The notes beneath the pieces were generated by a model, which made no database searches, was not told the DNA's origin, and saw only the letters and a list, made by a program, of their open reading frames with translations. Shown one piece after another: positions 1 to 64,000 of a stretch of 64,000 bases of DNA. Source of the stretch: a virus; the IMG/VR virus record IMGVR_UViG_3300028558_000016, positions 278,014 to 342,013 of that record; one strand, given 5' to 3'. The position numbers were made by a program, and so were the translations under genes. The stretch's first letter is position 1. Each line of letters begins with the position of its first letter.

Positions 1-1119
1 CTTGCAACGCTTTCTCATGGACCCGGTTCAGGAGTTAAGTGTCTTTATTTTGCAACAACCTCAAGAATAATCAGAGTAGACCTTGCAAATATTACCGCAG
101 CTTCTACAACTTTCGTATCAGACTCGATGGTTGAGGTTCCACCAGGATCTTCGACAACATATCCTTTGACTGCAGTAATGTCTCATGTTTTATATTCTTC
201 GATGATCGACAGACTTGTAATTCTTACGACCTCAGCAGCAGGACAAAGAGGTTATGTTACACAATACAACACGACCTCAGCACAATTCGATCACATATTT
301 TTAATAGATGACAAGAACCAGGATCAATCAACTGCTGCGGTAGGATCAATTCCTTATCCATCTCTTTCAAACACGCAGATGGTAGGAGGGATGCTAAATG
401 GAAGAATGTTTATTGTAAGAAACTCTGCTGCGGCAACTTTAAACCAGATGTACAATCTTCCAATAGGAGCACATTGGGCTTATACTTCTACATCAAATCA
501 GGTCTTGATAACTCCAAGCATTCCAACAACGAATGCCTTGAAATTCTATAGACTTTATGTAAACGAGATAAAAAGATTAGGAACAGATCCTTATGTAATT
601 CAACCGGAACCTTACAAAATGTATGCAAGAACTTCTGGTATTTCTACAAATTTAGGAACATGGACTCTCATAAACGATGATGGAGATCTTTCAGGATTAA
701 CACCTACTTCCGAAATACAAATCAAATTGGAATTCAACATTCTTGGAAGATATTGCATTCCTTCGAGAATAATGTCTTTGGCAGTCGTCTTTGAAGACAC
801 CACGACGGATTCACACTATGAACCTTCTATCGCGAACTCGAATGTTTCTACAAACGTATTCGCCTTCAGACAATCAACGGCTTTCGGATCAAACATCCCT
901 AACTTAAGGATTCAATTGTTCAACGCTGTAACAGGAGTTCCTATAATAGATGACAACGTAACGTCTTCAGCTTTTGGAACTTTCCAGTATTCTTCTAACA
1001 ACGGATTATCGTGGAATGCATGGAGCAATACCCAGGATGTTGTAGGAAATTACATAAGATATACAGCAACTTCTCTGCCAGGATCTACGAGAATTAGAGC
1101 TCTATTGACGCAAGCATAA
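1..1119 (+). CDS. Structural protein, probably tail-fibre/baseplate-associated; 5' end lies outside the window
   Basis: ORF 127..1119 has no in-frame stop back to nt 1, so the true start is upstream. Ser/Thr/Asn-rich and sits immediately before the fibre gene array. Confidence 0.45.
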   Translation, partial: LATLSHGPGSGVKCLYFATTSRIIRVDLANITAASTTFVSDSMVEVPPGSSTTYPLTAVMSHVLYSSMIDRLVILTTSAAGQRGYVTQYNTTSAQFDHIFLIDDKNQDQSTAAVGSIPYPSLSNTQMVGGMLNGRMFIVRNSAAATLNQMYNLPIGAHWAYTSTSNQVLITPSIPTTNALKFYRLYVNEIKRLGTDPYVIQPEPYKMYARTSGISTNLGTWTLINDDGDLSGLTPTSEIQIKLEFNILGRYCIPSRIMSLAVVFEDTTTDSHYEPSIANSNVSTNVFAFRQSTAFGSNIPNLRIQLFNAVTGVPIIDDNVTSSAFGTFQYSSNNGLSWNAWSNTQDVVGNYIRYTATSLPGSTRIRALLTQA

Positions 1120-1137
1120 AAATAAAATATTAAAAAT

Positions 1138-1287
1138 ATGCCAGTAGATGATATAGTTTTCCAAAGCAATCCACCATTCATTTTAGAAGTTCCCGCACAG
1201 ACACCAGGAACAATAAGAGCATTATCGCTTGATGGAGTATTCGATTTTACAAATGCTACTGAAATAATAACGATTCAAATCAGCTAA
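1138..1287 (+). CDS. Small hypothetical protein (49 aa)
   Basis: ATG 1138 to TAA 1285-1287, overlapping the next start as TAATG; no motif recognised. Confidence 0.2.
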   Translation: MPVDDIVFQSNPPFILEVPAQTPGTIRALSLDGVFDFTNATEIITIQIS

Positions 1288-2678
1288 TGATTAGATTAGA
1301 CACCATAAACAAATCACTAAGGATCTTCTCAGATGCCACAGCAACGACAACAGAACCAGTCTTTGTTACGGCATTCGATGACATCAATTCCACGACTCCG
1401 GTGTTAACGCCTGGAAGCAGTGATGGTGCAACTGTTGGAAATACTCCACAAACTGCAGTAGCTTCTCCGGTAGCTTCCATCTACAGAAATGTAAAATATG
1501 TAAACGTATTCAACAGTGACACAGTTTCACACGTCATCACCGTTGAACTATTAAACAATGCTACCACCAGAACCTTAATAAAAGTAACACTTAAAACGAG
1601 TGAGCAATTAATATACAATGATGGAGATGGCTGGGGAGTTATCACAGCTTTAGGAGAAAAGAAAGTAACCGGTGTTTCAGGATTCAGTGGATTCTCAGGA
1701 GTTTCTGGAATTGGAACCTCAGGATTTTCTGGATATTCTGGAGTAAGCGGCTTCTCAGGTGTTTCAGGTTTTTCTGGAATTTCTGGATATTCCGGTGTTT
1801 CTGGATTCTCTGGAACCTCAGGATTTTCTGGATATTCTGGAGTAAGCGGTTATTCTGGTGTCAGCGGATTCTCTGGTTATTCTGGAGTTTCTGGATTTAC
1901 TGGAGTCTCCGGACAAACAGGTGTTTCGGGTTTCTCTGGAATTTCTGGTCAATCTGGCGTTAGCGGATTCACAGGAGTTTCTGGATTTTCCGGCTACACA
2001 GGCGTTTCAGGTTTTACGGGTGTTAGCGGATTTTCAGGCATTTCTGGTGATTCAGGTGTTAGTGGTTTTACTGGATATTCTGGAATTTCTGGATACAGCG
2101 GAACTTCCGGTTTCTCTGGATATTCTGGAATAAGTGGAACTTCAGGCATCTCAGGTTTTACAGGAGTAAGCGGTTACACAGGTGTTTCAGGTTTCACGGG
2201 AGTCAGCGGATTCTCTGGATATTCTGGAGTGTCGGGCTATTCCGGAACTTCAGGATTCTCAGGTTATTCCGGTACTTCCGGCTTCACAGGAACCTCAGGT
2301 TTTTCTGGAATTTCTGGAGATCCTTCTCTTGGATTAATCACAATGAGAGCATCAAGAGCTTCAGCAAATACCACAAACATTTATCTGAGAGATATGGATG
2401 GCAATCCAATGAACCAAGCTCCTTTGGTGATGCCATACAATGGAACGATAATAAATATTTCTGCATCATCTAACACTGCTGGTCCTGGCGCATGGTCTGC
2501 AGAAGTAAGAGATAATGGAACTTTAATAGCAGGAGCAGTGATAAATATGACAGCAGTTCAAACATCAAACTTTGGAACATATTCGGTGAACGTTAATGCT
2601 GGTGCACTTCTAATGATATTCATGACAGGAACTTCCATAGATAGACCTGCAATAACAGTATTAATAAAGAGAAGATAA
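1287..2678 (+). CDS. Collagen-like (Gly-X-Ser)n tail-fibre protein with C-terminal globular domain
   Basis: About 72 uninterrupted G-X-S triplets ([11 protein letters not shown]...) from aa 128 to 344, flanked by non-repetitive N- and C-terminal domains. Confidence 0.8.
   Translation: MIRLDTINKSLRIFSDATATTTEPVFVTAFDDINSTTPVLTPGSSDGATVGNTPQTAVASPVASIYRNVKYVNVFNSDTVSHVITVELLNNATTRTLIKVTLKTSEQLIYNDGDGWGVITALGEKKVTGVSGFSGFSGVSGIGTSGFSGYSGVSGFSGVSGFSGISGYSGVSGFSGTSGFSGYSGVSGYSGVSGFSGYSGVSGFTGVSGQTGVSGFSGISGQSGVSGFTGVSGFSGYTGVSGFTGVSGFSGISGDSGVSGFTGYSGISGYSGTSGFSGYSGISGTSGISGFTGVSGYTGVSGFTGVSGFSGYSGVSGYSGTSGFSGYSGTSGFTGTSGFSGISGDPSLGLITMRASRASANTTNIYLRDMDGNPMNQAPLVMPYNGTIINISASSNTAGPGAWSAEVRDNGTLIAGAVINMTAVQTSNFGTYSVNVNAGALLMIFMTGTSIDRPAITVLIKRR
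1668..2320 (+). repeat. Coding 9-nt-periodic tandem repeat array (G-X-S triplets)
   Basis: Reiterated tctggaNNNtcaggtNNN units inside ORF 1287..2678. Confidence 0.8.
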
Positions 2679-2686
2679 ACATATAA

Positions 2687-4924
2687 ATGGCTCCATATTT
2701 TAAAATAACTACAACAGGAACAAGCCCATCAACGGTCATTTTATATGATCTTGGTGAGAGAACTTTTACACATCCTACTGTAGATTTAGATCTTCTTTTA
2801 GAATTTTCTTTAGAAGAAATCCAGAATTCTCTGGATCTTATTACTGCAATAGATGCTGGAAGATTAACGGCAAATTTAGACGGAACATCCGTAACTACTG
2901 CCGATCAATTCTATGCAAACCTCACGAGCGTTTCAGGATATTCTGGAATAAGTGGAACTTCAGGATTCTCTGGATACTCAGGGGTTTCTGGATATTCTGG
3001 AACTTCTGGAATAAGTGGAACATCAGGAATTTCTGGATATTCCGGAGTTTCTGGTTACACGGGCGTTTCAGGTTTTAGCGGCGTATCAGGTTTTTCTGGC
3101 GTAAGCGGATGGTCAGGAACATCGGGAATTTCTGGGTTTAGTGGAATTTCTGGATGGTCGGGAACAAGCGGAATTTCAGGAACCTCTGGTATTTCAGGAA
3201 CTTCAGGAGTATCCGGATTTTCAGGAACCTCTGGATATTCTGGAACTTCCGGCTTCTCAGGTTACTCAGGAACCTCAGGTTTTTCTGGATATTCTGGAAT
3301 AAGTGGAACATCAGGAATCTCCGGATTTTCTGGAGTTTCAGGTTTCACTGGAGTATCTGGTCTATCGGGTTTCTCTGGAAAAGCAGACAGATATTTAACT
3401 TCCTCAACAACTTCTTTAACGATACCTGTTGGATCTCCAGCAGTGCAAACATTAACCGTTGAAGCAGGATTAGCATATTCAGTTGGACAAGGCATTGTAG
3501 TTGCAAATGATTCAACACATTTATTCACAGGAGAAGTTCAATCTTACAATAATGTTTCTGGAGTTTTAGTTGTTATAGTTCAAACAGAATTAGGAACAGG
3601 AACATTTACTTCATGGACAGTTAACCTCGACGGAGTTCAAGGCGTTCAAGGAAATTCCGGTATTTCTGGATTTTCTGGAATAGCCGTATCAGGTTTCTCT
3701 GGATATTCTGGTGTTAGCGGTTTTAGTGGAGTTTCTGGATTTACAGGAGTTTCTGGTTATTCTGGCTTCACAGGAGTTTCAGGATTCAGCGGATATTCTG
3801 GTGTGAGCGGTTACAGTGGAACATCAGGATTTTCTGGTGTTTCAGGTTTTTCAGGTTACAGCGGAGTCTCTGGATTTTCTGGAGTTTCAGGTTATTCTGG
3901 AACATCAGGCGTTAGCGGATTTTCAGGAATTAGCGGATATAGTGGAACTTCAGGTTTCACAGGAACTTCAGGCGTATCAGGTTATTCAGGCGTATCAGGT
4001 TTCACGGGAGTCTCCGGATTTAGTGGATATTCTGGTGTTAGCGGATTCACAGGTGTGAGCGGTTATTCCGGATTTTCTGGTGTGAGCGGTTACAGTGGAA
4101 CATCGGGTTACTCAGGAACTTCCGGTTATTCTGGAACTTCTGGTACATCCGGTTTTTCGGGAGTTAGTGGATATTCTGGAGTTTCAGGATTTACCGGAGC
4201 TTCAGGTGTCTCTGGATTTAGCGGTGTTTCTGGTTACAGTGGAACATCAGGATTTAGTGGATATTCTGGAGTGAGCGGATATAGTGGAACTTCCGGTTTC
4301 TCTGGATATTCCGGTGTTTCAGGTTATTCTGGAGTTTCAGGATTTACCGGAGCTTCAGGTGTTTCAGGATTCACTGGAGCAAGCGGTGTTTCAGGTTTTT
4401 CAGGCGTGAGTGGATTCTCTGGATATTCTGGAGTTTCTGGATTCTCAGGTACATCTGGAAAGAGCGGATTTTCTGGAGTTTCTGGAAATCCTCCGACATC
4501 TTCTTATGCAGAAATGTACATGACTGGTAATGGAACTGCGACAGCAGTTGTTACTGTTTCTGTTCCATTAAAAGTTGCAGGAACTACGACAGCAGGAGAT
4601 AAGACTTCTGATTGGACCCATGCTTCTAATAAGCTAACATATACCGGAACAACTACACAGGAGTTCTTCTTGAATGTTTCTTTCTCAGCAAATTCTGCTT
4701 CGGCTTCAAAGAGCTTTAGCTTCTTTGTTTACAAGAATGGTTCAGCTGTTTCAAAGTCTCAGATCAATAACTTCTTAAGAAGTTCTGGTGATGATTTTGC
4801 TGGAGGCGTTTCATGTTTGATCTCTTTAGCAACAAATGATTTTGTTGAACTGTGGACACAGAACAATACTTCGGCATCGGATGTTACGGTATCTTATATG
4901 AATTTTAACCTTACAAGAATATAA
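2687..4924 (+). CDS. Collagen-like (Gly-X-Ser)n tail-fibre protein with two repeat blocks
   Basis: Two G-X-S arrays separated by a non-repetitive segment; C-terminal globular domain rich in T/S/N/V. Confidence 0.8.
2927..3381 (+). repeat. Coding G-X-S triplet repeat array, block 1
   Basis: Tandem triplet-codon repeats within ORF 2687..4924. Confidence 0.75.
3631..4487 (+). repeat. Coding G-X-S triplet repeat array, block 2
   Basis: Tandem triplet-codon repeats within ORF 2687..4924. Confidence 0.75.
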
Positions 4925-4925
4925 A

Positions 4926-6950
4926 ATGAGGATAGCAGTTTTAAATAGCGACGGATTAAAGACCACACAGGACGATCAGCTTAAGTATTATTTTACTGTG
5001 GCAGATGGAACAGTTTTTCCAGGATCTCCTGCGATGACTGATGTTACTTCGCCAGATACTTTATATCTTTTCTTCAGATTTAATAGACTCGATTATTTTA
5101 TTTTTAAAGCTTCTGCTGTGTTATATGTGATTCCGAATTGGAATAGTTTGACATCGATTCAACAGGGTTATTATACGTCGAATTACATATTTCCAGGTGG
5201 CCATACTATATTAGATTATTATACGCAAACAGAAGTATATGAACTTAATCAGGATTTATTTTTAAGACCAGACGTAGTTTCTTTTGATCCTACGTTGTTG
5301 ACTGCTCCACTTGTCATACAGCTTCCAGATACTGGATTGACTGGAAAAATGATTACTACTCAGAACTTATCTGATGGTATCGGAGCATCGGGAGTTTCTG
5401 GATTTACGGGAGTTTCTGGTAAAAGTGGAGTATCTGGTTATTCTGGATTTACGGGAGTTTCTGGTTTTTCTGGATACAGTGGAGTATCAGGTTTTTCTGG
5501 ATATTCTGGAATAAGTGGTTACTCTGGAACATCCGGTTATTCTGGATTTACGGGAGTATCTGGATATTCTGGAGCTTCAGGAACATCCGGTTTGCAAGGT
5601 CCTAATGGACTTTCTGGTGTTAGCGGTGTTAGCGGTTATTCAGGAGTTTCGGGCTTCTCTGGGGTCTCAGGATTCAGTGGGTCTGGTGTTTCTGGGTTTA
5701 GCGGTTATTCAGGTGTTAGCGGTTTTAGTGGGTATTCTGGAGTTTCCGGTTTTTCAGGAACTTCAGGTGTTAGTGGATTTTCGGGGATCGGGACATCTGG
5801 ATTTACGGGGGTTTCTGGATTTAGTGGTTACTCAGGGGTTTCTGGTTTTTCTGGAATTAATGGAACTAATGGTACAAATGGAACATCTGGTTTTTCTGGT
5901 GTTAGCGGATATTCAGGAACTTCTGGAATAGGAACTTCAGGTTTTTCTGGAATAGGAACATCTGGTTTCTCTGGATATTCTGGAGTTAGTGGATATTCCG
6001 GAGTTTCAGGATACACTGGAACTTCTGGAGCAACTGGTCCAACAGGAACTTCAGGATTTAGTGGATATTCAGGTGTTAGTGGTTACTCAGGTGTTAGTGG
6101 ATTTACAGGAGCTTCCGGTGTTTCCGGTTTTTCAGGAGCATCTGGGAAATCTGGTTTCTCTGGTACTAATGGAACTAACGGTGCTGTTGGAACTTCTGGA
6201 ACTTCCGGATTTAGTGGTTACACAGGTGTATCTGGATTTTCAGGAATTAATGGAACTAACGGAACTTCAGGTTTCTCTGGAACAAGTGGAGTTTCAGGAT
6301 TTAGTGGTTTCTCTGGAAAATCTGGATTCTCAGGAACTAACGGAACAAATGGTGCTGCAGGTACTTCTGGAACTTCAGGTGTTAGCGGATTTTCTGGAGT
6401 CATTGCTCCTGTCTTGACGACCAAAGGAGATATATTAACTTTTTCAACAGTGAATGCAAGATTACCTGTTGGAACTAATGGACAGATATTGTTTTCGGAT
6501 TCTACACAAACTAACGGAATTAAATGGTCTAATGGAGCAAATGCACAATCATCTCCTACAGATCCAGCGACAACAGCTTCAACAACTGGTGTTATGATGG
6601 GATTAGCAGGAACTATCACACCGGTTACAACAGGAACTATAATGGTAATTATTTCTGGAGATTATGATATTACTGGAACAGGAGATTCAGGCCAAATTCA
6701 AATGAGAACAGGAACAGGAACAGCTCCTACAAATGGAGCTGCTTTAACAGGAACTACAAGAGGTGGTCTCGTTAAATTTTTAAATGGATCAAGTGCACCG
6801 GCTTCTTCAAAAAGAGAAGCATGGAGTTTAAATTGTATAATAACAGGATTGACAGTTGGAACAGCAGTATGGATCGATGTAAGTCAGGCTTCTCCATCAG
6901 GTGGTACTTTTAGAGCAAGGGACATAAGCATCTCAGCAATTGAAATATAA
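4926..6950 (+). CDS. Collagen-like tail-fibre protein with G-X-S/G-T-N repeats and C-terminal globular domain
   Basis: Long SGxSG array with interspersed NGTNGT stretches. Its N-terminal approx. 70 aa resembles ORF 6959..7618. Confidence 0.8.
   Translation: MRIAVLNSDGLKTTQDDQLKYYFTVADGTVFPGSPAMTDVTSPDTLYLFFRFNRLDYFIFKASAVLYVIPNWNSLTSIQQGYYTSNYIFPGGHTILDYYTQTEVYELNQDLFLRPDVVSFDPTLLTAPLVIQLPDTGLTGKMITTQNLSDGIGASGVSGFTGVSGKSGVSGYSGFTGVSGFSGYSGVSGFSGYSGISGYSGTSGYSGFTGVSGYSGASGTSGLQGPNGLSGVSGVSGYSGVSGFSGVSGFSGSGVSGFSGYSGVSGFSGYSGVSGFSGTSGVSGFSGIGTSGFTGVSGFSGYSGVSGFSGINGTNGTNGTSGFSGVSGYSGTSGIGTSGFSGIGTSGFSGYSGVSGYSGVSGYTGTSGATGPTGTSGFSGYSGVSGYSGVSGFTGASGVSGFSGASGKSGFSGTNGTNGAVGTSGTSGFSGYTGVSGFSGINGTNGTSGFSGTSGVSGFSGFSGKSGFSGTNGTNGAAGTSGTSGVSGFSGVIAPVLTTKGDILTFSTVNARLPVGTNGQILFSDSTQTNGIKWSNGANAQSSPTDPATTASTTGVMMGLAGTITPVTTGTIMVIISGDYDITGTGDSGQIQMRTGTGTAPTNGAALTGTTRGGLVKFLNGSSAPASSKREAWSLNCIITGLTVGTAVWIDVSQASPSGGTFRARDISISAIEI
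5381..6403 (+). repeat. Coding G-X-S triplet repeat array
   Basis: Tandem triplet-codon repeats within ORF 4926..6950. Confidence 0.75.
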
Positions 6951-6958
6951 ATACTAAA

Positions 6959-7618
6959 ATGAAGATAGCAAAACTTAAAACAACAGATGTCCAAGAAACA
7001 AGCCAAGGAATCTTGGACAATTATTATGCAGTTCAAGACACACACGTGTTTGATATAACAGAAGATGATGTTACTTCTGTGACCACTCTTTCTGTATTCA
7101 ATCAAGGATATGTGTTCGATTATCAAGTGTTCAGAGACTCGTTGATGACAAACATTGTTCCACAGTGGGCCAACATCTTATATGAGGACAGAAAGAAATG
7201 TGTTCAACATTACAAATATCCTGCAAACATAAGCCAGGAAGAATTCGATAATTACTTCACACAAGCTGACCACGAAAAGAACTGGAGCGTCATAACAACT
7301 TTATCAAGAGCGACAAGGCTTCAGAGATTGTTTGCCGCTTTCCAAAAAATTTCTTATGAATTGACGCAAGCACAGGTTGCTACAATATACATGACGACAA
7401 AGATGATGTTGATCGATTACTACTACGCGAATCTTCCACATATTTTATTTTGGATTCAGAACGGAGTTTATCCTCCAATGGGCATTAATTTTACGACAAA
7501 TGGTTTTCAACAAATGAGCGGCTTCTCTCCTACTTTGGAGATGCAACTCTTGGACATCCTCGTTAATGGTAATTATATAAACACCAGCAATGAGATAACT
7601 GGAATAAAAGTATTTTAA
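6959..7618 (+). CDS. Fibre-associated protein sharing the N-terminal domain of the collagen-like fibres, without repeats
   Basis: N-terminus MKIAKLKTTD..YY.V.D..VF parallels MRIAVLNSDGLKTTQ..YYFTVADGTVF of ORF 4926. Confidence 0.5.
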   Translation: MKIAKLKTTDVQETSQGILDNYYAVQDTHVFDITEDDVTSVTTLSVFNQGYVFDYQVFRDSLMTNIVPQWANILYEDRKKCVQHYKYPANISQEEFDNYFTQADHEKNWSVITTLSRATRLQRLFAAFQKISYELTQAQVATIYMTTKMMLIDYYYANLPHILFWIQNGVYPPMGINFTTNGFQQMSGFSPTLEMQLLDILVNGNYINTSNEITGIKVF

Positions 7619-7635
7619 AAGAACAAACCAAGACA

Positions 7636-8214
7636 ATGCAACTGTTTTTATCATCCGGCAAATCAACACCTCCACAAAAATATCTTGATCACAGATCAGA
7701 GATAAAGAATGGAGATTTACTTCTTTACAGAGGTTCAAGCTTAGTTTCAAGGGGGATACAATACTTTGATAAAGCATATTACAACCACATAGGCGTTGTT
7801 TGGATTCCAGAAAATTCCGGAAGAGTTCTTACGTTAGACATGTGGTCAGGTGGATTGACATGTCTTCCTCTTTCAAGAAGAATGTCAGGCTACAACGATT
7901 TTTGCATCTTGAGACCTAAGGTAGATGCTTCCATATCTTTCGAGGCTGTTAAATCTGTTCTTGGAATGTGGGATGGAAGAAGTGTTAATTATGATTTCGG
8001 TTTATTGCTGAGATTCATAATCATCAAGAAGACTGGAATAGACATAACAGGTCTAAGCGAGAAGGGAACTTACATCTGCAGCCAGTTCGCACAATACTAC
8101 TGTCAGCTGCTTGGAATAAACATCTTCGACGGCATCGACATGATCACTCCACAAGACTTTTTAAGGAAGATGGACTTGAACTTTTTTGACGTGCTTTTAC
8201 AAGAGAACAAATAA
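7636..8214 (+). CDS. Possible permuted papain-fold (YiiX-like) peptidase
   Basis: His-containing motif (YNHIGVV) precedes a Cys motif (GTYICSQFAQYY), as in permuted NlpC/P60-like hydrolases. Weak call. Confidence 0.3.
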   Translation: MQLFLSSGKSTPPQKYLDHRSEIKNGDLLLYRGSSLVSRGIQYFDKAYYNHIGVVWIPENSGRVLTLDMWSGGLTCLPLSRRMSGYNDFCILRPKVDASISFEAVKSVLGMWDGRSVNYDFGLLLRFIIIKKTGIDITGLSEKGTYICSQFAQYYCQLLGINIFDGIDMITPQDFLRKMDLNFFDVLLQENK

Positions 8215-8252
8215 TTATCAGGCGCGTATAACAAGAAAACGCGCCTGATACT

Positions 8253-9497
8253 ATGAGCATTCCAAAGCCTTCTAAAGAATCTGCTCTTCAACAGAGAGCA
8301 ATAAATCTGGAAAAGATCCACTACAAATTTCCAGAAGAAGATCCTGACATCATTCACTCGTTCATACAACACAATGGAACAACTCCGTCCCTTCATAAGG
8401 TGTGCGGTCCTTTCATCTATAACGAAGTCATCGACATCATTAAAACTTATTACGAAGGAAAAGAATTCGTCCAAGAATGGGAGATGGATGACGATTACCA
8501 CAAGTCATCAAGCTATAAAGTTCTTGATAATGGAAAATATACATTCATAAGAATAAAGAAGAGCTATCTTGCAATTGAGACTGATTATCTTATCACTGCA
8601 AAGAAGAACAAGTATAAGGATAAAAGATACGGTTGGTTGATCACGTCTGAGATAGAAATATTCTTTGATTTTCCAACAGGAAAACCGCAGGACCTCATTG
8701 ACAAATTAAAGAAGCTTGAGCTTGAGGTGAACAACGAACACAACAAGATCGGACTTATTTGCCAGGATACCGATGGTGGTTTATACACCAAGGACTTCCC
8801 ATTACTGAAGAACGATTTCGATTTCGATTTGAACCTTCATTACGGCTCTGGATTCTCTACGTTTCACGACATCACAATAAAGAGAATAGATGATTCCGAA
8901 AAAGGAATCATACTGTTGCATGGGACTCCTGGCACCGGAAAATCCTATTACATAAGGAGATTGATCAGAGACCTCATGCGAAGGAATAAGAAGATTCTAT
9001 ATCTTCCAAACAACATCGTCGATCTATTGGGAACCCCGCACTTCAATAACTTCTTATTGGACTTTGTTGATGATGCAATTGAATCAGGAAACAGAAAAGG
9101 TTTATTGATGGTCATTGAGGATGCTGAGAAGGTCCTATTAAAGAGAGAAAGCAATCCATACGGTGGTTCAGGCGTTTCAAACATATTGAACTGCACAGAT
9201 GGAATATTGAACGACTTCTTAAACATTCAGATCCTTGCCACGTTCAACACCAACATCGAGAACATTGATGAGGCTATTCTTAGAAAGAAGAGAGCCATCT
9301 CAGTTAAAGAGTTTGGAAAGCTTTCAATAGAGGATTCTCAGAAGCTTATCGACAGCTTGAACATCGAATACACCGCAACAGAAGAGATGTGTCTTGCCGA
9401 TATTTATTCCATTAAACAGGAAGAGGAAGACAAAATCTTATTAGGAGATAAAAAGAAAGCGACGAAGGTTTTAGGATTCGGTTCAGCAAAAAGATGA
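8253..9497 (+). CDS. Classic-clade AAA ATPase
   Basis: Walker A GTPGTGKS, Walker B LLMVIEDAEK, sensor region NCTDG, and second region ATFNTN..DEAILRKKR. Confidence 0.7.
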   Translation: MSIPKPSKESALQQRAINLEKIHYKFPEEDPDIIHSFIQHNGTTPSLHKVCGPFIYNEVIDIIKTYYEGKEFVQEWEMDDDYHKSSSYKVLDNGKYTFIRIKKSYLAIETDYLITAKKNKYKDKRYGWLITSEIEIFFDFPTGKPQDLIDKLKKLELEVNNEHNKIGLICQDTDGGLYTKDFPLLKNDFDFDLNLHYGSGFSTFHDITIKRIDDSEKGIILLHGTPGTGKSYYIRRLIRDLMRRNKKILYLPNNIVDLLGTPHFNNFLLDFVDDAIESGNRKGLLMVIEDAEKVLLKRESNPYGGSGVSNILNCTDGILNDFLNIQILATFNTNIENIDEAILRKKRAISVKEFGKLSIEDSQKLIDSLNIEYTATEEMCLADIYSIKQEEEDKILLGDKKKATKVLGFGSAKR

Positions 9498-9709
9498 AAT
9501 ACAAATACATAACGATAAGACAAGTTGATGGAGAGTTGTTTGAGCAACGTCCTGTCTTCAGGATCTTTAATAACAAAAGCAACGATCAGATAGGAATAAT
9601 TTCATGGTATAAGCCGTGGAAGGAATTTGTATTCTCTTCAAAGGAAAATTGCGTGTTCAACAACACATGCTTGAGAGACGTTCTTGATTTCATAGAAAAA
9701 CAAATATAA
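9494..9709 (+). CDS. Hypothetical protein
   Basis: ORF with ATGA overlap to the upstream gene; no motif recognised. Confidence 0.35.
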   Translation: MKYKYITIRQVDGELFEQRPVFRIFNNKSNDQIGIISWYKPWKEFVFSSKENCVFNNTCLRDVLDFIEKQI

Positions 9710-9710
9710 C

Positions 9711-10040
9711 ATGGAAGCACAAAAATTCTTAACAGACAAGAAGAAGAAATCATTCGTTGAAGAATTTCTTACGAATGGATTTGAGGATTTCTCTTTTGAG
9801 AACACCATGATGAAGGTCGTCAACGTGGACATTCACACATTGGTCGAAGGAGATCTAACCACAGTGATCATCACATACAAGGATGCTGTTGTCAACTTTG
9901 GAAAGCTTGAGGACAAATACTTCACCAAGCACATCCTCATTGACAAGAACCTTAACGTGTTGACTAACTTGACTTCAGAAGATGTGGTTTATTTAAAAGA
10001 ACTGTTTGACAGATTTAAAACCGAATACATCTTGAACTAA
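9711..10040 (+). CDS. Hypothetical protein
   Basis: ORF in the operon; no motif recognised. Confidence 0.4.
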   Translation: MEAQKFLTDKKKKSFVEEFLTNGFEDFSFENTMMKVVNVDIHTLVEGDLTTVIITYKDAVVNFGKLEDKYFTKHILIDKNLNVLTNLTSEDVVYLKELFDRFKTEYILN

Positions 10041-10333
10041 TGAACCCGACGAAGATATACCACCATACTGGAAAGCTTCCTAAGATCCACTGTGAACAAG
10101 ATTACAGGGACATTCGCATTTACATCAACAACATGTTGCACATCATAATACCTCGTCCAATTGTTTCTGAGGTGACCAAGGACAGCATAAGGCTTCAGTC
10201 CTATCTTGTTGGAAGCAGAGCAGCAAAAAGATATTTCATTGAGGTCGGTTCAGGCGAGAATGCAGACTATTACGGATACGACAACTTCGAGATGTGGAAG
10301 AAGGTATTGGAACTGCTTGATGAAAATATATAA
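10040..10333 (+). CDS. Hypothetical protein
   Basis: ORF with ATGA junction; no motif recognised. Confidence 0.4.
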   Translation: MNPTKIYHHTGKLPKIHCEQDYRDIRIYINNMLHIIIPRPIVSEVTKDSIRLQSYLVGSRAAKRYFIEVGSGENADYYGYDNFEMWKKVLELLDENI

Positions 10334-10336
10334 TTC

Positions 10337-10924
10337 ATGGAGTACAAAGAATTCAAGGATAAACACAAAGGGCAAAAGATCATGGTGGTTGGTTGTGGGA
10401 CTTCAACTGGAACGTTGACCAACCCACAAGACTACATCACAGTTGGCGTCAACGATCTATCGCGCCTCTTTCATCCCAACTACCTCGTTGTGTTGAATGA
10501 CAAATCAAGCTTTGAACACGACAGATGGCAATGGATCGAAGGAACACATTGCCCACACATATTCACACACATAAGAAATTTAGCAGTCAAGGAAGAATCA
10601 AGGATACCATTGCAGCTTGGAAGATATGGCGGAACAGACCTTAACAAGGATGCCGTCGATTACACTTCAAATTCCACCTACGTCGCCTGCATCATTGCGG
10701 CTTACATGGGAGCTTCCAAGATAGGATTGCTTGGTGTTGATTTCACTCTCAATCATTTCTTCGCACAATCAGGAGAGCATTCATTGGCTAAGAAGGCAAA
10801 CGTGATCAACATGGAATACGCAGCATTGAAGGTTGCGATGGACATGAAGGGAATAGAGTTTGTGAATCTTTCTCAAACGTCAAAGATTACTGCTTTGCCT
10901 AAGCAAACAATAGAAGAATTTTAA
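10337..10924 (+). CDS. Hypothetical Rossmann-like protein
   Basis: N-terminal IMVVGCGTS glycine-rich motif; family not identified. Confidence 0.4.
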   Translation: MEYKEFKDKHKGQKIMVVGCGTSTGTLTNPQDYITVGVNDLSRLFHPNYLVVLNDKSSFEHDRWQWIEGTHCPHIFTHIRNLAVKEESRIPLQLGRYGGTDLNKDAVDYTSNSTYVACIIAAYMGASKIGLLGVDFTLNHFFAQSGEHSLAKKANVINMEYAALKVAMDMKGIEFVNLSQTSKITALPKQTIEEF

Positions 10925-11012
10925 TATATAAACCGATTTTGCTTCTGTAAAGATACGGGAAGAAGTAGGGAATAGCTTTCACCTTCACTATGCCGTGGTT
11001 AAGACGATAATA

Positions 11013-11453
11013 ATGTCTCACGAGCGAACAGGTAGCCCCAGCAAAGTCTTTTTAAAAATAACATTTGATTCCATGCGAATAAAACTATTTGAAGAATATC
11101 TAAATGAAGGTGAAGATATTATTTCCAAGATCAAGACTGACATGGAATCTTTTAAGGTGGATGGTCAGCGACCACAAGGAGACTTATCAGTTGGAAAAGA
11201 TTCGGTTTCCGTTAGCTTCAAGCATGTTGGTAATTGGGTTCATGATGAAGAGAGACACAGCGAGGAAGAAACAGAGGATGAGGATTGGAGAGAGGATGAT
11301 GACCAAATGATTTGGGCACATGGAGAATATAAGAAGTATATGGCACAGTTTGATGAATGGGCAAAAGGAAAATCATGGTATTCAAAAGTAAAATTAGGAA
11401 TTGACACAGGTGAGAAAAACTGGACTGAGTTTTCAGTAACAATCAAAAAGTAA
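11013..11453 (+). CDS. Hypothetical acidic protein
   Basis: The track ORF begins at GTG 10995; ATG 11013 is the more plausible start. Asp/Glu-rich centre. Confidence 0.4.
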   Translation: MSHERTGSPSKVFLKITFDSMRIKLFEEYLNEGEDIISKIKTDMESFKVDGQRPQGDLSVGKDSVSVSFKHVGNWVHDEERHSEEETEDEDWREDDDQMIWAHGEYKKYMAQFDEWAKGKSWYSKVKLGIDTGEKNWTEFSVTIKK

Positions 11454-11464
11454 AATGATTTAGA

Positions 11465-11698
11465 ATGACGTACAAGGTTCAGAACAAATTCAGAATACGC
11501 GAATCATGTGGTGGATCTTATGTCGTAGTTTTCTTCTTCGAGAAGATGGTGGAAGTTACTCTGGAAACCTTGTTGGATGAATGCCCTATAGAACAATACT
11601 ACATCATCAAGGAGAAGAATCAGATCGCATTCAGACTAAAAAATTACGATGACTTTGATAAGATAGGAGATTTCGTGGAAATTAAGAACCCTCAATGA
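11465..11698 (+). CDS. Hypothetical protein (77 aa)
   Basis: ORF followed directly by an intrinsic terminator. Confidence 0.4.
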   Translation: MTYKVQNKFRIRESCGGSYVVVFFFEKMVEVTLETLLDECPIEQYYIIKEKNQIAFRLKNYDDFDKIGDFVEIKNPQ

Positions 11699-11714
11699 CT
11701 GAGGGTTTTTTTAT
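11687..11714. terminator. Bidirectional rho-independent terminator between convergent genes
   Basis: aaCCCTCAatgacTGAGGGttttttt on the plus strand; the minus-strand gene stop at 11711 abuts it. Confidence 0.7.
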
Positions 11715-12121
11715 TTTTTTGATATTGATTCTTCGAGTTCGTTTACCCAATCAGGCTTTGCAGATACAAGAACAACTATTTCATCTGTGTTTTCAACAAA
11801 CTCCAATGAATTTTCTTTAGAATTCAAATTCATTCCAAATTTTTTATTTATTACATTTATAAATTCTTTTTCTGTTTCATAGTGTTTTTTTATCCAAGCT
11901 TCATTTATTCTATCAAATTCAGTTTCTTTTAACAGATCTTCTTTTGGAAATACATTTCCGATCTCTTCTGTAGACATTTCATTTAATTCAGAAGTGATTC
12001 TTATCTGATAAGCGAGATCATCTGATATTTCCATAGAAAAACATTCCACATCTTTAATTTTTTCAATAAAAAATGGATCGCCTTCATTATCAGGATCTAA
12101 ATATATTTTAACTTGTTTCAT
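11711..12121 (-). CDS. Hypothetical protein (probable start at MKQVKIY)
   Basis: The track ORF extends to 12238. The internal ATG at 12121 gives an ATGA overlap with the upstream small gene. Confidence 0.4.
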   Translation of the reverse strand: MKQVKIYLDPDNEGDPFFIEKIKDVECFSMEISDDLAYQIRITSELNEMSTEEIGNVFPKEDLLKETEFDRINEAWIKKHYETEKEFINVINKKFGMNLNSKENSLEFVENTDEIVVLVSAKPDWVNELEESISKK

Positions 12122-12303
12122 TGTTCTTCTTCTCTTGCAAGCCATGCCCACAGAAGTCCAAGTGGAACTCCAAACATTCCTGCAATCATTAATGCCTTTT
12201 CTGTCGTAACATCTTTCCTTGCTAATGATCCTATGCATGATATAACCACCACAACAAGGAACACGCTCCAGTTAAACGATTTAAAGTATTTTATTATTTT
12301 CAT
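12118..12303 (-). CDS. Small membrane protein (61 aa)
   Basis: Two hydrophobic helices (VFLVVVVISCIG..., GMFGVPLGLLWAWL). Confidence 0.35.
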   Translation of the reverse strand: MKIIKYFKSFNWSVFLVVVVISCIGSLARKDVTTEKALMIAGMFGVPLGLLWAWLAREEEQ

Positions 12304-12731
12304 AATACGTCTTGATGTTTAAAATCGTCTTCAATGCTGTATTGCTTTATTTTTCTGTACAACGTTCTCTCGCTCATGGTAAGAAGCAAAGCCGCTTTCT
12401 TTCTATTTCCATTACATTGTTTCAATGCTCTTAAGACCAAGGTTTTTTCCCAATCAACACCCAAAGGAATTTCTTCTATGACGCTGAATGTTTCCATTTT
12501 TTTAAGATGAGGAGAATAGTCTGGATCGTTTCTCAGTATAGCATTTGCCAATTCATTATAATCGATCACAAGCTTGGTGTAATCAACTTTTGCGTCTCCT
12601 ACTATTTCAGGTCCATTGATCAGGTCCAATAATTGGTCTTCAGCAGCATCCTGTGTGATGTCTCTGTTTCTGAACTTGATAAGAATATTTCTTACCACAG
12701 CTGAATATTTCATTTCGTCAAATCCTGTCAT
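12300..12731 (-). CDS. DNA-binding protein with C-terminal Fis/NtrC-type helix-turn-helix
   Basis: C-terminus LVLRALKQCNGNRKKAALLLTMSERTLYRKIKQY matches the HTH_8 pattern. Confidence 0.45.
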   Translation of the reverse strand: MTGFDEMKYSAVVRNILIKFRNRDITQDAAEDQLLDLINGPEIVGDAKVDYTKLVIDYNELANAILRNDPDYSPHLKKMETFSVIEEIPLGVDWEKTLVLRALKQCNGNRKKAALLLTMSERTLYRKIKQYSIEDDFKHQDVL

Positions 12732-13069
12732 AACATTATATTACCTTCACTTCCATTTACTGTAACCACCTCATCGTTGAATGAACCTGGCATTATCATT
12801 GCAGTTGACTCTATTCCCATCATGACAACTGGTTTAAGGTTGGTGATGAACATGAAGCTCTTAGGACATAGTTTGTCTTTCCATAATTCTCCCAATTGAG
12901 GCTTTATGTTTGTCACAACTGTTCTTGTATCACCGTCTCCAAACTCAACTGTCAGCTTTAACAGCTTGGATGATTTTGGAACTTCTTCTGCATGGGTGAT
13001 GAATCCAACTTTAATCTCAAGCTTCTTTTCAAGCTCAAGGAATTCCGTAAATTCTATTTGTTCTTTCAT
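12728..13069 (-). CDS. Hypothetical protein
   Basis: ORF; no motif recognised. Confidence 0.4.
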   Translation of the reverse strand: MKEQIEFTEFLELEKKLEIKVGFITHAEEVPKSSKLLKLTVEFGDGDTRTVVTNIKPQLGELWKDKLCPKSFMFITNLKPVVMMGIESTAMIMPGSFNDEVVTVNGSEGNIML

Positions 13070-13070
13070 A

Positions 13071-14042
13071 TTATTCTGTTTCAGTTTCTTTTGTTATTTC
13101 TTTTACTGCTCCTTCTCCAAGGAACTCAATCACCTTCTCGAGGGTGAGATCACAATATTCGTCAATCCAATCTCCGATGTAATAAAGCTTTCTGCTTCCA
13201 ATAACAACCCCAAACAGGATTGGATCTCTTTTTCTTGCAGTCTCTATAATCTTTTCTTCAACGGTTTGTTCGCTTCCTTTTCCATCTGGATCGTAATGAA
13301 GCACGACGTAGTTGTCGAATATGTGGCGGTCATCTGCTTTAATCTTCTTCTCTGCAACGTCATCTGGAATGATCCTCACGAAGTTCTTTATCCAATCAAG
13401 GCGAAGAGCCTTAGGGGATTTCTTTATGAACTTAATTATGTTGTCTTCTGACAAGTACTTGGTCATTCCAATTGCATACAACTGAGCTTCGGCCCTGTAC
13501 ATCTCGATGTCAAATGCCATTGACTGCATCAACGATACTTGTCCAAGTTGTTTAAGCTTTTTAATTGCGGCATCGTAACCTTCTATTTTTTCTCTTACGA
13601 GAACGATTTCTTCCACGCTGTTCTTAACAGAGTTAAAGAATTCTTCTACAGACATTTCAGGTTGAGGTTCTTCTTCTGGCAGCTTGTGTATTTCCATGTT
13701 TGGCACTTGCGCCATGTCCTGCTCCATGCGTATTCGTTCTGCTTCCTTCTTCCTCTTGGACTTACCAAATATCCTTTCAATTATTCCGGGCTTGTTTCCT
13801 GAGTCTCCCATTCCTCCAGCCTGGAATGATCCAGACACAGTTGTTATTGGCCAACCAATAGGAGTGATAAACGAATCGCTTCCTACAACCAATTTGCCTT
13901 CAGGATTTCTTGTGATGTTGTTGTATATCATCATGTGAGCTCCTTCTTCCATTCGGTGTCTCCACTTAGGAAGTTGATAATCCACCTCGAATGCTTCAAA
14001 CACTCTTAATGATTTCTTGTCGTGTGCTAATGTGCTGCTCAT
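13071..14042 (-). CDS. Hypothetical protein (323 aa)
   Basis: ORF; no motif recognised. Confidence 0.45.
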   Translation of the reverse strand: MSSTLAHDKKSLRVFEAFEVDYQLPKWRHRMEEGAHMMIYNNITRNPEGKLVVGSDSFITPIGWPITTVSGSFQAGGMGDSGNKPGIIERIFGKSKRKKEAERIRMEQDMAQVPNMEIHKLPEEEPQPEMSVEEFFNSVKNSVEEIVLVREKIEGYDAAIKKLKQLGQVSLMQSMAFDIEMYRAEAQLYAIGMTKYLSEDNIIKFIKKSPKALRLDWIKNFVRIIPDDVAEKKIKADDRHIFDNYVVLHYDPDGKGSEQTVEEKIIETARKRDPILFGVVIGSRKLYYIGDWIDEYCDLTLEKVIEFLGEGAVKEITKETETE

Positions 14043-14272
14043 TTTATCCTTGCGTTAATTCGTTTAGTAATACGTTTGACCACCTTTTCCAATCCAGCCA
14101 TGTCTCCAAGTTCTTCCGGATTCTTCAAAGCTTTCTTAATTAAGTCAGGTTTGAAAAATGAAGGATCAACATCGCCCCAATCATCTTTCTTAAACTCATC
14201 ATAGATGATCTTGGATATTTCTTCTTCTGTGAACTGCTTCACTTCCTTTTGTTTTGTTCCTGGGAATGCCAT
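14039..14272 (-). CDS. Hypothetical protein
   Basis: ORF with overlap junctions. Confidence 0.35.
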   Translation of the reverse strand: MAFPGTKQKEVKQFTEEEISKIIYDEFKKDDWGDVDPSFFKPDLIKKALKNPEELGDMAGLEKVVKRITKRINARIK

Positions 14273-14718
14273 TAGTTCTTTTTATGTTTTGTTACTACCA
14301 CTTCAATGTCATTGAATTTTCCAACATTGGATAAGAGAGTTGAAACTTCGTTTGTGTCGTCGTCGCCCCAATATTCTATGTTGAGCTTCCAATCAGTAAG
14401 CGTTATGTTAACGTTCAAATGATTTTCAAATGCGTCATTTTTCTTCTGCTTGGTTGTTATGTAAAAATTTGCTTCTTTGAACGTAAGGTCTCTTGGATAT
14501 GGAAGTGATATTAGCTTCAACAGCTTTTCCTTTGTTGGTTCTTCTATTGCTGCTTCTATTCGAGACGAAACTTTATATGCCAACGTTGGGTGATCTGCCT
14601 GACGGGTTAGAACTCCTTCAACGCTTGTCACGAAAGCTTTTATGGAGCTTGGCTCAGGTAGAAATTTTAAGATTCCTTCCATTGTTGCGTAATTTGCTGG
14701 TGATATTACTTGAAACAT
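14272..14718 (-). CDS. Hypothetical protein
   Basis: ORF; no motif recognised. Confidence 0.4.
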   Translation of the reverse strand: MFQVISPANYATMEGILKFLPEPSSIKAFVTSVEGVLTRQADHPTLAYKVSSRIEAAIEEPTKEKLLKLISLPYPRDLTFKEANFYITTKQKKNDAFENHLNVNITLTDWKLNIEYWGDDDTNEVSTLLSNVGKFNDIEVVVTKHKKN

Positions 14719-14719
14719 T

Positions 14720-15211
14720 TTATTTTGCTTTAATTTTTAAATACTCATCATGCAAGTCTGCTAACACCGGTGCTGTCAAAAATAACAATCCAAACACTGC
14801 CAAGCTTATTATGCTTAATATAGGAGTTGATAATCCCAACGCTGCAAGCAATAACCATTTGGCCAAATATATTCCGCATACAACAGTTCTAATTCTCGAG
14901 GTCTTTCTTTGTCTTGGAGTTCCTCTTACAGCAGTCTCCATTCTATCCATATCCTCATGCATTTTTCTAAGAAGATCTTTCAACGCGGCATCATATTCCG
15001 CTTGCGTGTATTCTCTATTTGACATTGGTCCTGTTCCAGGTTTCTTTAAAAGAATTTCCTTTGCAGACAAAAGCTTTTTGAAGTTCTCTTCACTTCCACC
15101 TTTATCTGGGTGGTGTTTCATTGCAAGTTTCTTAAAGGCTTTATTTATTTCCTTTTCATCCTTGCATGTAGTTGGAAGTTCCAACAGCTTGTATGCATTT
15201 TCCTTCGTCAT
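14720..15211 (-). CDS. J-domain (DnaJ-like) co-chaperone with C-terminal membrane anchor
   Basis: YKLLELP...KAFKKLAMKHHPDKGG carries the HPD tripeptide of a J-domain; hydrophobic C-terminal segment. Confidence 0.7.
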   Translation of the reverse strand: MTKENAYKLLELPTTCKDEKEINKAFKKLAMKHHPDKGGSEENFKKLLSAKEILLKKPGTGPMSNREYTQAEYDAALKDLLRKMHEDMDRMETAVRGTPRQRKTSRIRTVVCGIYLAKWLLLAALGLSTPILSIISLAVFGLLFLTAPVLADLHDEYLKIKAK

Positions 15212-15213
15212 CG

Positions 15214-15897
15214 TTAAATATTGTCTGCTATTCCGTTGTCTACTTCGATTGTTATAGAACCGTCTAAAATTCCATCAACAAGTCCTTGAATATCTGCGCT
15301 TGGTCCGCTCCCATACGATTTGCCATACTTGCTTCCTTCCGGAATTTGAAAGTCAAATGATTTGGTGTAGGTCTTGCTCTGAATCTTTTCCTTCATGCAA
15401 TGAATTGTTTCTTCTGGAATCTCATGTATGTCACCAAGAACTTGCACAGCCTTTAATAATCCATCCATTGGATCATCTTCTCTTCTGGAATTTCTTTCTT
15501 GATTTGCTATTCCACATTCTGTTATTCTGTTCTTTTCAAATGCAGCTTCGATCCTTTCTATTTCATTTGCAGTATATCCGGTTAATTCAGCTTGTTGCAA
15601 TGCTACATCTTCTCTGTAGTTGAATCTTCCATTCCTTCTGAAATATTCTGAGTCTTGGACTTGACTTATGTTATCCTTGTTTATTCCGGTCAATACTCTT
15701 TCACGAATGACGTTCATCAATGCCACCCAAGCTCCAACGGTTCCTCCTGTTTTTGCGTCATAGTTATAAGTTCCTTGTGAGTATGCAATTAGATTTCCAA
15801 CAGCACAGTTGCAAGGAGACAAGTGTCTTAAATTTCCGTTCTCGTATGCGTCAACTAATATGTCAACGCTTCTTACGAATTGTTCAGGGTTTTTCAT
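15214..15897 (-). CDS. Hypothetical protein
   Basis: ORF; no motif recognised. Confidence 0.45.
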   Translation of the reverse strand: MKNPEQFVRSVDILVDAYENGNLRHLSPCNCAVGNLIAYSQGTYNYDAKTGGTVGAWVALMNVIRERVLTGINKDNISQVQDSEYFRRNGRFNYREDVALQQAELTGYTANEIERIEAAFEKNRITECGIANQERNSRREDDPMDGLLKAVQVLGDIHEIPEETIHCMKEKIQSKTYTKSFDFQIPEGSKYGKSYGSGPSADIQGLVDGILDGSITIEVDNGIADNI

Positions 15898-16520
15898 ATA
15901 TTGTAAAATAATCTGTTCTTAAACATCTCCAACATTTCTAATTTTCTTTTTTCTGTCAGTTCAGGAAGTTTTCCCCATTTCTTAGGAATGTCCTGATCAT
16001 CTTTTACGTCCCATGGTTTTCCAATCAACATCAATGAAACACAAACACCATCAATAGGTCTTACATAATGCCAACCCAATGGATCGAGCATCTCATAATA
16101 ATTATTTCCTGTCATTTCAACTTTTGCAATCTCTCTAACAACAACGGTGTGTTTATTCTCGTCTTCTCCAACCACCTTCAAAGCTTTGCTTACTTTATCC
16201 TTATGCTTTTCCCAATCAGAAGAATCTTGTCTCAACACATTTAATTCAACGAATCCTGGAGAGTGTCTCGTTCCTAATCCCATCTCATATTTTCCAGACA
16301 ACACATGCATTGCAGATGGCCATGGATGAGGATGGTATAAAGCTTCCTCTGGTTTGCATGGATGAATCACGTGCAACATCAATCGTGCATCAACGATTTG
16401 CGTCCACAGACGTTCAACTCTTGGATGGTGATAATTCACATCAAGAGTGTTCCATATTGATGGGTTCCTTAAAAGGTCCATCAATACGGTTTGCTCTATA
16501 TGTTTTAAGTCTTCGATCAT
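15894..16520 (-). CDS. Hypothetical protein, His-rich (possible cupin-like metal site)
   Basis: HVIHPCKPEEALYHPHPWPSAMHVLSG histidine cluster; weak. Confidence 0.35.
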   Translation of the reverse strand: MIEDLKHIEQTVLMDLLRNPSIWNTLDVNYHHPRVERLWTQIVDARLMLHVIHPCKPEEALYHPHPWPSAMHVLSGKYEMGLGTRHSPGFVELNVLRQDSSDWEKHKDKVSKALKVVGEDENKHTVVVREIAKVEMTGNNYYEMLDPLGWHYVRPIDGVCVSLMLIGKPWDVKDDQDIPKKWGKLPELTEKRKLEMLEMFKNRLFYNI

Positions 16521-16525
16521 ATTAA

Positions 16526-17761
16526 TTACATTAAGTGTGTATAGTCACCTGTGTAGCTTTGTTTGTATTTCCAATTAACAGTGTCGGCCGATTCAACACG
16601 GTACACAGTGTGCTTGATTGTGATTTTCGGTTTTTGTTTAGGTTCTTTTGTTGCTTTAGCCGGATCAGAAACTTCTTCAGATCCTTTTGCCACCCTGCGT
16701 CTTGCTTTTCTGATTGGTTTTCCATCTTCTTCTCTTGACTCAACCTTAATGGTGCAATAATCTATAACCTCTATGATTATTCCAAGGTTGTCGTTTCCTG
16801 CATAGAAATAGTTTCCAAGGATTTGTTCTTCCTCTACATCGATCTTACGAGGAGAAATCACGGCACCCTTTTTGAATTCAGTCAGATTTCCTTGTTCATC
16901 AACTATGGAGATGTTGAACTTGCCTGTTATCTTCTTAACGTTGAACACGTCTTTGAACATCGCAGTGGACTCATTGTGGATGTTGACCTCATCAATGATG
17001 GAATTAACTATGTCAACCGTTATGAGCTCAAGATTAGAAATGAACTTCATGCAATCATCCTTGAATTTCTTGTGGATGAGTCTGTCGTCTATGATCTCTT
17101 CAACAATCTCTGCTGGAAGATCTCCAAACGTTTTCAGGTAACGAATCCTTCCTGGGCGTTGTAATAAGTTTTCGTTTATGTATAGCTTATTTGTCGTAAG
17201 CATGAATGCTCTTCTGCAATCAGAATTCAGTGCTCCATCCATTATGGTTAGCATGTCAGCTTCTTCTCCGAACACCTTCTCATATTCGTCTATGAATATG
17301 ATGATGTCTTGTGGAATTGAGTTCAAGAAGAAATGGGATCCATCTATGAAGTGAGTCACCAAGATGATTGGCATCTTTAATTCGTTGCAAATTATCTTTG
17401 CCGTGACGGTCTTTCCAGTTCCTTTAACTCCATTGAAAAGCATTCCAAGATTTCCTTTAGTTGCACTGTAAGTCTTGGTTGCTCTTTTTACAAGCGCAGT
17501 TTCCAAACCATACAGCTTGTAATCGAAAGAAAAGAATTCTTCCTTCTTCTCGAGATAGAATCCGTAGATGTCTATTTCAAGAGTGTACACAGCATTTTCC
17601 AATTTTGGTTGCTGCTTTGCAAGGTCCTTGAGCCTGAACACGTCGCCGTTCTCATGCCAAACCTTGTCTACTCTTATACGGCGTTTTCCTCTTGGCGGTG
17701 CGTATTCCATTTTTAGTGCTGAAACATTTACTTCTCCTGTTTCTTCTGCTCTTGTGCCCAT
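16526..17761 (-). CDS. Classic-clade AAA ATPase
   Basis: Walker A GVKGTGKT, Walker B IIFIDEYEK, and TTN...NENLLQRPGRIRY second region of homology. Confidence 0.7.
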   Translation of the reverse strand: MGTRAEETGEVNVSALKMEYAPPRGKRRIRVDKVWHENGDVFRLKDLAKQQPKLENAVYTLEIDIYGFYLEKKEEFFSFDYKLYGLETALVKRATKTYSATKGNLGMLFNGVKGTGKTVTAKIICNELKMPIILVTHFIDGSHFFLNSIPQDIIIFIDEYEKVFGEEADMLTIMDGALNSDCRRAFMLTTNKLYINENLLQRPGRIRYLKTFGDLPAEIVEEIIDDRLIHKKFKDDCMKFISNLELITVDIVNSIIDEVNIHNESTAMFKDVFNVKKITGKFNISIVDEQGNLTEFKKGAVISPRKIDVEEEQILGNYFYAGNDNLGIIIEVIDYCTIKVESREEDGKPIRKARRRVAKGSEEVSDPAKATKEPKQKPKITIKHTVYRVESADTVNWKYKQSYTGDYTHLM

Positions 17762-17764
17762 AAT

Positions 17765-18160
17765 TTATATTTGTTTTAGTGTTAGTTTTCCGTCTTCGTC
17801 TCTTTCAATTGAATCTTTTGAATAGTAGCCATTTCCAATTTCGTAATCCTTTCCGTCTGTCATGAATACGTATTGTCCTATTTTAGGATCATTCTCGTTT
17901 TCAAATCTTGCTGCCATCTCAGGTAAAACCCATATCTTCTTCTTGATGGCCAATGCAATCTTCCTTAGTGCAATCTCATCAAGCGTTATGTCAAGGTCGC
18001 CAAACCAAACCTTCTCAAGTTTTCCATCAGACTCAGCGACTATGTTGGCGTTGAATACTGCTATGCTCTTTGGATTTTGTTTTCTATAACCAGACTTGCT
18101 TCCTGAGATCATTCTTCCATTTATTCCTAAGTGCTCAAGAAATATTTTATCCGTTTTCAT
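17765..18160 (-). CDS. Hypothetical protein
   Basis: ORF; no motif recognised. Confidence 0.4.
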   Translation of the reverse strand: MKTDKIFLEHLGINGRMISGSKSGYRKQNPKSIAVFNANIVAESDGKLEKVWFGDLDITLDEIALRKIALAIKKKIWVLPEMAARFENENDPKIGQYVFMTDGKDYEIGNGYYSKDSIERDEDGKLTLKQI

Positions 18161-18408
18161 TTGTCACATGAGTTGCCGACGTTGCTAATAGAATCTGACT
18201 TCCAAGTATATTTTGCTTCCTGCGTGATTATCTTTGACGAATCAATCTGCCAAACATATTTCGTTTGCATGGTTTGTTCGTGTGCCTGTTTTGTTTTTTC
18301 TTGTTCTCGTTTTACCTTTCCATCGGAAATAATATCCAATCCTATAATAGAAACAAAACTTGCGGCGACTATTCCTATGATGTAAACTATTGCTCTATTA
18401 TGTTCCAT
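18157..18408 (-). CDS. Small membrane protein
   Basis: N-terminal hydrophobic helix; ATGA junctions. Confidence 0.35.
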   Translation of the reverse strand: MEHNRAIVYIIGIVAASFVSIIGLDIISDGKVKREQEKTKQAHEQTMQTKYVWQIDSSKIITQEAKYTWKSDSISNVGNSCDK

Positions 18409-18776
18409 TACATTGTTGGGTTTTTAGGGGTTAAGAATCCACAGCTGTGCAACCTAACGAGATTGTCAACGTATGAAATTCCATTTTTCGTCAATTCATT
18501 TTCTGCTTCTTCTTTTCCGTTCATGCACACCCATAACGCGTATGGTTTATCTTCTTCATCTTGAGGATGAAATGCTCTTAGCTTTCCTCCAAACGCATTT
18601 ATTGGAATTGCTATTAAATGTATTCGACTATTAATGTCTCTTAGCATTTGTTCAGCCTCAGGCAAACTTCCATTTCCTTGCTTCAGTTCATCTACAAGAA
18701 TCTGTCCAACAAATCCAGCATGGTTGTTCTCCTGGTTGTTGACTGCCAAATTCATTCTATTGATTACGTCTTTCAT
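18408..18776 (-). CDS. Hypothetical protein
   Basis: ORF; no motif recognised. Confidence 0.4.
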   Translation of the reverse strand: MKDVINRMNLAVNNQENNHAGFVGQILVDELKQGNGSLPEAEQMLRDINSRIHLIAIPINAFGGKLRAFHPQDEEDKPYALWVCMNGKEEAENELTKNGISYVDNLVRLHSCGFLTPKNPTM

Positions 18777-19903
18777 TTGAAAATTTTTCTTATTCCATTA
18801 TTTAATTTCTCACACAGACCTGGTTCAACCTCTTCAGGAAGATTAAAATTGTTGTCATACAGAGTTTTAAGCTCCTTCAACTTGCTGTCGCAAGTGTCAA
18901 GCAATTCTTGCAATGAAACTTCTCCCTTGCGTATCTTAAGAAGCTCAGTGGCTTCCGGCCTGCGTGATACAATTCCTTTTCCAAGTGCAATGTCCGTTGC
19001 CATGTTGATAAGACGTTGCATGTGAAGCATATTCTTTCCATCAATCTTTTGTTCGTGACCTTGAACGTCCACCCATCTCGCTTCATTCTTTTCTTTTAAC
19101 CACGTTTGATAAGATCTGTATTCATCACAATGCAGCATCCAAGCGCTTTCATTAAACATTAAAACTGCAACAGGCTCTGCCTCTACGGAAACTTCTGACA
19201 CTCTCAAAGATGTCGATGACTCGTCATCGTTGGTCATTCCTCTTCCTTCGCCCACATATATTCCAAAGTTGTGGTGAGTATGTGGAAGTCTTACAAGACC
19301 TATTTTTGTTGAATCTATTAATGGATTCTTATCAAGCCATTCTTTAATGGTAATGGTTCCTTGCTTATAGGATACGTAGCAGAAATCAAGAATTGTTTTT
19401 CTCTCAAATCTTTCCTTTTCCCAATTCTGTTTCTTATTTTTTCCATGTGCCTTTGCGGTTTGCTCCATTGCATATCCGCTAAAACTCAGGAATGATTTCT
19501 TTGTTATGAACTTCTTGTGATTGAGCAGTATGCTATCCATCAAAGGATGTTTGTATACAATGCAATCCTCAGGTATGTCAAATATCTCAAGCGAGTTAGG
19601 ATTGTTCTTCTCAAGCATTTGAAGAAACTTTCTCAGCTCATAGAATTTCATCTCACATTCTTTTCCATCAGGTAGTTCAAATTTGCCGGTCTCAACCTCT
19701 TCCCAATCGGGAGTGTAGTTAAGATCTGAGAAATCCTCGTCAGGCATTATGAATATTCCTTTGTGATCAACGTCAGAGTCAGGACGGTTTGTTCCATACA
19801 TCTGCGAACCTGAGACGTACTCCAAAAGAATGAGGCCTTTTTTTCTGAGATCATCAACGGTGTATCTCCGTTTCTTTATTTTATTTTCCGTCTTTGCTAC
19901 CAT
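18773..19903 (-). CDS. Pol-beta superfamily nucleotidyltransferase (resembles 'predicted nucleotidyltransferase' proteins often linked to RNA-repair ligases)
   Basis: GSQMYGTNRPDSDVDHKGIFIMP is a GS...D.D nucleotidyltransferase signature; 376 aa with a helical C-terminal region. Confidence 0.55.
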   Translation of the reverse strand: MVAKTENKIKKRRYTVDDLRKKGLILLEYVSGSQMYGTNRPDSDVDHKGIFIMPDEDFSDLNYTPDWEEVETGKFELPDGKECEMKFYELRKFLQMLEKNNPNSLEIFDIPEDCIVYKHPLMDSILLNHKKFITKKSFLSFSGYAMEQTAKAHGKNKKQNWEKERFERKTILDFCYVSYKQGTITIKEWLDKNPLIDSTKIGLVRLPHTHHNFGIYVGEGRGMTNDDESSTSLRVSEVSVEAEPVAVLMFNESAWMLHCDEYRSYQTWLKEKNEARWVDVQGHEQKIDGKNMLHMQRLINMATDIALGKGIVSRRPEATELLKIRKGEVSLQELLDTCDSKLKELKTLYDNNFNLPEEVEPGLCEKLNNGIRKIFK

Positions 19904-20214
19904 GGTAGTTTTCCAAAATTGTCTTTATCGTTTTGTTTCATTTTTCCAGACTTCACCAAATCATTCTTGGCTGAGTCAATCACCATGCACGCAACATTCG
20001 TGCTGTCGGAGTGGTAGTAATATAAAAATTCTCCAAGTCGTTTTGCATCTGACTTAAAAAGAATCTTCAATGCTTCACCGCGAAATTCTTTTGCGACGAG
20101 CTTATTCACTATCTTCTCTAATTGGATTTTCAGCTTGCTGTTCACCACGGGTGGCTTTGGCGAATTCTTAATTTTGGCCAAAGCTTCTTTCATGGTATAA
20201 ACTTTCTTTCTCAT
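19897..20214 (-). CDS. Hypothetical protein
   Basis: ORF; no motif recognised. Confidence 0.4.
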   Translation of the reverse strand: MRKKVYTMKEALAKIKNSPKPPVVNSKLKIQLEKIVNKLVAKEFRGEALKILFKSDAKRLGEFLYYYHSDSTNVACMVIDSAKNDLVKSGKMKQNDKDNFGKLPW

Positions 20215-20248
20215 CAGTGATAATTAGAAACAAATATACTAAGAAAAA

Positions 20249-20279
20249 AGAAAATAAAAAACCCGCTTATCAGCGGGTT
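20249..20279 (-). terminator. Rho-independent terminator for the minus-strand operon
   Basis: ACCCGCTtatcAGCGGGT hairpin, followed on the minus strand by a T-run (aaaaataaaaaa on the plus strand). Confidence 0.65.
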
Positions 20280-20285
20280 AATTAA

Positions 20286-20531
20286 TTATGATTTAGGTGT
20301 TTCTGTGACTGGATCTTCTTTTTTGACCTCGACGAATTCTGTTGGTTTTACTAAGGTCAACTGTATCTTGTTGTTGGGGTCATTCTTATCAATGATCATG
20401 AGTATCAAATCCTTCTCTGACCATTCATTCATGTAGACCGTAACTTCTTCAAACGATAGAGAACCGTTATGTCCGAGTTCTATGACTGCGGTGCCTTTTA
20501 CTTCTTTTTGAATCTTGAGTTGAGCTGACAT
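20286..20531 (-). CDS. Hypothetical protein
   Basis: ORF; no motif recognised. Confidence 0.4.
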   Translation of the reverse strand: MSAQLKIQKEVKGTAVIELGHNGSLSFEEVTVYMNEWSEKDLILMIIDKNDPNNKIQLTLVKPTEFVEVKKEDPVTETPKS

Positions 20532-20752
20532 AATTTGCTTTTAAAATAGTTAATCACTGCGAATATAGGATTAGTTCCCGAGAAATAAAAATATAGACCA
20601 AAAAATAGTCCCGCTACACAATAGAAGATCCCAGTAGCTTTCCAATAGCTTCCTGTCGCATCCAGTGCCATTTTGAAAAGTACATCGAAGCCAAAGGGAT
20701 TGAAAAACATTCCCAACATCAGGCAGAGGATCGCTATTTTTTGTCTGCTCAC
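20498..20752 (-). CDS. Small membrane protein
   Basis: Two hydrophobic helices. Confidence 0.35.
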   Translation of the reverse strand: MSRQKIAILCLMLGMFFNPFGFDVLFKMALDATGSYWKATGIFYCVAGLFFGLYFYFSGTNPIFAVINYFKSKLCQLNSRFKKK

Positions 20753-20815
20753 TTAAACTATCGTATTCCATTTATGTTTGTTACTCCGTAGAGTGTTTTG
20801 TTTTCAACCTATATA

Positions 20816-21250
20816 TTAGTACAACCAGGGTTTTTCCGGAGAAACTCCAAGATCTTTACATGAGCAAGCAAATTTTCCATCCTTAAACGTCATCACGCAA
20901 TATCGGTCTGGATCATCGTGCAGATTAAATGTCTCGCCATACTTTTTAATCATGGCTTCATCTTCACTCATTAGCATTTCATGCTTTTGTTCGTCTGTGT
21001 ACTTGTCTGCTTCGATCTTGTTTGCTATGGCTTTTGATTTTAATTCCATCATCTTCTTTACAGTCTCATCCTCGTTAGAAGAAGCAAACACAAGTTCCTC
21101 AATTCCTTCATAACCGCAATAAACAATTACGTTTATATTCTTCTTGTCTTGATGGAACAAGTTCAATTGTGATGGATTGATCTGAGACTCGTTGTTTGAA
21201 AGTTTTGAATTTTCCCAAGGATAAAAATCCTTTATTGCTTGTGTGTTCAT
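20816..21250 (-). CDS. Hypothetical protein
   Basis: ORF; no motif recognised. Confidence 0.4.
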   Translation of the reverse strand: MNTQAIKDFYPWENSKLSNNESQINPSQLNLFHQDKKNINVIVYCGYEGIEELVFASSNEDETVKKMMELKSKAIANKIEADKYTDEQKHEMLMSEDEAMIKKYGETFNLHDDPDRYCVMTFKDGKFACSCKDLGVSPEKPWLY

Positions 21251-21567
21251 GCTCTGTTGTTGAATATTATGTTGTTCAATGGAATTCCTGCCTTGACGAG
21301 AGTTTTATAATCTATGGCAACAATTAATTCAATCTTCATGAATCCATTTTTAGGATTGTAATCTGTCACCTTTCCAACCACTTCATTTGAGTCATAGGCA
21401 GAATAGACAGGTCCATCGACTACGTCTCTCTTTAATAAGCCTGGGTCCGTTTTCACGAAATATTTATTTATCATGTGCATGCTTGAAGAATTTAGTTTAA
21501 ACAGAATCCCTTCTTGATGTTCACTGCTTTGCCCTTTACTATAAACTCTATCTTTTCCTTTTGACAT
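21247..21567 (-). CDS. Hypothetical protein
   Basis: ORF; no motif recognised. Confidence 0.4.
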   Translation of the reverse strand: MSKGKDRVYSKGQSSEHQEGILFKLNSSSMHMINKYFVKTDPGLLKRDVVDGPVYSAYDSNEVVGKVTDYNPKNGFMKIELIVAIDYKTLVKAGIPLNNIIFNNRA

Positions 21568-21649
21568 TGTTTTGCTTTTTCTAAGTAATCGGATGTAGGA
21601 AGTCCTATGACGCGTCTCACGGCAGTTAGTCTCTCGTACAAATCCAAGT

Positions 21650-21922
21650 CTATTGTAAATTTATCAGACATTCTTCTTTAGTGATTTCTTCTAAAGTATC
21701 TATCTCAGTTATGTTTATGAATCTCGTATGGTCCCAAGATATTTCTTTCCCACTTGGAAGATTTCCCCCATGGATTTCTTCTAACAAATATCCATCATGT
21801 CCTTTGCTTTTAACCACTTCCCTTACGGTGTATTCTTCCATTTGTATTGGACGTTCTTTGACGAACTTCATTGAATTTTCTCTAACGTTAGAGAAATCAT
21901 CATTAATGCACAAGACTCTCAT
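21650..21922 (-). CDS. Hypothetical protein
   Basis: ORF; no motif recognised. Confidence 0.4.
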   Translation of the reverse strand: MRVLCINDDFSNVRENSMKFVKERPIQMEEYTVREVVKSKGHDGYLLEEIHGGNLPSGKEISWDHTRFINITEIDTLEEITKEECLINLQ

Positions 21923-22619
21923 GTTTCGGTTGTGTTATTTCTATTAATTTATTTGCTACTTCCATTGTTGCTCTTACGTCGCCTTCACAATATGTTTTGA
22001 TCAGTTCAACTCCCTGTTCTCTCCAATAAGAACCATGTACCATTGAACCTTTTAATTCTCCTTTTGGAGTTTCAACATCGAATATTGCGCTCATTGTATC
22101 AAGCGACGTAAAGCTTTCCTTCCATGAACCATCGCTCCATACTTTAGCGATGTCAAAGAACTTAGTTTCCCATGGTTTCTTATCCCAAACGCTTATGATG
22201 TTTGGCGGAGTTATTCCGTTTGCAAGCATTCTTTTCCAAAGAAACGGTATGTCGAATCTTTCAATAGTGTGACCTCCAAGAAACATTCCTTTCTTGTCTG
22301 CATTGTTCATCACACCTGCACATTTTGTGAGTATTTCTTTTTCATTGAAGCCATAAAAAGAAGTTATTTTCATGTTCATTTCAGGATCATAATATCCAAA
22401 AGAAGCACATATAACTTTTCCATATTCAGCGTGTAATCCAGCTTTGTTTTCCCACAGTTCGTTGAGTGATAAATCACCGTTGCTTTCTTTATATTTCTCT
22501 TGCCACACCTCCCATAATTTTCCCATGCGAGGATTGTCTCTTAAGAACTCATCGTGTGTTGAAGATCTTCCAACAGTTTCGATGTCAAAGAATAAAATCT
22601 TTCTAATGTTAGTATCCAT
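21903..22619 (-). CDS. DEDD-family 3'-5' exonuclease (DnaQ/RNase T-like)
   Basis: Exo I motif ILFFDIETVG, Exo II-like HTIERFDIPFLW, Exo III YCEGDVRAT. Confidence 0.7.
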   Translation of the reverse strand: MDTNIRKILFFDIETVGRSSTHDEFLRDNPRMGKLWEVWQEKYKESNGDLSLNELWENKAGLHAEYGKVICASFGYYDPEMNMKITSFYGFNEKEILTKCAGVMNNADKKGMFLGGHTIERFDIPFLWKRMLANGITPPNIISVWDKKPWETKFFDIAKVWSDGSWKESFTSLDTMSAIFDVETPKGELKGSMVHGSYWREQGVELIKTYCEGDVRATMEVANKLIEITQPKHESLVH

Positions 22620-22673
22620 GTTTTTAAGTTTATCGTTTTATTAGTGAACACGCTAATGGTTTCAGAGTCTTTG

Positions 22674-22694
22674 TAACTTATTGAATATCAATAC
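22674..22694. promoter_or_regulatory. Palindromic operator-like site TTGAATATCAA (variant of TTGATwATCAA)
   Basis: tgtaacttattgaatatcaata is nearly identical to the site at 52334-52357; lies about 40 bp upstream of the promoter box. Confidence 0.45.
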
Positions 22695-22726
22695 TTTAAA
22701 ATGATTGTTTTTATAGGTGGAAATTA

Positions 22727-22740
22727 GTTAGTATATTTAC
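22727..22740 (+). promoter_or_regulatory. Promoter, gTTAGTAtATTTAC class (Bacteroidota -7 TAnnTTTG-like)
   Basis: One of six copies of the TTAGTAnATTTAC motif placed 15-45 nt upstream of a start codon; divergent region opposite the minus-strand block. Confidence 0.5.
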
Positions 22741-22762
22741 ATTGATAACAACCAACCAAAAG

Positions 22763-23296
22763 ATGAATAGAAAACACAAAAAAGGCGATGTCTTAGTTTT
22801 ATCTCCTGACGTCCAAAAAATAAGGAATGAAATCCTCGGCAAATGCGAAGATTTAAGTCCATTGGTAAACAAGATAGTTGAATTTGAAATCTACGATTCA
22901 ATTCACATCAAGAAGCAAAATGAAATTCACATGTGCCGGGTGATCGGACAAAAATTGCCTCCACGAAAAGGCGAAACACCTTTGCCAATAGACATCAGAG
23001 AATTTTTAATTCCTGAGACTGCACTAATCACCGCGAAAGATCATTTAATACACCTCACGAAAACAACAGAGCTCCAAGGCATTTACAAACATCTTATAAA
23101 GAATGCAAACAAGGATTTTGATTACTTGTTGTTTTCGCTGGAAATTTCTCAGCAAGCGCAAGGTGGCGCAAGATCTGGAATTGAAAATTGCGTAGGAAAA
23201 GAAATAGTAGAATTGTCCATGAGCATTTTTCCTAATGCAAGGCTTGGCGACATCATACCAGAAGAATATTACCAAAGATTTAATCAACCAAAATAA
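22763..23296 (+). CDS. Hypothetical protein
   Basis: The track ORF starts at TTG 22742; the first ATG (MNRKHKKG) is at 22763. Confidence 0.45.
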   Translation: MNRKHKKGDVLVLSPDVQKIRNEILGKCEDLSPLVNKIVEFEIYDSIHIKKQNEIHMCRVIGQKLPPRKGETPLPIDIREFLIPETALITAKDHLIHLTKTTELQGIYKHLIKNANKDFDYLLFSLEISQQAQGGARSGIENCVGKEIVELSMSIFPNARLGDIIPEEYYQRFNQPK

Positions 23297-23297
23297 A

Positions 23298-23474
23298 ATG
23301 GCAAAAGCAACAACAGTCGAAAATCAAAACGGAGGATTAGATCTTCTCGTTGAGAAAGATGCTGGTAATGAAATAAGAATTTCTACTGGCGACGAAAAAA
23401 ACAGTTTAAAGTTCTGGCAACACATGAAAGAATTGTGTGAAGGAGCTATTCATGAATTAAAAGACAAAGAATAA
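23298..23474 (+). CDS. Small hypothetical protein (58 aa)
   Basis: ATG at 23298 (MAKATTVENQ) directly after the upstream stop; the track ORF 23235 start overlaps the upstream gene. Confidence 0.35.
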   Translation: MAKATTVENQNGGLDLLVEKDAGNEIRISTGDEKNSLKFWQHMKELCEGAIHELKDKE

Positions 23475-23475
23475 T

Positions 23476-23838
23476 ATGACAATATATCATGGTACGGACA
23501 AAGAATCCGCAGAAAAAATACAACAGGATAAAATCCTGAAAGGCTCAGGAAGTTTTGGGCCTGGAATATGTCTCACACTCGAAAGAGCATTAAACTATTC
23601 AGCAGTCAAATGTGGAAAGCATGGTCCACAAGCAAAAAACATTGGACGAATAGTAATGATCGAAAATATTCCATCTCAAATATTGAACACCGCTTCAAAG
23701 GATGCTCCTGAAGGTTTCACTCTTAACGATGAGTTTGGAAAACCATCAAGAGGATTGCATTTACAAAAGGTGAGAATCCTATCCATCAAAGAAGCACAAT
23801 GCATGATGTCAATGGAACATGAATTTAATAGCAATTAA
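23476..23838 (+). CDS. ART-fold NAD+-binding domain protein resembling the C-lobe of Tpt1/KptA RNA 2'-phosphotransferase
   Basis: MTIYHGTDKESAEKIQQDKILKG...ICLTLE...GRIVMIE parallels the KptA segment [21 protein letters not shown]...HLS...PVILTV; no N-lobe R-H-R-R is seen. Confidence 0.3.
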   Translation: MTIYHGTDKESAEKIQQDKILKGSGSFGPGICLTLERALNYSAVKCGKHGPQAKNIGRIVMIENIPSQILNTASKDAPEGFTLNDEFGKPSRGLHLQKVRILSIKEAQCMMSMEHEFNSN

Positions 23839-23840
23839 AA

Positions 23841-24278
23841 ATGCAAAAATTTGAACGAATAGAAATTTCTGAAGAAAGAGCCAAACAGCTTGGAACAGAT
23901 GAGGTGTGGGTAAATGAAACTCATCAGGTAATTGTTTACAGAGATCCTAAAGAAGCTCCTGAGCTTCCACAAAATTCAAATCCAAAAGATTGGCCAGCGA
24001 TGATTTGGCTATCAATAAAACGTGTTGACAGGGAAGCGATGCATGATTGGAGAGAACTACAGGAAATAAAGAACATGATCGTCGGCCCAGAAAACGAAGC
24101 AGTAGAAGTTTATCCTGCTGAATCAAGATTGGTTGACACTTCAAACCAATATCACCTGTGGGTTTTTGCTGACAAGGAAGTAAGATTTCCATTTGGATTT
24201 ACTTCACGAGGTGTAGCTGATCCTGAACTTGCCGAAAAGATGGGTGCAAAACAAAGACCGTTTAATAAACATAACTAA
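23841..24278 (+). CDS. Hypothetical protein
   Basis: ORF; no motif recognised. Confidence 0.45.
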   Translation: MQKFERIEISEERAKQLGTDEVWVNETHQVIVYRDPKEAPELPQNSNPKDWPAMIWLSIKRVDREAMHDWRELQEIKNMIVGPENEAVEVYPAESRLVDTSNQYHLWVFADKEVRFPFGFTSRGVADPELAEKMGAKQRPFNKHN

Positions 24279-24526
24279 TGAGAGTAAAAACAAAATATGG
24301 AAATGGCACCTTGATTGGTGTTTCCTCCAACGGTGGAATAAATTTAAGTTTTAAAGTATTATTGGACAATACTTTTCCTTCTGATTTGCCTGAAGAAGAA
24401 AAAGAATTAAATGAAATCAAGAATGCTGAAAGCAGGATATACAATTGTTTATCTGTTGATGTATTAACTGATGATGGACAAGTAATAGAACTTGGAAAAG
24501 ATATAATAATTAAATTTGTAAAATGA
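24278..24526 (+). CDS. Hypothetical protein
   Basis: ORF with overlap junction. Confidence 0.4.
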   Translation: MRVKTKYGNGTLIGVSSNGGINLSFKVLLDNTFPSDLPEEEKELNEIKNAESRIYNCLSVDVLTDDGQVIELGKDIIIKFVK

Positions 24527-24855
24527 TGAAAGAGTCAGAAAAATTAAAACAACAATCAGCGGAAGAAGATAACGATCTTATTGCGATGGGTATTGGAAAG
24601 AAAATCATCCGCGAAGAACGAATAGAAAAGTTCGAGGAGAAATGGTTGAAGAAATTTCAATTGAAGTTTGGGGATAACATTAATTGGGTTCCTACAATGT
24701 ATTGTTATAGAATTAATGATAACGGAAAGATAATTGATTTCTATCCAAAGGCCAACAAGCTATTCATCAAAGAAAAGAATAATTGGGTTAAACCAGGATT
24801 AAAATTTTTAGTTAAAATGTATTTCACCGCTGACGAAATCAACGCTGCAATATAA
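24523..24855 (+). CDS. Hypothetical protein
   Basis: ORF with ATGA junction. Confidence 0.4.
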   Translation: MMKESEKLKQQSAEEDNDLIAMGIGKKIIREERIEKFEEKWLKKFQLKFGDNINWVPTMYCYRINDNGKIIDFYPKANKLFIKEKNNWVKPGLKFLVKMYFTADEINAAI

Positions 24856-24914
24856 AGAATTCGCTATTTTTTTGTATTTTTACTTAGTATGCTTACTGAT
24901 AAAAATCCAAAATT

Positions 24915-25235
24915 ATGGCAACACTACTGAAAGAAAAAACGAGGCACGTATTCATAAGTGCAATGAATTTTGTTAGAGTTAGATTATTTGAAGGAACAGA
25001 ATTAAATACGCCTGAGAAAAAAATCAGGGATGAAAAGGAAAAGGAAAAAGCTTTAGTTCATTATGAAAAGATCATGAAGAACATTGGTACATGTCAAAAT
25101 AAATTGCAAATTGATACAGCTCATGTAATGATAGATCAATTTTATTCAAGATATGGAAGACTGTGCCATGATAAGTATTTGAACCTACAAGAGAAGATGA
25201 ATGAACGCAAAGACCAATTATGCATGTACTTTTAA
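24915..25235 (+). CDS. Hypothetical protein
   Basis: ORF; no motif recognised. Confidence 0.4.
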   Translation: MATLLKEKTRHVFISAMNFVRVRLFEGTELNTPEKKIRDEKEKEKALVHYEKIMKNIGTCQNKLQIDTAHVMIDQFYSRYGRLCHDKYLNLQEKMNERKDQLCMYF

Positions 25236-25242
25236 TGTAACT

Positions 25243-25259
25243 GCTTGATTATCAATAAG
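25243..25259. promoter_or_regulatory. Palindromic operator-like site TTGATTATCAA
   Basis: ctgcTTGATTATCAAtaag is the inverted copy of the site at 52391-52409 (18/19 identical). Confidence 0.5.
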
Positions 25260-25261
25260 TT

Positions 25262-25295
25262 ATATTTCCATTATTTAATGGAAATATTTTTATTT
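25262..25295 (+). terminator. Hairpin plus T-run, probable terminator of the upstream gene
   Basis: ATTTCCATTAttTAATGGAAAT perfect inverted repeat followed by atttttattt. Confidence 0.45.
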
Positions 25296-25306
25296 ATGGC
25301 TAATTA

Positions 25307-25319
25307 TTAGTAATTTTAT
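25307..25319 (+). promoter_or_regulatory. Promoter, TTAGTAATTTTAt class
   Basis: Copy of the TTAGTAnATTTAC motif about 20 nt upstream of the PARP gene start. Confidence 0.45.
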
Positions 25320-25339
25320 AGTAAATAAATCAACCAAAT

Positions 25340-26788
25340 ATGGCAACAAAATCATCAACAATGTCCGGCGAGGACATTAAAAAAACAGCGATCGATAAAG
25401 GATTAAAGGTCGCAATACTCGTATGTGTGTCAGATGACAACAATAACAAGTATTTCAATATGTACGAACAAGGAGATGGAACTTACATGGTAATCCGCGG
25501 AAGAGTGGACGTTACCGAAATAATCGAAGGTCCATACCCAATGTCAAAATGGGATGTTCATTACAAGGACAAAACAAAAGCAAACAAAAAACCAAAACCT
25601 TACACTGATCAAACTCATTTGTTCTCTGAACAAAAGAAAAGCGATGGTGCAGGAAAGAAAAAAGAAAAATCATCGAACTTCCATTCAAAGAGAACTGCAA
25701 TGGTAATTGATTTCGTGAAACAACTTCAAAAATTCGCAAATCAATCGGTAGAAGAAAACTACACGGTATCAGCCGCAAACGTTACTAAGAAGCAAGTTGA
25801 TTTCGCTCAACAAACTTTAAATCAAATTAGCGACATGGTTAAGAAAGGCGCAGAGGTTGGTCCAATCAATGACAAACTAATGGAGCTTTATCAAATCATT
25901 CCTCGTCGTATGAAACATGTGAATAACCACCTCATCATTACAGATGAAATGGAAAAAACACTTGGTAAAGTTGAGAAGACCGACAAAGAAAAAATGAAAG
26001 AGGCGAAAGCTAAAACATATTCAATGAAGATTAAATCTGATGCCGAGTTACAAAAAGCGCATGACATGATTGCCGGTGAGCAAGATACTCTTGACGTTAT
26101 GGCAGGTCAGGTTGCTGTTGAAGAACAGGAAAAGAAAGATCACGTTGAAACCCCAGGTGCTAAAAAAGAATACGATTTATTGCACGCAATGAAACTTGAT
26201 ATGGAAGATTGCGATAAGTATGAAATTGCAATGCTTAAGAATATGCTTGATCAAAACGCTAAAGCCGGCCACGAAAAGAATTCAAACCTTTTCAAACGTG
26301 CATATCGCGTTAAGAACGATAGCACTGAAGTTGCTTACAACAATTTCATGGGTAAAGTTAAAAACAAGAAGAAGGAATTATTGTGGCATGGAAGTCGCAA
26401 TGAAAACTGGTGGAGCATTTTCCAACAAGGTTTAGTTCTTCGTCCTACCAATGCAGTAATCACCGGTAAGATGTTTGGTTACGGATTATATTTCGCTGAC
26501 AAGGCGCAAAAATCCATAAACTACTCTTCTTATTCTGGAGCATCACGCTCTTACACAGGGGGTTCATCAAGGAATGCAATTCTTGCGGTATATGAAGTTC
26601 ACCAAGGAGATCAATTGGTAATTAAACGTCATGAGCACTCACACTCACAATTGACTGATAAACAAATGGAAAAACACGGTAAAGATTCTGTGTTCGCTCA
26701 AGGCGGTTATGACCTTGTGAATAACGAATACATTGTGTACAAGCAACAACAATGTACTATAAAATATCTTGTTGAAATTGGGAACTAA
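25340..26788 (+). CDS. Poly(ADP-ribose) polymerase (PARP) catalytic-domain protein with N-terminal WGR-like and helical regions
   Basis: LLWHGSRNENWWSIFQQGL (H-G-S), GKMFGYGLYFADKAQKS (Tyr), and DLVNNEYIVYKQQQCTIKYLVE (catalytic Glu) align one-to-one with the PARP1 LLWHGSR/GIYFAD/LLYNEYIVYD motifs. Confidence 0.75.
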   Translation: MATKSSTMSGEDIKKTAIDKGLKVAILVCVSDDNNNKYFNMYEQGDGTYMVIRGRVDVTEIIEGPYPMSKWDVHYKDKTKANKKPKPYTDQTHLFSEQKKSDGAGKKKEKSSNFHSKRTAMVIDFVKQLQKFANQSVEENYTVSAANVTKKQVDFAQQTLNQISDMVKKGAEVGPINDKLMELYQIIPRRMKHVNNHLIITDEMEKTLGKVEKTDKEKMKEAKAKTYSMKIKSDAELQKAHDMIAGEQDTLDVMAGQVAVEEQEKKDHVETPGAKKEYDLLHAMKLDMEDCDKYEIAMLKNMLDQNAKAGHEKNSNLFKRAYRVKNDSTEVAYNNFMGKVKNKKKELLWHGSRNENWWSIFQQGLVLRPTNAVITGKMFGYGLYFADKAQKSINYSSYSGASRSYTGGSSRNAILAVYEVHQGDQLVIKRHEHSHSQLTDKQMEKHGKDSVFAQGGYDLVNNEYIVYKQQQCTIKYLVEIGN

Positions 26789-27204
26789 TGGAAGAAAACA
26801 AAAACGATATAGAAGAAATCGACGGTGTCCAAGAAGAGAGGGGTGAATTCCCTCCCTTCTTTGGCTTGTTTAGAATGACAAGATTTGAACGTGTACTTCA
26901 TGCTTCCATCATTGGATTAATTGGAGCAGCATTCATCGCATACACTCTGTGGAGCAAAATCATTCCAGGACAAAACCCAACTAAGGAAATGCTACAGATG
27001 AATGATTGGTATGTTATACCATGTTTCGTATTATCTGTTTTGCTTCTGTTGTCTGGATTTCCAGTTGTAATGAAAGACAGAAGTTTTGGAAACATGATGC
27101 TTCAACAATTGCTTAGATGCTTCATGGCGATAATATGGATGGTCTTATATTTTGAAGCAAGTCAAATATTATTCATAATTTTTTACAGACACTTACCAGC
27201 ATGA
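26788..27204 (+). CDS. Membrane protein (3-4 TM helices)
   Basis: ATGA overlap with PARP; several hydrophobic helices. Confidence 0.45.
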   Translation: MEENKNDIEEIDGVQEERGEFPPFFGLFRMTRFERVLHASIIGLIGAAFIAYTLWSKIIPGQNPTKEMLQMNDWYVIPCFVLSVLLLLSGFPVVMKDRSFGNMMLQQLLRCFMAIIWMVLYFEASQILFIIFYRHLPA

Positions 27205-27701
27205 GTAAAGAAAAACATAATCATAAGGAAGGCTTTGAATGTGAAGCTTGCAAAATTGGAATGAAAGCAATGAAAGAAAAAGAAGCTGGATTCCTAAAAA
27301 ATCCAGGTTGGTTCGCTCATTATGTTCCAGATCCTACATATCCAAATGGAATGAATGTGCACACCCACGGTCTTGAAGAAAATTTCAAGCATCTTGATTT
27401 GCAAATATGTCTTGCTATGGATCAACGTATATGCCATCAAATTTTAAACAATGCCATTGGAGAAATAAAGGCAGGAAAGAAATTTGAGGCCGGAGAAAAA
27501 TACGATGATGTCATTGAAGCAAGTCCAGCATACAAAGACCTTAAACTAAAGGTTCTTTTCCTTGAAGCCGAGGAAGGTGGAAGAAAAGTTCTTCGCATGA
27601 TTTTTCCTGAAAAAGATGGAAGTTTTATGGGGCAAATGTCATCCAAACAAATGGAAGGTTGTAAGGTTCCAGAGGATTTAATCTTATATTATACGTTATG
27701 A
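27201..27701 (+). CDS. Hypothetical protein, DUF4262-like
   Basis: GWFAHYVPDP...MNVHTHGLEENFKHLDLQICL resembles the conserved core of an uncharacterised family. Confidence 0.35.
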   Translation: MSKEKHNHKEGFECEACKIGMKAMKEKEAGFLKNPGWFAHYVPDPTYPNGMNVHTHGLEENFKHLDLQICLAMDQRICHQILNNAIGEIKAGKKFEAGEKYDDVIEASPAYKDLKLKVLFLEAEEGGRKVLRMIFPEKDGSFMGQMSSKQMEGCKVPEDLILYYTL

Positions 27702-27931
27702 ATTCACACCTATTGATGACAGAAACTTCCAACATAGATTGGAAAGAAAACAGAGTTATTGACAATGATAAGCTTGAAAAAACGGTTATTCCATGGGAAG
27801 ATAACATTGAGGTAACCAATGGTCTTGATGGAGAAAAGAAGACAATTAAGATGAAAACTGTGTCTTTATATGAACATATTATGTTAAAAGATGGAAAAAA
27901 ATACAAAATATTGCACATGTTATCAAAATAA
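27698..27931 (+). CDS. Hypothetical protein
   Basis: ORF with ATGA junction. Confidence 0.35.
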   Translation: MNSHLLMTETSNIDWKENRVIDNDKLEKTVIPWEDNIEVTNGLDGEKKTIKMKTVSLYEHIMLKDGKKYKILHMLSK

Positions 27932-27995
27932 TGTGTAATTTAGCACTATAATTAAAATTAAAATAATAATATAAACAACAAAAAAAGAAACAATT

Positions 27996-28817
27996 ATGAG
28001 TACAACAGCCACAAAAAAAATCGACAAGGATGCTGTTTTTAAAACAGCAGTTAAATTAATGACTGACAATGGAAAAACTTCTTCATTGGAAGTAAAAGAA
28101 GAATTACGTAAAGATGGGTATTGGGCAAAACAAGAACCCGTTCGTGATTTGCTTCGCGAATTAAAAAGTGAACACAATTGGAACGTGAATGATGTTGGTC
28201 ACATTGAATATTCTCTTCCAACAGCAACATCCGCAGCAACAACCGGTCCTTCTCCAATTGAAGGTGACATCATCGATTTAATCGTTGAGACAACCAACAT
28301 TGACGAAGATGATGTTGAAACTACAAGCATTCTTACTACAGATCTTTCAATGGACCATCTTGATATTATTTCATTGCAAATGGCCATCGACAAAAAATTC
28401 AGTGTTGACTCTTCTAAAGATTGGAACAATATCAACACCGTTGACGATGTTATTAAGTTGGTGGAAAAGCTTACAGCCGGAACTCCTTTTGCGAAAGCTC
28501 CAACTACTTCTTTACATTCAGTTATGAATCCAAAAACAACTGGAAAACCAAGAAAACCAAAAATGGTTATTAATGATTCTCAAAATCCATCAACGGATCC
28601 TCGTGTTACAATCAACATTGATTACAAGAAGATTGTTACAGGCACGAAAGATGCCAAAGACACATGTGATGGAAAAGACTGGTATGTTTCTAACAAAGGA
28701 ACTGATCCGGTAATTTATGATCAAAAATACAATTCCAACAACGTGAGAACCGTATATGCTCGTTTGAAAGGAATTAAGATACAGGAAGTTCGCGCAGCTC
28801 GCGTTGAACATCTATAG
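27996..28817 (+). CDS. Hypothetical protein with an acidic segment loosely resembling a carrier-protein DS(L/M)D motif
   Basis: DLSMDHLDIISLQMAIDKKF is vaguely ACP-like; weak. Confidence 0.35.
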   Translation: MSTTATKKIDKDAVFKTAVKLMTDNGKTSSLEVKEELRKDGYWAKQEPVRDLLRELKSEHNWNVNDVGHIEYSLPTATSAATTGPSPIEGDIIDLIVETTNIDEDDVETTSILTTDLSMDHLDIISLQMAIDKKFSVDSSKDWNNINTVDDVIKLVEKLTAGTPFAKAPTTSLHSVMNPKTTGKPRKPKMVINDSQNPSTDPRVTINIDYKKIVTGTKDAKDTCDGKDWYVSNKGTDPVIYDQKYNSNNVRTVYARLKGIKIQEVRAARVEHL

Positions 28818-28872
28818 GAAAACGGTAAACCCATGGTTGCCATGGTTGGTTGTCCTTTGGGTATTATCGTGA

Positions 28873-28904
28873 AAGGGTGGGAGGAAACTTCCACCCTTTT
28901 AATT
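28873..28904 (+). terminator. Rho-independent terminator
   Basis: aaGGGTGGgaggaaacttCCACCCtttt. Confidence 0.55.
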
Positions 28905-29280
28905 TTCCATGACTTTAAGAAGTATATAGCTTTAAATAACCAACACAGTCATGGCCAAAGCAAAAGCAGCCTCCACCAACTCAGTAAGGGCTTTAAACAG
29001 TTCAAAGAAGAACAGACCCGGAGTTCATTCCAAAAAGAAGAATTCAAGTCTTAAATCATCTAAAAACTATAAAAAGGCATATAGAGGACAGGGTAGATGA
29101 AACATTGTTTTGAGATTAGGGTATAGCTTTAGAAGGTTGCATCCAGCAAAAACAACTATCGTCTATGGCTTCGGCCTTCGATGATCCTACGACCTAAGCA
29201 ATCTGTGTTAGTTTCATTTGTTTTATTTTTATTAAAAGTGTAAGAGTCCAGGCCCCGTAAGGCCTGGATTTCTTATTTTT
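28905..29280 (+). ncRNA. Candidate structured non-coding RNA region
   Basis: About 370 nt without a credible ORF. Contains a GGCttcgGCC UUCG-tetraloop hairpin and ends in the strong hairpin TCCAGGCCccgtaaGGCCTGGA plus a U-run (29246-29275). Confidence 0.25.
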
Positions 29281-29299
29281 CTTATAAGTAGATTATTGG

Positions 29300-29307
29300 T
29301 ATATTTG
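29300..29307 (+). promoter_or_regulatory. Promoter -7 box TATATTTG (TATATTTGCA class), near-leaderless
   Basis: Exact Bacteroidota -7 consensus 7 nt upstream of the ATG at 29315. Confidence 0.45.
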
Positions 29308-29314
29308 CATTATA

Positions 29315-30472
29315 ATGCAGATACCTAAAGACATAGCAGAAATTCAACAAAAATTCATCGCCGCTGGAAAAGAAATTTTCCTCGTTGGTGGATGTGTTCG
29401 TGATTTCAAGCTTGGTCTTGAGCCCAAAGATTTGGACATGGCAACCAATGCCTTTCCAGAAGAAATTGAAACCATCCTCAAAGGAGTTGAGATGGACCTT
29501 ACAGGCAAAAGTTTTGGAGTCATGCGGGTTCGCAGTGAGTTCGATCCAAACGGATACGAAATTGCCACATACAGAGAAGATGAGAGTGCTGGAAGAAAAC
29601 CGACCGTAAAGATCGGATCAACCATGGAAAACGATGCGTGGAGAAGAGACTTCACGATCAACGCTCTTTACTATGATATTTCCAACAAGACTATAATTGA
29701 TCACACTGGCGGGCTCAATGATTTAGAAAACAAAATCATTCGTGCTTGTGGCGATCCTGCGAAAAGAATTAACGATGATGCTTTGAGAATGCTTAGGGCA
29801 GTTCGTTTCAAAAATACTATTGGTGGAACTATTGATGTTGACTTGCATAATGCAATGTTGGCCAATCCTGTTTTACAAGGTCCAGACAAAGATGGAAATA
29901 TAGTACCAATATCACAGGAGAGAATAGCTGAGGAATTCCTTAAAGGTCTTTCCAAAAGCTACAACATGGATCTCGTTGACCAATATGTGAAAGATTTAAT
30001 GACATACCAATTTCTTGGACAAGTGTTCAGAGGACTTCACGTAAATGATAATTTTACATGCAACTCAAGAAAGCCTGAGATAATGATTGCGGATCTTTTA
30101 CGTTTTAATACGAATCACAAGGATTTATTTAATAAGCTTGTTTATGATTGCAAATTCAGTATTGATATTGCCGAAGGAGTTATTTTTCTTTTGAGCCTTG
30201 AAGATATTGATGAGGACAAAGTGTACAAGCTAAGAAAAAGAATGGACAGCAAAACCAAATTAAATAAGGATGATCTTATTATTTATTCAGGTTTAATGGT
30301 AGAGAATGGAATGATTGGAAGAGTTGCTTATGTACATGCATTCACTAAATATTCCATAACAACAAGCGGAGATGAATTAAAAGAAAAGGAAGGATTTGTT
30401 GATGGAGCAGAACTTGGAGCAGAGATAGCAAAAAGAGAGAAAAACAATTTTTTAAAAATATTTACACAATGA
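29315..30472 (+). CDS. cca: tRNA nucleotidyltransferase (CCA-adding enzyme / poly(A) polymerase head-domain family)
   Basis: FLVGGCVRDFKLGLEPKDLDMAT (GGxVRD...DxD) and RRDFTINALYYD motifs of class II CCA enzymes. Confidence 0.75.
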   Translation: MQIPKDIAEIQQKFIAAGKEIFLVGGCVRDFKLGLEPKDLDMATNAFPEEIETILKGVEMDLTGKSFGVMRVRSEFDPNGYEIATYREDESAGRKPTVKIGSTMENDAWRRDFTINALYYDISNKTIIDHTGGLNDLENKIIRACGDPAKRINDDALRMLRAVRFKNTIGGTIDVDLHNAMLANPVLQGPDKDGNIVPISQERIAEEFLKGLSKSYNMDLVDQYVKDLMTYQFLGQVFRGLHVNDNFTCNSRKPEIMIADLLRFNTNHKDLFNKLVYDCKFSIDIAEGVIFLLSLEDIDEDKVYKLRKRMDSKTKLNKDDLIIYSGLMVENGMIGRVAYVHAFTKYSITTSGDELKEKEGFVDGAELGAEIAKREKNNFLKIFTQ

Positions 30473-31161
30473 ACGAATCAAAAGACTTAAAAAGTTTAAT
30501 AGCATCCTTGCAGGAAGGAAGCGAGTTTTGTGATTTCATGATAACAAAGCTTCTTCACATGGATGGGTCCACCGATGCCGATCTTAAAAAAGATTACAGA
30601 AAACTCTTTAAAGAAGGAGGAGCTGATGCTTTTAAAGATGACATGAAAAATGGAAAGAAATTAAAGTATACAGAAGAAGAGCTTGAAATGATCGAGGAAA
30701 AAATAAATGAAATTTTTCCAGAAGGTCATGAGCCACTCACAACAACAATGATACCATTCGGTTTTTATCTTGGACAATTATTAAGAAAGAAGATACCAGG
30801 TGCTGAATGGAAAGTGACAGATGAGGTTAACAAGAAAAACAGTATATGGGATGTCTTTATTGAATTTAAAAATTCTGACGGATATACCATGCAGGCTAAA
30901 CCGTTCATGCGCGTTGATAAATTTTGGAGAAGGAGAGAAGATAAGATGTCAGCATTCGTTAAGATGATTGAAATGACATCTGAAATTAAAATGGATCCTG
31001 AGTATTGGAATAAACGCGCAGATGATGAAGGTTGGATTGAAACCGCTAACGAAATGTCGTTCAGGGTTTTTCAAGGAAGCAAGAAAGATAAAATAGATGG
31101 AGATTTCTCTAAAGCAAAGGGAATGTTTCATAACGGAAAATTTGGAGATGGAAAATATTAA
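30469..31161 (+). CDS. Hypothetical protein
   Basis: ORF with ATGA junction; no motif recognised. Confidence 0.45.
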   Translation: MNESKDLKSLIASLQEGSEFCDFMITKLLHMDGSTDADLKKDYRKLFKEGGADAFKDDMKNGKKLKYTEEELEMIEEKINEIFPEGHEPLTTTMIPFGFYLGQLLRKKIPGAEWKVTDEVNKKNSIWDVFIEFKNSDGYTMQAKPFMRVDKFWRRREDKMSAFVKMIEMTSEIKMDPEYWNKRADDEGWIETANEMSFRVFQGSKKDKIDGDFSKAKGMFHNGKFGDGKY

Positions 31162-32488
31162 TAAAATAAAAGACATACACTCGAGTGATGCCTATGGAAT
31201 TCTGGTAGAGACTGGATGTGGTCTTGCGGTATCTAATGAATTGCTTGAAGTCAGCGGTGCATCTAATACGGTTTATTTTGCTGAATGTCCATACAGCAAG
31301 GAATATCAAACATTCAAGTATGGCGAAACCAATGCGAGAGCGGTTTCAATGGAAAACATAAAGCACATAATGAATTATCATAAAGCTTTAGATAAACCAG
31401 AAAACGTTAACTTCATTTATGCTTCATCCTTTCAAGTAGGAGAACACAACGATAAATCAACTCATGGATGGATAGGTCTTTCATTAAAAGAAGATGACAG
31501 ACGTTATTTCCACATCTCAATACATGAGTCATTAACACGAAAACAATACATCGATAAAATATCTAAGATAGGAATTGACATTTTACATTTTTACATAAAC
31601 AAATCAACTGGTACAAATTTCATACCGAGCAATTGTTGCATTGACATAGTACTTAATGGAAAAGGTGAACAGGTCAATTTAACTGATATGTTTGTTTCTC
31701 TTAGATATGAAGACGATGAAAACTTCTTATGCTTCAAAGAAGGAAAATTAGTTAGAATGGAAGATCTTTTCAGAGATCAAAAGAACATAGTATTATTCAA
31801 GGGAAGCTTTAATCCAATCCATGCCGCTCACATACACACTGCACAATTAGCAAAGGATGAATATGGAATTGAACCTGTGTTTGTTATTAGTTCTTCAGTG
31901 TATCAAAAAGGATGGATAGAACCTGAGGATCTTAAGAACCGAGTGGAAACATTAAACGAACTTGGCTATCCTGTTATAATAACTAAAGATGGTTACTTTA
32001 ACAAGAACACGTCCTATATTAGACGTAAATTCAAACAACCTTTGATATACGTAGTTGGTTCGGATACATTAAACAGAATATTGGAAAGCTCATATAACAT
32101 TTTAAATCCAGAACTTAGCGAGAGATATAATCATTACGTCAATCAATTGATTTCCATGAAGCCTGAGAATGAACTGATAACAGACGAAGAATTGGATGAA
32201 ATAGAAAAAATGGCATTACAACATTATTTAAGAAGATTCAAAGAGGATTTCAAAGATGTAAAATTCTTCGTTGTAAATAGACCAGGGAGCGAATTGCACG
32301 AAGATGCAAAACGAATAGAAGAATTTTATTCAATGGTTGAAGAACATCCTGAGTATTTCCATATAAGCTCAACTAAAATTCGTGCCATGCTTATAGCTGG
32401 AGATTATGAGACAATTAAAAAATTGATACCAGAAAAAATATTTGAAAAGTATATTAACCAAAAAACAAACAACCATGTCAACAACTAA
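31148..32488 (+). CDS. Fusion of a CinA/PncC-like (NMN deamidase-like) domain and NMN/NaMN adenylyltransferase
   Basis: N-terminal domain VETGCGLAVSNELLEVSGASNTVYFAECPYSKEYQ parallels the PncC segment [35 protein letters not shown]. C-terminal domain GSFNPIHAAH is the (H/T)xGH nucleotidyltransferase motif. Confidence 0.55.
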   Translation: MENINKIKDIHSSDAYGILVETGCGLAVSNELLEVSGASNTVYFAECPYSKEYQTFKYGETNARAVSMENIKHIMNYHKALDKPENVNFIYASSFQVGEHNDKSTHGWIGLSLKEDDRRYFHISIHESLTRKQYIDKISKIGIDILHFYINKSTGTNFIPSNCCIDIVLNGKGEQVNLTDMFVSLRYEDDENFLCFKEGKLVRMEDLFRDQKNIVLFKGSFNPIHAAHIHTAQLAKDEYGIEPVFVISSSVYQKGWIEPEDLKNRVETLNELGYPVIITKDGYFNKNTSYIRRKFKQPLIYVVGSDTLNRILESSYNILNPELSERYNHYVNQLISMKPENELITDEELDEIEKMALQHYLRRFKEDFKDVKFFVVNRPGSELHEDAKRIEEFYSMVEEHPEYFHISSTKIRAMLIAGDYETIKKLIPEKIFEKYINQKTNNHVNN

Positions 32489-32774
32489 AACAAAAAAGTC
32501 AAAGAAAGAAAAAATTGAAATCAACAACTTCACAATCCATCGTTCGATGGGAGAGAGTTTTGATTGGAAAAAACTCGATCTTAAAAAGAAACACATTGAA
32601 GCTCTTAATGAAATAGGAAATTCAGGAAAGTTAAAAGGCAAAAAAATAACCATCAGCGAATACTTTGAAAGGTATCTTAATGGAAAAGGTCTTAAACACG
32701 AAGTGACATCTATGAAATCCAATAACATGGAATTTACAGACACGCTTTTAATAACAAGAGTTAAAGTAAATTAA
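32475..32774 (+). CDS. Hypothetical basic protein
   Basis: ATG 32475 (MSTTKTKK) is the more plausible start than the track start 32442. Confidence 0.4.
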   Translation: MSTTKTKKSKKEKIEINNFTIHRSMGESFDWKKLDLKKKHIEALNEIGNSGKLKGKKITISEYFERYLNGKGLKHEVTSMKSNNMEFTDTLLITRVKVN

Positions 32775-32784
32775 AAATTAAAAC

Positions 32785-33144
32785 ATGGCAGCTTTTTACA
32801 TATTGTTAGGAGTTATGTGTGGAGTAGTTGGAATTTTCATATTCGGTTATTATGCTTCAAAGAAGGATAACAAAAAATTTGATGCAACCGAAACAATGAA
32901 TAAAACTGTAACTGAAAGCTCAGGCCCAATTTGGCCTGAGCCTGGTTACATGAGCGAACCTATATGGCAATCAACAAGGATTGAAACAACGTTCGTCAAT
33001 GCTGGAAAAGGTTCAGAAAAAAAGTCAGACAAGAATGCAAAAGAAAAACCTCTTGAAGACCAATTGAAAGAAGCTCTTGAAAATGAATGGTACGAAAAGG
33101 CTGCAGAAATTAGAGATAAAATTAATAACGCTAAAACCAAATAA
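32785..33144 (+). CDS. Membrane-anchored protein with C-terminal UVR-like motif
   Basis: N-terminal TM helix; C-terminus LEDQLKEALENEWYEKAAEIRDKI resembles the UvrB/UvrC UVR motif. Paralogous to the C-terminus of ORF 47966. Confidence 0.4.
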   Translation: MAAFYILLGVMCGVVGIFIFGYYASKKDNKKFDATETMNKTVTESSGPIWPEPGYMSEPIWQSTRIETTFVNAGKGSEKKSDKNAKEKPLEDQLKEALENEWYEKAAEIRDKINNAKTK

Positions 33145-33990
33145 ATGTATAACATAAAATACCCGGTCGCATTCCACCCAGTGGATATGGCCATAACAAG
33201 AATACACGAAGGAAGAATACAAGTTCTCCTTGCGCAAAAAGTAAAAGACACAGAAGGTGGAGCTAACATTGTTAGATTCCCTGGAGGTTTCCTTGATGTG
33301 TGTGACTCGTGTGCTGAAGAAGCAGCATTGAGAGAAGCAATGGAAGAAACAGGAATGAGATTTGGAAACTCTGCTATGGCAGATTATTTCATCGGATACT
33401 TTGCTAAGAAGAAACCATTTACCGATAAGTTGAACAAACTTATAGAATCAAACGGTGATGCAAAGGAAATAACTGAAACCATCAACCAATTGCATGCAAT
33501 CAAAATATCCGATGATGCTTTAGCATGGTTGAGAACAAGAACAACTTACATTGGTTCAACTAAGATTGATGATGCAAGATATGCTGACACAGATCACAAA
33601 GTAATCACAAGCTTTTATGAGCTACATCCAAATCCAAAATTCGATAAGGATGGTGAAGGTCCATTTGATGACATCGCAAGAACAAAATGGTTTTTCCTTT
33701 CAGACATTAAAGAAGAAATCATGCACAAGTCGCATGTTCCATTGTTCAACATGTTATTTGAAAAATACAAAGCAGAGAGACTTGCAGACAACGTGTTTAA
33801 CGCTGCTGAAGAGGTATTCAAATCAACAGAGGAAATGTTCAACACCTTCAAAAAAGAAACTGATGAGATTTTTGATGGAATAAAAAAGAAAATGCCTGAA
33901 TACGAAAAGAAAGTGGATGAAGCAATGCAAGGCATGGGAAAGAAAATGGATAAGTTCTTTAGCGGTTTAGAAGATATTTTAAAATCTTAA
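33145..33990 (+). CDS. Nudix hydrolase with C-terminal helical extension
   Basis: GGFLDVCDSCAEEAALREAMEETGM contains a Nudix-box-like REAMEETGM (REUxEExGU). Confidence 0.6.
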   Translation: MYNIKYPVAFHPVDMAITRIHEGRIQVLLAQKVKDTEGGANIVRFPGGFLDVCDSCAEEAALREAMEETGMRFGNSAMADYFIGYFAKKKPFTDKLNKLIESNGDAKEITETINQLHAIKISDDALAWLRTRTTYIGSTKIDDARYADTDHKVITSFYELHPNPKFDKDGEGPFDDIARTKWFFLSDIKEEIMHKSHVPLFNMLFEKYKAERLADNVFNAAEEVFKSTEEMFNTFKKETDEIFDGIKKKMPEYEKKVDEAMQGMGKKMDKFFSGLEDILKS

Positions 33991-33993
33991 ATC

Positions 33994-34269
33994 ATGATAG
34001 ACATCACAAAACTAACAGATGAGGATAAGGACCGTTGGGTTGCTTATACTGGAAAAGGACCCGACAATGAAGAAGTTGGAGCCATAAGTTCTTGGAACGA
34101 CAAATTCATTTTTGTTAAGTATGTTTCAGGACAAGGTGGAACAGATAATGGAGTCGCTACAAAGCCAGAAGATCTAAGGTTCTTGTCAGAGGAAGAAGAG
34201 GAAGATCTTCCTGAATATTTGAATGCGCTTGAAGAAATGGAAGACGATGAAAACGAAGAAGAAAATTAA
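33994..34269 (+). CDS. Small acidic protein
   Basis: C-terminal Glu/Asp run. Confidence 0.35.
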   Translation: MIDITKLTDEDKDRWVAYTGKGPDNEEVGAISSWNDKFIFVKYVSGQGGTDNGVATKPEDLRFLSEEEEEDLPEYLNALEEMEDDENEEEN

Positions 34270-34287
34270 CGTAATAAAAACAACAAC

Positions 34288-36081
34288 ATGAAAAGATCAA
34301 CTAAACATTTCGGAGATTATTCCGATGCGGAGTTAAAAAGCATGAGTCCTGAGCAACTCATTGCTATCATCTTGGAAGGTCAGAACGATGATAACTTCAT
34401 CATCATGACAGACTCTTACAAAATGACTCATCACCTGCTTTATCCTAATGGATTAAGAAGGGTTTACTCATATATGGAACCACGCGGCGGCGAAATGCCT
34501 TACACCGTATTCTTTGGATTGCAGTATTACATCAAAAGGTATCTTGCTGGAAGAAGAATCACCAAAGAGAAAATCGAAGATGCACGTCAAGCAAACATTG
34601 CACACTTTGGATTTGATTGCTTTGATGATACAATGTGGTATCACATATTAAATAAGCACGATGGTAAACTTCCATTGAGAATTAAAGCTATTCCTGAAGG
34701 AACTCCGATCGCTGTTAAGAATATCGTGATGGATATGGAAAACTTAGACCTTGATAATTGTGCAGCATTGACAAACATCACAGAAACATTGTTAATGAAA
34801 ATCTGGGCAACATGTACTGTCGCAGCTTACAATAGAATCATCAAGGAATTAATAACAAAGAATCACGCGATCACTTCAGACCTTCCAGCATTCTTGATTG
34901 ATTACATGCACCATGATTTTGGTTACAGAGGAACTTCATCAGAAGAGACTGCACGCTTAATGGCTGCGGCTGCAATGACAAGTTTTAAAGGAACTGACAC
35001 AATGGGCGGTTTAAGCTTAATCAAGAAATATTATTCTCCTGATGGAGCAACATGGTCTGAATGCATGGCAGGTTTCTCTGTTATTGCGTCTGAACACTCA
35101 GTTGTTTGTTCATACGGTGGAAGACACAAAGAAGCGAAATCATACCTTGACATTATAAACAAGGTTAAGAACCATCCTAAAATTAAGATAGCAAAACCAT
35201 TGAGCGGAGTAATTATTCTATCTTTGGTGTCTGACACTTATAACATCTACAATGTGTCTAAGAAAATTCTTAAACAATTGGAAAAAGAATTTATTGGATG
35301 GACAAACGATAACGGCATTCCAATTAAGATTGTTATTCGTCCTGACTCGGGAGTTCCTGCTAACGTGTTATTTGGATATAACGATGTTGTTAAAGGAATG
35401 GTTGCTGACAAAGATGCTTTAGCAGTAGCACCAATCGACCTTTGCAAAAGAGTTGCAGATGACATGTCGATAACTTTAGAAGAAGGAACAGAGCTTGTGA
35501 CCAAAGGAGTATTTGAAATACTGTTCGATGAATTTGGATCAACAACAAACACTAAAGGTTACAGAGTATTCCATCCACAAATAGGAGTATTACAAGGTGA
35601 TGGCGTTAAGTATACTGTCATCGATGAATTCCATGAGATCATGAAAACGAAAGAATACATGATAGACATCATGATGCTTGTTGTTGGTTCAGGCGGAAAA
35701 AATCTACAGGCTCACGATCGTGATGAACAAAAATGGGCAATCAAAGCAACTGAGGTTGGCATCGATAATGACTCAGTAATGGGTGGTATAGAAACAGTTC
35801 AAATAGAAAAAAATCCAATCACAGATCCTGGAAAGAAATCTAAAAAAGGAGATCTTAAGCTTGGCAAGAAAATGCTTAAGGTAGGCCCTGATTACGATTT
35901 CACAAAAGAATGGATGAACTTTAAAACCTTCCAAGAAGGTGAAGAAGGATTTGATACTGTAACAAACCTTTTAGTTCCTGTATTTGAAATGGGAGAAATC
36001 CTCGTTGAATACGATTTTGAAGAAGTGAGAGCGAACAGTGCGGTAGTATATCCTCAAATTAAAAAAACGGCTTTAGCCTAA
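34288..36081 (+). CDS. nadV: Nicotinamide phosphoribosyltransferase (NadV/NAMPT)
   Basis: FIIMTDSYKMTHHLLYPNGLRRVYSYMEPRGG closely parallels the NAMPT segment [31 protein letters not shown]; 597 aa. Confidence 0.85.
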   Translation: MKRSTKHFGDYSDAELKSMSPEQLIAIILEGQNDDNFIIMTDSYKMTHHLLYPNGLRRVYSYMEPRGGEMPYTVFFGLQYYIKRYLAGRRITKEKIEDARQANIAHFGFDCFDDTMWYHILNKHDGKLPLRIKAIPEGTPIAVKNIVMDMENLDLDNCAALTNITETLLMKIWATCTVAAYNRIIKELITKNHAITSDLPAFLIDYMHHDFGYRGTSSEETARLMAAAAMTSFKGTDTMGGLSLIKKYYSPDGATWSECMAGFSVIASEHSVVCSYGGRHKEAKSYLDIINKVKNHPKIKIAKPLSGVIILSLVSDTYNIYNVSKKILKQLEKEFIGWTNDNGIPIKIVIRPDSGVPANVLFGYNDVVKGMVADKDALAVAPIDLCKRVADDMSITLEEGTELVTKGVFEILFDEFGSTTNTKGYRVFHPQIGVLQGDGVKYTVIDEFHEIMKTKEYMIDIMMLVVGSGGKNLQAHDRDEQKWAIKATEVGIDNDSVMGGIETVQIEKNPITDPGKKSKKGDLKLGKKMLKVGPDYDFTKEWMNFKTFQEGEEGFDTVTNLLVPVFEMGEILVEYDFEEVRANSAVVYPQIKKTALA

Positions 36082-36082
36082 T

Positions 36083-36562
36083 ATGGAAAAACAAGTAAAA
36101 ATATCTCAGTCTGTTGCCATCTTGATTGATGGCAACAACATTGAGATCAGCATACATAAGGATGCAGAGAAAGATAACGTGATGTGTGATTTCGATAATC
36201 TCGTTCCCAAGCTTATTGGCGACAGATCATTAAATCGCTTGGTGTACTTCAGAGAAGGAAAAAGCATCTCGCCTAAATTGGCAGACAGACTCCATAAATT
36301 ATTTTATGGAGTTGTTAAGCCATGCAGGAAGAATGCTGACATTCGTTTAACCATTGAAGCCATACAACTTGCAAACAAAGTGGACACAATAATAATTATG
36401 AGTGGAGATTCTGATTACATTGAGCTTGTTCAACATTTGCAATCACAGGGATTAAGAGTTGAAATAGCCGGAGTCCAATCAAGCACTTCAAAGTCATTGA
36501 TTGAAGCGGCCGATTTCTTCCATCCAATAACTAAAGACGATTGGTTCACATTTAAAAATTAA
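36083..36562 (+). CDS. NYN/LabA-like domain protein (predicted RNase fold)
   Basis: VAILIDGNNIEIS at the N-terminus and IIMSGDSDYIELV...GLRVEIAGV. Confidence 0.6.
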   Translation: MEKQVKISQSVAILIDGNNIEISIHKDAEKDNVMCDFDNLVPKLIGDRSLNRLVYFREGKSISPKLADRLHKLFYGVVKPCRKNADIRLTIEAIQLANKVDTIIIMSGDSDYIELVQHLQSQGLRVEIAGVQSSTSKSLIEAADFFHPITKDDWFTFKN

Positions 36563-36567
36563 TTGAA

Positions 36568-36885
36568 ATGAAGCAAGACGAAGAAGAAGACCAAATCATT
36601 TGTATTTGTTCAAAAGAAAATTCGGCTCATACCATTGGTATAAGAGTTCCATGCCGTGGTCCAGGCTGTAATGCTCAGCTTTGGCTGAGTGACAGCACTA
36701 TTAATAGAATTAAAAAGGAAAAAACGGATGTTGATTTAACGAAAACACCTCCTACCCCATTGTGTATGGATTGTGGATTGAAGGCTTTGAAAAATTCAAA
36801 GGATTTTAAAATAGCTCCACCAACCACCGAACAGATGGAAGAAATATTAAAGGCAATGACAGAAATCGATGCTCAACAAAGATGA
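36568..36885 (+). CDS. Cys-rich zinc-binding protein
   Basis: CICS...CRGPGC...CMDC cysteine clusters. Confidence 0.45.
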   Translation: MKQDEEEDQIICICSKENSAHTIGIRVPCRGPGCNAQLWLSDSTINRIKKEKTDVDLTKTPPTPLCMDCGLKALKNSKDFKIAPPTTEQMEEILKAMTEIDAQQR

Positions 36886-37501
36886 CATAATCAAAGCAGC
36901 AGGAGTCCATCCATTAAAGGTTAAAAACATTTACGTGTTTGGATCTCGGGTATATGGAACCGCAACAGCGGACTCTGACTATGACATCATTGTTGTTGCT
37001 AATTCCATGGATGAAAAGAGAGAAGTTGTTTATAAGGATCTCAATATCCATATTCATACTCCAGATAAATTCATTAGAGATCTCAAACAGCTTGACATGC
37101 ATAACCTCGAGTGCATCTTTGCTCCAGAAGGAGCAAAGATATTGGAAAAAGTAAATTATGTCGATGCTAATTTTAAGATCAATCCAGACCAAATGAAATA
37201 TGCTGCAATGAGCCAATCATTCAACAGGTTTCACACGGCCAAGGTGAAAATTCTCGATGGAGATTTTCACAGAGGAATTAAAAGCTTATTTCATTCATTA
37301 AGGATATTATTGTTTTCGATGCAAATACTTCGTAATGGAAGGATCGATGATTTTTCAGAAGCTAACAAATTTTGGGCCGACATCAAGATAGACATTCAAC
37401 TTACAAAAAATATCACCAACGAGGAAGAGATGTGGAGATATTTCAAAGATAAATATCTTCCACAAAAAATTGAATTAGAAAAACGATTAAAAGAAATGTA
37501 A
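36869..37501 (+). CDS. Minimal nucleotidyltransferase (MNT/KNTase-like) with C-terminal helical domain carrying an Rx6H HEPN-like motif
   Basis: YVFGSRVYGTATADSDYDIIVV is the GS...D.D nucleotidyltransferase motif. RGIKSLFH fits R(x4-6)H. Confidence 0.5.
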   Translation: MLNKDDIIKAAGVHPLKVKNIYVFGSRVYGTATADSDYDIIVVANSMDEKREVVYKDLNIHIHTPDKFIRDLKQLDMHNLECIFAPEGAKILEKVNYVDANFKINPDQMKYAAMSQSFNRFHTAKVKILDGDFHRGIKSLFHSLRILLFSMQILRNGRIDDFSEANKFWADIKIDIQLTKNITNEEEMWRYFKDKYLPQKIELEKRLKEM

Positions 37502-37502
37502 T

Positions 37503-37904
37503 ATGAGAGTATTAGTAATGGGACCACCTGAAAAAGAGTCCATCAAAAAAGTAAAAGAATTCGCAGAGAGCCATGTTTTAAACTTCGATGATCTGCTTGA
37601 TATTAAAAATGGCGCTGAACCTTTTGTTGGAAACAGAAAAGGACATTCTTGTATCATCCCGCAAGATTTCAGAATTGTGTTTTCTGTTGAAATGCATCCA
37701 AGAAAAGATGGAAAAGGATTCACAAAATTAAGAGTGATGTCGATGTCAGTTCCTGCTGAGGGAAAACTTCCGAGTGTTGAAGCCGTTCAAATGGTTTTAC
37801 CTGAGCTTGGATTCACTTCAAAATTTGAAGACTCTTATGTTACAATGGAGAATGATGCAAAAGGAGAACCTGTTGCCATAGTAGTAATGGAAGAATTCAA
37901 ATAG
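37503..37904 (+). CDS. Hypothetical protein
   Basis: ORF; no motif recognised. Confidence 0.4.
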   Translation: MRVLVMGPPEKESIKKVKEFAESHVLNFDDLLDIKNGAEPFVGNRKGHSCIIPQDFRIVFSVEMHPRKDGKGFTKLRVMSMSVPAEGKLPSVEAVQMVLPELGFTSKFEDSYVTMENDAKGEPVAIVVMEEFK

Positions 37905-37905
37905 A

Positions 37906-38409
37906 ATGAGACCTATAGATCATAACGACACCTTATTGTACTTTGAAGAAGAAACTGGTTTTCTTTATAAGAAGAAGAAATATAGCGGCGCAGATTATTT
38001 TTCTCCGTTAAATTTTTGTACTTTAGAGTGTACACCTAAAAAAGATAATCATGGCAACACAATTAACACCGTCAAAGAAGCAATTCAAGAACATACAGGA
38101 AATATACAACTACGCAGAGAACCAAAACGACAACCTGCACGTTGGGGACTTAGACCATACGTCAGCCTGCGAGATAGAACACCGAGACGGGTCCAAGTTT
38201 TATTTAACCAATGTTCACATGGAATTGGTACGGTTCACAACAAAAACATTCGACGAAACTGTGTACATAGCATACTCGGAACATCACCAACCACTCGTGT
38301 ATATGGAATCGGACCTCGTGTCAGAACCAAAAATAATCCCATTAGGAAAGAAGAAGCTCGTAAAAAAGAAATAAGATTTCCAATATCACATGGGACGAGA
38401 AAATTTTAA
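37906..38409 (+). CDS. Hypothetical protein; ambiguous frame (ORF 38051..38374 in the +1 frame looks more protein-like downstream of about 38050)
   Basis: The first roughly 50 codons look genuine, then the frame becomes Arg-rich and atypical. The overlapping +1 frame has normal composition, and an A-rich heptamer ccuAAAAAAg sits at the junction. Confidence 0.3.
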   Translation: MRPIDHNDTLLYFEEETGFLYKKKKYSGADYFSPLNFCTLECTPKKDNHGNTINTVKEAIQEHTGNIQLRREPKRQPARWGLRPYVSLRDRTPRRVQVLFNQCSHGIGTVHNKNIRRNCVHSILGTSPTTRVYGIGPRVRTKNNPIRKEEARKKEIRFPISHGTRKF

Positions 38410-38845
38410 GCTATTAATACGTAATTTAAGAACGATGGAAACAACATGCGGGATATTTTTATTCTTAAAAAACGGAAAACTGTTGTTGGGACACGTAACA
38501 AACACTCAAGACAAATGGAGCATTCCGAAAGGACTTCCGGATGATGGAGAAGAATTGTTCGATGCAGCCAAACGAGAGATGTTCGAGGAGTCAAACATAG
38601 AATACGATAAGCTTAAGATAAACACCATTGTAAACAACCAATATACTTATTATAAGAATGGAAAGAAGAAGCTGTTCTCATTAACAGTTCACACTCATAA
38701 TGAGGAAAAAGATTTTGATTTGAAATGTCATTCTTTGGTAAATGATGATTTTCCTGAAATAGATGGATATAAATTTGTCACAATAAAAGAAGCATTGGAT
38801 ATGGACATCCAAGAAACACAAAAAGAAATATTAAGAAATATATGA
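38390..38845 (+). CDS. Nudix hydrolase
   Basis: GLPDDGEELFDAAKREMFEESNI fits Gx5Ex7REUxEEx(G/N)U. Confidence 0.65.
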   Translation: MGRENFKLLIRNLRTMETTCGIFLFLKNGKLLLGHVTNTQDKWSIPKGLPDDGEELFDAAKREMFEESNIEYDKLKINTIVNNQYTYYKNGKKKLFSLTVHTHNEEKDFDLKCHSLVNDDFPEIDGYKFVTIKEALDMDIQETQKEILRNI

Positions 38846-39348
38846 ATAAGCTCGAATATAGAATGTATGGAATAGTTCCTTACAACATTTCAGAAATACA
38901 AAAAGGAATCCAATTTGGACATGCTGTTGTAGAATACTCGTTGAAGTATTTTAAGAACGAAGACTTTCAACAGTGGGCCAAGAAGCACAAAACATTCATG
39001 GTTATGAATGGAGGAACAACCAATATGGGAGAAGGAACAATTCAAGGAAGACCCGATTGGATGGTTGAAGAACTTAAAGGGTCATTAAATAAATACGCCG
39101 ATTTACTTTCCAAAAATAAAATCAAATGCGCTTATTTCTTTGAGCCAGACTTAAATGATGCTTTAACTGCCGCGGTATTTCTTGCAGATGAAAGAGTTTT
39201 CGACAAGATTAAATATCCTGATTATGTTCCTCTTTCTTTTGATTTAGCAAAAAATGATCCACAACACGAGAAAGAATGGGTCAAATCTATAGGAGGAAAA
39301 CAAAATGTTTTCCTTCGTGAATTCATATCTAAACTAAGATTTGCATGA
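38842..39348 (+). CDS. Hypothetical protein
   Basis: ORF with ATGA junctions on both sides. Confidence 0.4.
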   Translation: MNKLEYRMYGIVPYNISEIQKGIQFGHAVVEYSLKYFKNEDFQQWAKKHKTFMVMNGGTTNMGEGTIQGRPDWMVEELKGSLNKYADLLSKNKIKCAYFFEPDLNDALTAAVFLADERVFDKIKYPDYVPLSFDLAKNDPQHEKEWVKSIGGKQNVFLREFISKLRFA

Positions 39349-40031
39349 AAACGACAGACAAATACGTATTATTTTATACTGAGGTATTTTCTCAGTGGCA
39401 TCCTTCCAATTTTGAAGTAGGAGGTAAAAAATTCTGCACAGCAGAACAATTCATGATGTATTTCAAAGCATTAACGTTCGGTGATCAAGAGATTGCAGAC
39501 AAGATATTAGCAACAAATAGTCCACGTGAACAAAAGAAACTTGGACGCGCTGTTAAAGGATTTGATGCTGTTAAATGGAATGCAATAGCCAAGGAAGTTG
39601 TATTCAAAGGAAACAGAGCTAAGTTTCAACAGAATCCAGAAATGTTCGAACAATTAATGGCAACAGGACACAAAGAACTTGTTGAAGCTTCCCCTTATGA
39701 TACTATATGGGGAATAGGCTTTGATGAAAATGCTCCTGAAGCTCTTGATAAGTCAACATGGAATGGAACAAATTGGCTTGGCGAAGTATTAACAAAGCTT
39801 AGAGATGTTCTTAGAAGAGAACAGACAATTCAAAACATAGTGAAACATGGTGAAGCTGAATTGGAAAAATTTGCCAGGGATTATCCAAATGACATAGGAC
39901 GATTGTATGAAAGCTATAAAAAATTGAAAACACAATCTTGGTCTGAAGATTTTTTAAGAGGATATTTAGGAGCTATAACAGATTTAATTATTATTAAAAA
40001 AGGACATTGGGGAGACTCATTTGTAAAATAA
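39345..40031 (+). CDS. NADAR-domain protein (YbiA-like; NAD/ADP-ribose N-glycosidase family)
   Basis: VLFYTEVFSQWHPSNFEVGGKKFCTAEQFMMYFKA...LGRAVKGFD...KFQQNP...LVEASPYDTIWGIGFDE parallels the E. coli YbiA pattern. Confidence 0.7.
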   Translation: MKTTDKYVLFYTEVFSQWHPSNFEVGGKKFCTAEQFMMYFKALTFGDQEIADKILATNSPREQKKLGRAVKGFDAVKWNAIAKEVVFKGNRAKFQQNPEMFEQLMATGHKELVEASPYDTIWGIGFDENAPEALDKSTWNGTNWLGEVLTKLRDVLRREQTIQNIVKHGEAELEKFARDYPNDIGRLYESYKKLKTQSWSEDFLRGYLGAITDLIIIKKGHWGDSFVK

Positions 40032-40225
40032 TGGGAAATAAAAACAGATTATACAGAAATACCGATGATTGTTTTATCGGTGGAGTTTGTTCTGGAATAT
40101 CAGACAAGCTTGGAATAGATCCAACATACGTTCGTGTATTGTGGGCTCTTTTCATATTCCTATTTGGATATGGATTATTGTTATACATCCTCCTATGGAT
40201 TATAATGCCTGAAAATGAAAACTAA
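40031..40225 (+). CDS. PspC-domain membrane protein
   Basis: LYRNTDDCFIGGVCSGISDKLGIDPTYVRVLWALFIFLFGYGLLLYILLWIIMPE matches the PspC consensus; TAATG junction with the NADAR gene. Confidence 0.6.
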   Translation: MGNKNRLYRNTDDCFIGGVCSGISDKLGIDPTYVRVLWALFIFLFGYGLLLYILLWIIMPENEN

Positions 40226-40487
40226 ATACGTCATAACTTTCCTTTTGAGCCTGACGATCTGTTTGTGTTCAGTATTGTATTTCCAATTTTATTGGATGTT
40301 ATTCATGCCTTTATTGGCCACAAATTTATTTCTTCCATTCTATATGATGGATCTTAAATCGGTAGAAACAAAGATGGAAATAATATTCTTCTTCTTGGTT
40401 CCGTTTGCAAGCGTTTTGTGGATTTTTGTAGATGGACTTCCTGGAACAATTTCTTACTTTGGAGATAAATGGAAAGAATTGAAATGA
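40215..40487 (+). CDS. Membrane protein
   Basis: Multiple hydrophobic helices. Confidence 0.4.
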   Translation: MKTKYVITFLLSLTICLCSVLYFQFYWMLFMPLLATNLFLPFYMMDLKSVETKMEIIFFFLVPFASVLWIFVDGLPGTISYFGDKWKELK

Positions 40488-40654
40488 CAGCTTTATTAAT
40501 CATATACATTATCGGTGCCTTGTTATTTCTATTCCTACTTTCATTAGATGCCAGCGCATTTAAACCTAAACATATAATACTAATAACAGTATTTTGGTTT
40601 CTGTGGTTGCTTTACTTCTTGGTCATTTCAGTGACGCACTTCAAGAGAAAATAA
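40469..40654 (+). CDS. Small membrane protein
   Basis: Two hydrophobic helices. Confidence 0.35.
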   Translation: MERIEMTALLIIYIIGALLFLFLLSLDASAFKPKHIILITVFWFLWLLYFLVISVTHFKRK

Positions 40655-40668
40655 TAGATATATAAGTC

Positions 40669-41592
40669 GTGAAAAGATTCCACGATTATAGCACATTCAA
40701 CGGCCTTGAAAATCTAAAACAGATTGTTGCCAAGAAAGATCCTTCCATGAGCGAAGACCTCATGAAGGCACTATTTCCATTAAGAGATAAGAACATTGGC
40801 AAAACATTGAAGGACATCATAAAGAGATTTGAAAAATCCGCTGAATACGATACACCGAACAAATGGTTCAGTCCAAACAAGTATAACACTTTTATGGAAT
40901 ACTTTCAAAGAGGATTAACCGACAAGAAGAAAGAAGAAATAGAAGCAACCATAGATCAATATCTCATGGTCATGCCTTCTGAATCAAACATTGAATCAAT
41001 AGGAAATTTCTCAGACACTTCATCGATATTAAGATTGAAGAAACCGACTAAAGACGTAGTTAAGGATTTAATGGATTTTGGAATAAGTGATGTGAGCACA
41101 TTAAACTTTATAAGCCTAAAGCTTCTCAAATGTTATTACCACAGGGTGCATTGCCCAGTAAGCGGAACTATACAAAAGATAACATTCATTGGAAGAGAAG
41201 AACCGTTGTTTGGAGACAATTCCCTATGGGTGGTTGAATTCAATTCAGAAGAAGGAAGAATTTACATGCTTGTAGTTGGAGAACTTTCTATACAGGATTT
41301 TAATTTCAACTTCAAAGAAGGAGACAAGGTTAACAAATTTGAAGAGCTCGGAAAATTCAATTGGGGTTCTCAGCTCGTTTTAATATATGCAAAAGATTCA
41401 TTCGTAAGCGAACCGTTGATCATAGAAAAGGAGAAATATTTTGTTGGTGATGGAATATTTAATAAGACAAAAATAGTTCAAGGCGATATTCTTAATTCAA
41501 TGCCAATTGACCAGATAGGAAATGGACAAAGAAACGGAACAATATACGGAGATGATATTTTAAAAGCACCAACAGGAGCAAACATATTTTAA
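40669..41592 (+). CDS. Phosphatidylserine decarboxylase-like protein
   Basis: GTG start. C-terminal LGKFNWGSQLVLIY resembles the PSD self-cleavage motif LGxFxMGSTVIxLF. EYFQRGL resembles the PSD FFxRxL motif. Length 307 aa. Confidence 0.45.
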   Translation: MKRFHDYSTFNGLENLKQIVAKKDPSMSEDLMKALFPLRDKNIGKTLKDIIKRFEKSAEYDTPNKWFSPNKYNTFMEYFQRGLTDKKKEEIEATIDQYLMVMPSESNIESIGNFSDTSSILRLKKPTKDVVKDLMDFGISDVSTLNFISLKLLKCYYHRVHCPVSGTIQKITFIGREEPLFGDNSLWVVEFNSEEGRIYMLVVGELSIQDFNFNFKEGDKVNKFEELGKFNWGSQLVLIYAKDSFVSEPLIIEKEKYFVGDGIFNKTKIVQGDILNSMPIDQIGNGQRNGTIYGDDILKAPTGANIF

Positions 41593-41930
41593 TGGAACAA
41601 GCAAAGATCGATAAGATAAACAGCATAATCGCAGATGCAAAGAATAAAATTAAATTTCTTGAATGTGACGGTTCAACGAGAGTATTTGATTACCTTCTAA
41701 CTAAGAATAACATCAAACATACTGTAATGGTTGGAACTGCATCACTGGAAGATAAAGAGATGCTACATTATTGGATCAAAATTGATGACATGATATTGGA
41801 CCTAAAATCAAAGATGTGGTTTGGAGATGAAGCCTCAGAAGGATTATTCAAAACAAGCAAGGTCAAGTATAACGGTAAACCAATAGAGCTAAATACCTCC
41901 GAATTGATGTACCATATTTTAACAAGTTAA
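41592..41930 (+). CDS. Hypothetical protein
   Basis: ATGA junction; no motif recognised. Confidence 0.4.
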   Translation: MEQAKIDKINSIIADAKNKIKFLECDGSTRVFDYLLTKNNIKHTVMVGTASLEDKEMLHYWIKIDDMILDLKSKMWFGDEASEGLFKTSKVKYNGKPIELNTSELMYHILTS

Positions 41931-41955
41931 ATTTTCGAGGCTCAAAAATATCTTT

Positions 41956-41963
41956 TATATTTG
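41956..41963 (+). promoter_or_regulatory. Promoter -7 box TATATTTG, near-leaderless
   Basis: Exact TAnnTTTG 5 nt upstream of ATG 41968. Confidence 0.4.
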
Positions 41964-41967
41964 TTGC

Positions 41968-42195
41968 ATGAGCAATGAATTAATAAGAATACTTAAAGAC
42001 ATAACACATGACAATGAAGAAAAAAGACTTCAAAAAGCGAGTGAATGTTCTGATGGAATAAGCTATTACAATTGTAATGCTTTACCAATGGTAGATCAAT
42101 TAGCAAATGAACTTTCCAAGTTGTCTGAAGTTGAATTGTCATTGGCCTTAAGAATTCTCGTTAGAAAGACTCAGAAAAAGGCCCAGAAAAAATAA
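41968..42195 (+). CDS. Hypothetical protein (75 aa)
   Basis: ORF; no motif recognised. Confidence 0.4.
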   Translation: MSNELIRILKDITHDNEEKRLQKASECSDGISYYNCNALPMVDQLANELSKLSEVELSLALRILVRKTQKKAQKK

Positions 42196-42220
42196 ATTTT
42201 TTAGTTTCAGAAATAGTTCC

Positions 42221-42228
42221 TATATTTG
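42221..42228 (+). promoter_or_regulatory. Promoter -7 box TATATTTG (TATATTTGCACTGAT, identical 15-mer to the site at 60345)
   Basis: Exact 15-nt repeat of the Smr-gene promoter; no ORF follows. Confidence 0.45.
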
Positions 42229-42235
42229 CACTGAT

Positions 42236-42566
42236 CATAGTTAAATGGCTTTATGCAATATATGTGTAGCTGTTCTACCTTCATCAGATGCAAGGACAAA
42301 AATTTAGGTGCGGTTATCTCCTTGCTAAACTATCGCATAGGTCAGGATTGCATTGAGAAATGCAATTGTATGGACAGACTTTAGGTATGATCATAATTTT
42401 AGAAACAAAAAAGGTATATAAGAATATAACAAGTCATGAAAACAACATTGTCATTAAGTCTAAGTTTGTCGCTATCCTTATCAGGATGGACTAACCGGGC
42501 TATGTGATAATTTCTGACTAATAAGAAATTTGAATGAACCCGGTGGAAACATCGGGTTTTTTATTT
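42236..42566 (+). ncRNA. Candidate small RNA between a promoter copy and an intrinsic terminator, upstream of the tRNA cluster
   Basis: About 330 nt with no ORF of 60 aa or more. Internal perfect hairpin ATTGCATTgagaAATGCAAT. Ends in the terminator aACCCGGTGgaaaCATCGGGTtttttt. Confidence 0.35.
42537..42566 (+). terminator. Rho-independent terminator
   Basis: ACCCGGTG gaaa CATCGGGT followed by tttttt. Confidence 0.6.
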
Positions 42567-42575
42567 TATACACAT

Positions 42576-42658
42576 GCCCATGTGGCGGAATTGGTAGACG
42601 CGCCGGTCTTAGGAACCGGTGCCTTTAAGGCGTGCAGGTTCGAGTCCTGTCATGGGTA
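42576..42658 (+). tRNA. tRNA-Leu (anticodon TAG), class II
   Basis: GCCCATG acceptor, AATTGGTAG D-loop, anticodon loop CTTAGGA, long variable arm, GTTCGAGT T-loop; no encoded CCA. Confidence 0.8.
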
Positions 42659-42739
42659 CAACGTGGTGAAAGTACATTCAGACTGTACCATCAGATTTTA
42701 GCTACTGATGAAGCATTTGTGGTGATGCTGCTGCGAATT

Positions 42740-42826
42740 GGTGAGATGTCCGAGTGGTTTAAGGAGCAACCCTGGAAAGGTTGTATACGGGAAACCGTAT
42801 CGTGGGTTCGAATCCCACTCTCACCG
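42740..42826 (+). tRNA. tRNA-Ser (anticodon GGA), class II
   Basis: GGTGAGA acceptor, 3-bp D-stem with GAGTGGTTTAA loop, anticodon loop CTGGAAA, long variable arm, discriminator G. Confidence 0.8.
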
Positions 42827-42836
42827 CAAATAAAAT

Positions 42837-42920
42837 GGAAGGTTGGTAGAGCGGTCTATTGCACCAGTCTTGAAAACTGGAGATCCTACGGGGTCCGTGA
42901 GTTCGAATCTCACACCTTCC
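42837..42920 (+). tRNA. tRNA-Ser (anticodon TGA), class II
   Basis: GGAAGGT acceptor, D-arm GTA/GAGCGGTCTAT/TGC, anticodon stem CCAGT with loop CTTGAAA; very similar to E. coli tRNA-Ser(UGA). Confidence 0.8.
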
Positions 42921-42926
42921 GCAATT

Positions 42927-43014
42927 GGAGAGCTACTCAAGTTGGTTAAGAGGCGCGTTTGCTAAACGTGTAGGACGAGAAATCGTTGGGTGGGTTCGAA
43001 CCCCACGCTCTCCG
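42927..43014 (+). tRNA. tRNA-Ser (anticodon GCT), class II
   Basis: GGAGAGC acceptor, anticodon loop TTGCTAA, long variable arm, discriminator G. Confidence 0.75.
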
Positions 43015-43025
43015 CAGAAAATTCT

Positions 43026-43108
43026 GCCCCCATGGTGGAATTGGTAGACACGCAGGACTTAAAATCCTGTGCCCTTAGGGCGTACGAGTTCGAGTCTCGT
43101 TGGGGGTA
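43026..43108 (+). tRNA. tRNA-Leu (anticodon TAA), class II
   Basis: GCCCCCA acceptor, anticodon stem CAGGA/TCCTG with loop CTTAAAA, long variable arm. Confidence 0.8.
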
Positions 43109-43115
43109 CATAAAT

Positions 43116-43197
43116 GCCGAGTTGGCGGAATTGGTAGACGCGCTGGTCTCAAACACCAGTGACGAAAGTCGTGTGGGTTCGAGTCCCACACTCGGTA
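43116..43197 (+). tRNA. tRNA-Leu (anticodon CAA), class II
   Basis: GCCGAGT acceptor, anticodon stem CTGGT/ACCAG with loop CTCAAAC, long variable arm. Confidence 0.8.
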
Positions 43198-43213
43198 CAA
43201 GAAGAAGAATAAA

Positions 43214-44677
43214 ATGGAAAATGATAAAAAATATTGCTTGGTGATGTTTCCTTATCCGTCTGGAGATGGATTGCACATTGGACATTGCTACAACTACTTG
43301 ATAGTTGATAGCTATTGTCGTTGGATGAAGAGAAAAGGAATTGAAGTGTTTCAACCATTTGGTTATGACGCTTTCGGTTTGCCTGCGGAGAATTATGCGA
43401 TCAAGCATAACAGAGATCCAAAAGAAGTCACCTATGAAAACATAGAAAATTTCAGAAGGCAGATGAAGAGATTGGATACTAATTATGAAGAGAAGTTAAT
43501 TACAGCTGATCCATCTTATTTCAAATGGACACAATGGTTGTTCACAAAGATGTTGGAGAAGGGAATTGCTTACAAGAAATTTCATCCAGTAAACTTTTGT
43601 CCATCTTGCGCAACAGTGATTGCCAATGAGCAGGTGAAGGAAGGAAAATGTGAGAGATGCAATTCAGTTGTTGAGATGAAAAACTTGAATCAATGGTTCT
43701 TCAGAATAACAGACTACACAGATAGGTTGATCAAGAACTTGCAATGGTTGGATTATCCCGAGAAAACCAAGAAGCAACAATTACATTGGTTGGAGAAGAT
43801 GAAAGAAAACAAGATCGATTGGTGTGTGTCAAGACAGAGAAAATGGGGATGTCCAATTCCTGTTGAAGGAGAGGAAGATACTTTGGACACATTTGTTGAC
43901 AGCTCATTTTACTACTTGAGATTCTTGACGGATTCTGAAGATGAATTCTTGCCAAGAGAAAAATATAAGCAGGTTGATTTGTACGTCGGAGGAAATGAAC
44001 ATGCTTGCATGCATTTGATTTATGCAAGATTTGTGAACATGTTCTTGTATGACTTGGGAATTGTTGAACAAGAAGAACCGTTCAAGAAGTTGATTCATCA
44101 GGGAATGATCAAGATGAATGGAACAAAGATGTCCAAGTCTATCGGCAATGTTGTTAATCCGGATGGGTATGATCCAGATGAATTGAGATTTTACTTGATG
44201 TTCATTGGACATTATTTTGATGGCGGAGATTGGAACGATCAAAACATTGTTGGCATAAGAAAATTCTTTGCACGATGGGATAAGCTTACTTTTAGAGAAG
44301 CAAAGGAAGGAATTGAATCTATGGATTTGACTGAATTTGAAAACCAGATCGATGGTTATGTGAAAGCTTTCAAGTTCAATAAGGTTGTTAGTTCATTCAT
44401 GGAATTTTACAACAATAATAGCAGCAGAAACTTTGACAAGGAAACCAGATTGAAGTTGAGAAGAATGTTGGAGTGTTTTGCGCCAACAAGATTTTCTAAA
44501 GATGAAAGGCCTCCAGTTGGCATGGATGAATTAAGAAGAAAATCCAATGAGTTGTCTGAGAACGTAAACAAGATTGAAGTAATGGTTAATAAAATTTTTA
44601 AAGATGTTGAACAAAAAGAAAATATCACCGGAATATCCGAGAATACCTCACTTGATGGGGAAGTCAAATCTGTATGA
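43214..44677 (+). CDS. leuS: Leucyl-tRNA synthetase-like class I aaRS catalytic core, apparently lacking the CP1 editing and C-terminal domains
   Basis: PYPSGDGLHIGHCYNY (HIGH) and MNGTKMSKSIGN (KMSKS). Only about 265 aa lie between the two motifs and 487 aa in total, against about 860 aa in bacterial LeuRS. Zinc knuckle CPSC...CERC present. Confidence 0.8.
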   Translation: MENDKKYCLVMFPYPSGDGLHIGHCYNYLIVDSYCRWMKRKGIEVFQPFGYDAFGLPAENYAIKHNRDPKEVTYENIENFRRQMKRLDTNYEEKLITADPSYFKWTQWLFTKMLEKGIAYKKFHPVNFCPSCATVIANEQVKEGKCERCNSVVEMKNLNQWFFRITDYTDRLIKNLQWLDYPEKTKKQQLHWLEKMKENKIDWCVSRQRKWGCPIPVEGEEDTLDTFVDSSFYYLRFLTDSEDEFLPREKYKQVDLYVGGNEHACMHLIYARFVNMFLYDLGIVEQEEPFKKLIHQGMIKMNGTKMSKSIGNVVNPDGYDPDELRFYLMFIGHYFDGGDWNDQNIVGIRKFFARWDKLTFREAKEGIESMDLTEFENQIDGYVKAFKFNKVVSSFMEFYNNNSSRNFDKETRLKLRRMLECFAPTRFSKDERPPVGMDELRRKSNELSENVNKIEVMVNKIFKDVEQKENITGISENTSLDGEVKSV

Positions 44678-45308
44678 CGATGACATTGAGATCAATGTTG
44701 AGTTAGGGTTTGATGCCTTTGTACAAGAGAAGGTTGATGGAGCAAACTGTGGAATCAGTTGGTTCGATGGACCCATTCTCAGAAACAGAACCCATGTGTT
44801 AAGAAAGGGATTTGAAAGAGACACTCCAGCAAAGAAACAATTTGTTCCAGCTTGGAATTGGTTGCATGAAAGAGAAGATGACTTGAAGGAGATGATGAAG
44901 AAGTGGAATGGACAGATAACTGTTTATGGAGAGTGGATGCTTGCAAAACATTCTATTGGATATGAGAAGCTTCCAGATTATTTTCTTGCTTATGACATTT
45001 GGTCGTGTGAAGAAAACAAGTTTGTTTCTCCGAAGGAATGCAAGGAACTTTTGAATGGGACTGGCATAAGATGGATCGAAGCAGAAAGAATAAGCATTCA
45101 ATCGTTCTCTGATTTGAAGTCAGTTCTTGATGTTCCCTCTAAGTACAGAGATGGAATTAAAGAAGGAATAGTTATCAAGAAAACTGACGAAGACGATAAG
45201 TGGATAGAGAAGACTTTCAAGGTTGTTAGAAAAGATTTTGAAAGGGCTGATGAAAGCTGGAATAAGAAAAAGCTTGAAAAGAATAAGCTGATAAAGAGGA
45301 GTGCCTGA
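44655..45308 (+). CDS. Minimal ATP-dependent polynucleotide (probably RNA) ligase, nucleotidyltransferase domain only
   Basis: Motif I EKVDGAN (KxDG), motif IV EGIVIKK, motif V KVVRKD. The track ORF starts at 44604 inside leuS; 44655 is the internal ATG. Confidence 0.5.
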   Translation: MGKSNLYDDDIEINVELGFDAFVQEKVDGANCGISWFDGPILRNRTHVLRKGFERDTPAKKQFVPAWNWLHEREDDLKEMMKKWNGQITVYGEWMLAKHSIGYEKLPDYFLAYDIWSCEENKFVSPKECKELLNGTGIRWIEAERISIQSFSDLKSVLDVPSKYRDGIKEGIVIKKTDEDDKWIEKTFKVVRKDFERADESWNKKKLEKNKLIKRSA

Positions 45309-45380
45309 GTGGCTGAAAGGACCGGTCTCGAAAACCGGCACACCCAAAAGGTGTCGTGAGTTCGAATCTCACCTCCTCTG
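45295..45380 (+). tRNA. tRNA-Ser (anticodon CGA), class II
   Basis: AGAGGAG acceptor (A1-U72), D-arm CCT/GAGTGGCTGAA/AGG, anticodon loop CTCGAAA, long variable arm, discriminator G; overlaps the last 14 nt of the ligase ORF. Confidence 0.75.
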
Positions 45381-45419
45381 CATTTTTTAATTTGATGATT
45401 TTTTTGTAAATTCACTATC

Positions 45420-45725
45420 ATGAATGATGAAGATAAAAAAATAAAGGGATCATTGTTTTTCTTGTACATCGGCAAGCTTAAAGAATTGGGTTTGATAGAA
45501 GGTGGCGCAGGAGATTTGACCATGAAAGGTTTTGACATTGCCATTGATGCCTATAACAGTGGACATAGATTGTCAGATGAGGAGATTAGTAATTTTCTCG
45601 AAGCCGCTCCTGGAATGGACGATGACGACACAATAGAGGCAGCATTTGGAATGATAGCCAAGATGCAAGAAATTGGATTTGATGGAATGAAAGAATTGGT
45701 TGAACGAGTAAAGAAAACATTATGA
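45420..45725 (+). CDS. Hypothetical acidic protein
   Basis: ORF with ATGA junction to Sir2. Confidence 0.4.
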   Translation: MNDEDKKIKGSLFFLYIGKLKELGLIEGGAGDLTMKGFDIAIDAYNSGHRLSDEEISNFLEAAPGMDDDDTIEAAFGMIAKMQEIGFDGMKELVERVKKTL

Positions 45726-46432
45726 AAAAGAAATTAGTGGTGTTTAGCGGTGCAGGAGTTTCTGCTGAGAGCGGAATTCCTACATTCAGAGATTCAAATG
45801 GTCTTTGGGAAAACCATAAGATGGAAGATGTTGCTACTCCAGAAGGATGGGAGAAAAACAGAGAGCTTGTTCTCAACTTCTACAATCTTATGAGAACGAA
45901 ACTCAAAGCAGTTGTTCCGAATAAAGCTCACAATATAATTGCAGAGCTTGAAGAACATTTTGAAGTTACAGTCATCACACAAAACATAGATGACTTGCAT
46001 GAGAGAAGCGGCTCAAAGAAGGTCATACATCTTCATGGAGAATTAATGAAGAGCAGAAGCACATTTAATCCAAATCTAAAATACGAGTGTACTGGAAATA
46101 TAAACATAGGTGACAAATGTGAGAAAGGTTCTCAATTGAGGCCTGACATAGTTTGGTTTCATGAAAATGTTTATCACCTTGACACTGCGGCTGAATTGGT
46201 AGAACAGTGCGATATTCTTCTTGTTGTTGGAACTTCATTAAATGTTTGGCCTGCAGCAGGATTGTTATATGTGACGAAACCGGAAACTGAAATATATTGC
46301 ATTGATCCAAAAACAGTTGTTGGAAGTGATATTCAAGTTACTCACATAAAGAAGAAAGCGAGTGAAGGGATGGAGAAATTTAAAAAGATTATTCTCGAGA
46401 AAAAAGATAAGAAAGAAAATTGCTGTTTATAA
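45722..46432 (+). CDS. Sir2-family NAD-dependent protein deacylase / ADP-ribosyltransferase (sirtuin, CobB-like)
   Basis: FSGAGVSAESGIPTFR, TQNIDDLHERSG, catalytic His in IHLHGEL, and VVGTS are canonical sirtuin motifs. Confidence 0.8.
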   Translation: MKKKLVVFSGAGVSAESGIPTFRDSNGLWENHKMEDVATPEGWEKNRELVLNFYNLMRTKLKAVVPNKAHNIIAELEEHFEVTVITQNIDDLHERSGSKKVIHLHGELMKSRSTFNPNLKYECTGNINIGDKCEKGSQLRPDIVWFHENVYHLDTAAELVEQCDILLVVGTSLNVWPAAGLLYVTKPETEIYCIDPKTVVGSDIQVTHIKKKASEGMEKFKKIILEKKDKKENCCL

Positions 46433-46436
46433 TAAT

Positions 46437-46518
46437 GCCCAGGTGTTGGAATTGGTAGACAAGCACGGTTGAGGGCCGTGTGCAGTAATGCGTAGGGGTT
46501 CGAGTCCCCTTCTGGGTA
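46437..46518 (+). tRNA. tRNA-Leu (anticodon GAG), class II
   Basis: GCCCAGG acceptor, anticodon stem CACGG/CCGTG with loop TTGAGGG, long variable arm; the next ORF starts 2 nt after its 3' end. Confidence 0.75.
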
Positions 46519-46519
46519 C

Positions 46520-46732
46520 ATGGAATTAATAGGAAAAAAATTCACAAGAAAAGATAGAACCTTCGTAGAAGATTTGCTCAAGAGCACAACAGTGTACACC
46601 ATAGAAGAATCAAAAAAGAAAGGTGTTTTAGTTGTTAGATGGGATAAGGACGGAGAGTCGGCTCATACAACATGCTCAATAAAAGAAGCTGAAAAAAACG
46701 TGAAGAAGGGAAAATGGGTTTTACAGCCATGA
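46520..46732 (+). CDS. Hypothetical protein
   Basis: ORF immediately after the tRNA. Confidence 0.35.
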   Translation: MELIGKKFTRKDRTFVEDLLKSTTVYTIEESKKKGVLVVRWDKDGESAHTTCSIKEAEKNVKKGKWVLQP

Positions 46733-46911
46733 TTTCGATGGAACCTAAAAATATCTATATTAAGGATAAGAAAGATTTCAGGAGAGTTGAACACCTTCTT
46801 AATGGAAGAGTGTTCTGGAGAGAGAAGAAAGATGACATTAGTAAAGTAGAAATAAAAATAGCATTTCCAAGTAAATACACGAGAAATATTGTTAAATCTT
46901 TAAAAGACTAA
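46714..46911 (+). CDS. Hypothetical protein
   Basis: ORF with overlap. Confidence 0.35.
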   Translation: MGFTAMISMEPKNIYIKDKKDFRRVEHLLNGRVFWREKKDDISKVEIKIAFPSKYTRNIVKSLKD

Positions 46912-46912
46912 A

Positions 46913-47368
46913 ATGGCAAAGATCAGCGAGGAAGATAAAATAGAATTAGAAGAATACACAAGGCTTAGAGATTTTCATCTCTCTGAATATAAAAGATACA
47001 AAGGTTTATTGGAAAATAAAAGGACAAGCACGAAGGTTGTCTATAATCCAACCACCGATGCAGCAAAAGTTTATTGGAAAGAAAAGAAAAAGATGGACTG
47101 TGATGCAGTCTATTCGATCTTGATTAATAAGAAGGAAGAAATAGGAACCGGAGAGCTCTGTGATGTTTTAAACACAAAAATGGAATACATCAACAACAAA
47201 TATGATTCCATGACTTTCGCTGGAATTCTTGGTAAGCATTTAAAGGAGGATGATAGGATATATTGTTATATGGGGCAAGTTAATGGAAGAAGATCCACTA
47301 TATGGGGATTGAATGAATGGAAGAAAACAAATCCATCTGTGATATTAAAATTCAAAAAACCAAAATGA
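46913..47368 (+). CDS. Hypothetical protein
   Basis: ORF; no motif recognised. Confidence 0.4.
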   Translation: MAKISEEDKIELEEYTRLRDFHLSEYKRYKGLLENKRTSTKVVYNPTTDAAKVYWKEKKKMDCDAVYSILINKKEEIGTGELCDVLNTKMEYINNKYDSMTFAGILGKHLKEDDRIYCYMGQVNGRRSTIWGLNEWKKTNPSVILKFKKPK

Positions 47369-47384
47369 CCATGATATATAAATC

Positions 47385-47765
47385 ATGGATTATATTTTCA
47401 CAATAACAGAAACTGACGAAGATAACGTAGATTCTTCATTCGCAGCTCTTCATGGAAGACTTGAACACTGGTTCAACCTCACTCAGAAAACCTATACAAC
47501 TTACAGAATAGCAGATAATGTTCCAACTGTAACAACCGTTCTCGTATGGGAAGAAAACATCGCAAAGATTTACTACTATAAAAACCTTGAGATAAACAGA
47601 CTTGAGCGACAGCTTCTGTTAGAAAAAACAAGGATGCATGAGATAAATTATTTTAAGGCTTACATGAGAATAGGTGCTGATGAAACCAATGCCACGATAG
47701 AGGCACAAATGGCACAGACCAACGCTGATCTAACATATCTGAAAAATTACAATCCTAATTTATGA
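47385..47765 (+). CDS. Hypothetical protein
   Basis: ORF; no motif recognised. Confidence 0.4.
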   Translation: MDYIFTITETDEDNVDSSFAALHGRLEHWFNLTQKTYTTYRIADNVPTVTTVLVWEENIAKIYYYKNLEINRLERQLLLEKTRMHEINYFKAYMRIGADETNATIEAQMAQTNADLTYLKNYNPNL

Positions 47766-47920
47766 CGCACGACGAAGATTGCCCTAATTGTGGTGAGCTT
47801 GTTGAAGTAGAGATTTGGGAAGAGGGAGAATGCCCGAGATGTTCTTCCCGCTATTGGTGGGAAGAAATATTTGATGAAGATGATTACGAGACAACAGATC
47901 CTATTTTAGTTTGGGAATAA
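47762..47920 (+). CDS. Small zinc-ribbon protein (52 aa)
   Basis: MTHDEDCPNCGELV...ECPRCSS; ATGA overlap with the upstream gene; not in the ORF track (under 60 aa). Confidence 0.4.
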   Translation: MTHDEDCPNCGELVEVEIWEEGECPRCSSRYWWEEIFDEDDYETTDPILVWE

Positions 47921-47965
47921 TATTGATTTTTTTTACTATATTAGCTAATAATCAACTGAAAACCC

Positions 47966-48448
47966 ATGGAGCGTAATTACGTGTTATTCATATTCAATAA
48001 TTCTAAGGATGAATTCCTTAAGGAACCAAAAGAACTTAAAATACTACAGCAAGTAACGGTAGGAGATATTAGAGGAGCAAGCTGTGGTCCAATCAACATG
48101 TGTTTCTTTCCAAGTGAACACAGCAAAGAAGAAATTTCCGATTTGTTAGTAAAAGATGGAATTCATTTTCTTCTTGTGGATGATCAAGATTCTGAACATT
48201 CATACCCAAAACACATTCGTAGCATGTTATCCGGAAAAATGGATCACACCGCTGTCAGAAAGATAGAAATAGGTGGTGGAATGGAAATTACTGAACCAAA
48301 GAAATTATCATTGGAAGATCAACTCAAAGAAGCTTTAAAAGAAGACGATTTTGAGTTGGCCGCAGTATTACGTGACAAAATAGCCAAAGCAAAATCCCCA
48401 GAACCTAAGACAGGAAAGGGCTCAACCCTAAGGCAACTTTTTGATTAA
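47966..48448 (+). CDS. Hypothetical protein with C-terminal UVR-like motif
   Basis: LSLEDQLKEALKEDDFELAAVLRDKIAKAK; paralogous to the C-terminus of ORF 32785. Confidence 0.4.
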   Translation: MERNYVLFIFNNSKDEFLKEPKELKILQQVTVGDIRGASCGPINMCFFPSEHSKEEISDLLVKDGIHFLLVDDQDSEHSYPKHIRSMLSGKMDHTAVRKIEIGGGMEITEPKKLSLEDQLKEALKEDDFELAAVLRDKIAKAKSPEPKTGKGSTLRQLFD

Positions 48449-48481
48449 AATCTTTTTAATTTTAATTGATTTTTAGTATAT

Positions 48482-49225
48482 TTGTTCTCTGTGATAGAGA
48501 TAAAATGTATATTAAAATACGATCCTGTTCCATTATCTGGAAAAGCAGAAACCATGTGCAAACCTTGGTGGATGATCGCAACATGCGAAGGAGATCTCAC
48601 TGAATATTATGCATGGCTTCTTAAAAAACGAACAGGATTAATTCTCCAACGCCCTGCATGGGGCGCACATATCTCAGTCATAAGAGGAGAAGAACCACCC
48701 AACAAAGAATTATGGAAAAAATACCAGGACAAAGAAGTCACTTTGCTCTATGATCCAAACGTCAGAACAAATGGAGATCATTGGTGGATGAGAGTCCATT
48801 GCAACGAACTTCTTGACATAAGAGAAGAATTAGGTCTTCCAAGATTTGGAGCATTAACTTTACACCTCACGTTAGGAAGACCAATCCCAAGACACGAAGA
48901 AGCATCAGATTATTTCCATACAGTTTTTAAATCATTCGCTCCATCGGCGCCAATAAGACCATACATGACACAAGAAGAAGCTTTAAAGAATTTGTCTTTG
49001 CCTCCAATGGAAGTAAAGCATAAAGAATTAAAAACACCTGAACATTCAGACTCTATGTTCAGAAAGGAATGTCCAAACTGTGAGACTGGATTATTGATGA
49101 TGAAAAGAAATCAGTCAACGCTCGCTCTTGAAAAAGATGATAATTGCACTTATTGTGGAAGACGATTCACTTACACTGACATAAAAGAAAACTCAGTAAT
49201 ATTAGAATATAATGAAAAAGCTTGA
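48482..49225 (+). CDS. 2H-superfamily phosphoesterase (LigT/CPDase-like) with C-terminal zinc ribbon
   Basis: Two H-x-(S/T) motifs (AHISVIRG and LHLTLGRP) plus C-terminal CPNC...CTYCG. Confidence 0.5.
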   Translation: MFSVIEIKCILKYDPVPLSGKAETMCKPWWMIATCEGDLTEYYAWLLKKRTGLILQRPAWGAHISVIRGEEPPNKELWKKYQDKEVTLLYDPNVRTNGDHWWMRVHCNELLDIREELGLPRFGALTLHLTLGRPIPRHEEASDYFHTVFKSFAPSAPIRPYMTQEEALKNLSLPPMEVKHKELKTPEHSDSMFRKECPNCETGLLMMKRNQSTLALEKDDNCTYCGRRFTYTDIKENSVILEYNEKA

Positions 49226-49586
49226 AACAAAAGATATAGAAAAAAATGGTGTAGCAGTGGAAAATTACGAAGGGGTATTATCTTACATCTGTGAAGACGT
49301 TAATCGTAGTATAAGACTTACTACTTTCCTCAAAGACGAACTATCATCCATTTTTGGTACACACAACACAAAATACAAAGGTGACGAGTATAATTTTCAC
49401 GTATGGATAATTGAGTTCGAACAAGAAATATTTCAGATTTTCACAGCTAATGGTAAAGGAACTTGTTTCTCTATTGTGGATCCAACATTCTCGTTCGATG
49501 ATGATGGACAACCGGACGGTAAATCTGACGTATGTTTAAGATTCCTAAAAGACATGGACATGAAACTTCAAAAGCTAATAAAATGA
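49212..49586 (+). CDS. Hypothetical protein
   Basis: ORF; no motif recognised. Confidence 0.4.
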   Translation: MKKLETKDIEKNGVAVENYEGVLSYICEDVNRSIRLTTFLKDELSSIFGTHNTKYKGDEYNFHVWIIEFEQEIFQIFTANGKGTCFSIVDPTFSFDDDGQPDGKSDVCLRFLKDMDMKLQKLIK

Positions 49587-49587
49587 A

Positions 49588-50535
49588 ATGAAAGAAATAA
49601 TATTACCGGTAGGACTTCCTGCAGCAGGAAAATCCACAATAGTAAATGATTACGTCAGCCAGGGGTTTGCTAAACTTTCGAGAGATGAAATTGGAGGAGG
49701 TCTTGAAGTAGACGGAAAAGTAAATACAAAACTCAAGGATTGGATCCGAATGGGCAAGGAACAAATAATAATGGATGCTACTTACATGACTAAGGAAGTT
49801 AGGAAGCATGTTATAGACATTGCGAAGAAGAATGGATATAAAGTAACATGCGTTCACATTGCAACATCAATAGAAGATTCTCAATTTAATGCAGTTTCGA
49901 GAATGATCAACAGGCATGGAAAACTATTTCAACACGCAGACGATTATACCAAGGCAAAAGATCCTAACATGTTTCCAGTTGCTGCCTTATACAAAGCGAA
50001 TAAAATAATCGAAAAGCCAACCATGTCAGAAGGATTCGACGAGGTTAAAATAGTTCCTTTCAAAAGGAAATTAAACGGCTACACAAACAAAGCAATATTA
50101 TTTGATTATGATGGAACACTAAGACAGACTAAAAATGCCGATTCATTATATCCAACAGATCCAAGCGACATTGAAATTCTTCCTGGGAGAACTGAAAAGA
50201 TCAATGAATTGAAAAAAGAAGGTTACATCATACTCGGTGTTTCAAATCAAAGTGGTGTTGCTAAAGGAGTATTGACTTACGAAATGGCCGATAAGTGTTT
50301 CAAGAAAACAAATGAGCTTTTAGGTGTTGACATCGATTACAGATTTTGTTCTCACAAGGTTCCACCTATCACATGTTATTGCAGAAAACCAGGAGTTGGA
50401 TTTGGGGTTGAGTTCATCGAGAAATATAAATTGGATCCATCACAATGTATCATGGTTGGAGATATGAAATCCGATGAGACCTTCGCAAAGAGATGTGGTT
50501 TTAAATTTGTTCACGTAGATAAATTCTTTAAATGA
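49588..50535 (+). CDS. pnk: Polynucleotide 5'-kinase / 3'-phosphatase (T4 Pnk-like)
   Basis: N-terminal P-loop VGLPAAGKST and C-terminal HAD motif ILFDYDGTL (DxDGT); same domain order as T4 Pnk. Confidence 0.7.
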   Translation: MKEIILPVGLPAAGKSTIVNDYVSQGFAKLSRDEIGGGLEVDGKVNTKLKDWIRMGKEQIIMDATYMTKEVRKHVIDIAKKNGYKVTCVHIATSIEDSQFNAVSRMINRHGKLFQHADDYTKAKDPNMFPVAALYKANKIIEKPTMSEGFDEVKIVPFKRKLNGYTNKAILFDYDGTLRQTKNADSLYPTDPSDIEILPGRTEKINELKKEGYIILGVSNQSGVAKGVLTYEMADKCFKKTNELLGVDIDYRFCSHKVPPITCYCRKPGVGFGVEFIEKYKLDPSQCIMVGDMKSDETFAKRCGFKFVHVDKFFK

Positions 50536-50687
50536 AGAAGAGCGATGAAGAAAAAATCAAAGACTTAAACTATGCTATAAAAGTATTTGAGAAAGCTTTA
50601 AAGGATGGAGGTTCTCCTGAAGCAGTTGAATGGGGAAAAAAATATCTCGAAAAGTTAAAGAAGAAAAAATTAAAACTAAAAAAATAA
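50532..50687 (+). CDS. Small Lys-rich protein (51 aa)
   Basis: ATGA overlap with the pnk stop; not in the track (under 60 aa). Confidence 0.25.
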   Translation: MKKSDEEKIKDLNYAIKVFEKALKDGGSPEAVEWGKKYLEKLKKKKLKLKK

Positions 50688-50693
50688 ATTATT

Positions 50694-51044
50694 ATGACAG
50701 AAGTTTTAGACAAATACGTGAAGTTCCTATGGGAACGTTTCATGGCAGACATGGATGTGCTAACGAATGTTTGGATGTACATTCCGCTTTTAATACCATT
50801 CATCTTCTACATGATATTCTTTGTCATCAAATGGTGGATCCTTCTTTTTCCAATAACCCTGCCTATAAGCATATTGAAAGGATTCTTCAGTGTAAAAATA
50901 AGAAATCAAAATGGAGTTTCCACTAAAAGTGAAATATTAAAAGAGATGAGCGATGACCTTGAAGATGTGGGTGTTCACCCAGACAAAAGTTACAAGGTCA
51001 TCATGGAATGGAAGAAGAAATTCAGGATAGCTCGAAAAGATTAA
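50694..51044 (+). CDS. Membrane protein
   Basis: Two long hydrophobic helices; preferred over the overlapping ORF 50630..50926. Confidence 0.4.
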   Translation: MTEVLDKYVKFLWERFMADMDVLTNVWMYIPLLIPFIFYMIFFVIKWWILLFPITLPISILKGFFSVKIRNQNGVSTKSEILKEMSDDLEDVGVHPDKSYKVIMEWKKKFRIARKD

Positions 51045-51523
51045 AGCTTCTTTGTTATGACATGGTCTTCTATGTCCTCAAAGTTATCGTTGAACTTAAT
51101 TCTTTTCTTCTTAAGATATTCCTTGACAGATCCTATTCGTGTAAATCCCTCTCGGTAATAAAAACTGAGAGGTTTTCCTTCTTTATTTACGTATGAATTT
51201 ATTTTCTTGCATCCGGCTTCCTTAGCAATCGAACACAGAAATTTCATAACTTCTTTTCCTTCTCCTTTATTTCTGTGTTGTGGAAGAATACCGAGCCAAC
51301 CGAGCCAAAGCTCTTTTGTGTCAAAATCGAGAGAATATAAACCACATACTCCTATGGTTTCTTTCTTATCATTCTTGATCAACCAAACCTCCCAAAATTT
51401 TCCATCATCCACACATTTGCACCACATCTTCATAGTTTCTTTGAAGGACTCTCCAAAGTCAGCCATAAGTCCTGTAGTCAAACATTTGTACTGTCTGATA
51501 TTTCTTGACTGAATAAATTTCAT
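51041..51523 (-). CDS. GNAT-family N-acetyltransferase
   Basis: WLGWLGILPQHRNKGEGKEVM is the Q/RxxGxG/A acetyl-CoA motif. Confidence 0.6.
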   Translation of the reverse strand: MKFIQSRNIRQYKCLTTGLMADFGESFKETMKMWCKCVDDGKFWEVWLIKNDKKETIGVCGLYSLDFDTKELWLGWLGILPQHRNKGEGKEVMKFLCSIAKEAGCKKINSYVNKEGKPLSFYYREGFTRIGSVKEYLKKKRIKFNDNFEDIEDHVITKKL

Positions 51524-51525
51524 TG

Positions 51526-52266
51526 TTAACTTTGTTTAAAGTACCTAAATAGATGCGCAGACATAACATAGGTAATAGCAAGTCCGATTCCGATAATGGT
51601 GAAAGACTTATCTATTCCTGCGTCGCCATTAACAAATATATTAAAATCGTACAAACCGTGATAAAAAGTTGCCGCACAAATACCAGCAAAAGTATGACAC
51701 ATCATCCTGAAACGTGGGTGAATTGATGATAGCATGTTCTTAGGCGAATCGTTGTCAATTCTGCCGAGGGCTACGAAGTATCCGAGCATCAAACCACAAA
51801 TCATGTGAACTAAGACTGAACTGAAAGATCTGATAAGAAGAACATCGCCCCCATAGATCTGGGCGTAAAGAATATTTTCAGAAACAGCAAAACCACAAGA
51901 AATAGACATCGCATAAAACATTATTGATGAAGGGTGATCAACCATCTTTTTGTTTCTGTACCAATCAGTGAGTTTGAACATCGAGAATTTGCTCATCTCT
52001 TCAAGAGCACCAACCTTGACGAATGCCGTCGCAAAAAGCGCAATCATCATGTTCTTGCTCATTGGTTCATCCCAATTTGGGAACATGTAGTGAACTGCAT
52101 TTACGAGTATCGTTGATAGAACTCCCATGCAAAAATAAAGTGATGCGGTTCTCCATCTAATTGTAAATGGTGGTGCTGTGATGTAAACTATTATAGAGTA
52201 AATCAAAGCTGGAAGGAACGTGAAAATAAATGAGATCACGTTGTTGTCGTCAAACATTGAATGCAT
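51526..52266 (-). CDS. PrsW-like intramembrane metalloprotease
   Basis: ALEEMSKF (EExxK), GFAVSENILY (FxxxEN) and HGLYDFN (HxxxD/N) lie on predicted TM helices. Confidence 0.5.
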   Translation of the reverse strand: MHSMFDDNNVISFIFTFLPALIYSIIVYITAPPFTIRWRTASLYFCMGVLSTILVNAVHYMFPNWDEPMSKNMMIALFATAFVKVGALEEMSKFSMFKLTDWYRNKKMVDHPSSIMFYAMSISCGFAVSENILYAQIYGGDVLLIRSFSSVLVHMICGLMLGYFVALGRIDNDSPKNMLSSIHPRFRMMCHTFAGICAATFYHGLYDFNIFVNGDAGIDKSFTIIGIGLAITYVMSAHLFRYFKQS

Positions 52267-52339
52267 GGAAAATAAACCTTTATTTTATATATTCAAAATG
52301 ATTTTATTGATTATATGTATTATTTCCAAGACGTTGTAA

Positions 52340-52360
52340 CTTATTGATAATCAATAGATT
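52340..52360. promoter_or_regulatory. Palindromic operator-like site TTGATAATCAA
   Basis: tgtaacttattgataatcaatagatt shares 22 nt with the site at 22674. Confidence 0.5.
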
Positions 52361-52390
52361 GCTTCGATCATTTTCCATCTATAATTTTAA

Positions 52391-52409
52391 CCTATTGATA
52401 ATCAAGCAG
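52391..52409. promoter_or_regulatory. Palindromic operator-like site TTGATAATCAA
   Basis: cctattgataatcaagcag is the inverted copy of the site at 25243. Confidence 0.5.
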
Positions 52410-52461
52410 TTACAAAATTGTTATTAAATATTGATGAAATTATTTTTCCATGTCACAAATA

Positions 52462-52475
52462 GTTAGTAAATTTAC
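52462..52475 (+). promoter_or_regulatory. Promoter, gTTAGTAaATTTAC class
   Basis: Motif copy 45 nt upstream of ATG 52520. Confidence 0.5.
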
Positions 52476-52519
52476 TATATCAAATTAATCATTTAATTAT
52501 AAACTCTAAAAACAAAAAA

Positions 52520-53167
52520 ATGTCAACAACTAAAAAACCAGGAGCCGGATTATTAGGCTTAGCGAAAAAAACAGTAAAAACAACTGCTGCTAAAAAAGAC
52601 AACAAAGAAGTAATTACAGTTTCGGATAAAACCGTTTCTGATGCAATTGACACTTATATTAAAAACAAAAAGATCGCCGACGAAGCTGCCGCTGCAATGG
52701 CTGCCGCTTCTGAAATCGTGAAAAGCGAAGGTGGTAAAAAAATCTTCATCGAAGAAATGGAGAAAACCGGTCGCTCAAAAGAATCATTCATTCTTGCCAG
52801 CCAAAATGGAAACAGCTTAATGTATGTTGTTACCGACGCTTACAAACGCGCAAACTTGGATGAAGAACGTGTTGAGTACTTACGCAAAATGTTTGGCGAA
52901 GAAATCATCACAGACAAAAACGAATTCATCGTTAATCCTGAATTAATCGATGAGCATGGTGAAACACTTTGCGAATTAATTAAAAATTGTCCTAAGTTTA
53001 CCGATGAGGTTAAAGAAAGCCTTATCCAATTGAAACAATCGTTCACAATTGCAAAAGGAACTAAAGATAAAATGCGCGACATCGCAAAAGCTTCCAATAC
53101 AACTGTTGAAACAGTGTTTGAAGAAGTTCAACCAACATGTCAAGTGAAAGTTCGCGGTTCAAAATAA
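52520..53167 (+). CDS. Hypothetical protein with basic Lys/Ala-rich N-terminus
   Basis: ORF; N-terminal KKPGAGLLGLAKKTVKTTAAKK. Confidence 0.45.
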   Translation: MSTTKKPGAGLLGLAKKTVKTTAAKKDNKEVITVSDKTVSDAIDTYIKNKKIADEAAAAMAAASEIVKSEGGKKIFIEEMEKTGRSKESFILASQNGNSLMYVVTDAYKRANLDEERVEYLRKMFGEEIITDKNEFIVNPELIDEHGETLCELIKNCPKFTDEVKESLIQLKQSFTIAKGTKDKMRDIAKASNTTVETVFEEVQPTCQVKVRGSK

Positions 53168-53751
53168 TCCGCGGAATTTCCAAAATCAAGGGAAGGTTCG
53201 CCATGGACCTTCCCTTTTTTTATTTCACAAAACTAAAAATGATAAAAATGAATAACGAAATTGAAAAAGAAGCAACAAAAGAAGCACTCATTGATGGATT
53301 ATACAATGCATGTGAGGATGTTTGCAAGACACTCACCATTGATGAAATCATGGAAACCATAGAGGAATCCAAAAAAAGAATTAAAGATCACCTGCTGTTA
53401 CTCCCATATAGCAAGAAGGAACAAACTCCATATCTTGATTGGGCTTTTGAGGATTTTGGTTACAGAGGAGGAATTACCGCTGAGGTTATTGACAAGCTTG
53501 CTCCGCACACAATTATCGCAAAAGGAGAAATTGAAAATTCCGAAAAAGGATTATTCATGGTAAATTCCAATATTGGAAAAAAATTATTGTGGGTGGCGAA
53601 AAAAGGTGGTGGAGATGATTGGGCCATTTACACTTTTTGGGCAGAAAAAGGTATTGATTATGTTCTGAAACATGGGGATAAAGTTAGCAAATACAATGTG
53701 CACAAACTTGTTCCTGTCGATGACGAAGCATTGAAAATGTATAGAAGTTAA
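53137..53751 (+). CDS. Hypothetical protein
   Basis: ORF overlapping the upstream gene end. Confidence 0.4.
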   Translation: MSSESSRFKIIRGISKIKGRFAMDLPFFYFTKLKMIKMNNEIEKEATKEALIDGLYNACEDVCKTLTIDEIMETIEESKKRIKDHLLLLPYSKKEQTPYLDWAFEDFGYRGGITAEVIDKLAPHTIIAKGEIENSEKGLFMVNSNIGKKLLWVAKKGGGDDWAIYTFWAEKGIDYVLKHGDKVSKYNVHKLVPVDDEALKMYRS

Positions 53752-53826
53752 ATCCGTAGTATGGTGCGTGGGGGAAAGCCCCCGACTCGTGTTATCATTT
53801 TCACGGTTTGAAACATACGGATAGTA

Positions 53827-53856
53827 AAACGGCCTCAATGAGGCCGTTTTTATTTT
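53827..53856 (+). terminator. Rho-independent terminator
   Basis: ACGGCCTCaatGAGGCCGTttttatttt. Confidence 0.7.
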
Positions 53857-53869
53857 ACATGAAAAGTTA
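53856..53869 (+). promoter_or_regulatory. Promoter, gTTAGTAcATTTAC class
   Basis: Motif copy 32 nt upstream of ATG 53901, directly after the terminator. Confidence 0.5.
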
Positions 53870-53900
53870 GTACATTTACCTGAAATCAAAAGATAACAAA

Positions 53901-54176
53901 ATGGCAACTATCATTAAAGCTGACGGCTCAGAAGAAAATCTTGTTTTGGAAAAAACAACCTCATTGAAAACATTGCAAAAAGCAGTTGGAGGTTATATCG
54001 AACTTTTACATACCAAAGATGGAAGATACATGCTCTGCAATGAAGATGGAAAAAGCATGAACCTTTCTCCAAACGAAAAAGCCACAGAGTTATGGGCTGG
54101 GCAAAACGAGATAATTCTCGGAGATGTTGTTGTCTGTGATAGAATTGAACTTGATAAAGGAGAAGGAGATGAATGA
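53901..54176 (+). CDS. Hypothetical protein
   Basis: ORF; no motif recognised. Confidence 0.4.
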   Translation: MATIIKADGSEENLVLEKTTSLKTLQKAVGGYIELLHTKDGRYMLCNEDGKSMNLSPNEKATELWAGQNEIILGDVVVCDRIELDKGEGDE

Positions 54177-54531
54177 AGAATTGACCATAAAGGAAACAAT
54201 CGTTTATGACGTTGACAAACAAAATGCAAGTGTTGTAGCTGGAGAAAAACCGAGGTCGTGGACAACATGGGAAGGCAGACGATTGACTGTTGACCAAATT
54301 GACCACCAACATTTGTCAAACATATATTGGTTCAATGTGCTATTGTATAACAGAGTTTATTTGTTCATTGTTGAAGAACTTCAAAAAAGATTTAATTCAG
54401 TTCTTCTTCCATACAGACCGGATGTCAGATTTGACAACGAGATAAGAAGCCTTGATAAAAAAGGATTCTTATATGAGGGCGGAAGGTTGATCATGTATAA
54501 CGGAGTTGTTATAGGAGAAATTAAAAAATAG
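54169..54531 (+). CDS. Hypothetical protein
   Basis: Internal ATG 54169 preceded by AAGGAG; overlaps the upstream stop by 8 nt. Confidence 0.4.
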   Translation: MNEELTIKETIVYDVDKQNASVVAGEKPRSWTTWEGRRLTVDQIDHQHLSNIYWFNVLLYNRVYLFIVEELQKRFNSVLLPYRPDVRFDNEIRSLDKKGFLYEGGRLIMYNGVVIGEIKK

Positions 54532-54535
54532 TAAA

Positions 54536-55051
54536 ATGGAAAACACATTGGTTCAATTTAATGTTAACGATCACGTTCTTGTGAAACTTCTCGATGATGG
54601 AATTATTGCTTTCATCAAACACTACAATCAATATGCTTTAAAGAAAGAAGACAAGTTGACCATCACTGAATTTGTAAAGAGAGCCGACAAGGATGGATAT
54701 TATGAAATTCAAATGCATGAATTCATGTCAGTGTTTGGAGAGCATGTTTCTAATACAATGGATTTTAGATACTTCGAGCCGAACATTTATTTCAACAAGA
54801 AAGACCTTCATCAAAAAGAAGTGAAAGCTGTTGAAGGATGGAGCGCCCAGAATTATCACGGATTTCAAGTTGATCTTCCCGATGGATATTATGAAGGAGT
54901 TTGGGGTGGCGGAGAAGTTGATATTATCAATTTGAATATTAAAGGAAGAGAATCAACTTATACATTCAAAACTTCCGTTGAAGTAAAATGTACCAATTGT
55001 CCAGTGAAAGTGACAGTCGTTAATAAAAGAGCTTACGTATACGAACCTTAA
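54536..55051 (+). CDS. Hypothetical protein
   Basis: ORF; no motif recognised. Confidence 0.4.
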   Translation: MENTLVQFNVNDHVLVKLLDDGIIAFIKHYNQYALKKEDKLTITEFVKRADKDGYYEIQMHEFMSVFGEHVSNTMDFRYFEPNIYFNKKDLHQKEVKAVEGWSAQNYHGFQVDLPDGYYEGVWGGGEVDIINLNIKGRESTYTFKTSVEVKCTNCPVKVTVVNKRAYVYEP

Positions 55052-55060
55052 AACAAGAAT

Positions 55061-55327
55061 ATGAACAAATGCTTATGTGATGGAAAAGGATGGATTAGAA
55101 TGCCTGGAACAAAGGCCCTGATTTATTGCCCTGACTGTGAAAAGCCAAGGATCCTCAAAAGAATGATAAAATCTGGAACCAAGATAGTAAGCCCTGTGTT
55201 TGGTACAGGAGAAGTGGTGGAAGATGGAAAGGCGGCAAAAAAGACCATAAAAGTGAGGTTTTCCAAGCAGGATAAAGATATTGACCTGGATAGGACAGAG
55301 GTGGCCTACGTCTATGACCAGGCTTGA
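55061..55327 (+). CDS. Small zinc-finger protein
   Basis: CLCDGKG...CPDCEKP cysteine pairs. Confidence 0.4.
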   Translation: MNKCLCDGKGWIRMPGTKALIYCPDCEKPRILKRMIKSGTKIVSPVFGTGEVVEDGKAAKKTIKVRFSKQDKDIDLDRTEVAYVYDQA

Positions 55328-55356
55328 CTTCCGGGCATTTTTTTATGTGGATAAAA

Positions 55357-55370
55357 GTTAGTATATTTGT
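55357..55370 (+). promoter_or_regulatory. Promoter, gTTAGTATATTTGt class (exact TAnnTTTG)
   Basis: Motif copy 20 nt upstream of ATG 55390. Confidence 0.5.
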
Positions 55371-55389
55371 AGTATAAAACCAACCAGAT

Positions 55390-56070
55390 ATGATACAGTA
55401 TAATGAGTTCAGATACATTTTTCCACCACGTGCGGAAAATGCTCTTTCACCTGATGCGTTGAAAGATTACGATAACGGAAAATATATTGCCCAACCAAAA
55501 CTTGATGGCGATTGCATGTTGATATTCACAAATGGAATAGAGACACGCATTATGGATCGTCACAAAAAAGAATTCTTGAAGAACATCAAGATGACTCCAA
55601 CACTTCAAAAGCTTCACAGAGAAACTGACAATGGAACAAAAAATAAATGGATGATCCTTGTTGGTGAGCACATGATCAAATCAAAAAAGAATGCCGAAGG
55701 TAAAACATGGAATGAGAAGTATGTTATTTTTGACATCATTGCTTTTGATGGAATTCAGTTAGTAGGCAAAACATTTCAGGAGAGACAAGAACTTCTCGAT
55801 AAGCTTTTTGGAAAAGAAGAAGTTGCATTGACAAAAACTGGAACATATAAGGATAAATTCCTTTATGCAACGGAAATTGAAGACGTGTTTCGCGTTAAAT
55901 CATTCCGTGATTGTTTTTCTGCTCTTTGGAGCGATTTGACAAAGATTGACATGTACGAAGGTCTCGTTATAAAAAGAGCCGATGCAAAACTTGAAAATGG
56001 AAGCACACAAAAGAACAACATAAATTCACAATTAAAATTCAGAAAGGCCACTTTAAATTATCCACATTAA
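55390..56070 (+). CDS. Minimal ATP-dependent polynucleotide ligase (nucleotidyltransferase domain only)
   Basis: Motif I AQPKLDGDCML (KxDG) and motif IV YEGLVIKRADAK. Confidence 0.5.
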   Translation: MIQYNEFRYIFPPRAENALSPDALKDYDNGKYIAQPKLDGDCMLIFTNGIETRIMDRHKKEFLKNIKMTPTLQKLHRETDNGTKNKWMILVGEHMIKSKKNAEGKTWNEKYVIFDIIAFDGIQLVGKTFQERQELLDKLFGKEEVALTKTGTYKDKFLYATEIEDVFRVKSFRDCFSALWSDLTKIDMYEGLVIKRADAKLENGSTQKNNINSQLKFRKATLNYPH

Positions 56071-56537
56071 TGAGCAAGGAAAAAACAGTAAAGGCACATG
56101 AGACGAAATTAATAACCGCAAGGGAATTATTTTCCATGTCATACGCAACGCGTGAGCTTTATACACCGGACAAAATTGAGTCCATGAAAAAGAAAATAAT
56201 CGAAAGACTCAAGCTGAAAATGTCGAGCGTTGAATTTTTCGAGAATGAAGGAATAATTTTTTATTCATCAACATTCAAGGAAGAAAAAGGTCCAAACAAA
56301 GGAGATCAATTAACCACCATCAATTATCTAAAGGATTATTCCGTAATGAGTGGTGGCGAATTATGGAAATTCGGTTACATCAACAAGAAGACAGGACAAA
56401 TAACTCTTCTTTTTGGCGGTCATTGCGTGGCCAAAGGAAGACAAGAAGCATTTAAGTATTTTGAAATAGCAAAAGTAGTAACAACCAGTAAATTTGAAAA
56501 CTCAGCAGACTTAATTCCGTTTGCTCATAAAGATTAA
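56070..56537 (+). CDS. Hypothetical protein
   Basis: ATGA junction; no motif recognised. Confidence 0.4.
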   Translation: MSKEKTVKAHETKLITARELFSMSYATRELYTPDKIESMKKKIIERLKLKMSSVEFFENEGIIFYSSTFKEEKGPNKGDQLTTINYLKDYSVMSGGELWKFGYINKKTGQITLLFGGHCVAKGRQEAFKYFEIAKVVTTSKFENSADLIPFAHKD

Positions 56538-56541
56538 AACC

Positions 56542-56928
56542 ATGAAAAAACTTTTATTCATTCCGTTAATTTTCCTTTTCGCATGTGGAAAGGAAGTAGT
56601 CCTAAACAAGGATTTCATCACCATCGACAACATTGAAAAGAACGATGATAATTCCTTTGAAATAAGCTTGAAAGCTCCGGCTGAAAGCGGAGGTTCAATG
56701 CCTGATGTCCATTTCACTTCCAAATTCAGATTTCAAGCCGGTGATACTCTTTGGTCGAGATACCAATTGAAAGAGTATAACATTGACAAAATAACTCAAG
56801 CCAATATTGAAAATGCTTCTTTGAAAGATTCTTTACAGAAGATAAACATGCTTCTTAAAAAAGCTGAATTGGAAAATGAGCTTTTAAAAGATCATTACTT
56901 TTCAACATTACAACCAGCATCAAAATAA
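56542..56928 (+). CDS. Lipoprotein
   Basis: MKKLLFIPLIFLFACGKE signal peptide with lipobox Cys; the track start 56521 is upstream of this ATG. Confidence 0.5.
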   Translation: MKKLLFIPLIFLFACGKEVVLNKDFITIDNIEKNDDNSFEISLKAPAESGGSMPDVHFTSKFRFQAGDTLWSRYQLKEYNIDKITQANIENASLKDSLQKINMLLKKAELENELLKDHYFSTLQPASK

Positions 56929-56929
56929 T

Positions 56930-57148
56930 ATGAAACATAAAATCAAATCAATCAAAGAAAAAGTTCCTCAATTAACTACATTGCCAGACGGCCTTTATAA
57001 TGGAGTTTGGGGCGGATATGTTATAGAAGTTAAGTACAAAGACAAAACTTTTGAATTAGAAACAGAAGAAGGGGTAAGAGGTATGGACATAAAAGTTGTT
57101 GTTGAAGTTAAAGATGGTGTTCCATCATTCGATGAAGTCAATTCTTAA
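56930..57148 (+). CDS. Hypothetical protein
   Basis: ORF; no motif recognised. Confidence 0.35.
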   Translation: MKHKIKSIKEKVPQLTTLPDGLYNGVWGGYVIEVKYKDKTFELETEEGVRGMDIKVVVEVKDGVPSFDEVNS

Positions 57149-57159
57149 TTCTTAAAAAC

Positions 57160-57840
57160 ATGTTTGATCAATTACAAGAATTTTTATATGTCATTGTAGC
57201 TTGCATTTCAGCCTACATCATTTATCAAGTATATCAGTTTAGAAAACTCCTTTTATTAGCAGGAGTTTTCGCTGTTTTAGGATATATCGGTTACTTGATA
57301 TATGGTCAACGAATGTTGACAAATGAAGTGGCACAAAAGACCACTGAAATAAAAGAGAAATCGAATGAACTCCAACAAATAAAAAAGACGCTTGCGGAAG
57401 AAGATTTTAATAACACAAGATCGCTTGGTTATCGTTTAAACAATCCTGGAAACATACGCAAATCTTCGACAACATTTAAAGGCGAGGTGGAAAGTCCTGA
57501 AGCTTTCAAGCAATTCAAATCTATGAAGTATGGATTTAGAGCCATGACATCCTTGCTCCACACCTACATAAATAGCGGTTTCAATACAGTGGAAACAATA
57601 TTAAACAGGTATGCGCCATCGAGCGATGGAAATAATCCTGTGAATTATACAAAGTCAGTTATTAAATTAGCCAATGTTCGTCCAGACCAGGCTCTATCAA
57701 CTCCTGATTTTAAAAATGGAAATATGCTCAACATCATGTATGCTATGACGAGAGTTGAACAAGGATATTCTCCTAACATTCATGATCTCCATGAGGGTTA
57801 CATGATGTATGTGAGAGAAATTAATTTACAAGTAGAATAA
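57160..57840 (+). CDS. Membrane-anchored protein with conserved NNPGNIR motif
   Basis: Two N-terminal TM helices then a globular domain (GYRLNNPGNIRKS). Confidence 0.4.
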   Translation: MFDQLQEFLYVIVACISAYIIYQVYQFRKLLLLAGVFAVLGYIGYLIYGQRMLTNEVAQKTTEIKEKSNELQQIKKTLAEEDFNNTRSLGYRLNNPGNIRKSSTTFKGEVESPEAFKQFKSMKYGFRAMTSLLHTYINSGFNTVETILNRYAPSSDGNNPVNYTKSVIKLANVRPDQALSTPDFKNGNMLNIMYAMTRVEQGYSPNIHDLHEGYMMYVREINLQVE

Positions 57841-58160
57841 TGGAAAGAATAATAATACCAGAAAAAGATTTCAACAAGCTTACAAAAGATGAGCTCATGA
57901 ATTGTTTTGCATTAGTAACACATGATGGCTCAGACCAATATGTTTCAGGATGGAAAGTAATCATTGATGATTGCATGCAAGAAGCACGTGAAACAAAATC
58001 TAACGCAGAAGCCACAAAATTTATAGCTGCTCGAACAAATTTACAGTTGCTTGATAAGTACTATGAGCAAAATTCAGATCTTAATGGAAATAATCACGAA
58101 TTGTTATTGGCCAAAATAATTAAAGGAATTCCTAAACTGTACGTAATACAAATCGACTAA
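57840..58160 (+). CDS. Hypothetical protein
   Basis: ATGA junction. Confidence 0.4.
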   Translation: MERIIIPEKDFNKLTKDELMNCFALVTHDGSDQYVSGWKVIIDDCMQEARETKSNAEATKFIAARTNLQLLDKYYEQNSDLNGNNHELLLAKIIKGIPKLYVIQID

Positions 58161-59246
58161 ATGAAAATAGAAGCCGGAAGTAAAGCAAAAATCTATTGCC
58201 TATCTGACAAACCAGAAGGTGAAATAATTTCAGTGACGGACACCACAGCAGTAATTAAGATTGACCGTGGAGTTCTAACTGTTGACATGGATGACATCGT
58301 GGAAGGCGATGAATTCCTAAAAGTATTAAACTACAGATCCATAGAGGAAGAAAAGAATGAGCCTGAACCTAACAGTCCAGAAAAATTCGCAGATGACATG
58401 ATGGCAACTGTACAAGCCTTGAAGGAAGATGACAAAGACATTTATAAGTTGTTCATGCACTTCATAAGAACTTCTGACACTGTAAAGAAAGATGGAATAA
58501 TATTTCCTCTGCCATGCATATTTGAAATGCCATCAGGAAAAACCCTCGAAGGACTCGAAGATAAAATTAACACAAAGGCCACGATCGCGATGGCTGGATT
58601 GGCTTTACCTGTTCCACAGGTTTATGCTTCTGCTTCAGGCATAATTAAAAAGGAAAATCCGAAGGAAATAATATTTGCCACATTCATTGAAAATAAATTG
58701 TCTGAAGGAAAAATAGATCCAAAATATTACAGAGTTCTTTGCATATTCAGGATGAAAAGAAATAAGTGGATGTATGGCGTCATGGGATATAACACAAAAG
58801 AAGATCTCGTAAATCAAGAGCCTGATTGGAAGAACGAAGCATGGATCGAAAAGATGAAAGCTCTTCTTGGTTCAGGTGGTGCAATTCCTATTCCAGAAAA
58901 AGTTGGAACTGCGTATGGCAACAAGATCGACATAAAGATTTGGAGAGAGAACAGCCAAGGTTATTTTTATGAAGGAGATGTCGTTCTGGAAAAGCTCGAT
59001 AAGAAGACTCAGAAGTATGTAAAGGAAAATAACCTCGATCTTAAATTCAGTGATCCGGATAACAGAACTAAGATAATGGATTTCTTCAAGAGCAAAGACA
59101 TGACACTTGATTTCATGGACACTGGGACTGGTTCATTCGTTAACCTTATGGTATCAAACAAAGGATTCATGTTCATGGACAGAAGAAGTAAAACAAGAGC
59201 AATCCTCGAAGCAATAGAAGCAGTAGCAAACGAAAAGAAAAAGTAA
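58161..59246 (+). CDS. Hypothetical protein (361 aa)
   Basis: ORF; no motif recognised. Confidence 0.45.
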   Translation: MKIEAGSKAKIYCLSDKPEGEIISVTDTTAVIKIDRGVLTVDMDDIVEGDEFLKVLNYRSIEEEKNEPEPNSPEKFADDMMATVQALKEDDKDIYKLFMHFIRTSDTVKKDGIIFPLPCIFEMPSGKTLEGLEDKINTKATIAMAGLALPVPQVYASASGIIKKENPKEIIFATFIENKLSEGKIDPKYYRVLCIFRMKRNKWMYGVMGYNTKEDLVNQEPDWKNEAWIEKMKALLGSGGAIPIPEKVGTAYGNKIDIKIWRENSQGYFYEGDVVLEKLDKKTQKYVKENNLDLKFSDPDNRTKIMDFFKSKDMTLDFMDTGTGSFVNLMVSNKGFMFMDRRSKTRAILEAIEAVANEKKK

Positions 59247-59247
59247 T

Positions 59248-59562
59248 ATGAAAACAATAGTAGTAAAAGTTGAAGTAAAAACCGACAGGGTACAGGACTT
59301 CATAGATGCAACAATTGAAAGTCAAACAGCAACAACAAAAGAACCTCGTTGTTTGTCTTACACAATTTTGCAAGACGAAAAAGAGAAACACAAATTCACT
59401 TTGGTGGAAACTTACAAGAACGATGCGGCCATAGAAGAACACAAGGCAACACCTCATTTTTTAAAGTGGAGAGAAGTGGTTCAGGAAATGATGGCATGTC
59501 CGAGAGTGAGTTCTAAACACGATTTCATTGATTGGAAGAACAGCTCAGTAGAAACACTGTAA
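59248..59562 (+). CDS. ABM-domain (antibiotic biosynthesis monooxygenase-like) protein
   Basis: CLSYTILQDE...YKNDAAIEEHKATPHFLKW follows the ABM/Dabb pattern. Confidence 0.45.
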   Translation: MKTIVVKVEVKTDRVQDFIDATIESQTATTKEPRCLSYTILQDEKEKHKFTLVETYKNDAAIEEHKATPHFLKWREVVQEMMACPRVSSKHDFIDWKNSSVETL

Positions 59563-59563
59563 C

Positions 59564-59583
59564 TTGTTGATTATCAATAGATT
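59564..59583. promoter_or_regulatory. Palindromic operator-like site TTGATTATCAA
   Basis: cttgTTGATTATCAAtagatt, about 40 bp upstream of the promoter box. Confidence 0.5.
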
Positions 59584-59617
59584 AGAATTGAATAAGCATT
59601 TTTAAATGTGATGGAAA

Positions 59618-59631
59618 TTTAGTAATTTTAC
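59618..59631 (+). promoter_or_regulatory. Promoter, TTTAGTAATTTTAC class
   Basis: Motif copy 25 nt upstream of ATG 59656. Confidence 0.5.
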
Positions 59632-59655
59632 TATGTAAATCAATAACAAACCAAC

Positions 59656-60270
59656 ATGGCCAAAGTAAAAGAAGTTGCTCCTAAAAAGGACGAGAAAAAA
59701 GTAAAAGTAGCAGAAACTAAAAAAGTTGAAGCTAAAAAAGCAGTTGAAAAACCTGCAAGCGAAATGACCTTTGAAGAAAAGGTTGCAAAGAACGAAGAAT
59801 TCCAAGCAAAAAAACGCGAAATAAAAACCCGTATTGAAGCTGCTAAAAAAATAGAAAACGATGTTACTGTTTTTGAAATAAGCTTGAAACAAGTTCAGAA
59901 TGAAGAAAGAAAATGGTTAGAGAGTTTTGCCAAGATGCTTGAACCTGAAATCAAGAAAAACGGTTTCATTTATAAGTTGTTCAAACGTGGAGAAAAAACT
60001 TTGATCTACGCACAACACGATAAACGTGATGCTGAAGATGGTGGTGGAATTAGCGAAACACCAATTGCTTACGAAGTTTTCTTAAGCAAGATTTCTCCTC
60101 CAAAAATTGCATTCAAAAAACCATACGACGCATACGAGATGTTTCCTGGAAATGGCGTGTTTGGAATTTGGGCATGGACATGTTCAACAATCGAAAGAGC
60201 TGAAGAACGTTTCACCAACCTTGAAAAAGGTGACATCGCAGAAAGCGAAGCTGATAGCGATGAAGAATAA
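59656..60270 (+). CDS. Hypothetical protein with histone-H1-like Lys/Ala-rich N-terminus
   Basis: AKVKEVAPKKDEKKVKVAETKKVEAKKAVEKPA low-complexity basic region. Confidence 0.45.
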   Translation: MAKVKEVAPKKDEKKVKVAETKKVEAKKAVEKPASEMTFEEKVAKNEEFQAKKREIKTRIEAAKKIENDVTVFEISLKQVQNEERKWLESFAKMLEPEIKKNGFIYKLFKRGEKTLIYAQHDKRDAEDGGGISETPIAYEVFLSKISPPKIAFKKPYDAYEMFPGNGVFGIWAWTCSTIERAEERFTNLEKGDIAESEADSDEE

Positions 60271-60313
60271 TTGAGTGGATGACCGGGAAGTTTTACTTGC
60301 TGGGCTCAAACTG

Positions 60314-60342
60314 AAAGCCTGAAAGAAATTTCAGGCTTTTTT
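60314..60342 (+). terminator. Rho-independent terminator
   Basis: AGCCTGAAAgaaaTTTCAGGCT 9-bp stem followed by ttttttt. Confidence 0.7.
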
Positions 60343-60344
60343 GT

Positions 60345-60352
60345 TATATTTG
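60345..60352 (+). promoter_or_regulatory. Promoter -7 box TATATTTG (TATATTTGCACTGAT), near-leaderless
   Basis: Exact consensus 5 nt upstream of ATG 60358; the 15-mer is identical to the site at 42221. Confidence 0.5.
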
Positions 60353-60357
60353 CACTG

Positions 60358-60600
60358 ATGAGAAGAAGAAAAAAGAAAATACCAATCACAAATGATCTTG
60401 ACCTTCATGGCATAAAACACCGTGACGTTGAACTCATTGTTGAGGACCATGTTCTTCTACACAAACCTCCTTTTAAGATAATCACAGGTCATTCTACGAC
60501 CATGAAGAAGCTCACCACAGATGTTCTTGAAAAACATCAATACAAATACCAGGATGGTGTTTTAAACAACCTCGGATGCATCCTCGTCATATCTGAATAG
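60358..60600 (+). CDS. Smr-domain protein (small MutS-related nuclease domain)
   Basis: LDLHGIKHRDVELIVEDHVL....IITGHS fits the Smr consensus LDLHG...IIHGKG. Confidence 0.55.
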   Translation: MRRRKKKIPITNDLDLHGIKHRDVELIVEDHVLLHKPPFKIITGHSTTMKKLTTDVLEKHQYKYQDGVLNNLGCILVISE

Positions 60601-60646
60601 AAACTTCATCGTCTGTCATTCATATAAGTAGTAAATCATTTCAATT

Positions 60647-61891
60647 ATGATAAACATACTTATCGACGGCAATTTTATAAGTTTTTCTGAATTCTCATTG
60701 TTCTGCAATTATGGAAAAACAAAAGATCCCTTAAAGAAAGAAAGGGATCAAGTGGCATTCATCCAAGGATTATCAAACAGATTATTCTACATTCTAAACG
60801 GTCTTCCCAAAGGTGGAAGAGTCGTGTTCTGTCTTGACTCGAGATCTTGGAGAAAAGATTTCATGGACAAATACAAAGAGAGCAGGGAAGATGCTAATGG
60901 AAATAAGGGCATCATGGACACAGACACCAAGCAGATCTTTTATAGTCTTCTCGCTGAATTCGGCGAGGTGCTTCAAAAAGCTGGAATAATTTCTTCAAAG
61001 GTACAAGGTGCTGAAGGTGATGACTTGCTTTTCAAATGGGCAAAGTTCTTCAATGACAGAGGAGAAAATTGCATCGTAATATCCGGTGACAAGGACATGA
61101 CTCAAACAGTCGTTGGCCCAGAAGAACCTTGGACAGTAGTTTGGTCAAACAAATCAAACAACAACAAATTATATTCCATGCCAGGTTGGCAAGACACTAT
61201 TGAACAAACAACAAGCAACACGATATTCGAGTTTGACATGGCTGGAGACAATGATTCTCTTTCAAGAATGATAAGAGACTCAGGAGCAGCGATGCAAGTC
61301 ATGGACACAGACTTTTATATTTTGCACAAGATCTTAATTGGTGATGATGGTGATGATGTGCCTTCTTCTTGGAAGGTCAAAACCACTACAGCAAAGGGAG
61401 AAGAAAAATGGGTGAGAGTTACAGACGGAAAAGCCAAAAAAATCATCGATGTCATAACAGCTCCTAACGTTGATCAATCCCTTAGCGCAAGGGAATGGTT
61501 GGATGTTATTTTAAAGTCCATCAATCCACAAGCAAAATCAATTTTACCCTATTTCAATGCTGGTCTTTCTGTTGACAAGAGAATGGATGAAATTGCTGGA
61601 ACTCTTTTAAGAGTCATGGGAGATGTCGATGATAAGGAATTAAGAAAACAAGTCATAGAAAACATAAAGAGGAATGCAAAGCTCGTTTGGCTGAAAGATG
61701 AGATGCTTCCTTTTAATGTCAACGAGATGATAAACGATAATATTGATAAATCAATAAATGAAGTACCAGCTCCTAACAGAACAAAATGGAATAAGATGGC
61801 ACTTCTTGATGGATCAAGATTTGGAAAGGTAAAGATAGCACCGAGAGGATTTGATCCTTTCAGCCTGATAAATTTGCCTGATGAAGATTAA
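60647..61891 (+). CDS. 5'-3' exonuclease / flap endonuclease (T4 RNase H / T5 D15-like)
   Basis: N-terminal ILIDGN, GAEGDDLLFKWAKFF and IVISGDKDMTQ are PIN-like 5'-nuclease metal-site motifs. Confidence 0.7.
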   Translation: MINILIDGNFISFSEFSLFCNYGKTKDPLKKERDQVAFIQGLSNRLFYILNGLPKGGRVVFCLDSRSWRKDFMDKYKESREDANGNKGIMDTDTKQIFYSLLAEFGEVLQKAGIISSKVQGAEGDDLLFKWAKFFNDRGENCIVISGDKDMTQTVVGPEEPWTVVWSNKSNNNKLYSMPGWQDTIEQTTSNTIFEFDMAGDNDSLSRMIRDSGAAMQVMDTDFYILHKILIGDDGDDVPSSWKVKTTTAKGEEKWVRVTDGKAKKIIDVITAPNVDQSLSAREWLDVILKSINPQAKSILPYFNAGLSVDKRMDEIAGTLLRVMGDVDDKELRKQVIENIKRNAKLVWLKDEMLPFNVNEMINDNIDKSINEVPAPNRTKWNKMALLDGSRFGKVKIAPRGFDPFSLINLPDED

Positions 61892-61976
61892 AAGTTAATA
61901 TGTTGTTAAGAACAGCAAAAAATGATTATATTAGCTTGTGTTGATAAACTGATGTTTAACAAAAAATCAAAAACAA

Positions 61977-62243
61977 ATGAGTAAAAAAAGCAGCTCTTCA
62001 AAGAAGAGCAACAGCTCTAAAAAGAGCAAGACTGATGTTACCGCATTAGGAACATTAACCAGAAGCACGGACAGAAGTAAATTCACTGAAAACACATGGG
62101 TTGTTTTTAGAGGTCCATCTGGAGAAAGAAAACCAATGTTGTTCAGCGGAAAATTAAGCCGTGACAGAGTACGTGGCGCTTATGCCAAGATCACTGGAAC
62201 GTCTCACGATCGCACAAGATCAAGGAGATTGAGAAATTACTAA
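61977..62243 (+). CDS. Small basic protein (Ser/Lys/Arg-rich)
   Basis: MSKKSSSSKKSNSSKKSKTD...; possible nucleic-acid-binding or internal virion protein. Confidence 0.4.
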   Translation: MSKKSSSSKKSNSSKKSKTDVTALGTLTRSTDRSKFTENTWVVFRGPSGERKPMLFSGKLSRDRVRGAYAKITGTSHDRTRSRRLRNY

Positions 62244-62378
62244 GAAATAGGGGAAAGTGAAACGGTTGGAACTCGACTAAGGAGTGGTGTTGAAACTCCT
62301 GTGCAACCAGGATGACCGTTGCCTTCGCAAGAAGTTTAATTGAAGACACCTTATAGATCTTTCCCGCCAATTGGAAAA

Positions 62379-62410
62379 GCTTGCAGAAATGCAGGCTTTT
62401 TTTATTTATT
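62379..62410 (+). terminator. Rho-independent terminator
   Basis: GCTTGCagaaatGCAGGC (one G-U pair) followed by tttttttattt. Confidence 0.5.
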
Positions 62411-62468
62411 TTTATTACAAGGAAGTCATTCCGGGTTTGAATATATACAAAAACAAACTCAGCCTGTA

Positions 62469-64000
62469 ATGACTCTTAAAGAATTATTTGACCTAAAAGA
62501 GGTATTAAGCACTGACTCTATTTCGACCACGAGGCTAACAGTCAATGATAACTTTTCCAAACTTAGAAAAGGATTATCGGCTTTAATAGACACACTTCAG
62601 GTAAACGAAGGGCCAAACATCGTAGTAGATTCAGTTGCAGCCACAGACATTGTGGCCAATACTTTTTCAACACCTCTTCCAAAAGGAGGAACATATAAAT
62701 TCACTGTAAATTCAAACGGTGAGATAACTGCAACAAGCGTTCTTGGAAAGGTTGTCGTAGAGACACCAAGATTAAGGCTTGATCCAGATCCAACCCTCAT
62801 TGCTTTTCAAGCGGGTGAGATTCGTTGGAGCGGAACAGATTTCGTTGGATGGAATGGAACTCAATGGATTTCGTTTACGGCCGGAGCAAACATTGTTATC
62901 ACTGCAGGCCCTCTCGTAGTAAATCAACTTTATACAATAGTATCATACGGTGCAGGCGATGACTTCACAAACGTGGGCGCATCTTCTAATGCAGCCGGAG
63001 TCATATTTGTTGCAACCGGAATAACTCCTACAACATGGACAAACGGTTCCGTTCTCGCAAGCAGCAACGGAGAAGCAAACACATCAAGCAATGTTGGAAC
63101 TGGAATAGGATCAGCACTTCCTAAAGCAGGAGTAAATCTTCCATTCAAATCATTTGCAGCAGGCGCAGGAATATTTTTAGACAACGTAACAGATCCTAAT
63201 ACGATTGTGATCAGCAACGTTGGTGCAACATCTGGTTACTCAGGAACTTCTGGAACATCAGGAAGATCTGGTTACTCAGGATTAAGCGGTTACTCAGGAA
63301 GCATTGGAGCAAATGGTACATCAGGTTTTAGCGGTTATTCGGGAGCTCCAGGTCTTTCTGGATTCTCAGGAATAGCAACATCTGGATATTCTGGAACATC
63401 AGGTTTTGGAAGTTCTGGATTTAGTGGTTACTCAGGAGTTTCTGGAACAAGCGGTTTTTCTGGAGCATCAGGAGTAAGCGGTTACAGTGGAACATCTGGT
63501 CAAGAAGGTCCAATTGGACCTGCAGGTGTTGCGGGTGGAATTGGTCCTGCTGGTACATCAGGAACATCAGGATTTTCTGGTTACTCAGGACAAGCTGGAG
63601 CACCAGTTCTTGGTCCAGCAGAAGATGGAAGTTATCTTGACGGATTCTGGACAGACTTAACTCCATTAACTCCAATCGGAACATTTGCTGATAGGGTGAA
63701 CGAAATAATGCTTGCATTACTTCCTCCACCAGCACCAGCTCTTACAGATTGGAGTCAAACAACTTTAGCGCTTTCAGTTCAAGGAAAATTAAGCTTTGAC
63801 AACTTGAGTCCTATCATTGGTTACAATAACGCAAGCTCTGCAACGCCACCAGTATTTGTGGATGGAGTGTTTGTGCTTTCAGGAAAAAGACTTGGAATAA
63901 CTCAACAGGTTGGAGGTACAAAACTTTCAGGAGTGTTGAATTATCAAGTCGTAACAGGACCAGGAGTTCCAACACCAGCATATCCAGCACAAACATTTGG
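62469..64000 (+). CDS. Tail-fibre protein with N-terminal fibre-like domain and collagen-like G-X-S/G-P-A repeats; 3' end lies outside the window
   Basis: Open frame from ATG 62469 to the window end (not in the track because there is no stop). NDNFSKL N-terminal motif typical of phage fibres. SGYSGTSG...GPIGPAGVAGGIGPAG repeats at 63232-63605. Confidence 0.65.
   Translation, partial: MTLKELFDLKEVLSTDSISTTRLTVNDNFSKLRKGLSALIDTLQVNEGPNIVVDSVAATDIVANTFSTPLPKGGTYKFTVNSNGEITATSVLGKVVVETPRLRLDPDPTLIAFQAGEIRWSGTDFVGWNGTQWISFTAGANIVITAGPLVVNQLYTIVSYGAGDDFTNVGASSNAAGVIFVATGITPTTWTNGSVLASSNGEANTSSNVGTGIGSALPKAGVNLPFKSFAAGAGIFLDNVTDPNTIVISNVGATSGYSGTSGTSGRSGYSGLSGYSGSIGANGTSGFSGYSGAPGLSGFSGIATSGYSGTSGFGSSGFSGYSGVSGTSGFSGASGVSGYSGTSGQEGPIGPAGVAGGIGPAGTSGTSGFSGYSGQAGAPVLGPAEDGSYLDGFWTDLTPLTPIGTFADRVNEIMLALLPPPAPALTDWSQTTLALSVQGKLSFDNLSPIIGYNNASSATPPVFVDGVFVLSGKRLGITQQVGGTKLSGVLNYQVVTGPGVPTPAYPAQTF
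63232..63605 (+). repeat. Coding G-X-S / G-P-A triplet repeat array
   Basis: Same repeat type as 1668-6403, within the partial fibre gene. Confidence 0.7.

What the first reader, a model, noticed from the sequence alone, without database searches (positions are those of the whole stretch)
23476..46432. A phage carries a complete NAD+ writer/eraser/salvage toolkit: PARP, NADAR, Sir2, NadV, PncC-like/NMNAT, two Nudix and a Tpt1-like ART domain
Seen in sequence: eight genes with NAD+/ADP-ribose chemistry sit within about 23 kb. They are:
- a PARP (25340) with the H-G-S / Y / E triad;
- NAMPT (34288);
- a CinA/PncC-like plus HxGH adenylyltransferase fusion (31148);
- Nudix boxes (33145, 38390);
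- a NADAR domain (39345);
- a sirtuin (45722);
- a YHGT ART-fold protein (23476).

Established knowledge: phage NadV plus NMNAT reconstitute NAD+ and counter NAD-depleting defences such as Thoeris, DSR and Sir2-type effectors. NADAR proteins have been reported to remove ADP-ribose from guanine bases. Nudix enzymes hydrolyse ADP-ribose.

Inference: the salvage pair is co-resident with an apparently active PARP, an eraser (NADAR), ADPR-clearing Nudix enzymes and a sirtuin. This suggests the phage does more than refill NAD+ and may run its own ADP-ribosylation cycle on host or phage targets. I know of no described system combining these components.
Basis: partly seen in the sequence, partly recalled or inferred. 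Interest (0 to 1): 0.85.

Follow-up and report, generated by a model that had tools for sequence, protein, structure and literature searches.

The report
Phage NAD+ salvage and repair island
A roughly 482-kb uncultivated phage really does cluster a PARP, NAD+ salvage enzymes, NADAR, two Nudix enzymes, a sirtuin and a tiny ART-fold protein, but this is a new example of the published "NAD-jumbo phage" pattern, built from several separate gene blocks tied to RNA/DNA repair rather than one new system.

Summary
All eight calls hold at the stated coordinates. Pfam supports PARP (H-Y-E intact), NMNAT, NAMPT, two Nudix, NADAR and SIR2. Structure prediction supports the other two: a CinA/PncC fold at the NMNAT N-terminus, and an ART fold, closest to KptA/Tpt1, for the 120-aa protein.

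The set is not accidental. The order PARP…CCA-adding enzyme–NMNAT–Nudix–NAMPT–Nudix–NYN–NADAR recurs in relatives with 51% PARP identity. A more distant clade keeps (Nudix)–NAMPT–NADAR–Macro–HAD…Sir2 together and carries PARP elsewhere in the same genomes.

It is not one system. Terminator-like hairpins split the genes into at least three units. No PARG or Macro lies in the window. Across 87 PARP loci, PARP's commonest neighbours are DNA/RNA ligases, a 2H-like phosphoesterase, RlaP and an uncharacterised family (38842–39348).

The concept is published: NAD-jumbo phages with salvage plus PARP (2024), NADAR next to NadV/NadM and sirtuin–RNA-repair neighbourhoods (2021/2022), and phage NADAR against DarTG1 (2025).

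Best reading: an NAD+ supply, ADP-ribose clean-up and nucleic-acid repair island. New details are the CinA-fold–NMNAT fusion, a zinc-less sirtuin clade and the PARP–p38842–2H–RlaP–ligase neighbourhood.

The parts
23476..23838 (+). 120-aa minimal ADP-ribosyltransferase-fold protein. Conserved motifs: YHGT, GPGICLT, TLNDE.
25340..26788 (+). PARP: WGR-like N-terminus (RGR in place of W/YGR), a helical middle region and a catalytic domain with H350-Y384-E463.
   Evidence: PF00644, 92 bits. PARP2/PARP1 are the best solved matches and the triad aligns. Homologues at 41-45% identity carry PF05406 WGR. G54, R55, W71, H350, Y384 and E463 are invariant in 28 sequences.
28870..29271 (+). Two terminator-like hairpins (28870-28901 and 29244-29271) between the PARP block and the CCA/NAD-salvage block.
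   Evidence: Stems of 14 and 11 bp followed by T runs. This is a pattern match only.
29315..30472 (+). CCA-adding enzyme / poly(A) polymerase-family nucleotidyltransferase. It is a conserved upstream neighbour of the NMNAT fusion, with one small ORF between them.
   Evidence: PF01743, 113 bits. The same neighbourhood occurs in L005, L006, L092 and L093. A homologue sits next to PARP in Cellulophaga phage phi4:1.
31148..32488 (+). CinA/PncC-fold domain (about residues 1-200) fused to an NMN/NaMN adenylyltransferase with the motifs GSFNPIHAAH and ISSTKIR.
   Evidence: PF01467 and nadD models. Profile versus PDB NadD/NMNAT, E 1.8e-12. N-terminal model pLDDT 92.9; the top 21 Foldseek hits are all CinA proteins. 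Only 76 homologues in 5.8 billion proteins, and they keep the two-domain architecture.
32785..33144 (+). Small membrane-anchored protein with a UVR motif, conserved between the NMNAT and Nudix genes.
   Evidence: PF02151. Found at the same position in L005, L006 and L092.
33145..33990 (+). Nudix hydrolase 1, with an intact REAMEETG core and a C-terminal extension. It lies between NMNAT and NAMPT, where NadM carries its fused Nudix domain.
   Evidence: PF00293, 33.7 bits. Weak hits to NtrR and CoA-pyrophosphatase models. Position conserved in L006 and L092.
34288..36081 (+). Nicotinamide phosphoribosyltransferase (NadV/NAMPT), with the HDFGYRG motif present.
   Evidence: PF18127 + PF04095. PRK09198, 399 bits. 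phrog_448, 376 bits. Homologues in 2006 phage records.
36083..37501 (+). NYN-domain RNase (36083-36562), a small ORF, and a Pol-beta/RlaP-like nucleotidyltransferase (36869-37501).
   Evidence: PF01936, 81 bits; PF01909 and PF10127. NYN is conserved in L006 and L092.
38390..38845 (+). Nudix hydrolase 2. It has a canonical Nudix box apart from the last Gly, and its end overlaps the next gene by 4 nt.
   Evidence: PF00293, 55 bits. Weak RppH-type hits. Overlaps listed.
38842..39348 (+). p38842 family, of unknown fold. It is translationally coupled to Nudix 2 and to NADAR, and in other phages lies next to PARP, RNA ligase, a 2H-like gene, NADAR or Sir2.
   Evidence: phrog_3668 only. No Pfam or PDB hit. 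A homologue is present in 42 of 87 PARP loci. Other contexts.
39345..40031 (+). NADAR domain protein with a roughly 70-aa C-terminal extension. E34 and K41 have the same 7-residue spacing as the catalytic E36 and K43 of T4 AdfN.
   Evidence: PF08719, 171 bits. TIGR02464, 158 bits. Solved NADAR 8bau E 5e-17 and YbiA E 3e-10. Catalytic residues from PMC11825919.
42536..42559 (+). Terminator-like hairpin that ends the salvage/NADAR unit, just before the tRNA array.
   Evidence: 10-bp stem followed by TTTTATTTT.
42576..46519 (+). tRNA/RNA-repair block: six tRNAs (Leu/Ser), a 487-aa LeuRS-like protein (43214-44677), an RNA ligase (44604-45308), tRNA-Ser, a 101-aa ORF, Sir2 and tRNA-Leu.
   Evidence: ARAGORN. 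TIGR00396, 402 bits. PF09414, 93 bits.
45722..46432 (+). CobB-like class III sirtuin. GAGxS, QNID and the catalytic HG are present, but only 2 of the zinc-ribbon cysteines.
   Evidence: PF02146, 155 bits. CobB 1s5p/6rxj, E 1e-45, with alignment. 68 of 71 relatives in viral contigs have 0-2 Cys in that segment.
48482..50535 (+). 2H-like phosphoesterase with a C-terminal zinc ribbon (48482-49225), a small ORF, and a polynucleotide kinase-phosphatase (49588-50535).
   Evidence: HxS and HxT motifs invariant in 20 homologues. PF22547 2H-SAK is sub-threshold at E 8e-4, hit by 6 of 20 members. AAA_33 + PNK3P.
18773..19903 (-). RlaP-family nucleotidyltransferase; its homologues lie near PARP in 32 of 87 loci.
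   Evidence: PF10127, 64.5 bits. phmmer counts.
55390..56070 (+). Small ligase/capping-type nucleotidyltransferase; its homologue sits immediately upstream of PARP in closer relatives.
   Evidence: PF01068 and PF01331. Next to PARP in L006, L007, L012, L013 and L092.

Best explanation
The region is an 'NAD+ supply, ADP-ribose clean-up and nucleic-acid end-repair' island of a roughly 482-kb phage. It is made of several separately transcribed blocks of known kinds, not one integrated writer/eraser machine.

1. Salvage (NARP2-type). NAMPT makes NMN from nicotinamide and PRPP. The C-terminal NMNAT domain of the fusion protein adenylylates NMN to NAD+. The N-terminal CinA-fold domain keeps the mononucleotide-phosphate-binding residues but not the deamidase Ser/Lys dyad, so it most likely captures or hands over NMN rather than deamidating it. 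A stand-alone Nudix occupies the place of the Nudix domain fused in NadM.

2. Clean-up. The translationally coupled Nudix-p38842-NADAR trio degrades ADP-ribose adducts and derivatives. NADAR would cut ADP-ribose-base N-glycosidic bonds, as AdfN and DarG1 do on guanine. Nudix would cut the pyrophosphate bond.

3. RNA repair. The CCA-adding enzyme, NYN RNase, RlaP-type nucleotidyltransferases, RNA ligase, 2H-like esterase, Pnkp and the Leu/Ser tRNA genes maintain tRNAs. The zinc-less CobB-like sirtuin, and possibly the 120-aa ART-fold protein, would use NAD+ in this pathway in the way KptA does, by removing 2'-phosphate.

4. PARP. It lies in its own upstream unit and is most likely an ADP-ribosyltransferase activated by nucleic-acid breaks, working with ligases.

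Salvage both feeds these phage NAD+ consumers and offsets NAD+-depleting host defences.

Shown here: domain and fold identities, catalytic motifs, gene order, its conservation, and predicted terminators. Inferred: every enzymatic activity, all substrates, the timing of expression, and the division of labour.
For: Identities.

Separate transcription units: terminator-like hairpins between blocks, contrasted with 4-nt overlaps inside blocks, for example Nudix2/p38842/NADAR.

Conserved order: small ligase-x-PARP-x-CCA-x-NMNAT-x-UVR-Nudix-NAMPT-..-Nudix-x-NYN-NADAR in L092, and nearly the same in L006, at 51% PARP and 58% NAMPT identity.

NMNAT fusion context: directly followed by NAMPT and a kinase-Tpt1 fusion in L094, and next to the CCA-adding enzyme in L093.

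PARP neighbours in 87 loci: 2H-like 44, p38842 42, DNA ligase 38, RNA ligase 37, RlaP 32. L058 has the order DNA ligase-x-RNA ligase-x-x-PARP-p38842-2H-..-RlaP. Cellulophaga phage phi4:1 has CCA-PARP-x-DNA ligase.

Sir2 relatives: 18 of 80 loci have NAMPT and 19 of 80 have NADAR upstream on the same strand. L150 and L146 read (Nudix)-NAMPT-NADAR-Macro-HAD_SAK-..-Sir2-..-PRPP synthetase/Thg1. Seven contigs appear in both the PARP and the Sir2 top-80 lists.

Literature: NARP2 definition (PMC13464706); NADAR next to NadV/NadM and sirtuin/HAD-SAK/RNA-ligase neighbourhoods predicted to act like KptA (PMC9503650); phage NADAR removes DarT1 marks (PMC11825919); PncC residues (PMC5384747).
Against: - Nothing here is experimental.
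- All context comes from metagenomic contigs. Many are related, so the locus counts are not independent events.
- Nudix and NADAR substrates cannot be read from sequence. The NADAR scores best against the YbiA-type riboflavin-intermediate N-glycosidase model.
- The sirtuin is closest to protein deacylases (CobB, SIRT5) and may simply deacylate proteins.
- RNA ligase is rarely within 6 kb of Sir2 in relatives: 1 of 80 loci.
- The mapping of CinA residues rests on a weak hhalign alignment to an E. coli PncC sequence recalled from memory.
- The WGR motif is RGR in this clade, and Pfam does not detect WGR or PARP_reg in this protein.
- Terminators are pattern matches, and promoter-like sites are not enriched.
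Confidence: 0.5

Rival explanations
1. One reading: one integrated, phage-run ADP-ribosylation cycle. PARP and the small ART write marks on host or phage targets. NADAR and Nudix, and perhaps p38842, erase and clear them. NAMPT and NMNAT recycle the released nicotinamide. The sirtuin adds a second NAD+-dependent regulatory arm.
For: - Writers, hydrolases and salvage genes co-occur, and do so in two phage clades at genome level.
- The p38842 family lies directly next to PARP in 42 loci, and next to NADAR in this window with a 4-nt overlap, which links the two by context.
- A NADAR of the YbiA subfamily is the antitoxin of a non-DarT ART (YarT), so NADARs can pair with other ARTs (PMC11125620).
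Against: - PARP and NADAR lie in different predicted transcription units.
- Only 5 of 87 PARP loci have a NADAR within 10 kb.
- No PARG, Macro or ARH is present in the window.
- Characterised NADARs act on ADPr-guanine in DNA, not on protein or PAR linkages.
Confidence: 0.18
2. A pure counter-defence arsenal. Every component independently neutralises a host NAD+-based immune system. Salvage counters Thoeris, DSR and Sir2-HerA NAD+ depletion. NADAR counters DarTG1. Nudix and p38842 destroy ADPr-derived signals. PARP, the ART and Sir2 modify host proteins, as T4 Alt and Mod do. RNA repair is only a neighbour.
For: - NARP pathways and phage NADAR (AdfN) are experimentally proven counter-defences (PMC13464706; PMC11825919).
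- The genes lie in a long co-oriented block of small accessory genes, typical of early or host-takeover regions.
Against: - RNA/DNA end-repair genes recur tightly next to PARP, p38842 and the NMNAT fusion across clades. This is hard to explain by adjacency alone.
- The WGR-type PARP architecture is that of break-activated enzymes (PMC8120803).
Confidence: 0.2
3. A chance accumulation of auxiliary metabolic genes in the large accessory region of a huge phage, with no functional relationship among them.
For: - Huge phages carry many such genes. NadV is found in 33% and NADAR in about 48% of large phages (PMC9503650), so several in one genome is expected.
- The genes are interspersed with many unrelated ORFs.
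Against: - The order is conserved at 51% PARP identity.
- The NAMPT-NADAR-..-Sir2 cluster was found separately by homology search in a clade whose PARPs are only 35-39% identical.
- Genes are translationally coupled within blocks.
Confidence: 0.06

Closest known systems
NAD-jumbo phages (Li et al. 2024, Microbiome, PMC11662467)
   Same: Phages over 200 kb, many assigned to Bacteroidota hosts, encode a complete NAD+ salvage route (NAMPT in 71 of 174) together with NAD+-consuming enzymes that include PARP1-like proteins. The authors propose that the phage both makes and spends NAD+.
   Different: That work is a KEGG-level inventory. It does not describe the CinA-fold-NMNAT fusion, the NADAR/Nudix/p38842 trio, the sirtuin, or the link between PARP and ligases, 2H and RlaP. 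Whether this contig belongs to their clades was not tested.
NARP2 (NadV + NMNAT) NAD+ reconstitution pathway, including KVP40 NadV/NatV
   Same: An adjacent NAMPT and NMN adenylyltransferase convert nicotinamide to NAD+ via NMN (definition in PMC13464706). NadV with NadM or NadR is the standard phage arrangement (PMC9503650).
   Different: Here the adenylyltransferase is fused to neither a Nudix domain (NadM/NatV) nor a kinase (NadR). It is fused to an N-terminal CinA/PncC-fold domain, and the Nudix is a separate gene. Activity and counter-defence were not tested. The KVP40 details come from my own knowledge.
Phage NAD+-ADPr networks and NAD+-dependent RNA repair (Iyer, Burroughs, Anantharaman, Aravind 2021 and 2022; PMC7824862, PMC9503650)
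   Same: These papers describe NADAR next to NadV/NadM, co-occurring Macro/NADAR/Nudix, PARP-type ARTs in phages, a phage sirtuin clade beside RNA ligase, 2H, Nudix and HAD-SAK genes that is predicted to act like KptA, and RlaP and CCA-adding enzymes in RNA repair.
   Different: I found no mention there of a PARP neighbourhood with RNA/DNA ligase, 2H and RlaP, of the p38842 family, or of a CinA-NMNAT fusion. Their dataset was 21,191 sequenced viral proteomes, not metagenomic huge phages.
AdfN / DarG1-type NADAR hydrolases (Johannesman et al. 2025, PMC11825919; Cihlova et al. 2024, PMC11125620)
   Same: A stand-alone phage NADAR with the conserved Glu and Lys at the same spacing as E36 and K43 of T4 AdfN.
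   Different: This NADAR scores best on the YbiA-type model, has a roughly 70-aa C-terminal extension, and is translationally coupled to p38842 and a Nudix. No DarT context is known for its host.
Bacterial WGR-PARPs (Herpetosiphon aurantiacus and Clostridioides difficile CD160 PARPs; Cytophagales clade)
   Same: Same architecture of WGR-like, helical and catalytic domains, with the H-Y-E triad. About 42% identical to Bacteroidota/Microscillaceae proteins.
   Different: The bacterial PARPs tested in vitro (H. aurantiacus, C. difficile) are each reversed by a cognate PARG. None is in this window. This clade has RGR in place of W/YGR. The neighbours are ligases and RNA-repair genes.
KptA/Tpt1 RNA 2'-phosphotransferase
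   Different: It lacks the whole N-terminal RNA-binding lobe, does not hit PF01885, and its family has only about 35 representatives.
PncC / CinA C-terminal domain (NMN deamidase)
   Same: Same fold, with TM 0.6-0.7 to 2a9s, 5kvk and 4ct8. Motif-level matches to blocks P-I (ExGCG), P-II (GAS) and the Tyr of P-III.
   Different: PF02464 is not hit. Catalytic S31 and K63 of AtCinA align to variable or Gln positions. The family has its own invariant residues (H106, H122, D166). It is fused to NMNAT.

Membership tests
PARP (PF00644, H-Y-E clade, PARP1-3-like) | Catalytic domain profile match above the curated threshold | tested here: met
   92 bits against a 26.7-bit cut-off. PARP2 and PARP1 are the best solved matches.
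PARP (PF00644, H-Y-E clade, PARP1-3-like) | His-Tyr-Glu catalytic triad | tested here: met
   H350, Y384 and E463 align to the PARP2 triad and are invariant in 28 homologues.
PARP (PF00644, H-Y-E clade, PARP1-3-like) | WGR and regulatory helical domains | tested here: inconclusive
   Pfam does not detect them in this protein. Full-length homologues carry PF05406. G54, R55 and W71 are invariant, but the motif is RGR.
PARP (PF00644, H-Y-E clade, PARP1-3-like) | NAD+-dependent (poly)ADP-ribosylation stimulated by nucleic-acid breaks | not testable with these tools
   Needs biochemistry.
NARP2 / NadV-NMNAT salvage | NAMPT (NadV) present | tested here: met
   PF18127 + PF04095; phrog_448, 376 bits. 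PRK09198 scores 399 bits, just under its 405-bit cut-off.
NARP2 / NadV-NMNAT salvage | NMN adenylyltransferase with HxGH and ISSTxxR motifs, encoded near NadV | tested here: met
   PF01467 and nadD models. Motifs GSFNPIHAAH and ISSTKIR. It lies 1.8 kb upstream of NAMPT. The two are near or adjacent in L006, L092 and L094.
NARP2 / NadV-NMNAT salvage | Restores NAD+ and rescues the phage from NAD+-depleting defences | not testable with these tools
   Needs enzyme assays and infection assays.
NadM (NMNAT-Nudix fusion) | Nudix domain fused to the adenylyltransferase | tested here: not met
   The fusion partner is an N-terminal CinA-fold domain. The Nudix is a separate gene two ORFs downstream.
PncC/CinA_C NMN deamidase | CinA C-terminal fold | tested here: met
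   The top 21 Foldseek hits are all CinA proteins, E down to 9e-6, probability 1.0, on a model with pLDDT 92.9.
PncC/CinA_C NMN deamidase | Sequence-profile membership (PF02464) | tested here: not met
   No Pfam hit for the window protein and none precomputed for 76 homologues. No PDB sequence hit, even with a profile.
PncC/CinA_C NMN deamidase | Ser/Lys catalytic dyad (S31 and K63 in AtCinA) | tested here: inconclusive
   In a weak hhalign alignment the Ser position is T22, which varies across the family (T/M/I/C/V/S/N), and the Lys position is Q54. Residue roles are from PMC5384747. No structure superposition was available.
NADAR (AdfN / DarG1 / YbiA) | NADAR domain profile | tested here: met
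   171 bits against a 35.1-bit cut-off. TIGR02464, 158 bits. Solved NADAR 8bau, E 5e-17.
NADAR (AdfN / DarG1 / YbiA) | Conserved catalytic Glu and Lys | tested here: met
   E34 and K41 align with the Glu and Lys of 8bau. Their spacing equals that of E36 and K43 in T4 AdfN.
NADAR (AdfN / DarG1 / YbiA) | Removes ADP-ribose from guanine in DNA / counters DarT1 | not testable with these tools
   Needs biochemistry or genetics.
Sirtuin class III (CobB/SIRT5-like) | SIR2 profile and catalytic His | tested here: met
   155 bits. CobB, E 1e-45; the HLHGEL motif aligns with the catalytic His of CobB.
Sirtuin class III (CobB/SIRT5-like) | Zinc ribbon with its full set of cysteines | tested here: not met
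   Only two Cys in the segment. 68 of 71 viral relatives have 0-2.
Sirtuin class III (CobB/SIRT5-like) | NCBIfam equivalog/subfamily cut-off | tested here: not met
   Best model NF001753 scores 205 bits against a 243-bit cut-off.
KptA/Tpt1 RNA 2'-phosphotransferase | PF01885 profile and the two-lobe architecture with an N-terminal RNA-binding lobe | tested here: not met
   No Pfam hit. The protein is 120 aa and covers only the ART lobe.
KptA/Tpt1 RNA 2'-phosphotransferase | ART-fold NAD+-binding lobe | tested here: met
Nudix hydrolases | Nudix box GX5EX7REUXEEXGU | tested here: met
   PF00293 hits both proteins. Sequence read: 38390 has G48..E54..R62EMFEES; 33145 has REAMEETG with a one-residue shift upstream.
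Nudix hydrolases | ADP-ribose pyrophosphatase specificity | not testable with these tools
   Only weak, mixed NCBIfam hits (NtrR, CoA pyrophosphatase, RppH, NudE).
2H phosphoesterase (SAK type) | Two H-x-S/T motifs and a profile match | tested here: inconclusive
   H63-x-S65 and H128-x-T130 are invariant in 20 homologues. PF22547 scores 20.1 bits against a 27-bit cut-off, E 8e-4, and is hit by 6 of 20 members.

The most novel reading that the evidence does not exclude
WGR-type PARPs are widespread in large uncultivated phages: 233 IMG/VR contigs encode a relative. They may form the core of an undescribed nucleic-acid end-repair module: DNA ligase-RNA ligase-PARP-p38842-2H-RlaP. In this reading PARP senses or ADP-ribosylates broken RNA or DNA ends. 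The phage-restricted p38842 family would be a new ADP-ribose or RNA-end processing enzyme; it also sits next to NADAR, Sir2 and RNA ligase. In this window the module has been dispersed and coupled to a salvage route that uses a CinA-fold NMN-binding domain to feed NMNAT. That would give a prokaryotic-virus counterpart of PARP-dependent break repair, and a new eraser family.
Probability: 0.22. Interest if true: 0.75.

Novelty: new member of a known kind. Interest (0 to 1): 0.42.

Why it matters
As stated, the finding adds one more well-resolved example to a published pattern: huge phages that both rebuild and spend NAD+. Its value lies in the details it makes testable.

1. A rare CinA-fold-NMNAT fusion replaces the Nudix or kinase partner of the known phage NMNATs. 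It may show how NMN is handed from NAMPT to NMNAT.
2. Context suggests that phage PARPs belong with ligases and RNA-repair enzymes rather than with host-protein modification.
3. A phage-restricted protein family of unknown fold (p38842) repeatedly neighbours PARP, NADAR, Sir2 and RNA ligase. It is a concrete candidate for a new ADP-ribose-related activity.
4. A zinc-less sirtuin clade is linked to NAMPT, NADAR, Macro and HAD-SAK genes.

All four could be addressed with a handful of recombinant proteins.

Tried and rejected
- Megablast of the 23-kb region against 50,697 phage records found no match. There is no close cultured relative.
- A single-protein search for NAMPT relatives in IMG/VR found none. 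Alignment-based searches were needed instead.
- Sequence and profile searches of the CinA-like domain, the 120-aa protein, the p38842 family and the 2H-like family against PDB sequences gave nothing significant. Fold-level evidence was obtained only for the first two, because only two structure jobs were allowed.
- p38842 as a peptidyl-tRNA hydrolase (PTH2): hhalign against a recalled human PTRH2 sequence was negative, so this was rejected.
- p38842 as a SLOG/LOG-like domain: there are only two weak, concordant hints, Pfam LSDAT_euk at E 0.23 and hhalign to LOG's PGGxGT motif at E 0.19 with a recalled sequence. This is left open and not claimed.
- A regex for the PARG signature GGG-X6-8-QEE in all six frames found nothing.
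- The sigma-70 promoter scan showed no enrichment: 68 sites against 71 expected, and 42 against 33. Only the terminator-like hairpins were used.
- Sir2 as part of an RNA-ligase neighbourhood in relatives was not supported directly. RNA ligase lies within 6 kb in 1 of 80 loci. The link to RNA repair rests instead on HAD_SAK, Thg1 and tRNA_bind neighbours and on this window's own layout.
- The afdb50 fold library was unavailable.
- The LR756500 huge phage has PARP (35% identity) and an RNA-ligase relative, but no NAMPT, NADAR or Sir2 within 20 kb. The toolkit is therefore not universal among PARP phages.

Full report
**What is there**

The window is part of a 482,156-bp metagenomic contig. The PARP protein is found identically on it and on two shorter contigs from other samples. 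From 22.7 to 51 kb almost all genes are on the + strand and tightly packed, many with 1-4 nt overlaps.

- PARP catalytic domain (25340-26788)
- a cytidylyltransferase-like NMN/NaMN adenylyltransferase (31148-32488)
- two Nudix proteins (33145-33990 and 38390-38845)
- NAMPT (34288-36081)
- NADAR (39345-40031)
- SIR2 (45722-46432)

NCBIfam and PHROGs agree with these. The PARP His-Tyr-Glu triad (H350, Y384, E463) aligns with that of human PARP2 and is invariant in 28 homologues. Full-length homologues at 41-45% identity, many from Bacteroidota MAGs, carry a Pfam WGR domain. The architecture is therefore the bacterial WGR-helical-catalytic type, although this clade has RGR where others have W/YGR.

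**The two calls Pfam does not see**

*The NMNAT N-terminus.* The N-terminal ~200 residues of the NMNAT protein have no Pfam, NCBIfam, PHROG or PDB sequence match, even as a profile. A model built on 29 homologues has pLDDT 92.9. Its 21 best Foldseek hits in the PDB are all CinA/PncC proteins (E 9e-6 to 6e-4, TM up to 0.70), and the next hit is at E 0.014.

The family is rare, with 76 homologues in 5.8 billion proteins, and keeps the two-domain architecture. Motif matching gives a split picture:
- ExGCG, GAS and PYSK correspond to the PncC blocks that bind the mononucleotide phosphate.
- The catalytic Ser and Lys, whose mutation abolishes deamidase activity (PMC5384747), fall on a variable position and on Gln.

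That alignment is weak and used a PncC sequence recalled from memory. I treat 'binds NMN but does not deamidate it' as an inference.

**What surrounds the eight genes**

RNA- and tRNA-directed functions are interleaved with them:
- a CCA-adding enzyme (29315)
- an NYN RNase (36083)
- two RlaP-type nucleotidyltransferases (36869, and 18773 on the minus strand)
- eight tRNA genes, all Leu or Ser
- a 487-aa LeuRS-like protein
- an RNA ligase (44604)
- a 2H-like phosphoesterase with invariant HxS and HxT motifs (48482; PF22547 2H-SAK sub-threshold)
- a polynucleotide kinase-phosphatase (49588)

No Macro, PARG or ARH domain was found among the ORFs scanned across the window, and no PARG signature in any frame.

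Terminator-like hairpins at 28870-28901 and 29244-29271 separate the PARP block from the CCA-NMNAT-Nudix-NAMPT-...-Nudix-p38842-NADAR block. Another at 42536-42559 ends that block before the tRNA/LeuRS/RNA-ligase/Sir2 block. The eight genes therefore fall into at least three predicted transcription units. Nudix 2, the 168-aa ORF p38842 and NADAR overlap by 4 nt each and look translationally coupled.

**Is the clustering meaningful?**

Two relatives with 51% identical PARP and 58% identical NAMPT are L006 (80-kb contig) and L092/L013 (374-kb IMG/VR contig). L092 has the compact order small ligase-x-PARP-x-CCA-x-NMNAT-x-UVR-Nudix-NAMPT-..-Nudix-x-NYN-NADAR, and L006 nearly the same. Other contexts:
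- A closer relative (71%) shows the same start of the block before its contig ends.
- The NMNAT fusion is followed directly by NAMPT and a kinase-Tpt1 fusion in a 549-kb contig. It sits beside the CCA-adding enzyme in a 438-kb contig that also carries a T4-like major capsid gene.
- One 47%-PARP relative has a PRPP-synthetase-like gene and a short NAPRTase-like gene downstream of PARP. This resembles the other known reconstitution route, NARP1. That is a resemblance only.

**PARP's own company**

An alignment-based scan found 233 IMG/VR contigs encoding a full-length relative. In the 87 PARP loci collected (80 from IMG/VR, 7 from metagenome look-ups), the genes most often found within 10 kb are shown below.

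| Neighbour within 10 kb of PARP | Loci (of 87) |
|---|---|
| 2H-like gene (homologue of 48482) | 44 |
| p38842 family | 42 |
| ATP-dependent DNA ligase | 38 |
| RNA ligase | 37 |
| RlaP | 32 |
| CCA-adding enzyme | 6 |
| NADAR | 5 |
| NAMPT | 3 |
| Sir2 | 1 |

The typical order is DNA ligase-x-RNA ligase-x-x-PARP-p38842-2H-..-RlaP. Cellulophaga phage phi4:1 has CCA-PARP-x-DNA ligase. The closer relatives have a small ligase-like gene just upstream of PARP. Many of these loci are related, so the counts are not independent. Even so, the association of PARP with strand-joining and end-healing enzymes holds in three distinguishable groups.

The p38842 family is nearly confined to phage-like contigs: 3 GenBank huge phages, and 10 MAG contigs among 185,579 species genomes. 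It also occurs without PARP, right after RNA ligase and before the 2H-like gene, before CCA and RlaP, next to NADAR, or directly upstream of the sirtuin. Its fold remains unknown.

**The sirtuin**

It is closest to CobB and SIRT5-type deacylases (E 1e-45) and has the catalytic His, but it has only two of the zinc-ribbon cysteines. It scores below NCBIfam cut-offs.

A scan found 177 IMG/VR contigs with relatives. In the best 80 loci, 18 have NAMPT and 19 have NADAR a few kb upstream on the same strand. In 68 of 71, the zinc segment has 0-2 cysteines.

Two such loci read (Nudix)-NAMPT-NADAR-Macro-HAD_SAK-...-Sir2, followed by genes that include a Nudix and a tRNA-binding protein in L150, and PRPP synthetase and Thg1 in L146. 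Seven contigs occur in both the PARP and the Sir2 top-80 lists. So a clade whose PARPs are only 35-39% identical to this one carries the same gene set, arranged differently.

**Comparison with what is known**

The general idea is published:
- Li et al. 2024 (PMC11662467) define 'NAD-jumbo phages'. 174 of 668 gut jumbo phages have complete NAD+ synthesis plus at least 15 kinds of NAD+-consuming enzymes, including PARP1-like proteins, and one major clade is assigned to Bacteroidota hosts.
- Iyer et al. [quoted passage not shown] They describe NADAR in neighbourhoods with NadV/NadM, PARP-type ARTs among the commonest viral ART families, and a phage sirtuin clade beside RNA ligase, 2H, Nudix and HAD-SAK genes that they predict removes RNA 2'-phosphate like KptA.
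- Their 2021 jumbo-phage survey (PMC7824862) lists phage PARPs, RlaP, CCA-adding enzymes and NAD+ synthesis together.
- NAD+ reconstitution as counter-defence (NARP1-3) and phage NADAR as an anti-DarTG1 enzyme are experimentally established (PMC13464706; PMC11825919).
- Bacterial WGR-PARPs are active in vitro, and the two tested ones are each reversed by a cognate PARG (PMC8120803).

I found no description of the CinA-fold-NMNAT fusion, the p38842 family, or the PARP-ligase-2H-RlaP neighbourhood. The library searched is not complete.

**Most likely mechanism**

I read the region as a mosaic island (confidence about 0.5).
1. NAMPT and the NMNAT fusion rebuild NAD+ from nicotinamide.
2. The coupled Nudix-p38842-NADAR trio removes ADP-ribose adducts or derivatives.
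3. The tRNA/RNA-repair genes, with the sirtuin and perhaps the small ART as NAD+-using steps, keep translation going under attack.
4. PARP, transcribed separately, acts at nucleic-acid breaks with ligases.

Salvage serves both as fuel for these consumers and as a shield against NAD+-depleting defences.

The rivals are:
- a pure counter-defence arsenal (about 0.2)
- chance accumulation (about 0.06)

The cycle model is weakened by the predicted unit boundaries, the missing PARP-type eraser, and the rarity of NADAR near PARP. It is not excluded, because p38842 links PARP and NADAR by context.

**Verdict**

In novelty it is a new member of a known kind, with three or four unusual features worth bench work. 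Interest is moderate.

Noticed in passing
window 42576-43198, 45295-45381, 46437-46519 and 43214-44677: All eight tRNA genes in the window are Leu (4) or Ser (4), the long-variable-arm class. They are interleaved with a 487-aa LeuRS-like protein that matches the 843-aa bacterial LeuRS model only in four pieces, so it may lack parts of the bacterial enzyme such as the editing domain (domain content not examined).
   Followed up: partly
window 38842-39348; homologues e.g. L058:11296-12009, L095:5986-6498, L030:18372-18848: A phage-restricted protein family (phrog_3668) of unknown fold. It is translationally coupled to Nudix and NADAR here. Elsewhere it lies directly next to PARP (42 of 87 loci), RNA ligase, a 2H-like gene, NADAR or Sir2. 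There are weak hints of a SLOG/LOG-like glycine motif only.
   Followed up: partly
window 1287-6950: Three consecutive large ORFs (463, 745 and 674 aa) consist largely of Gly-X-Ser triplet repeats of the SG[FYV]SG type. They look like collagen-like fibre proteins.
   Followed up: no
L105-L184 (Sir2-centred IMG/VR loci), e.g. L150:140-6729, L146:37-6753: A conserved cluster (Nudix)-NAMPT-NADAR-Macro-HAD_SAK-...-Sir2 occurs in a different phage clade. In L150 the NAMPT gene appears split by an inserted ORF rich in Cys motifs.
   Followed up: partly
window 45722-46432 and relatives L105-L184: This phage sirtuin clade has lost most zinc-ribbon cysteines: 0-2 Cys in 68 of 71 relatives.
   Followed up: partly
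L007:12054-15520: In a relative with 47% identical PARP, a PRPP-synthetase-like gene and a short NAPRTase-like gene lie downstream of PARP in place of NAMPT and NMNAT. This resembles the NARP1 (Adps + Namat) route.
   Followed up: no
L094:13046-14164: A fusion of a CoaE/AAA_18-type kinase and Tpt1 (PF01885) lies next but one (one 53-aa ORF between) after NMNAT-fusion-NAMPT in a 549-kb contig. It links salvage to NAD+-dependent RNA repair.
   Followed up: no
window 40007-41592: A PspC-domain protein, two small transmembrane ORFs and a phosphatidylserine decarboxylase-like protein follow NADAR in the same predicted transcription unit.
   Followed up: no
window 51041-52266 (minus strand) and 55390-56070: A GNAT acetyltransferase, a PrsW-type membrane protease and a small ligase/capping-type nucleotidyltransferase are found here. 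Homologues of PrsW and the small ligase lie next to PARP in L006, L007, L012 and L013.
   Followed up: partly
window 48482-49225: The 2H-like protein here carries an extra C-terminal zinc-ribbon (CPNC...CTYC) that is absent from its roughly 173-aa homologues.
   Followed up: no
window 13071-14042 (minus strand): An ORF matches phrog_10081, annotated as a transposase, inside the phage region.
   Followed up: no
window 42632-43244: The ORFs listed at 42632-42949 and 42990-43244 overlie the tRNA array and are almost certainly not genes.
   Followed up: yes

Follow-up and report, generated by a model that had tools for sequence, protein, structure and literature searches.

Eukaryotic PARP signaling is a cornerstone of DNA repair and a drug target; among the PARPs of bacteria and their phages, two have been assayed so far, both of them bacterial. 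What does a PARP do in a virus? The question is raised by a gene at 25340..26788, on the + strand of the 64-kb stretch of DNA analyzed here (the window). A sequence-only reading had proposed that this gene encodes a PARP with an intact H-Y-E triad, and the proposal held. The ORF has exactly these boundaries, begins with ATG and encodes 482 aa, and its translation contains the four peptides that had been quoted: GDGTYMVIRGRVDV (aa 45-58), LLWHGSRNENWWSIFQQGL (aa 347-365), GYGLYFADKAQKS (aa 380-392) and NNEYIVYKQQQCTIKYLVE (aa 461-479). Pfam PF00644 (PARP) matches the protein with an E-value of 4.6e-26 over profile positions 2-197 of 199, scoring 92 bits against a cutoff of 26.7 bits.

The ART catalytic domain (aa ~280-481; 26177..26782, + strand) is delimited by Pfam, phmmer, a family profile and the alignment. 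With the window PARP as query, phmmer retrieved PARP2 (7e-18) and PARP1 (1e-16) from the PDB, and the WHGS, GxYFAD (GIYFAD) and NEYIVY motifs of PARP1/2 align with it residue by residue. The alignment to PARP1/2 that had been suggested as a check places the triad in register in both phmmer and the family profile, at H350 (codon 26387-26389), Y384 (26489-26491) and E463 (26726-26728), all on the + strand. PHROG 23333 matches aa 33-480 (1e-42), and the family profile reaches the WGR-HD-ART chains of PARP1/2 in a single stretch (E 6e-29). A missing ART fold had been named as grounds for abandoning the assignment. The AF2 model (pLDDT 86.3, pTM 0.84) has the fold, and its best Foldseek matches are WGR-CAT chains of PARP1/PARP2 bound to DNA breaks (8g0h_D, 4dqy_C and 6x0l_P), over ~520 columns; PARP1 catalytic domains are matched at E ~1e-17.

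We compared 82 viral and 79 bacterial PARP sequences, with the phages dereplicated to 52 groups. Seven triad and NAD+-site residues (H350, Y384, E463, G351, S352, K391 and Y395) are kept in 82 of 82 viral sequences and in all 79 bacterial PARPs that have a residue at the column, conservation among these 161 homologs being counted where the column is occupied. The triad is also invariant in a 44-sequence PARP alignment. All phage members carry Asn at the equivalent of PARP1 Tyr986. Glu463 is necessary but not sufficient for polymer synthesis, and the H-Y-E triad alone should not be read as a guarantee of it: PARP3 and PARP4 are mono-transferases although they have H-Y-E. Sequence and model together identify the window protein as a genuine clade-1-type PARP, in which a WGR domain and a helical regulatory domain precede an ART domain whose NAD+ site is complete.

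The two N-terminal domains require a closer look. A WGR-like segment had been read upstream of the catalytic domain, and the profile, the model and the relatives bear out both its fold and its register: the WGR-type domain (aa ~23-95; 25406..25624, + strand) is modeled as a four-stranded sheet plus a helix, the Foldseek alignment takes in the WGR domains of 4dqy_C and 6x0l_P, and the family profile sets yGRv opposite sWGRVG of PARP1. The motif itself did not survive as such, since it reads R53-G54-R55, and the segment has no Pfam match of its own. Alone, the window PARP falls below the Pfam thresholds for both WGR (PF05406) and PARP_reg (PF02877); Pfam WGR is reached unaided by 22 of 44 family members and PF02877 weakly by 7. 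Our assignment of both domains therefore draws on the family profile and the structure model. Among the fetched homologs G54 and R55 are invariant, and position 53 is Arg only in the window's clade and Y, W or F in every other sequence. W589 of PARP1 is the WGR aromatic that stacks on the DNA end. Because Arg53 replaces this DNA-stacking aromatic, DNA sensing may be altered in the window's clade.

A helical region between WGR and ART, in the order of PARP1/2, had also been proposed and is corroborated by the profile and by model helices at 120-267. This HD, or PARP_reg-like, domain spans aa ~118-270 (25691..26149, + strand). The HD of PARP1/2 is aligned with it in the profile and Foldseek matches and weakly in phmmer, and an insertion confined to this clade shows in the alignment at roughly aa 199-235.

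The gene is phage-borne, as had been claimed. The window carries collagen-like tail fibers and phage ATPases, and a protein identical to its PARP sits on a 482,156-bp contig; the carrier is a huge phage, probably with a Bacteroidota host. The closest cellular proteins, 37-44% identical, come from Saprospiraceae, Cytophagales and Spirosomataceae. Because megablast of positions 20-32 kb against GenBank phages found no match, we consider this phage to lack a close sequenced relative there; the nearest GenBank phage PARP (35.5% identity) belongs to an unannotated 462-kb metagenomic phage. The sequence-only reading called such enzymes sporadic, which understates the more than 3,400 homologs, the PHROG family, and the relatives on at least 117 IMG/VR contigs and in many Bacteroidota genomes. 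Nor is a phage PARP with H-Y-E novel, as its title implied, since such proteins had been described by 2014 and were covered by surveys in 2021-22 (PMC4245714, PMC7824862, PMC9503650). The searchable literature holds no biochemical data on any of them, and the window PARP is a fresh member of a known phage family. In large phages this family is abundant and its active site strictly conserved. What is new is the company the gene keeps: a partner or a TARG1 eraser, paired by lineage, and a ligase and repair context.

Downstream, the genes overlap. The ATG of a 138-aa ORF with three hydrophobic segments (26788..27204) overlaps the PARP stop (TAATG); a DUF4262 protein (27201..27701; PF14081, 5.8e-12) and a 77-aa ORF (27698..27931) each have a start that overlaps the preceding stop (ATGA). 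All are on the + strand, as is the next gene, p273 (27996..28817). The 138-aa ORF has no match in Pfam, PHROG or PADLOC and no homolog in the other loci, being confined to this phage, and the 77-aa ORF has no homologs in Pfam or the other PARP loci. The DUF4262 gene is equally placed in locus L172, a relative with 71% identity, which also has a p273 ortholog. Just 3' of p273 lies the strongest terminator-like hairpin of the region (28870..28901, + strand, 14-bp stem), followed by a second at 29244-29271. Terminator-like sites exceed expectation (14 observed versus 5.7 +/- 3.0 in shuffles). A scan for sigma-70 promoters was not above chance (27 observed versus 28.9 expected), so we claim no promoter. 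The hairpin at 28870..28901 is the probable end of the transcription unit, and the block of overlapping genes ahead of it suggests a putative operon shared by PARP and p273.

p273 is the phage form of a conserved PARP partner, recognized by an N-domain HMM, AF2, Foldseek and the ortholog in the relative. It comprises a winged-helix N-domain (aa ~7-75; 28014-28220), an ACP-like domain in which His replaces the phosphopantetheine Ser (aa ~85-159; PHROG 5934 at 2.8e-10, NCBIfam) and a conserved C-terminal motif (aa ~225-273), all encoded on the + strand. The N-domain has no match in Pfam or NCBIfam, and its HMM finds one match per locus, beside PARP. Its AF2 model (pLDDT 80) has an H-b-H-b-H-hairpin topology containing the H1-S1-H2-H3-hairpin order of a wHTH, and essentially all of the top 50 Foldseek matches are wHTH proteins (TM 0.5-0.69, at E-values of only 0.02-0.14). 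They include Z-alpha, AspA, BlaI/MecI, Fur, PadR and ArgR types, with no one subfamily favored. Searched against PDB sequences, the partner profile returned only a spurious designed-repeat match and ArgR at E 0.018. We found no hydrolase features in the partner.

Gene neighborhoods show how closely the partner follows PARP. We discarded the top two "conserved neighbor" clusters of each set, which were antisense shadow ORFs inside PARP. The winged-helix partner is the main conserved neighbor of the PARP family: it lies directly 3' of PARP on the same strand in 60 of 79 Bacteroidota loci and is present in 17 of 52 phage groups, in either order and usually on the same strand. The reverse search, from partner to PARP, succeeded at 4 of 4 loci, and in L089 the partner is fused to a second WGR domain. 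Some of the adjacency seen in bacteria could come from common descent among Bacteroidota. By exhaustive HMMER the partner family comprises ~1,100 clusters at 50% identity, with no Pfam model (a word-indexed search with the short profile gave just 9 proteins), and the searchable papers on bacterial PARPs do not mention it. p273 is probably a cofactor, substrate or regulator of PARP. More tentatively, WGR-PARP and partner could form a conserved two-component module of Bacteroidota and their large phages, a prokaryotic and viral counterpart of PARP break signaling in which the partner would be a DNA-targeting cofactor, the main acceptor or a PAR-released repressor, and which phages would connect with ligases, with enzymes of RNA repair and with an NAD+ supply of their own. 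If so, the partner family would count as a novel kind of accessory factor for PARPs.

The wider neighborhood is rich in repair and joining genes. A PolyA_pol-head/CCA-adding-type nucleotidyltransferase (29315..30472, + strand; PF01743, 1.1e-32) follows the putative operon; such a gene adjoins PARP in phage phi4:1 and in bacterial locus L005 and lies near it in L003, L007, L024, L029, L034 and L050. A ligase occurs within 5 kb of PARP in 25 of the 52 phage groups, the recurring kinds being ATP-dependent DNA, NAD-dependent DNA and RNA ligases, and other repeated neighbors are ERCC4, ExoX-like, RlaP and Pol III alpha genes. Within 5 kb of the window PARP there is no ligase; its small ligase ortholog lies 29 kb off. 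The window carries a complete set of RNA-repair genes, along with a cluster of tRNAs. For its Pfam RNA_ligase match homology assigned no ORF, and motifs point to 44604-45308 as the candidate. ORFs 58161-59246 and 60647-61891 had no match in PDB sequence searches. The ligase, nuclease and polymerase neighbors in related phages would fit a function at nucleic-acid breaks.

Farther downstream, the + strand encodes an NAD+-salvage block (31097..36081): an NMNAT-like cytidylyltransferase (31097-32488; CTP_transf_like, 1.3e-10), a NUDIX protein (33145-33990; Pfam/PHROG) and NAMPT (34288-36081; NAMPT_N and NAPRTase at 1e-32 and 4e-29, phrog_448 at 4.5e-112), in an order shared with L003, L007 and L172. 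NAMPT encoded together with an NMNAT-type adenylyltransferase would constitute a predicted NAD+ reconstitution pathway 2, the name given to NAMPT plus an NMN adenylyltransferase in PMC13464706. We rejected a general link between PARP and NAD+ salvage because, of 82 loci, only 4 have a NAMPT homolog in the 10 kb around PARP and only 2 have NMNAT/NUDIX homologs there; full synteny is limited to the window and the same three relatives. The clade-confined linkage may perhaps reflect a separate counter-defense function.

The reading we favor, with moderate confidence, is that the window PARP would be an ADP-ribosyl writer that breaks switch on and that serves the repair and joining of nucleic acids in the phage, paired with its winged-helix partner and supplied by the phage's own NAMPT and NMNAT. 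The mechanism is modeled on PARP1/2 and on the DNA-dependent enzyme of Herpetosiphon, as homologs. The helical domain would hold the active site closed until the WGR domain bound a nick, break or phosphorylated end, whereupon the site would open and NAD+ would be spent to ADP-ribosylate PARP itself, nearby proteins and/or the nucleic-acid end. Probably co-transcribed with p273, its signature neighbor, PARP would work within the phage's repair and joining program while NAMPT and NMNAT replenished NAD+. We infer nucleic-acid activation, and break stimulation in particular, from the architecture, from HaPARP and from the ligase and nuclease neighbors, and the same reserve applies to whether it transfers polymers or single units, to what it modifies and to what the partner does.

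The same neighbors could be read differently, with the nucleic-acid end as the main substrate. PARP would then cap 5'- or 3'-phosphorylated DNA or RNA with ADP-ribose, marking or protecting the end, or priming it for ligases, CCA-adding and RNA-repair enzymes. PARP1-3 ADP-ribosylate DNA-end phosphates in vitro, and the recurrence of ligases, the CCA-adding enzyme and RlaP beside PARP, like the window's RNA-repair kit and tRNA cluster, would suit such a role; the neighborhood also fits protein signaling at breaks. A further argument comes from the erasers. In 13 of 52 phage groups a TARG1-type macrodomain (E 8.5e-26) lies 4 bp upstream of PARP, and enzymes of this type take ADP-ribose off nucleic-acid-end phosphates (PMC8120803). 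TARG1 equally removes Glu/Asp-linked ADP-ribose, however, and the assays of the characterized bacterial homologs dealt with them as PAR polymerases acting on protein. We consider end capping as the main activity unlikely.

In the window itself, the sole candidates for removing ADP-ribose are a NADAR-domain hydrolase (39345..40031, + strand; PF08719, 3.5e-50) and two NUDIX proteins, as predicted from their domains. No macro, PARG or ARH domain occurs among window ORFs of at least 150 aa (64 kb of ~482 kb), and a BLAST search with the phage TARG1-like family found no match in the 64 kb. ARH was rejected as a general eraser, with 3 of 79 bacterial loci and one phage group; L168 encodes one. Another neighbor, "unk166", was considered as a divergent p273 N-domain and discarded (hhalign probability 0.5%); it proved to be the TARG1 macrodomain.

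Winged-helix partner and macrodomain never occur together (0 of 30 groups). This exclusivity, the resemblance of the macrodomain to the DarG antitoxin, and a two-gene operon whose second gene is small and of DNA-binding type would accord with a conflict module or a toxin with its antidote. On this view PARP would be a toxin that consumes NAD+ or modifies DNA once foreign or broken DNA sets it off. The winged-helix protein, or in other lineages the TARG1 macrodomain, would act as its antidote or repressor, and phages would carry the pair to exclude superinfecting phages or as a defense taken from the host. A divergent WYL-domain regulator at 16 of 49 bacterial PARP loci points the same way; WYL regulators control DNA-damage responses and some defense islands. 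Phylogeny may be all that lies behind the exclusivity, however, since each partner type has its own range of PARP similarity. PADLOC-DB v2 gave no match for PARP, p273, the bacterial PARP and partner or the three intervening ORFs, phage PARPs sit inside replication and repair gene blocks, and the genes of the window phage go toward making NAD+, not depleting it, all of which make a toxin improbable.

Least probable is a host-takeover enzyme like T4 Alt/ModA/ModB that ADP-ribosylates host RNA polymerase, translation or defense factors independently of nucleic-acid damage: this function has been proposed for jumbo-phage PARPs (PMC7824862), and ARTs are a common first-line strategy of phages (PMC9503650), but the conserved WGR and autoinhibitory helical domains imply ligand-gated activity, the gene lies outside any head or packaging context with no MuF fusion, it is surrounded by genes for repair and ligation, not by early takeover genes, and cellular Bacteroidota, in which takeover would be senseless, have this operon too.

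The window PARP can be set beside several known systems. Human PARP1 and PARP2 have the same three C-terminal domains in the same order and share with the window PARP the H-Y-E triad, the Gly and Ser after the His, the second Tyr, and the NAD+-site Lys and Met; the window protein scores much nearer to them than to PARP3, PARP4 or tankyrase. Identity is about 20-22%, and the phage protein is without zinc fingers, BRCT or a PARP2-type N-terminal tail, has RGR for WGR, Asn at the Tyr986 position and a 35-residue helical-domain insertion and, unlike PARP1/2, is encoded with a separate winged-helix partner. The locus may have implications for how the PARP1/2 module of eukaryotes arose.

The bacterial PARPs of Herpetosiphon aurantiacus (HaPARP) and Clostridioides difficile CD160 (CdPARP), likened here by published description, likewise combine WGR-(helical)-ART with H-Y-E. 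HaPARP requires DNA and makes PAR, and CdPARP is active in vitro (PMC8120803, PMC4245714). Pfam often misses the regulatory domain of bacterial PARPs even where a helical domain is modeled (PMC8120803, PMC5966428), as it does in the window protein. The window PARP differs in being phage-borne and in its context of NAD+ salvage and RNA repair. DarT-DarG and SirTM-macro systems share a transferase/hydrolase operon layout with the 13 macrodomain-bearing phage PARP groups; the window locus, unlike DarT-DarG, has no macrodomain, and the winged-helix protein holds the conserved neighbor's place.

Closest in kind are the annotated phage PARPs of the same family, from Cellulophaga phage phi4:1 (gp031), Aeromonas phage Aeh1, Xanthomonas/Stenotrophomonas jumbo phages and Klebsiella phages, which are 28-35% identical to the window PARP by tblastn and whose H-Y-E conservation has been reported (PMC4245714). 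The phi4:1 match begins at query residue 124, so the N-terminal region is not alignable by BLAST. The gene order in phi4:1 is CCA-enzyme, PARP (gp031), partner (gp030) and DNA ligase. The locus yields testable hypotheses on what PARylation does beyond the eukaryotes, and phi4:1 with its host Cellulophaga baltica is a cultured system in which the proposed two-component module can be tested through gp030 and gp031.

A sequence-only reading of this region proposed that the phage encodes a PARP with an intact H-Y-E triad. The ORF lies exactly where it was placed, at 25340..26788 (+), with an ATG start and a 482-aa product, and all four of the quoted peptides (4/4) occur in the translation. The product matches the PARP catalytic domain in Pfam (PF00644; E 4.6e-26, profile positions 2-197/199). 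In phmmer searches against PDB sequences it aligns with PARP2 (7e-18), PARP1 (1e-16), PARP3 (1e-7) and PARP4 (2e-3), and the motifs LLWHGSR, GxYFAD and NEYIVY are matched residue for residue, including in PARP1/2. In an alignment of its homologs (A1, n=44 sequences), H350, Y384 and E463 never vary, confirming the triad, and the WGR motif likewise has invariant G54 and R55. Over all fetched homologs (82 viral and 79 bacterial), H350, G351, S352, Y384, K391, Y395 and E463 are kept wherever a residue occupies the column. PHROG 23333 ('polymerase') spans aa 33-480 (1e-42), so this PARP family was already known among phage proteins.

The same reading described a WGR-like segment and a helical region upstream of the catalytic domain. 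PARP is the sole Pfam match of the window protein itself, whereas 22/44 members of A1 individually match WGR and 7/44 weakly match PARP_reg. The A1 profile gives one continuous match (E ~6e-29) to WGR-HD-ART constructs of PARP1 (7s6h, 4dqy) and PARP2 (6usj, 7aeo). A confident AlphaFold2 model (pLDDT 86.3, pTM 0.84) contains an N-terminal sheet and helix (aa 23-79), a disordered linker (aa 100-111), a helical bundle (aa 120-267) and an alpha/beta domain (aa 280-481). In Foldseek, the model aligns best, over ~520 columns, with the complete WGR-CAT chains of PARP1 (8g0h_D, 4.9e-20; 4dqy_C, TM 0.59/0.62) and PARP2 (6x0l_P) bound to DNA breaks. Judged from sequence and predicted structure, identity and architecture are secure, and the earlier interpretation is supported at both levels.

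At two sites the family differs from PARP1/2. The WGR motif opens with Arg53 in the window's clade and with Y/W/F in all other members, and every phage member has Asn at the equivalent of PARP1 Tyr986. Together with the absence of a PAR eraser from the visible 64 kb, these substitutions call for caution about the 'poly' in the enzyme's name and about DNA sensing.

In an unbiased neighbour survey, every ORF lying no more than 5 kb from PARP was clustered across 52 dereplicated phage groups. The top real neighbour, in 17/52 groups, is the N-terminal domain (~56-75 residues) of p273, the product of window gene 27996-28817 (+); it lies 5' or 3' of PARP, mostly on the same strand and frequently immediately adjacent. 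In Bacteroidota, a protein of 86-100 aa that carries this domain directly follows PARP on the same strand at 60/79 loci, several of the misses being contigs that end at PARP. BLAST clustering found this partner at 42/49 bacterial loci flanked on each side by 3 kb or more, where the next best neighbour reaches at most 16/49. In the reverse direction, proteins found with the partner profile alone lay within zero or one gene of PARP in 4/4 cases, one of them an ARH-PARP-partner trio. The cultured Cellulophaga phage phi4:1 has the order CCA-type enzyme, PARP, gp030 (partner), DNA ligase.

The partner domain has no match in Pfam, NCBIfam or PADLOC, and an exhaustive HMMER search returned 1,129 representative clusters. 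Its model has canonical winged-helix topology (pLDDT 80). Essentially all of the top 50 Foldseek neighbours are wHTH domains (TM 0.5-0.69) with weak E-values, which supports a winged-helix fold class for the modelled domain and no particular subfamily. In phages the domain is extended by an acidic linker, in some cases by ACP-like domains, and by a C-terminal motif that is conserved. The ACP-like domain of p273 (aa ~85-159, nt 28248-28472) reads DLSMDHLD, with His in place of the phosphopantetheine Ser; the ortholog in L172, the locus of a relative with 71% PARP identity, has two such domains (L172 10278-11468), the second with canonical DSLD. At bacterial locus L089 (3511-4470), a 315-aa protein joins the partner winged helix to a second WGR domain (PF05406, 1e-6), and many 313-322-aa proteins in the exhaustive search suggest that this fusion is recurrent. 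Divergent from the bacterial PARP-partner operon at 16/49 loci is a WYL-domain DeoR-type regulator, as at L156 7579-8616 (-) (E ~4e-10 to 7u02/8tp8, also PafBC).

The second neighbour family, seen in 13/52 phage groups, is a TARG1/OARD1-type macrodomain whose gene precedes PARP by 4 bp (a subset of L037-L085; for example, L069 9466-9963). It matches 4j5q (E 8.5e-26), with TARG1-like motifs aligned around Lys and Asp, the TARG1 catalytic pair (PMC8120803). It co-occurs with the p273 N-domain in 0/30 groups. Because a 2021 review (PMC8120803) counted only ~30 bacterial TARG1 sequences, a large and so far overlooked stock of this enzyme may exist in phages. Other recurrent neighbours among the 52 groups are ATP-dependent DNA ligase (12), Pol III alpha (12), RNA ligase (8), ERCC4 (8), RlaP (7), NAD-dependent LigA (5), an ExoX-like protein (5) and a CCA-type enzyme (5). 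Some ligase lies within 5 kb of PARP in 25/52 groups. A small ligase sits 1.5-2.3 kb upstream of PARP in L003, L004, L006 and L007; in the window its counterpart has been displaced to 55390-56070.

The window's PARP gene ends in an overlap with the start codon of the gene after it (TAATG), the following two genes are joined by ATGA overlaps, and p273 begins after a 64-nt gap and is followed by the region's strongest terminator-like hairpin (28870-28901). Beyond it come genes for a CCA-type nucleotidyltransferase, an NMNAT-like cytidylyltransferase, NUDIX, NAMPT, NYN, an RlaP-like nucleotidyltransferase, a second NUDIX and NADAR. Relatives L003, L007 and L172 (51-71% PARP identity) share this downstream order; the wider PARP family does not keep it. 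Within 10 kb of PARP, CCA-enzyme homologs occur at 6/82 loci, and NAMPT and NADAR homologs at 4/82 each, which rules out NAD+-salvage linkage as a family rule and marks it as a clade feature. L004 (~46% PARP identity) carries, at 12054-15520, a PRPP-synthetase-like and a short NAPRTase-like gene in place of NAMPT and NMNAT. This set resembles the alternative phage route of NAD+ reconstitution (ADPR-recycling, 'NARP1', as named in PMC13464706), so PARP phages may carry either pathway. The window has a second NAD+-consuming enzyme, a CobB-like sirtuin (SIR2; 45722-46432 (+), 9.5e-46 to 6rxj/1s5p), between tRNA-Ser(cga) and tRNA-Leu(gag).

The tRNA repertoire is oddly restricted: all eight genes (42576-46519 (+), six packed in 42576-43198) are Leu (tag, taa, caa, gag) or Ser (gga, tga, gct, cga), exclusively class II with a long variable arm. 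Just 5' of the cluster is a phosphatidylserine-decarboxylase-family protein (40669-41592 (+), Pfam 2.4e-17). RNA/tRNA-repair ORFs lie at 18773-19903 (-), 29315-30472, 36083-36562, 36869-37501, 44604-45308, 48482-49225, 49588-50535 and 55390-56070. Searches identified two RlaP-type nucleotidyltransferases, a CCA-type enzyme, an NYN nuclease, a bifunctional PNK kinase/3'-phosphatase (7e-20 to mammalian PNKP) and a small ligase/capping-like enzyme. Two further members, a probable RNA ligase (44604-45308, KxDG) and a probable 2H phosphoesterase (48482-49225, two HxT motifs), are assigned by motif only and would complete a full predicted repair kit.

We propose that WGR binding to a nucleic-acid discontinuity would switch on the ART, gated by the helical domain, and that PARP may act together with the winged-helix protein as part of a programme of repair and ligation, drawing NAD+ from a phage-made supply. 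Alternatively, its main chemistry could be ADP-ribosylation of nucleic-acid ends, or it could serve to take over the host, as T4 Alt/Mod do. The shape of the operon, the mutual exclusivity of wHTH and macrodomain and the WYL-type regulators point to a possible toxin-antidote or conflict module, a reading that the lack of a PADLOC match and the repair-gene setting of PARP weaken.

Three consecutive paralogous collagen-like tail-fibre genes (1287-6950 (+); 463, 745 and 674 aa), phage ATPases and nucleotidyltransferases, and an identical PARP on a 482,156-bp contig bear out a phage origin; that PARP recurs in two further samples. An ORF at 13071-14042 (-), where genes switch from + to - strand, matches a PHROG transposase family (1.5e-23). 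We found no nucleotide-level relative among GenBank phages, and the closest by protein (35.5% identity) is an unannotated 462-kb metagenomic phage. The closest cellular PARP homologs (37-44% identity; Saprospiraceae, Cytophagales, Spirosomataceae, Microscillaceae) are nearly all from Bacteroidota, making a Bacteroidota host a reasonable inference. A 'Candidatus Pacearchaeota archaeon' MAG contig (L119) has the same length (425,361 bp) and PARP coordinates as the IMG/VR viral contig L012, and probably comes from a jumbo phage that was wrongly binned as archaeal.

The novelty implied by the sequence-only reading does not hold, as an H-Y-E phage PARP is not new in kind. Aeromonas phage Aeh1 and Cellulophaga phage phi4:1 were reported to carry PARP genes by Perina et al. 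2014 (PMC4245714), who found the triad kept in 3/4 of their viral PARPs and noted that bacterial PARPs usually have a WGR+PARP architecture. Iyer et al. 2021 (PMC7824862) described PARPs in jumbo phages and proposed host-protein modification, and Iyer et al. 2022 (PMC9503650) counted PART/PARP with the viral ART families seen most often. Our own searches recovered more than 3,400 homologs and at least 117 IMG/VR contigs carrying one. Among bacterial enzymes, HaPARP is DNA-dependent and PAR-producing, and CdPARP is active in vitro (PMC8120803); in the literature searched, we came across no phage PARP that had been studied by biochemistry or genetics. The present analysis adds a conserved winged-helix partner that had no annotation, a TARG1 eraser confined to certain lineages and a setting rich in ligases. 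Taken jointly, these convert a catalogue entry into hypotheses that can be tested, for which Cellulophaga phage phi4:1 offers a tractable system.
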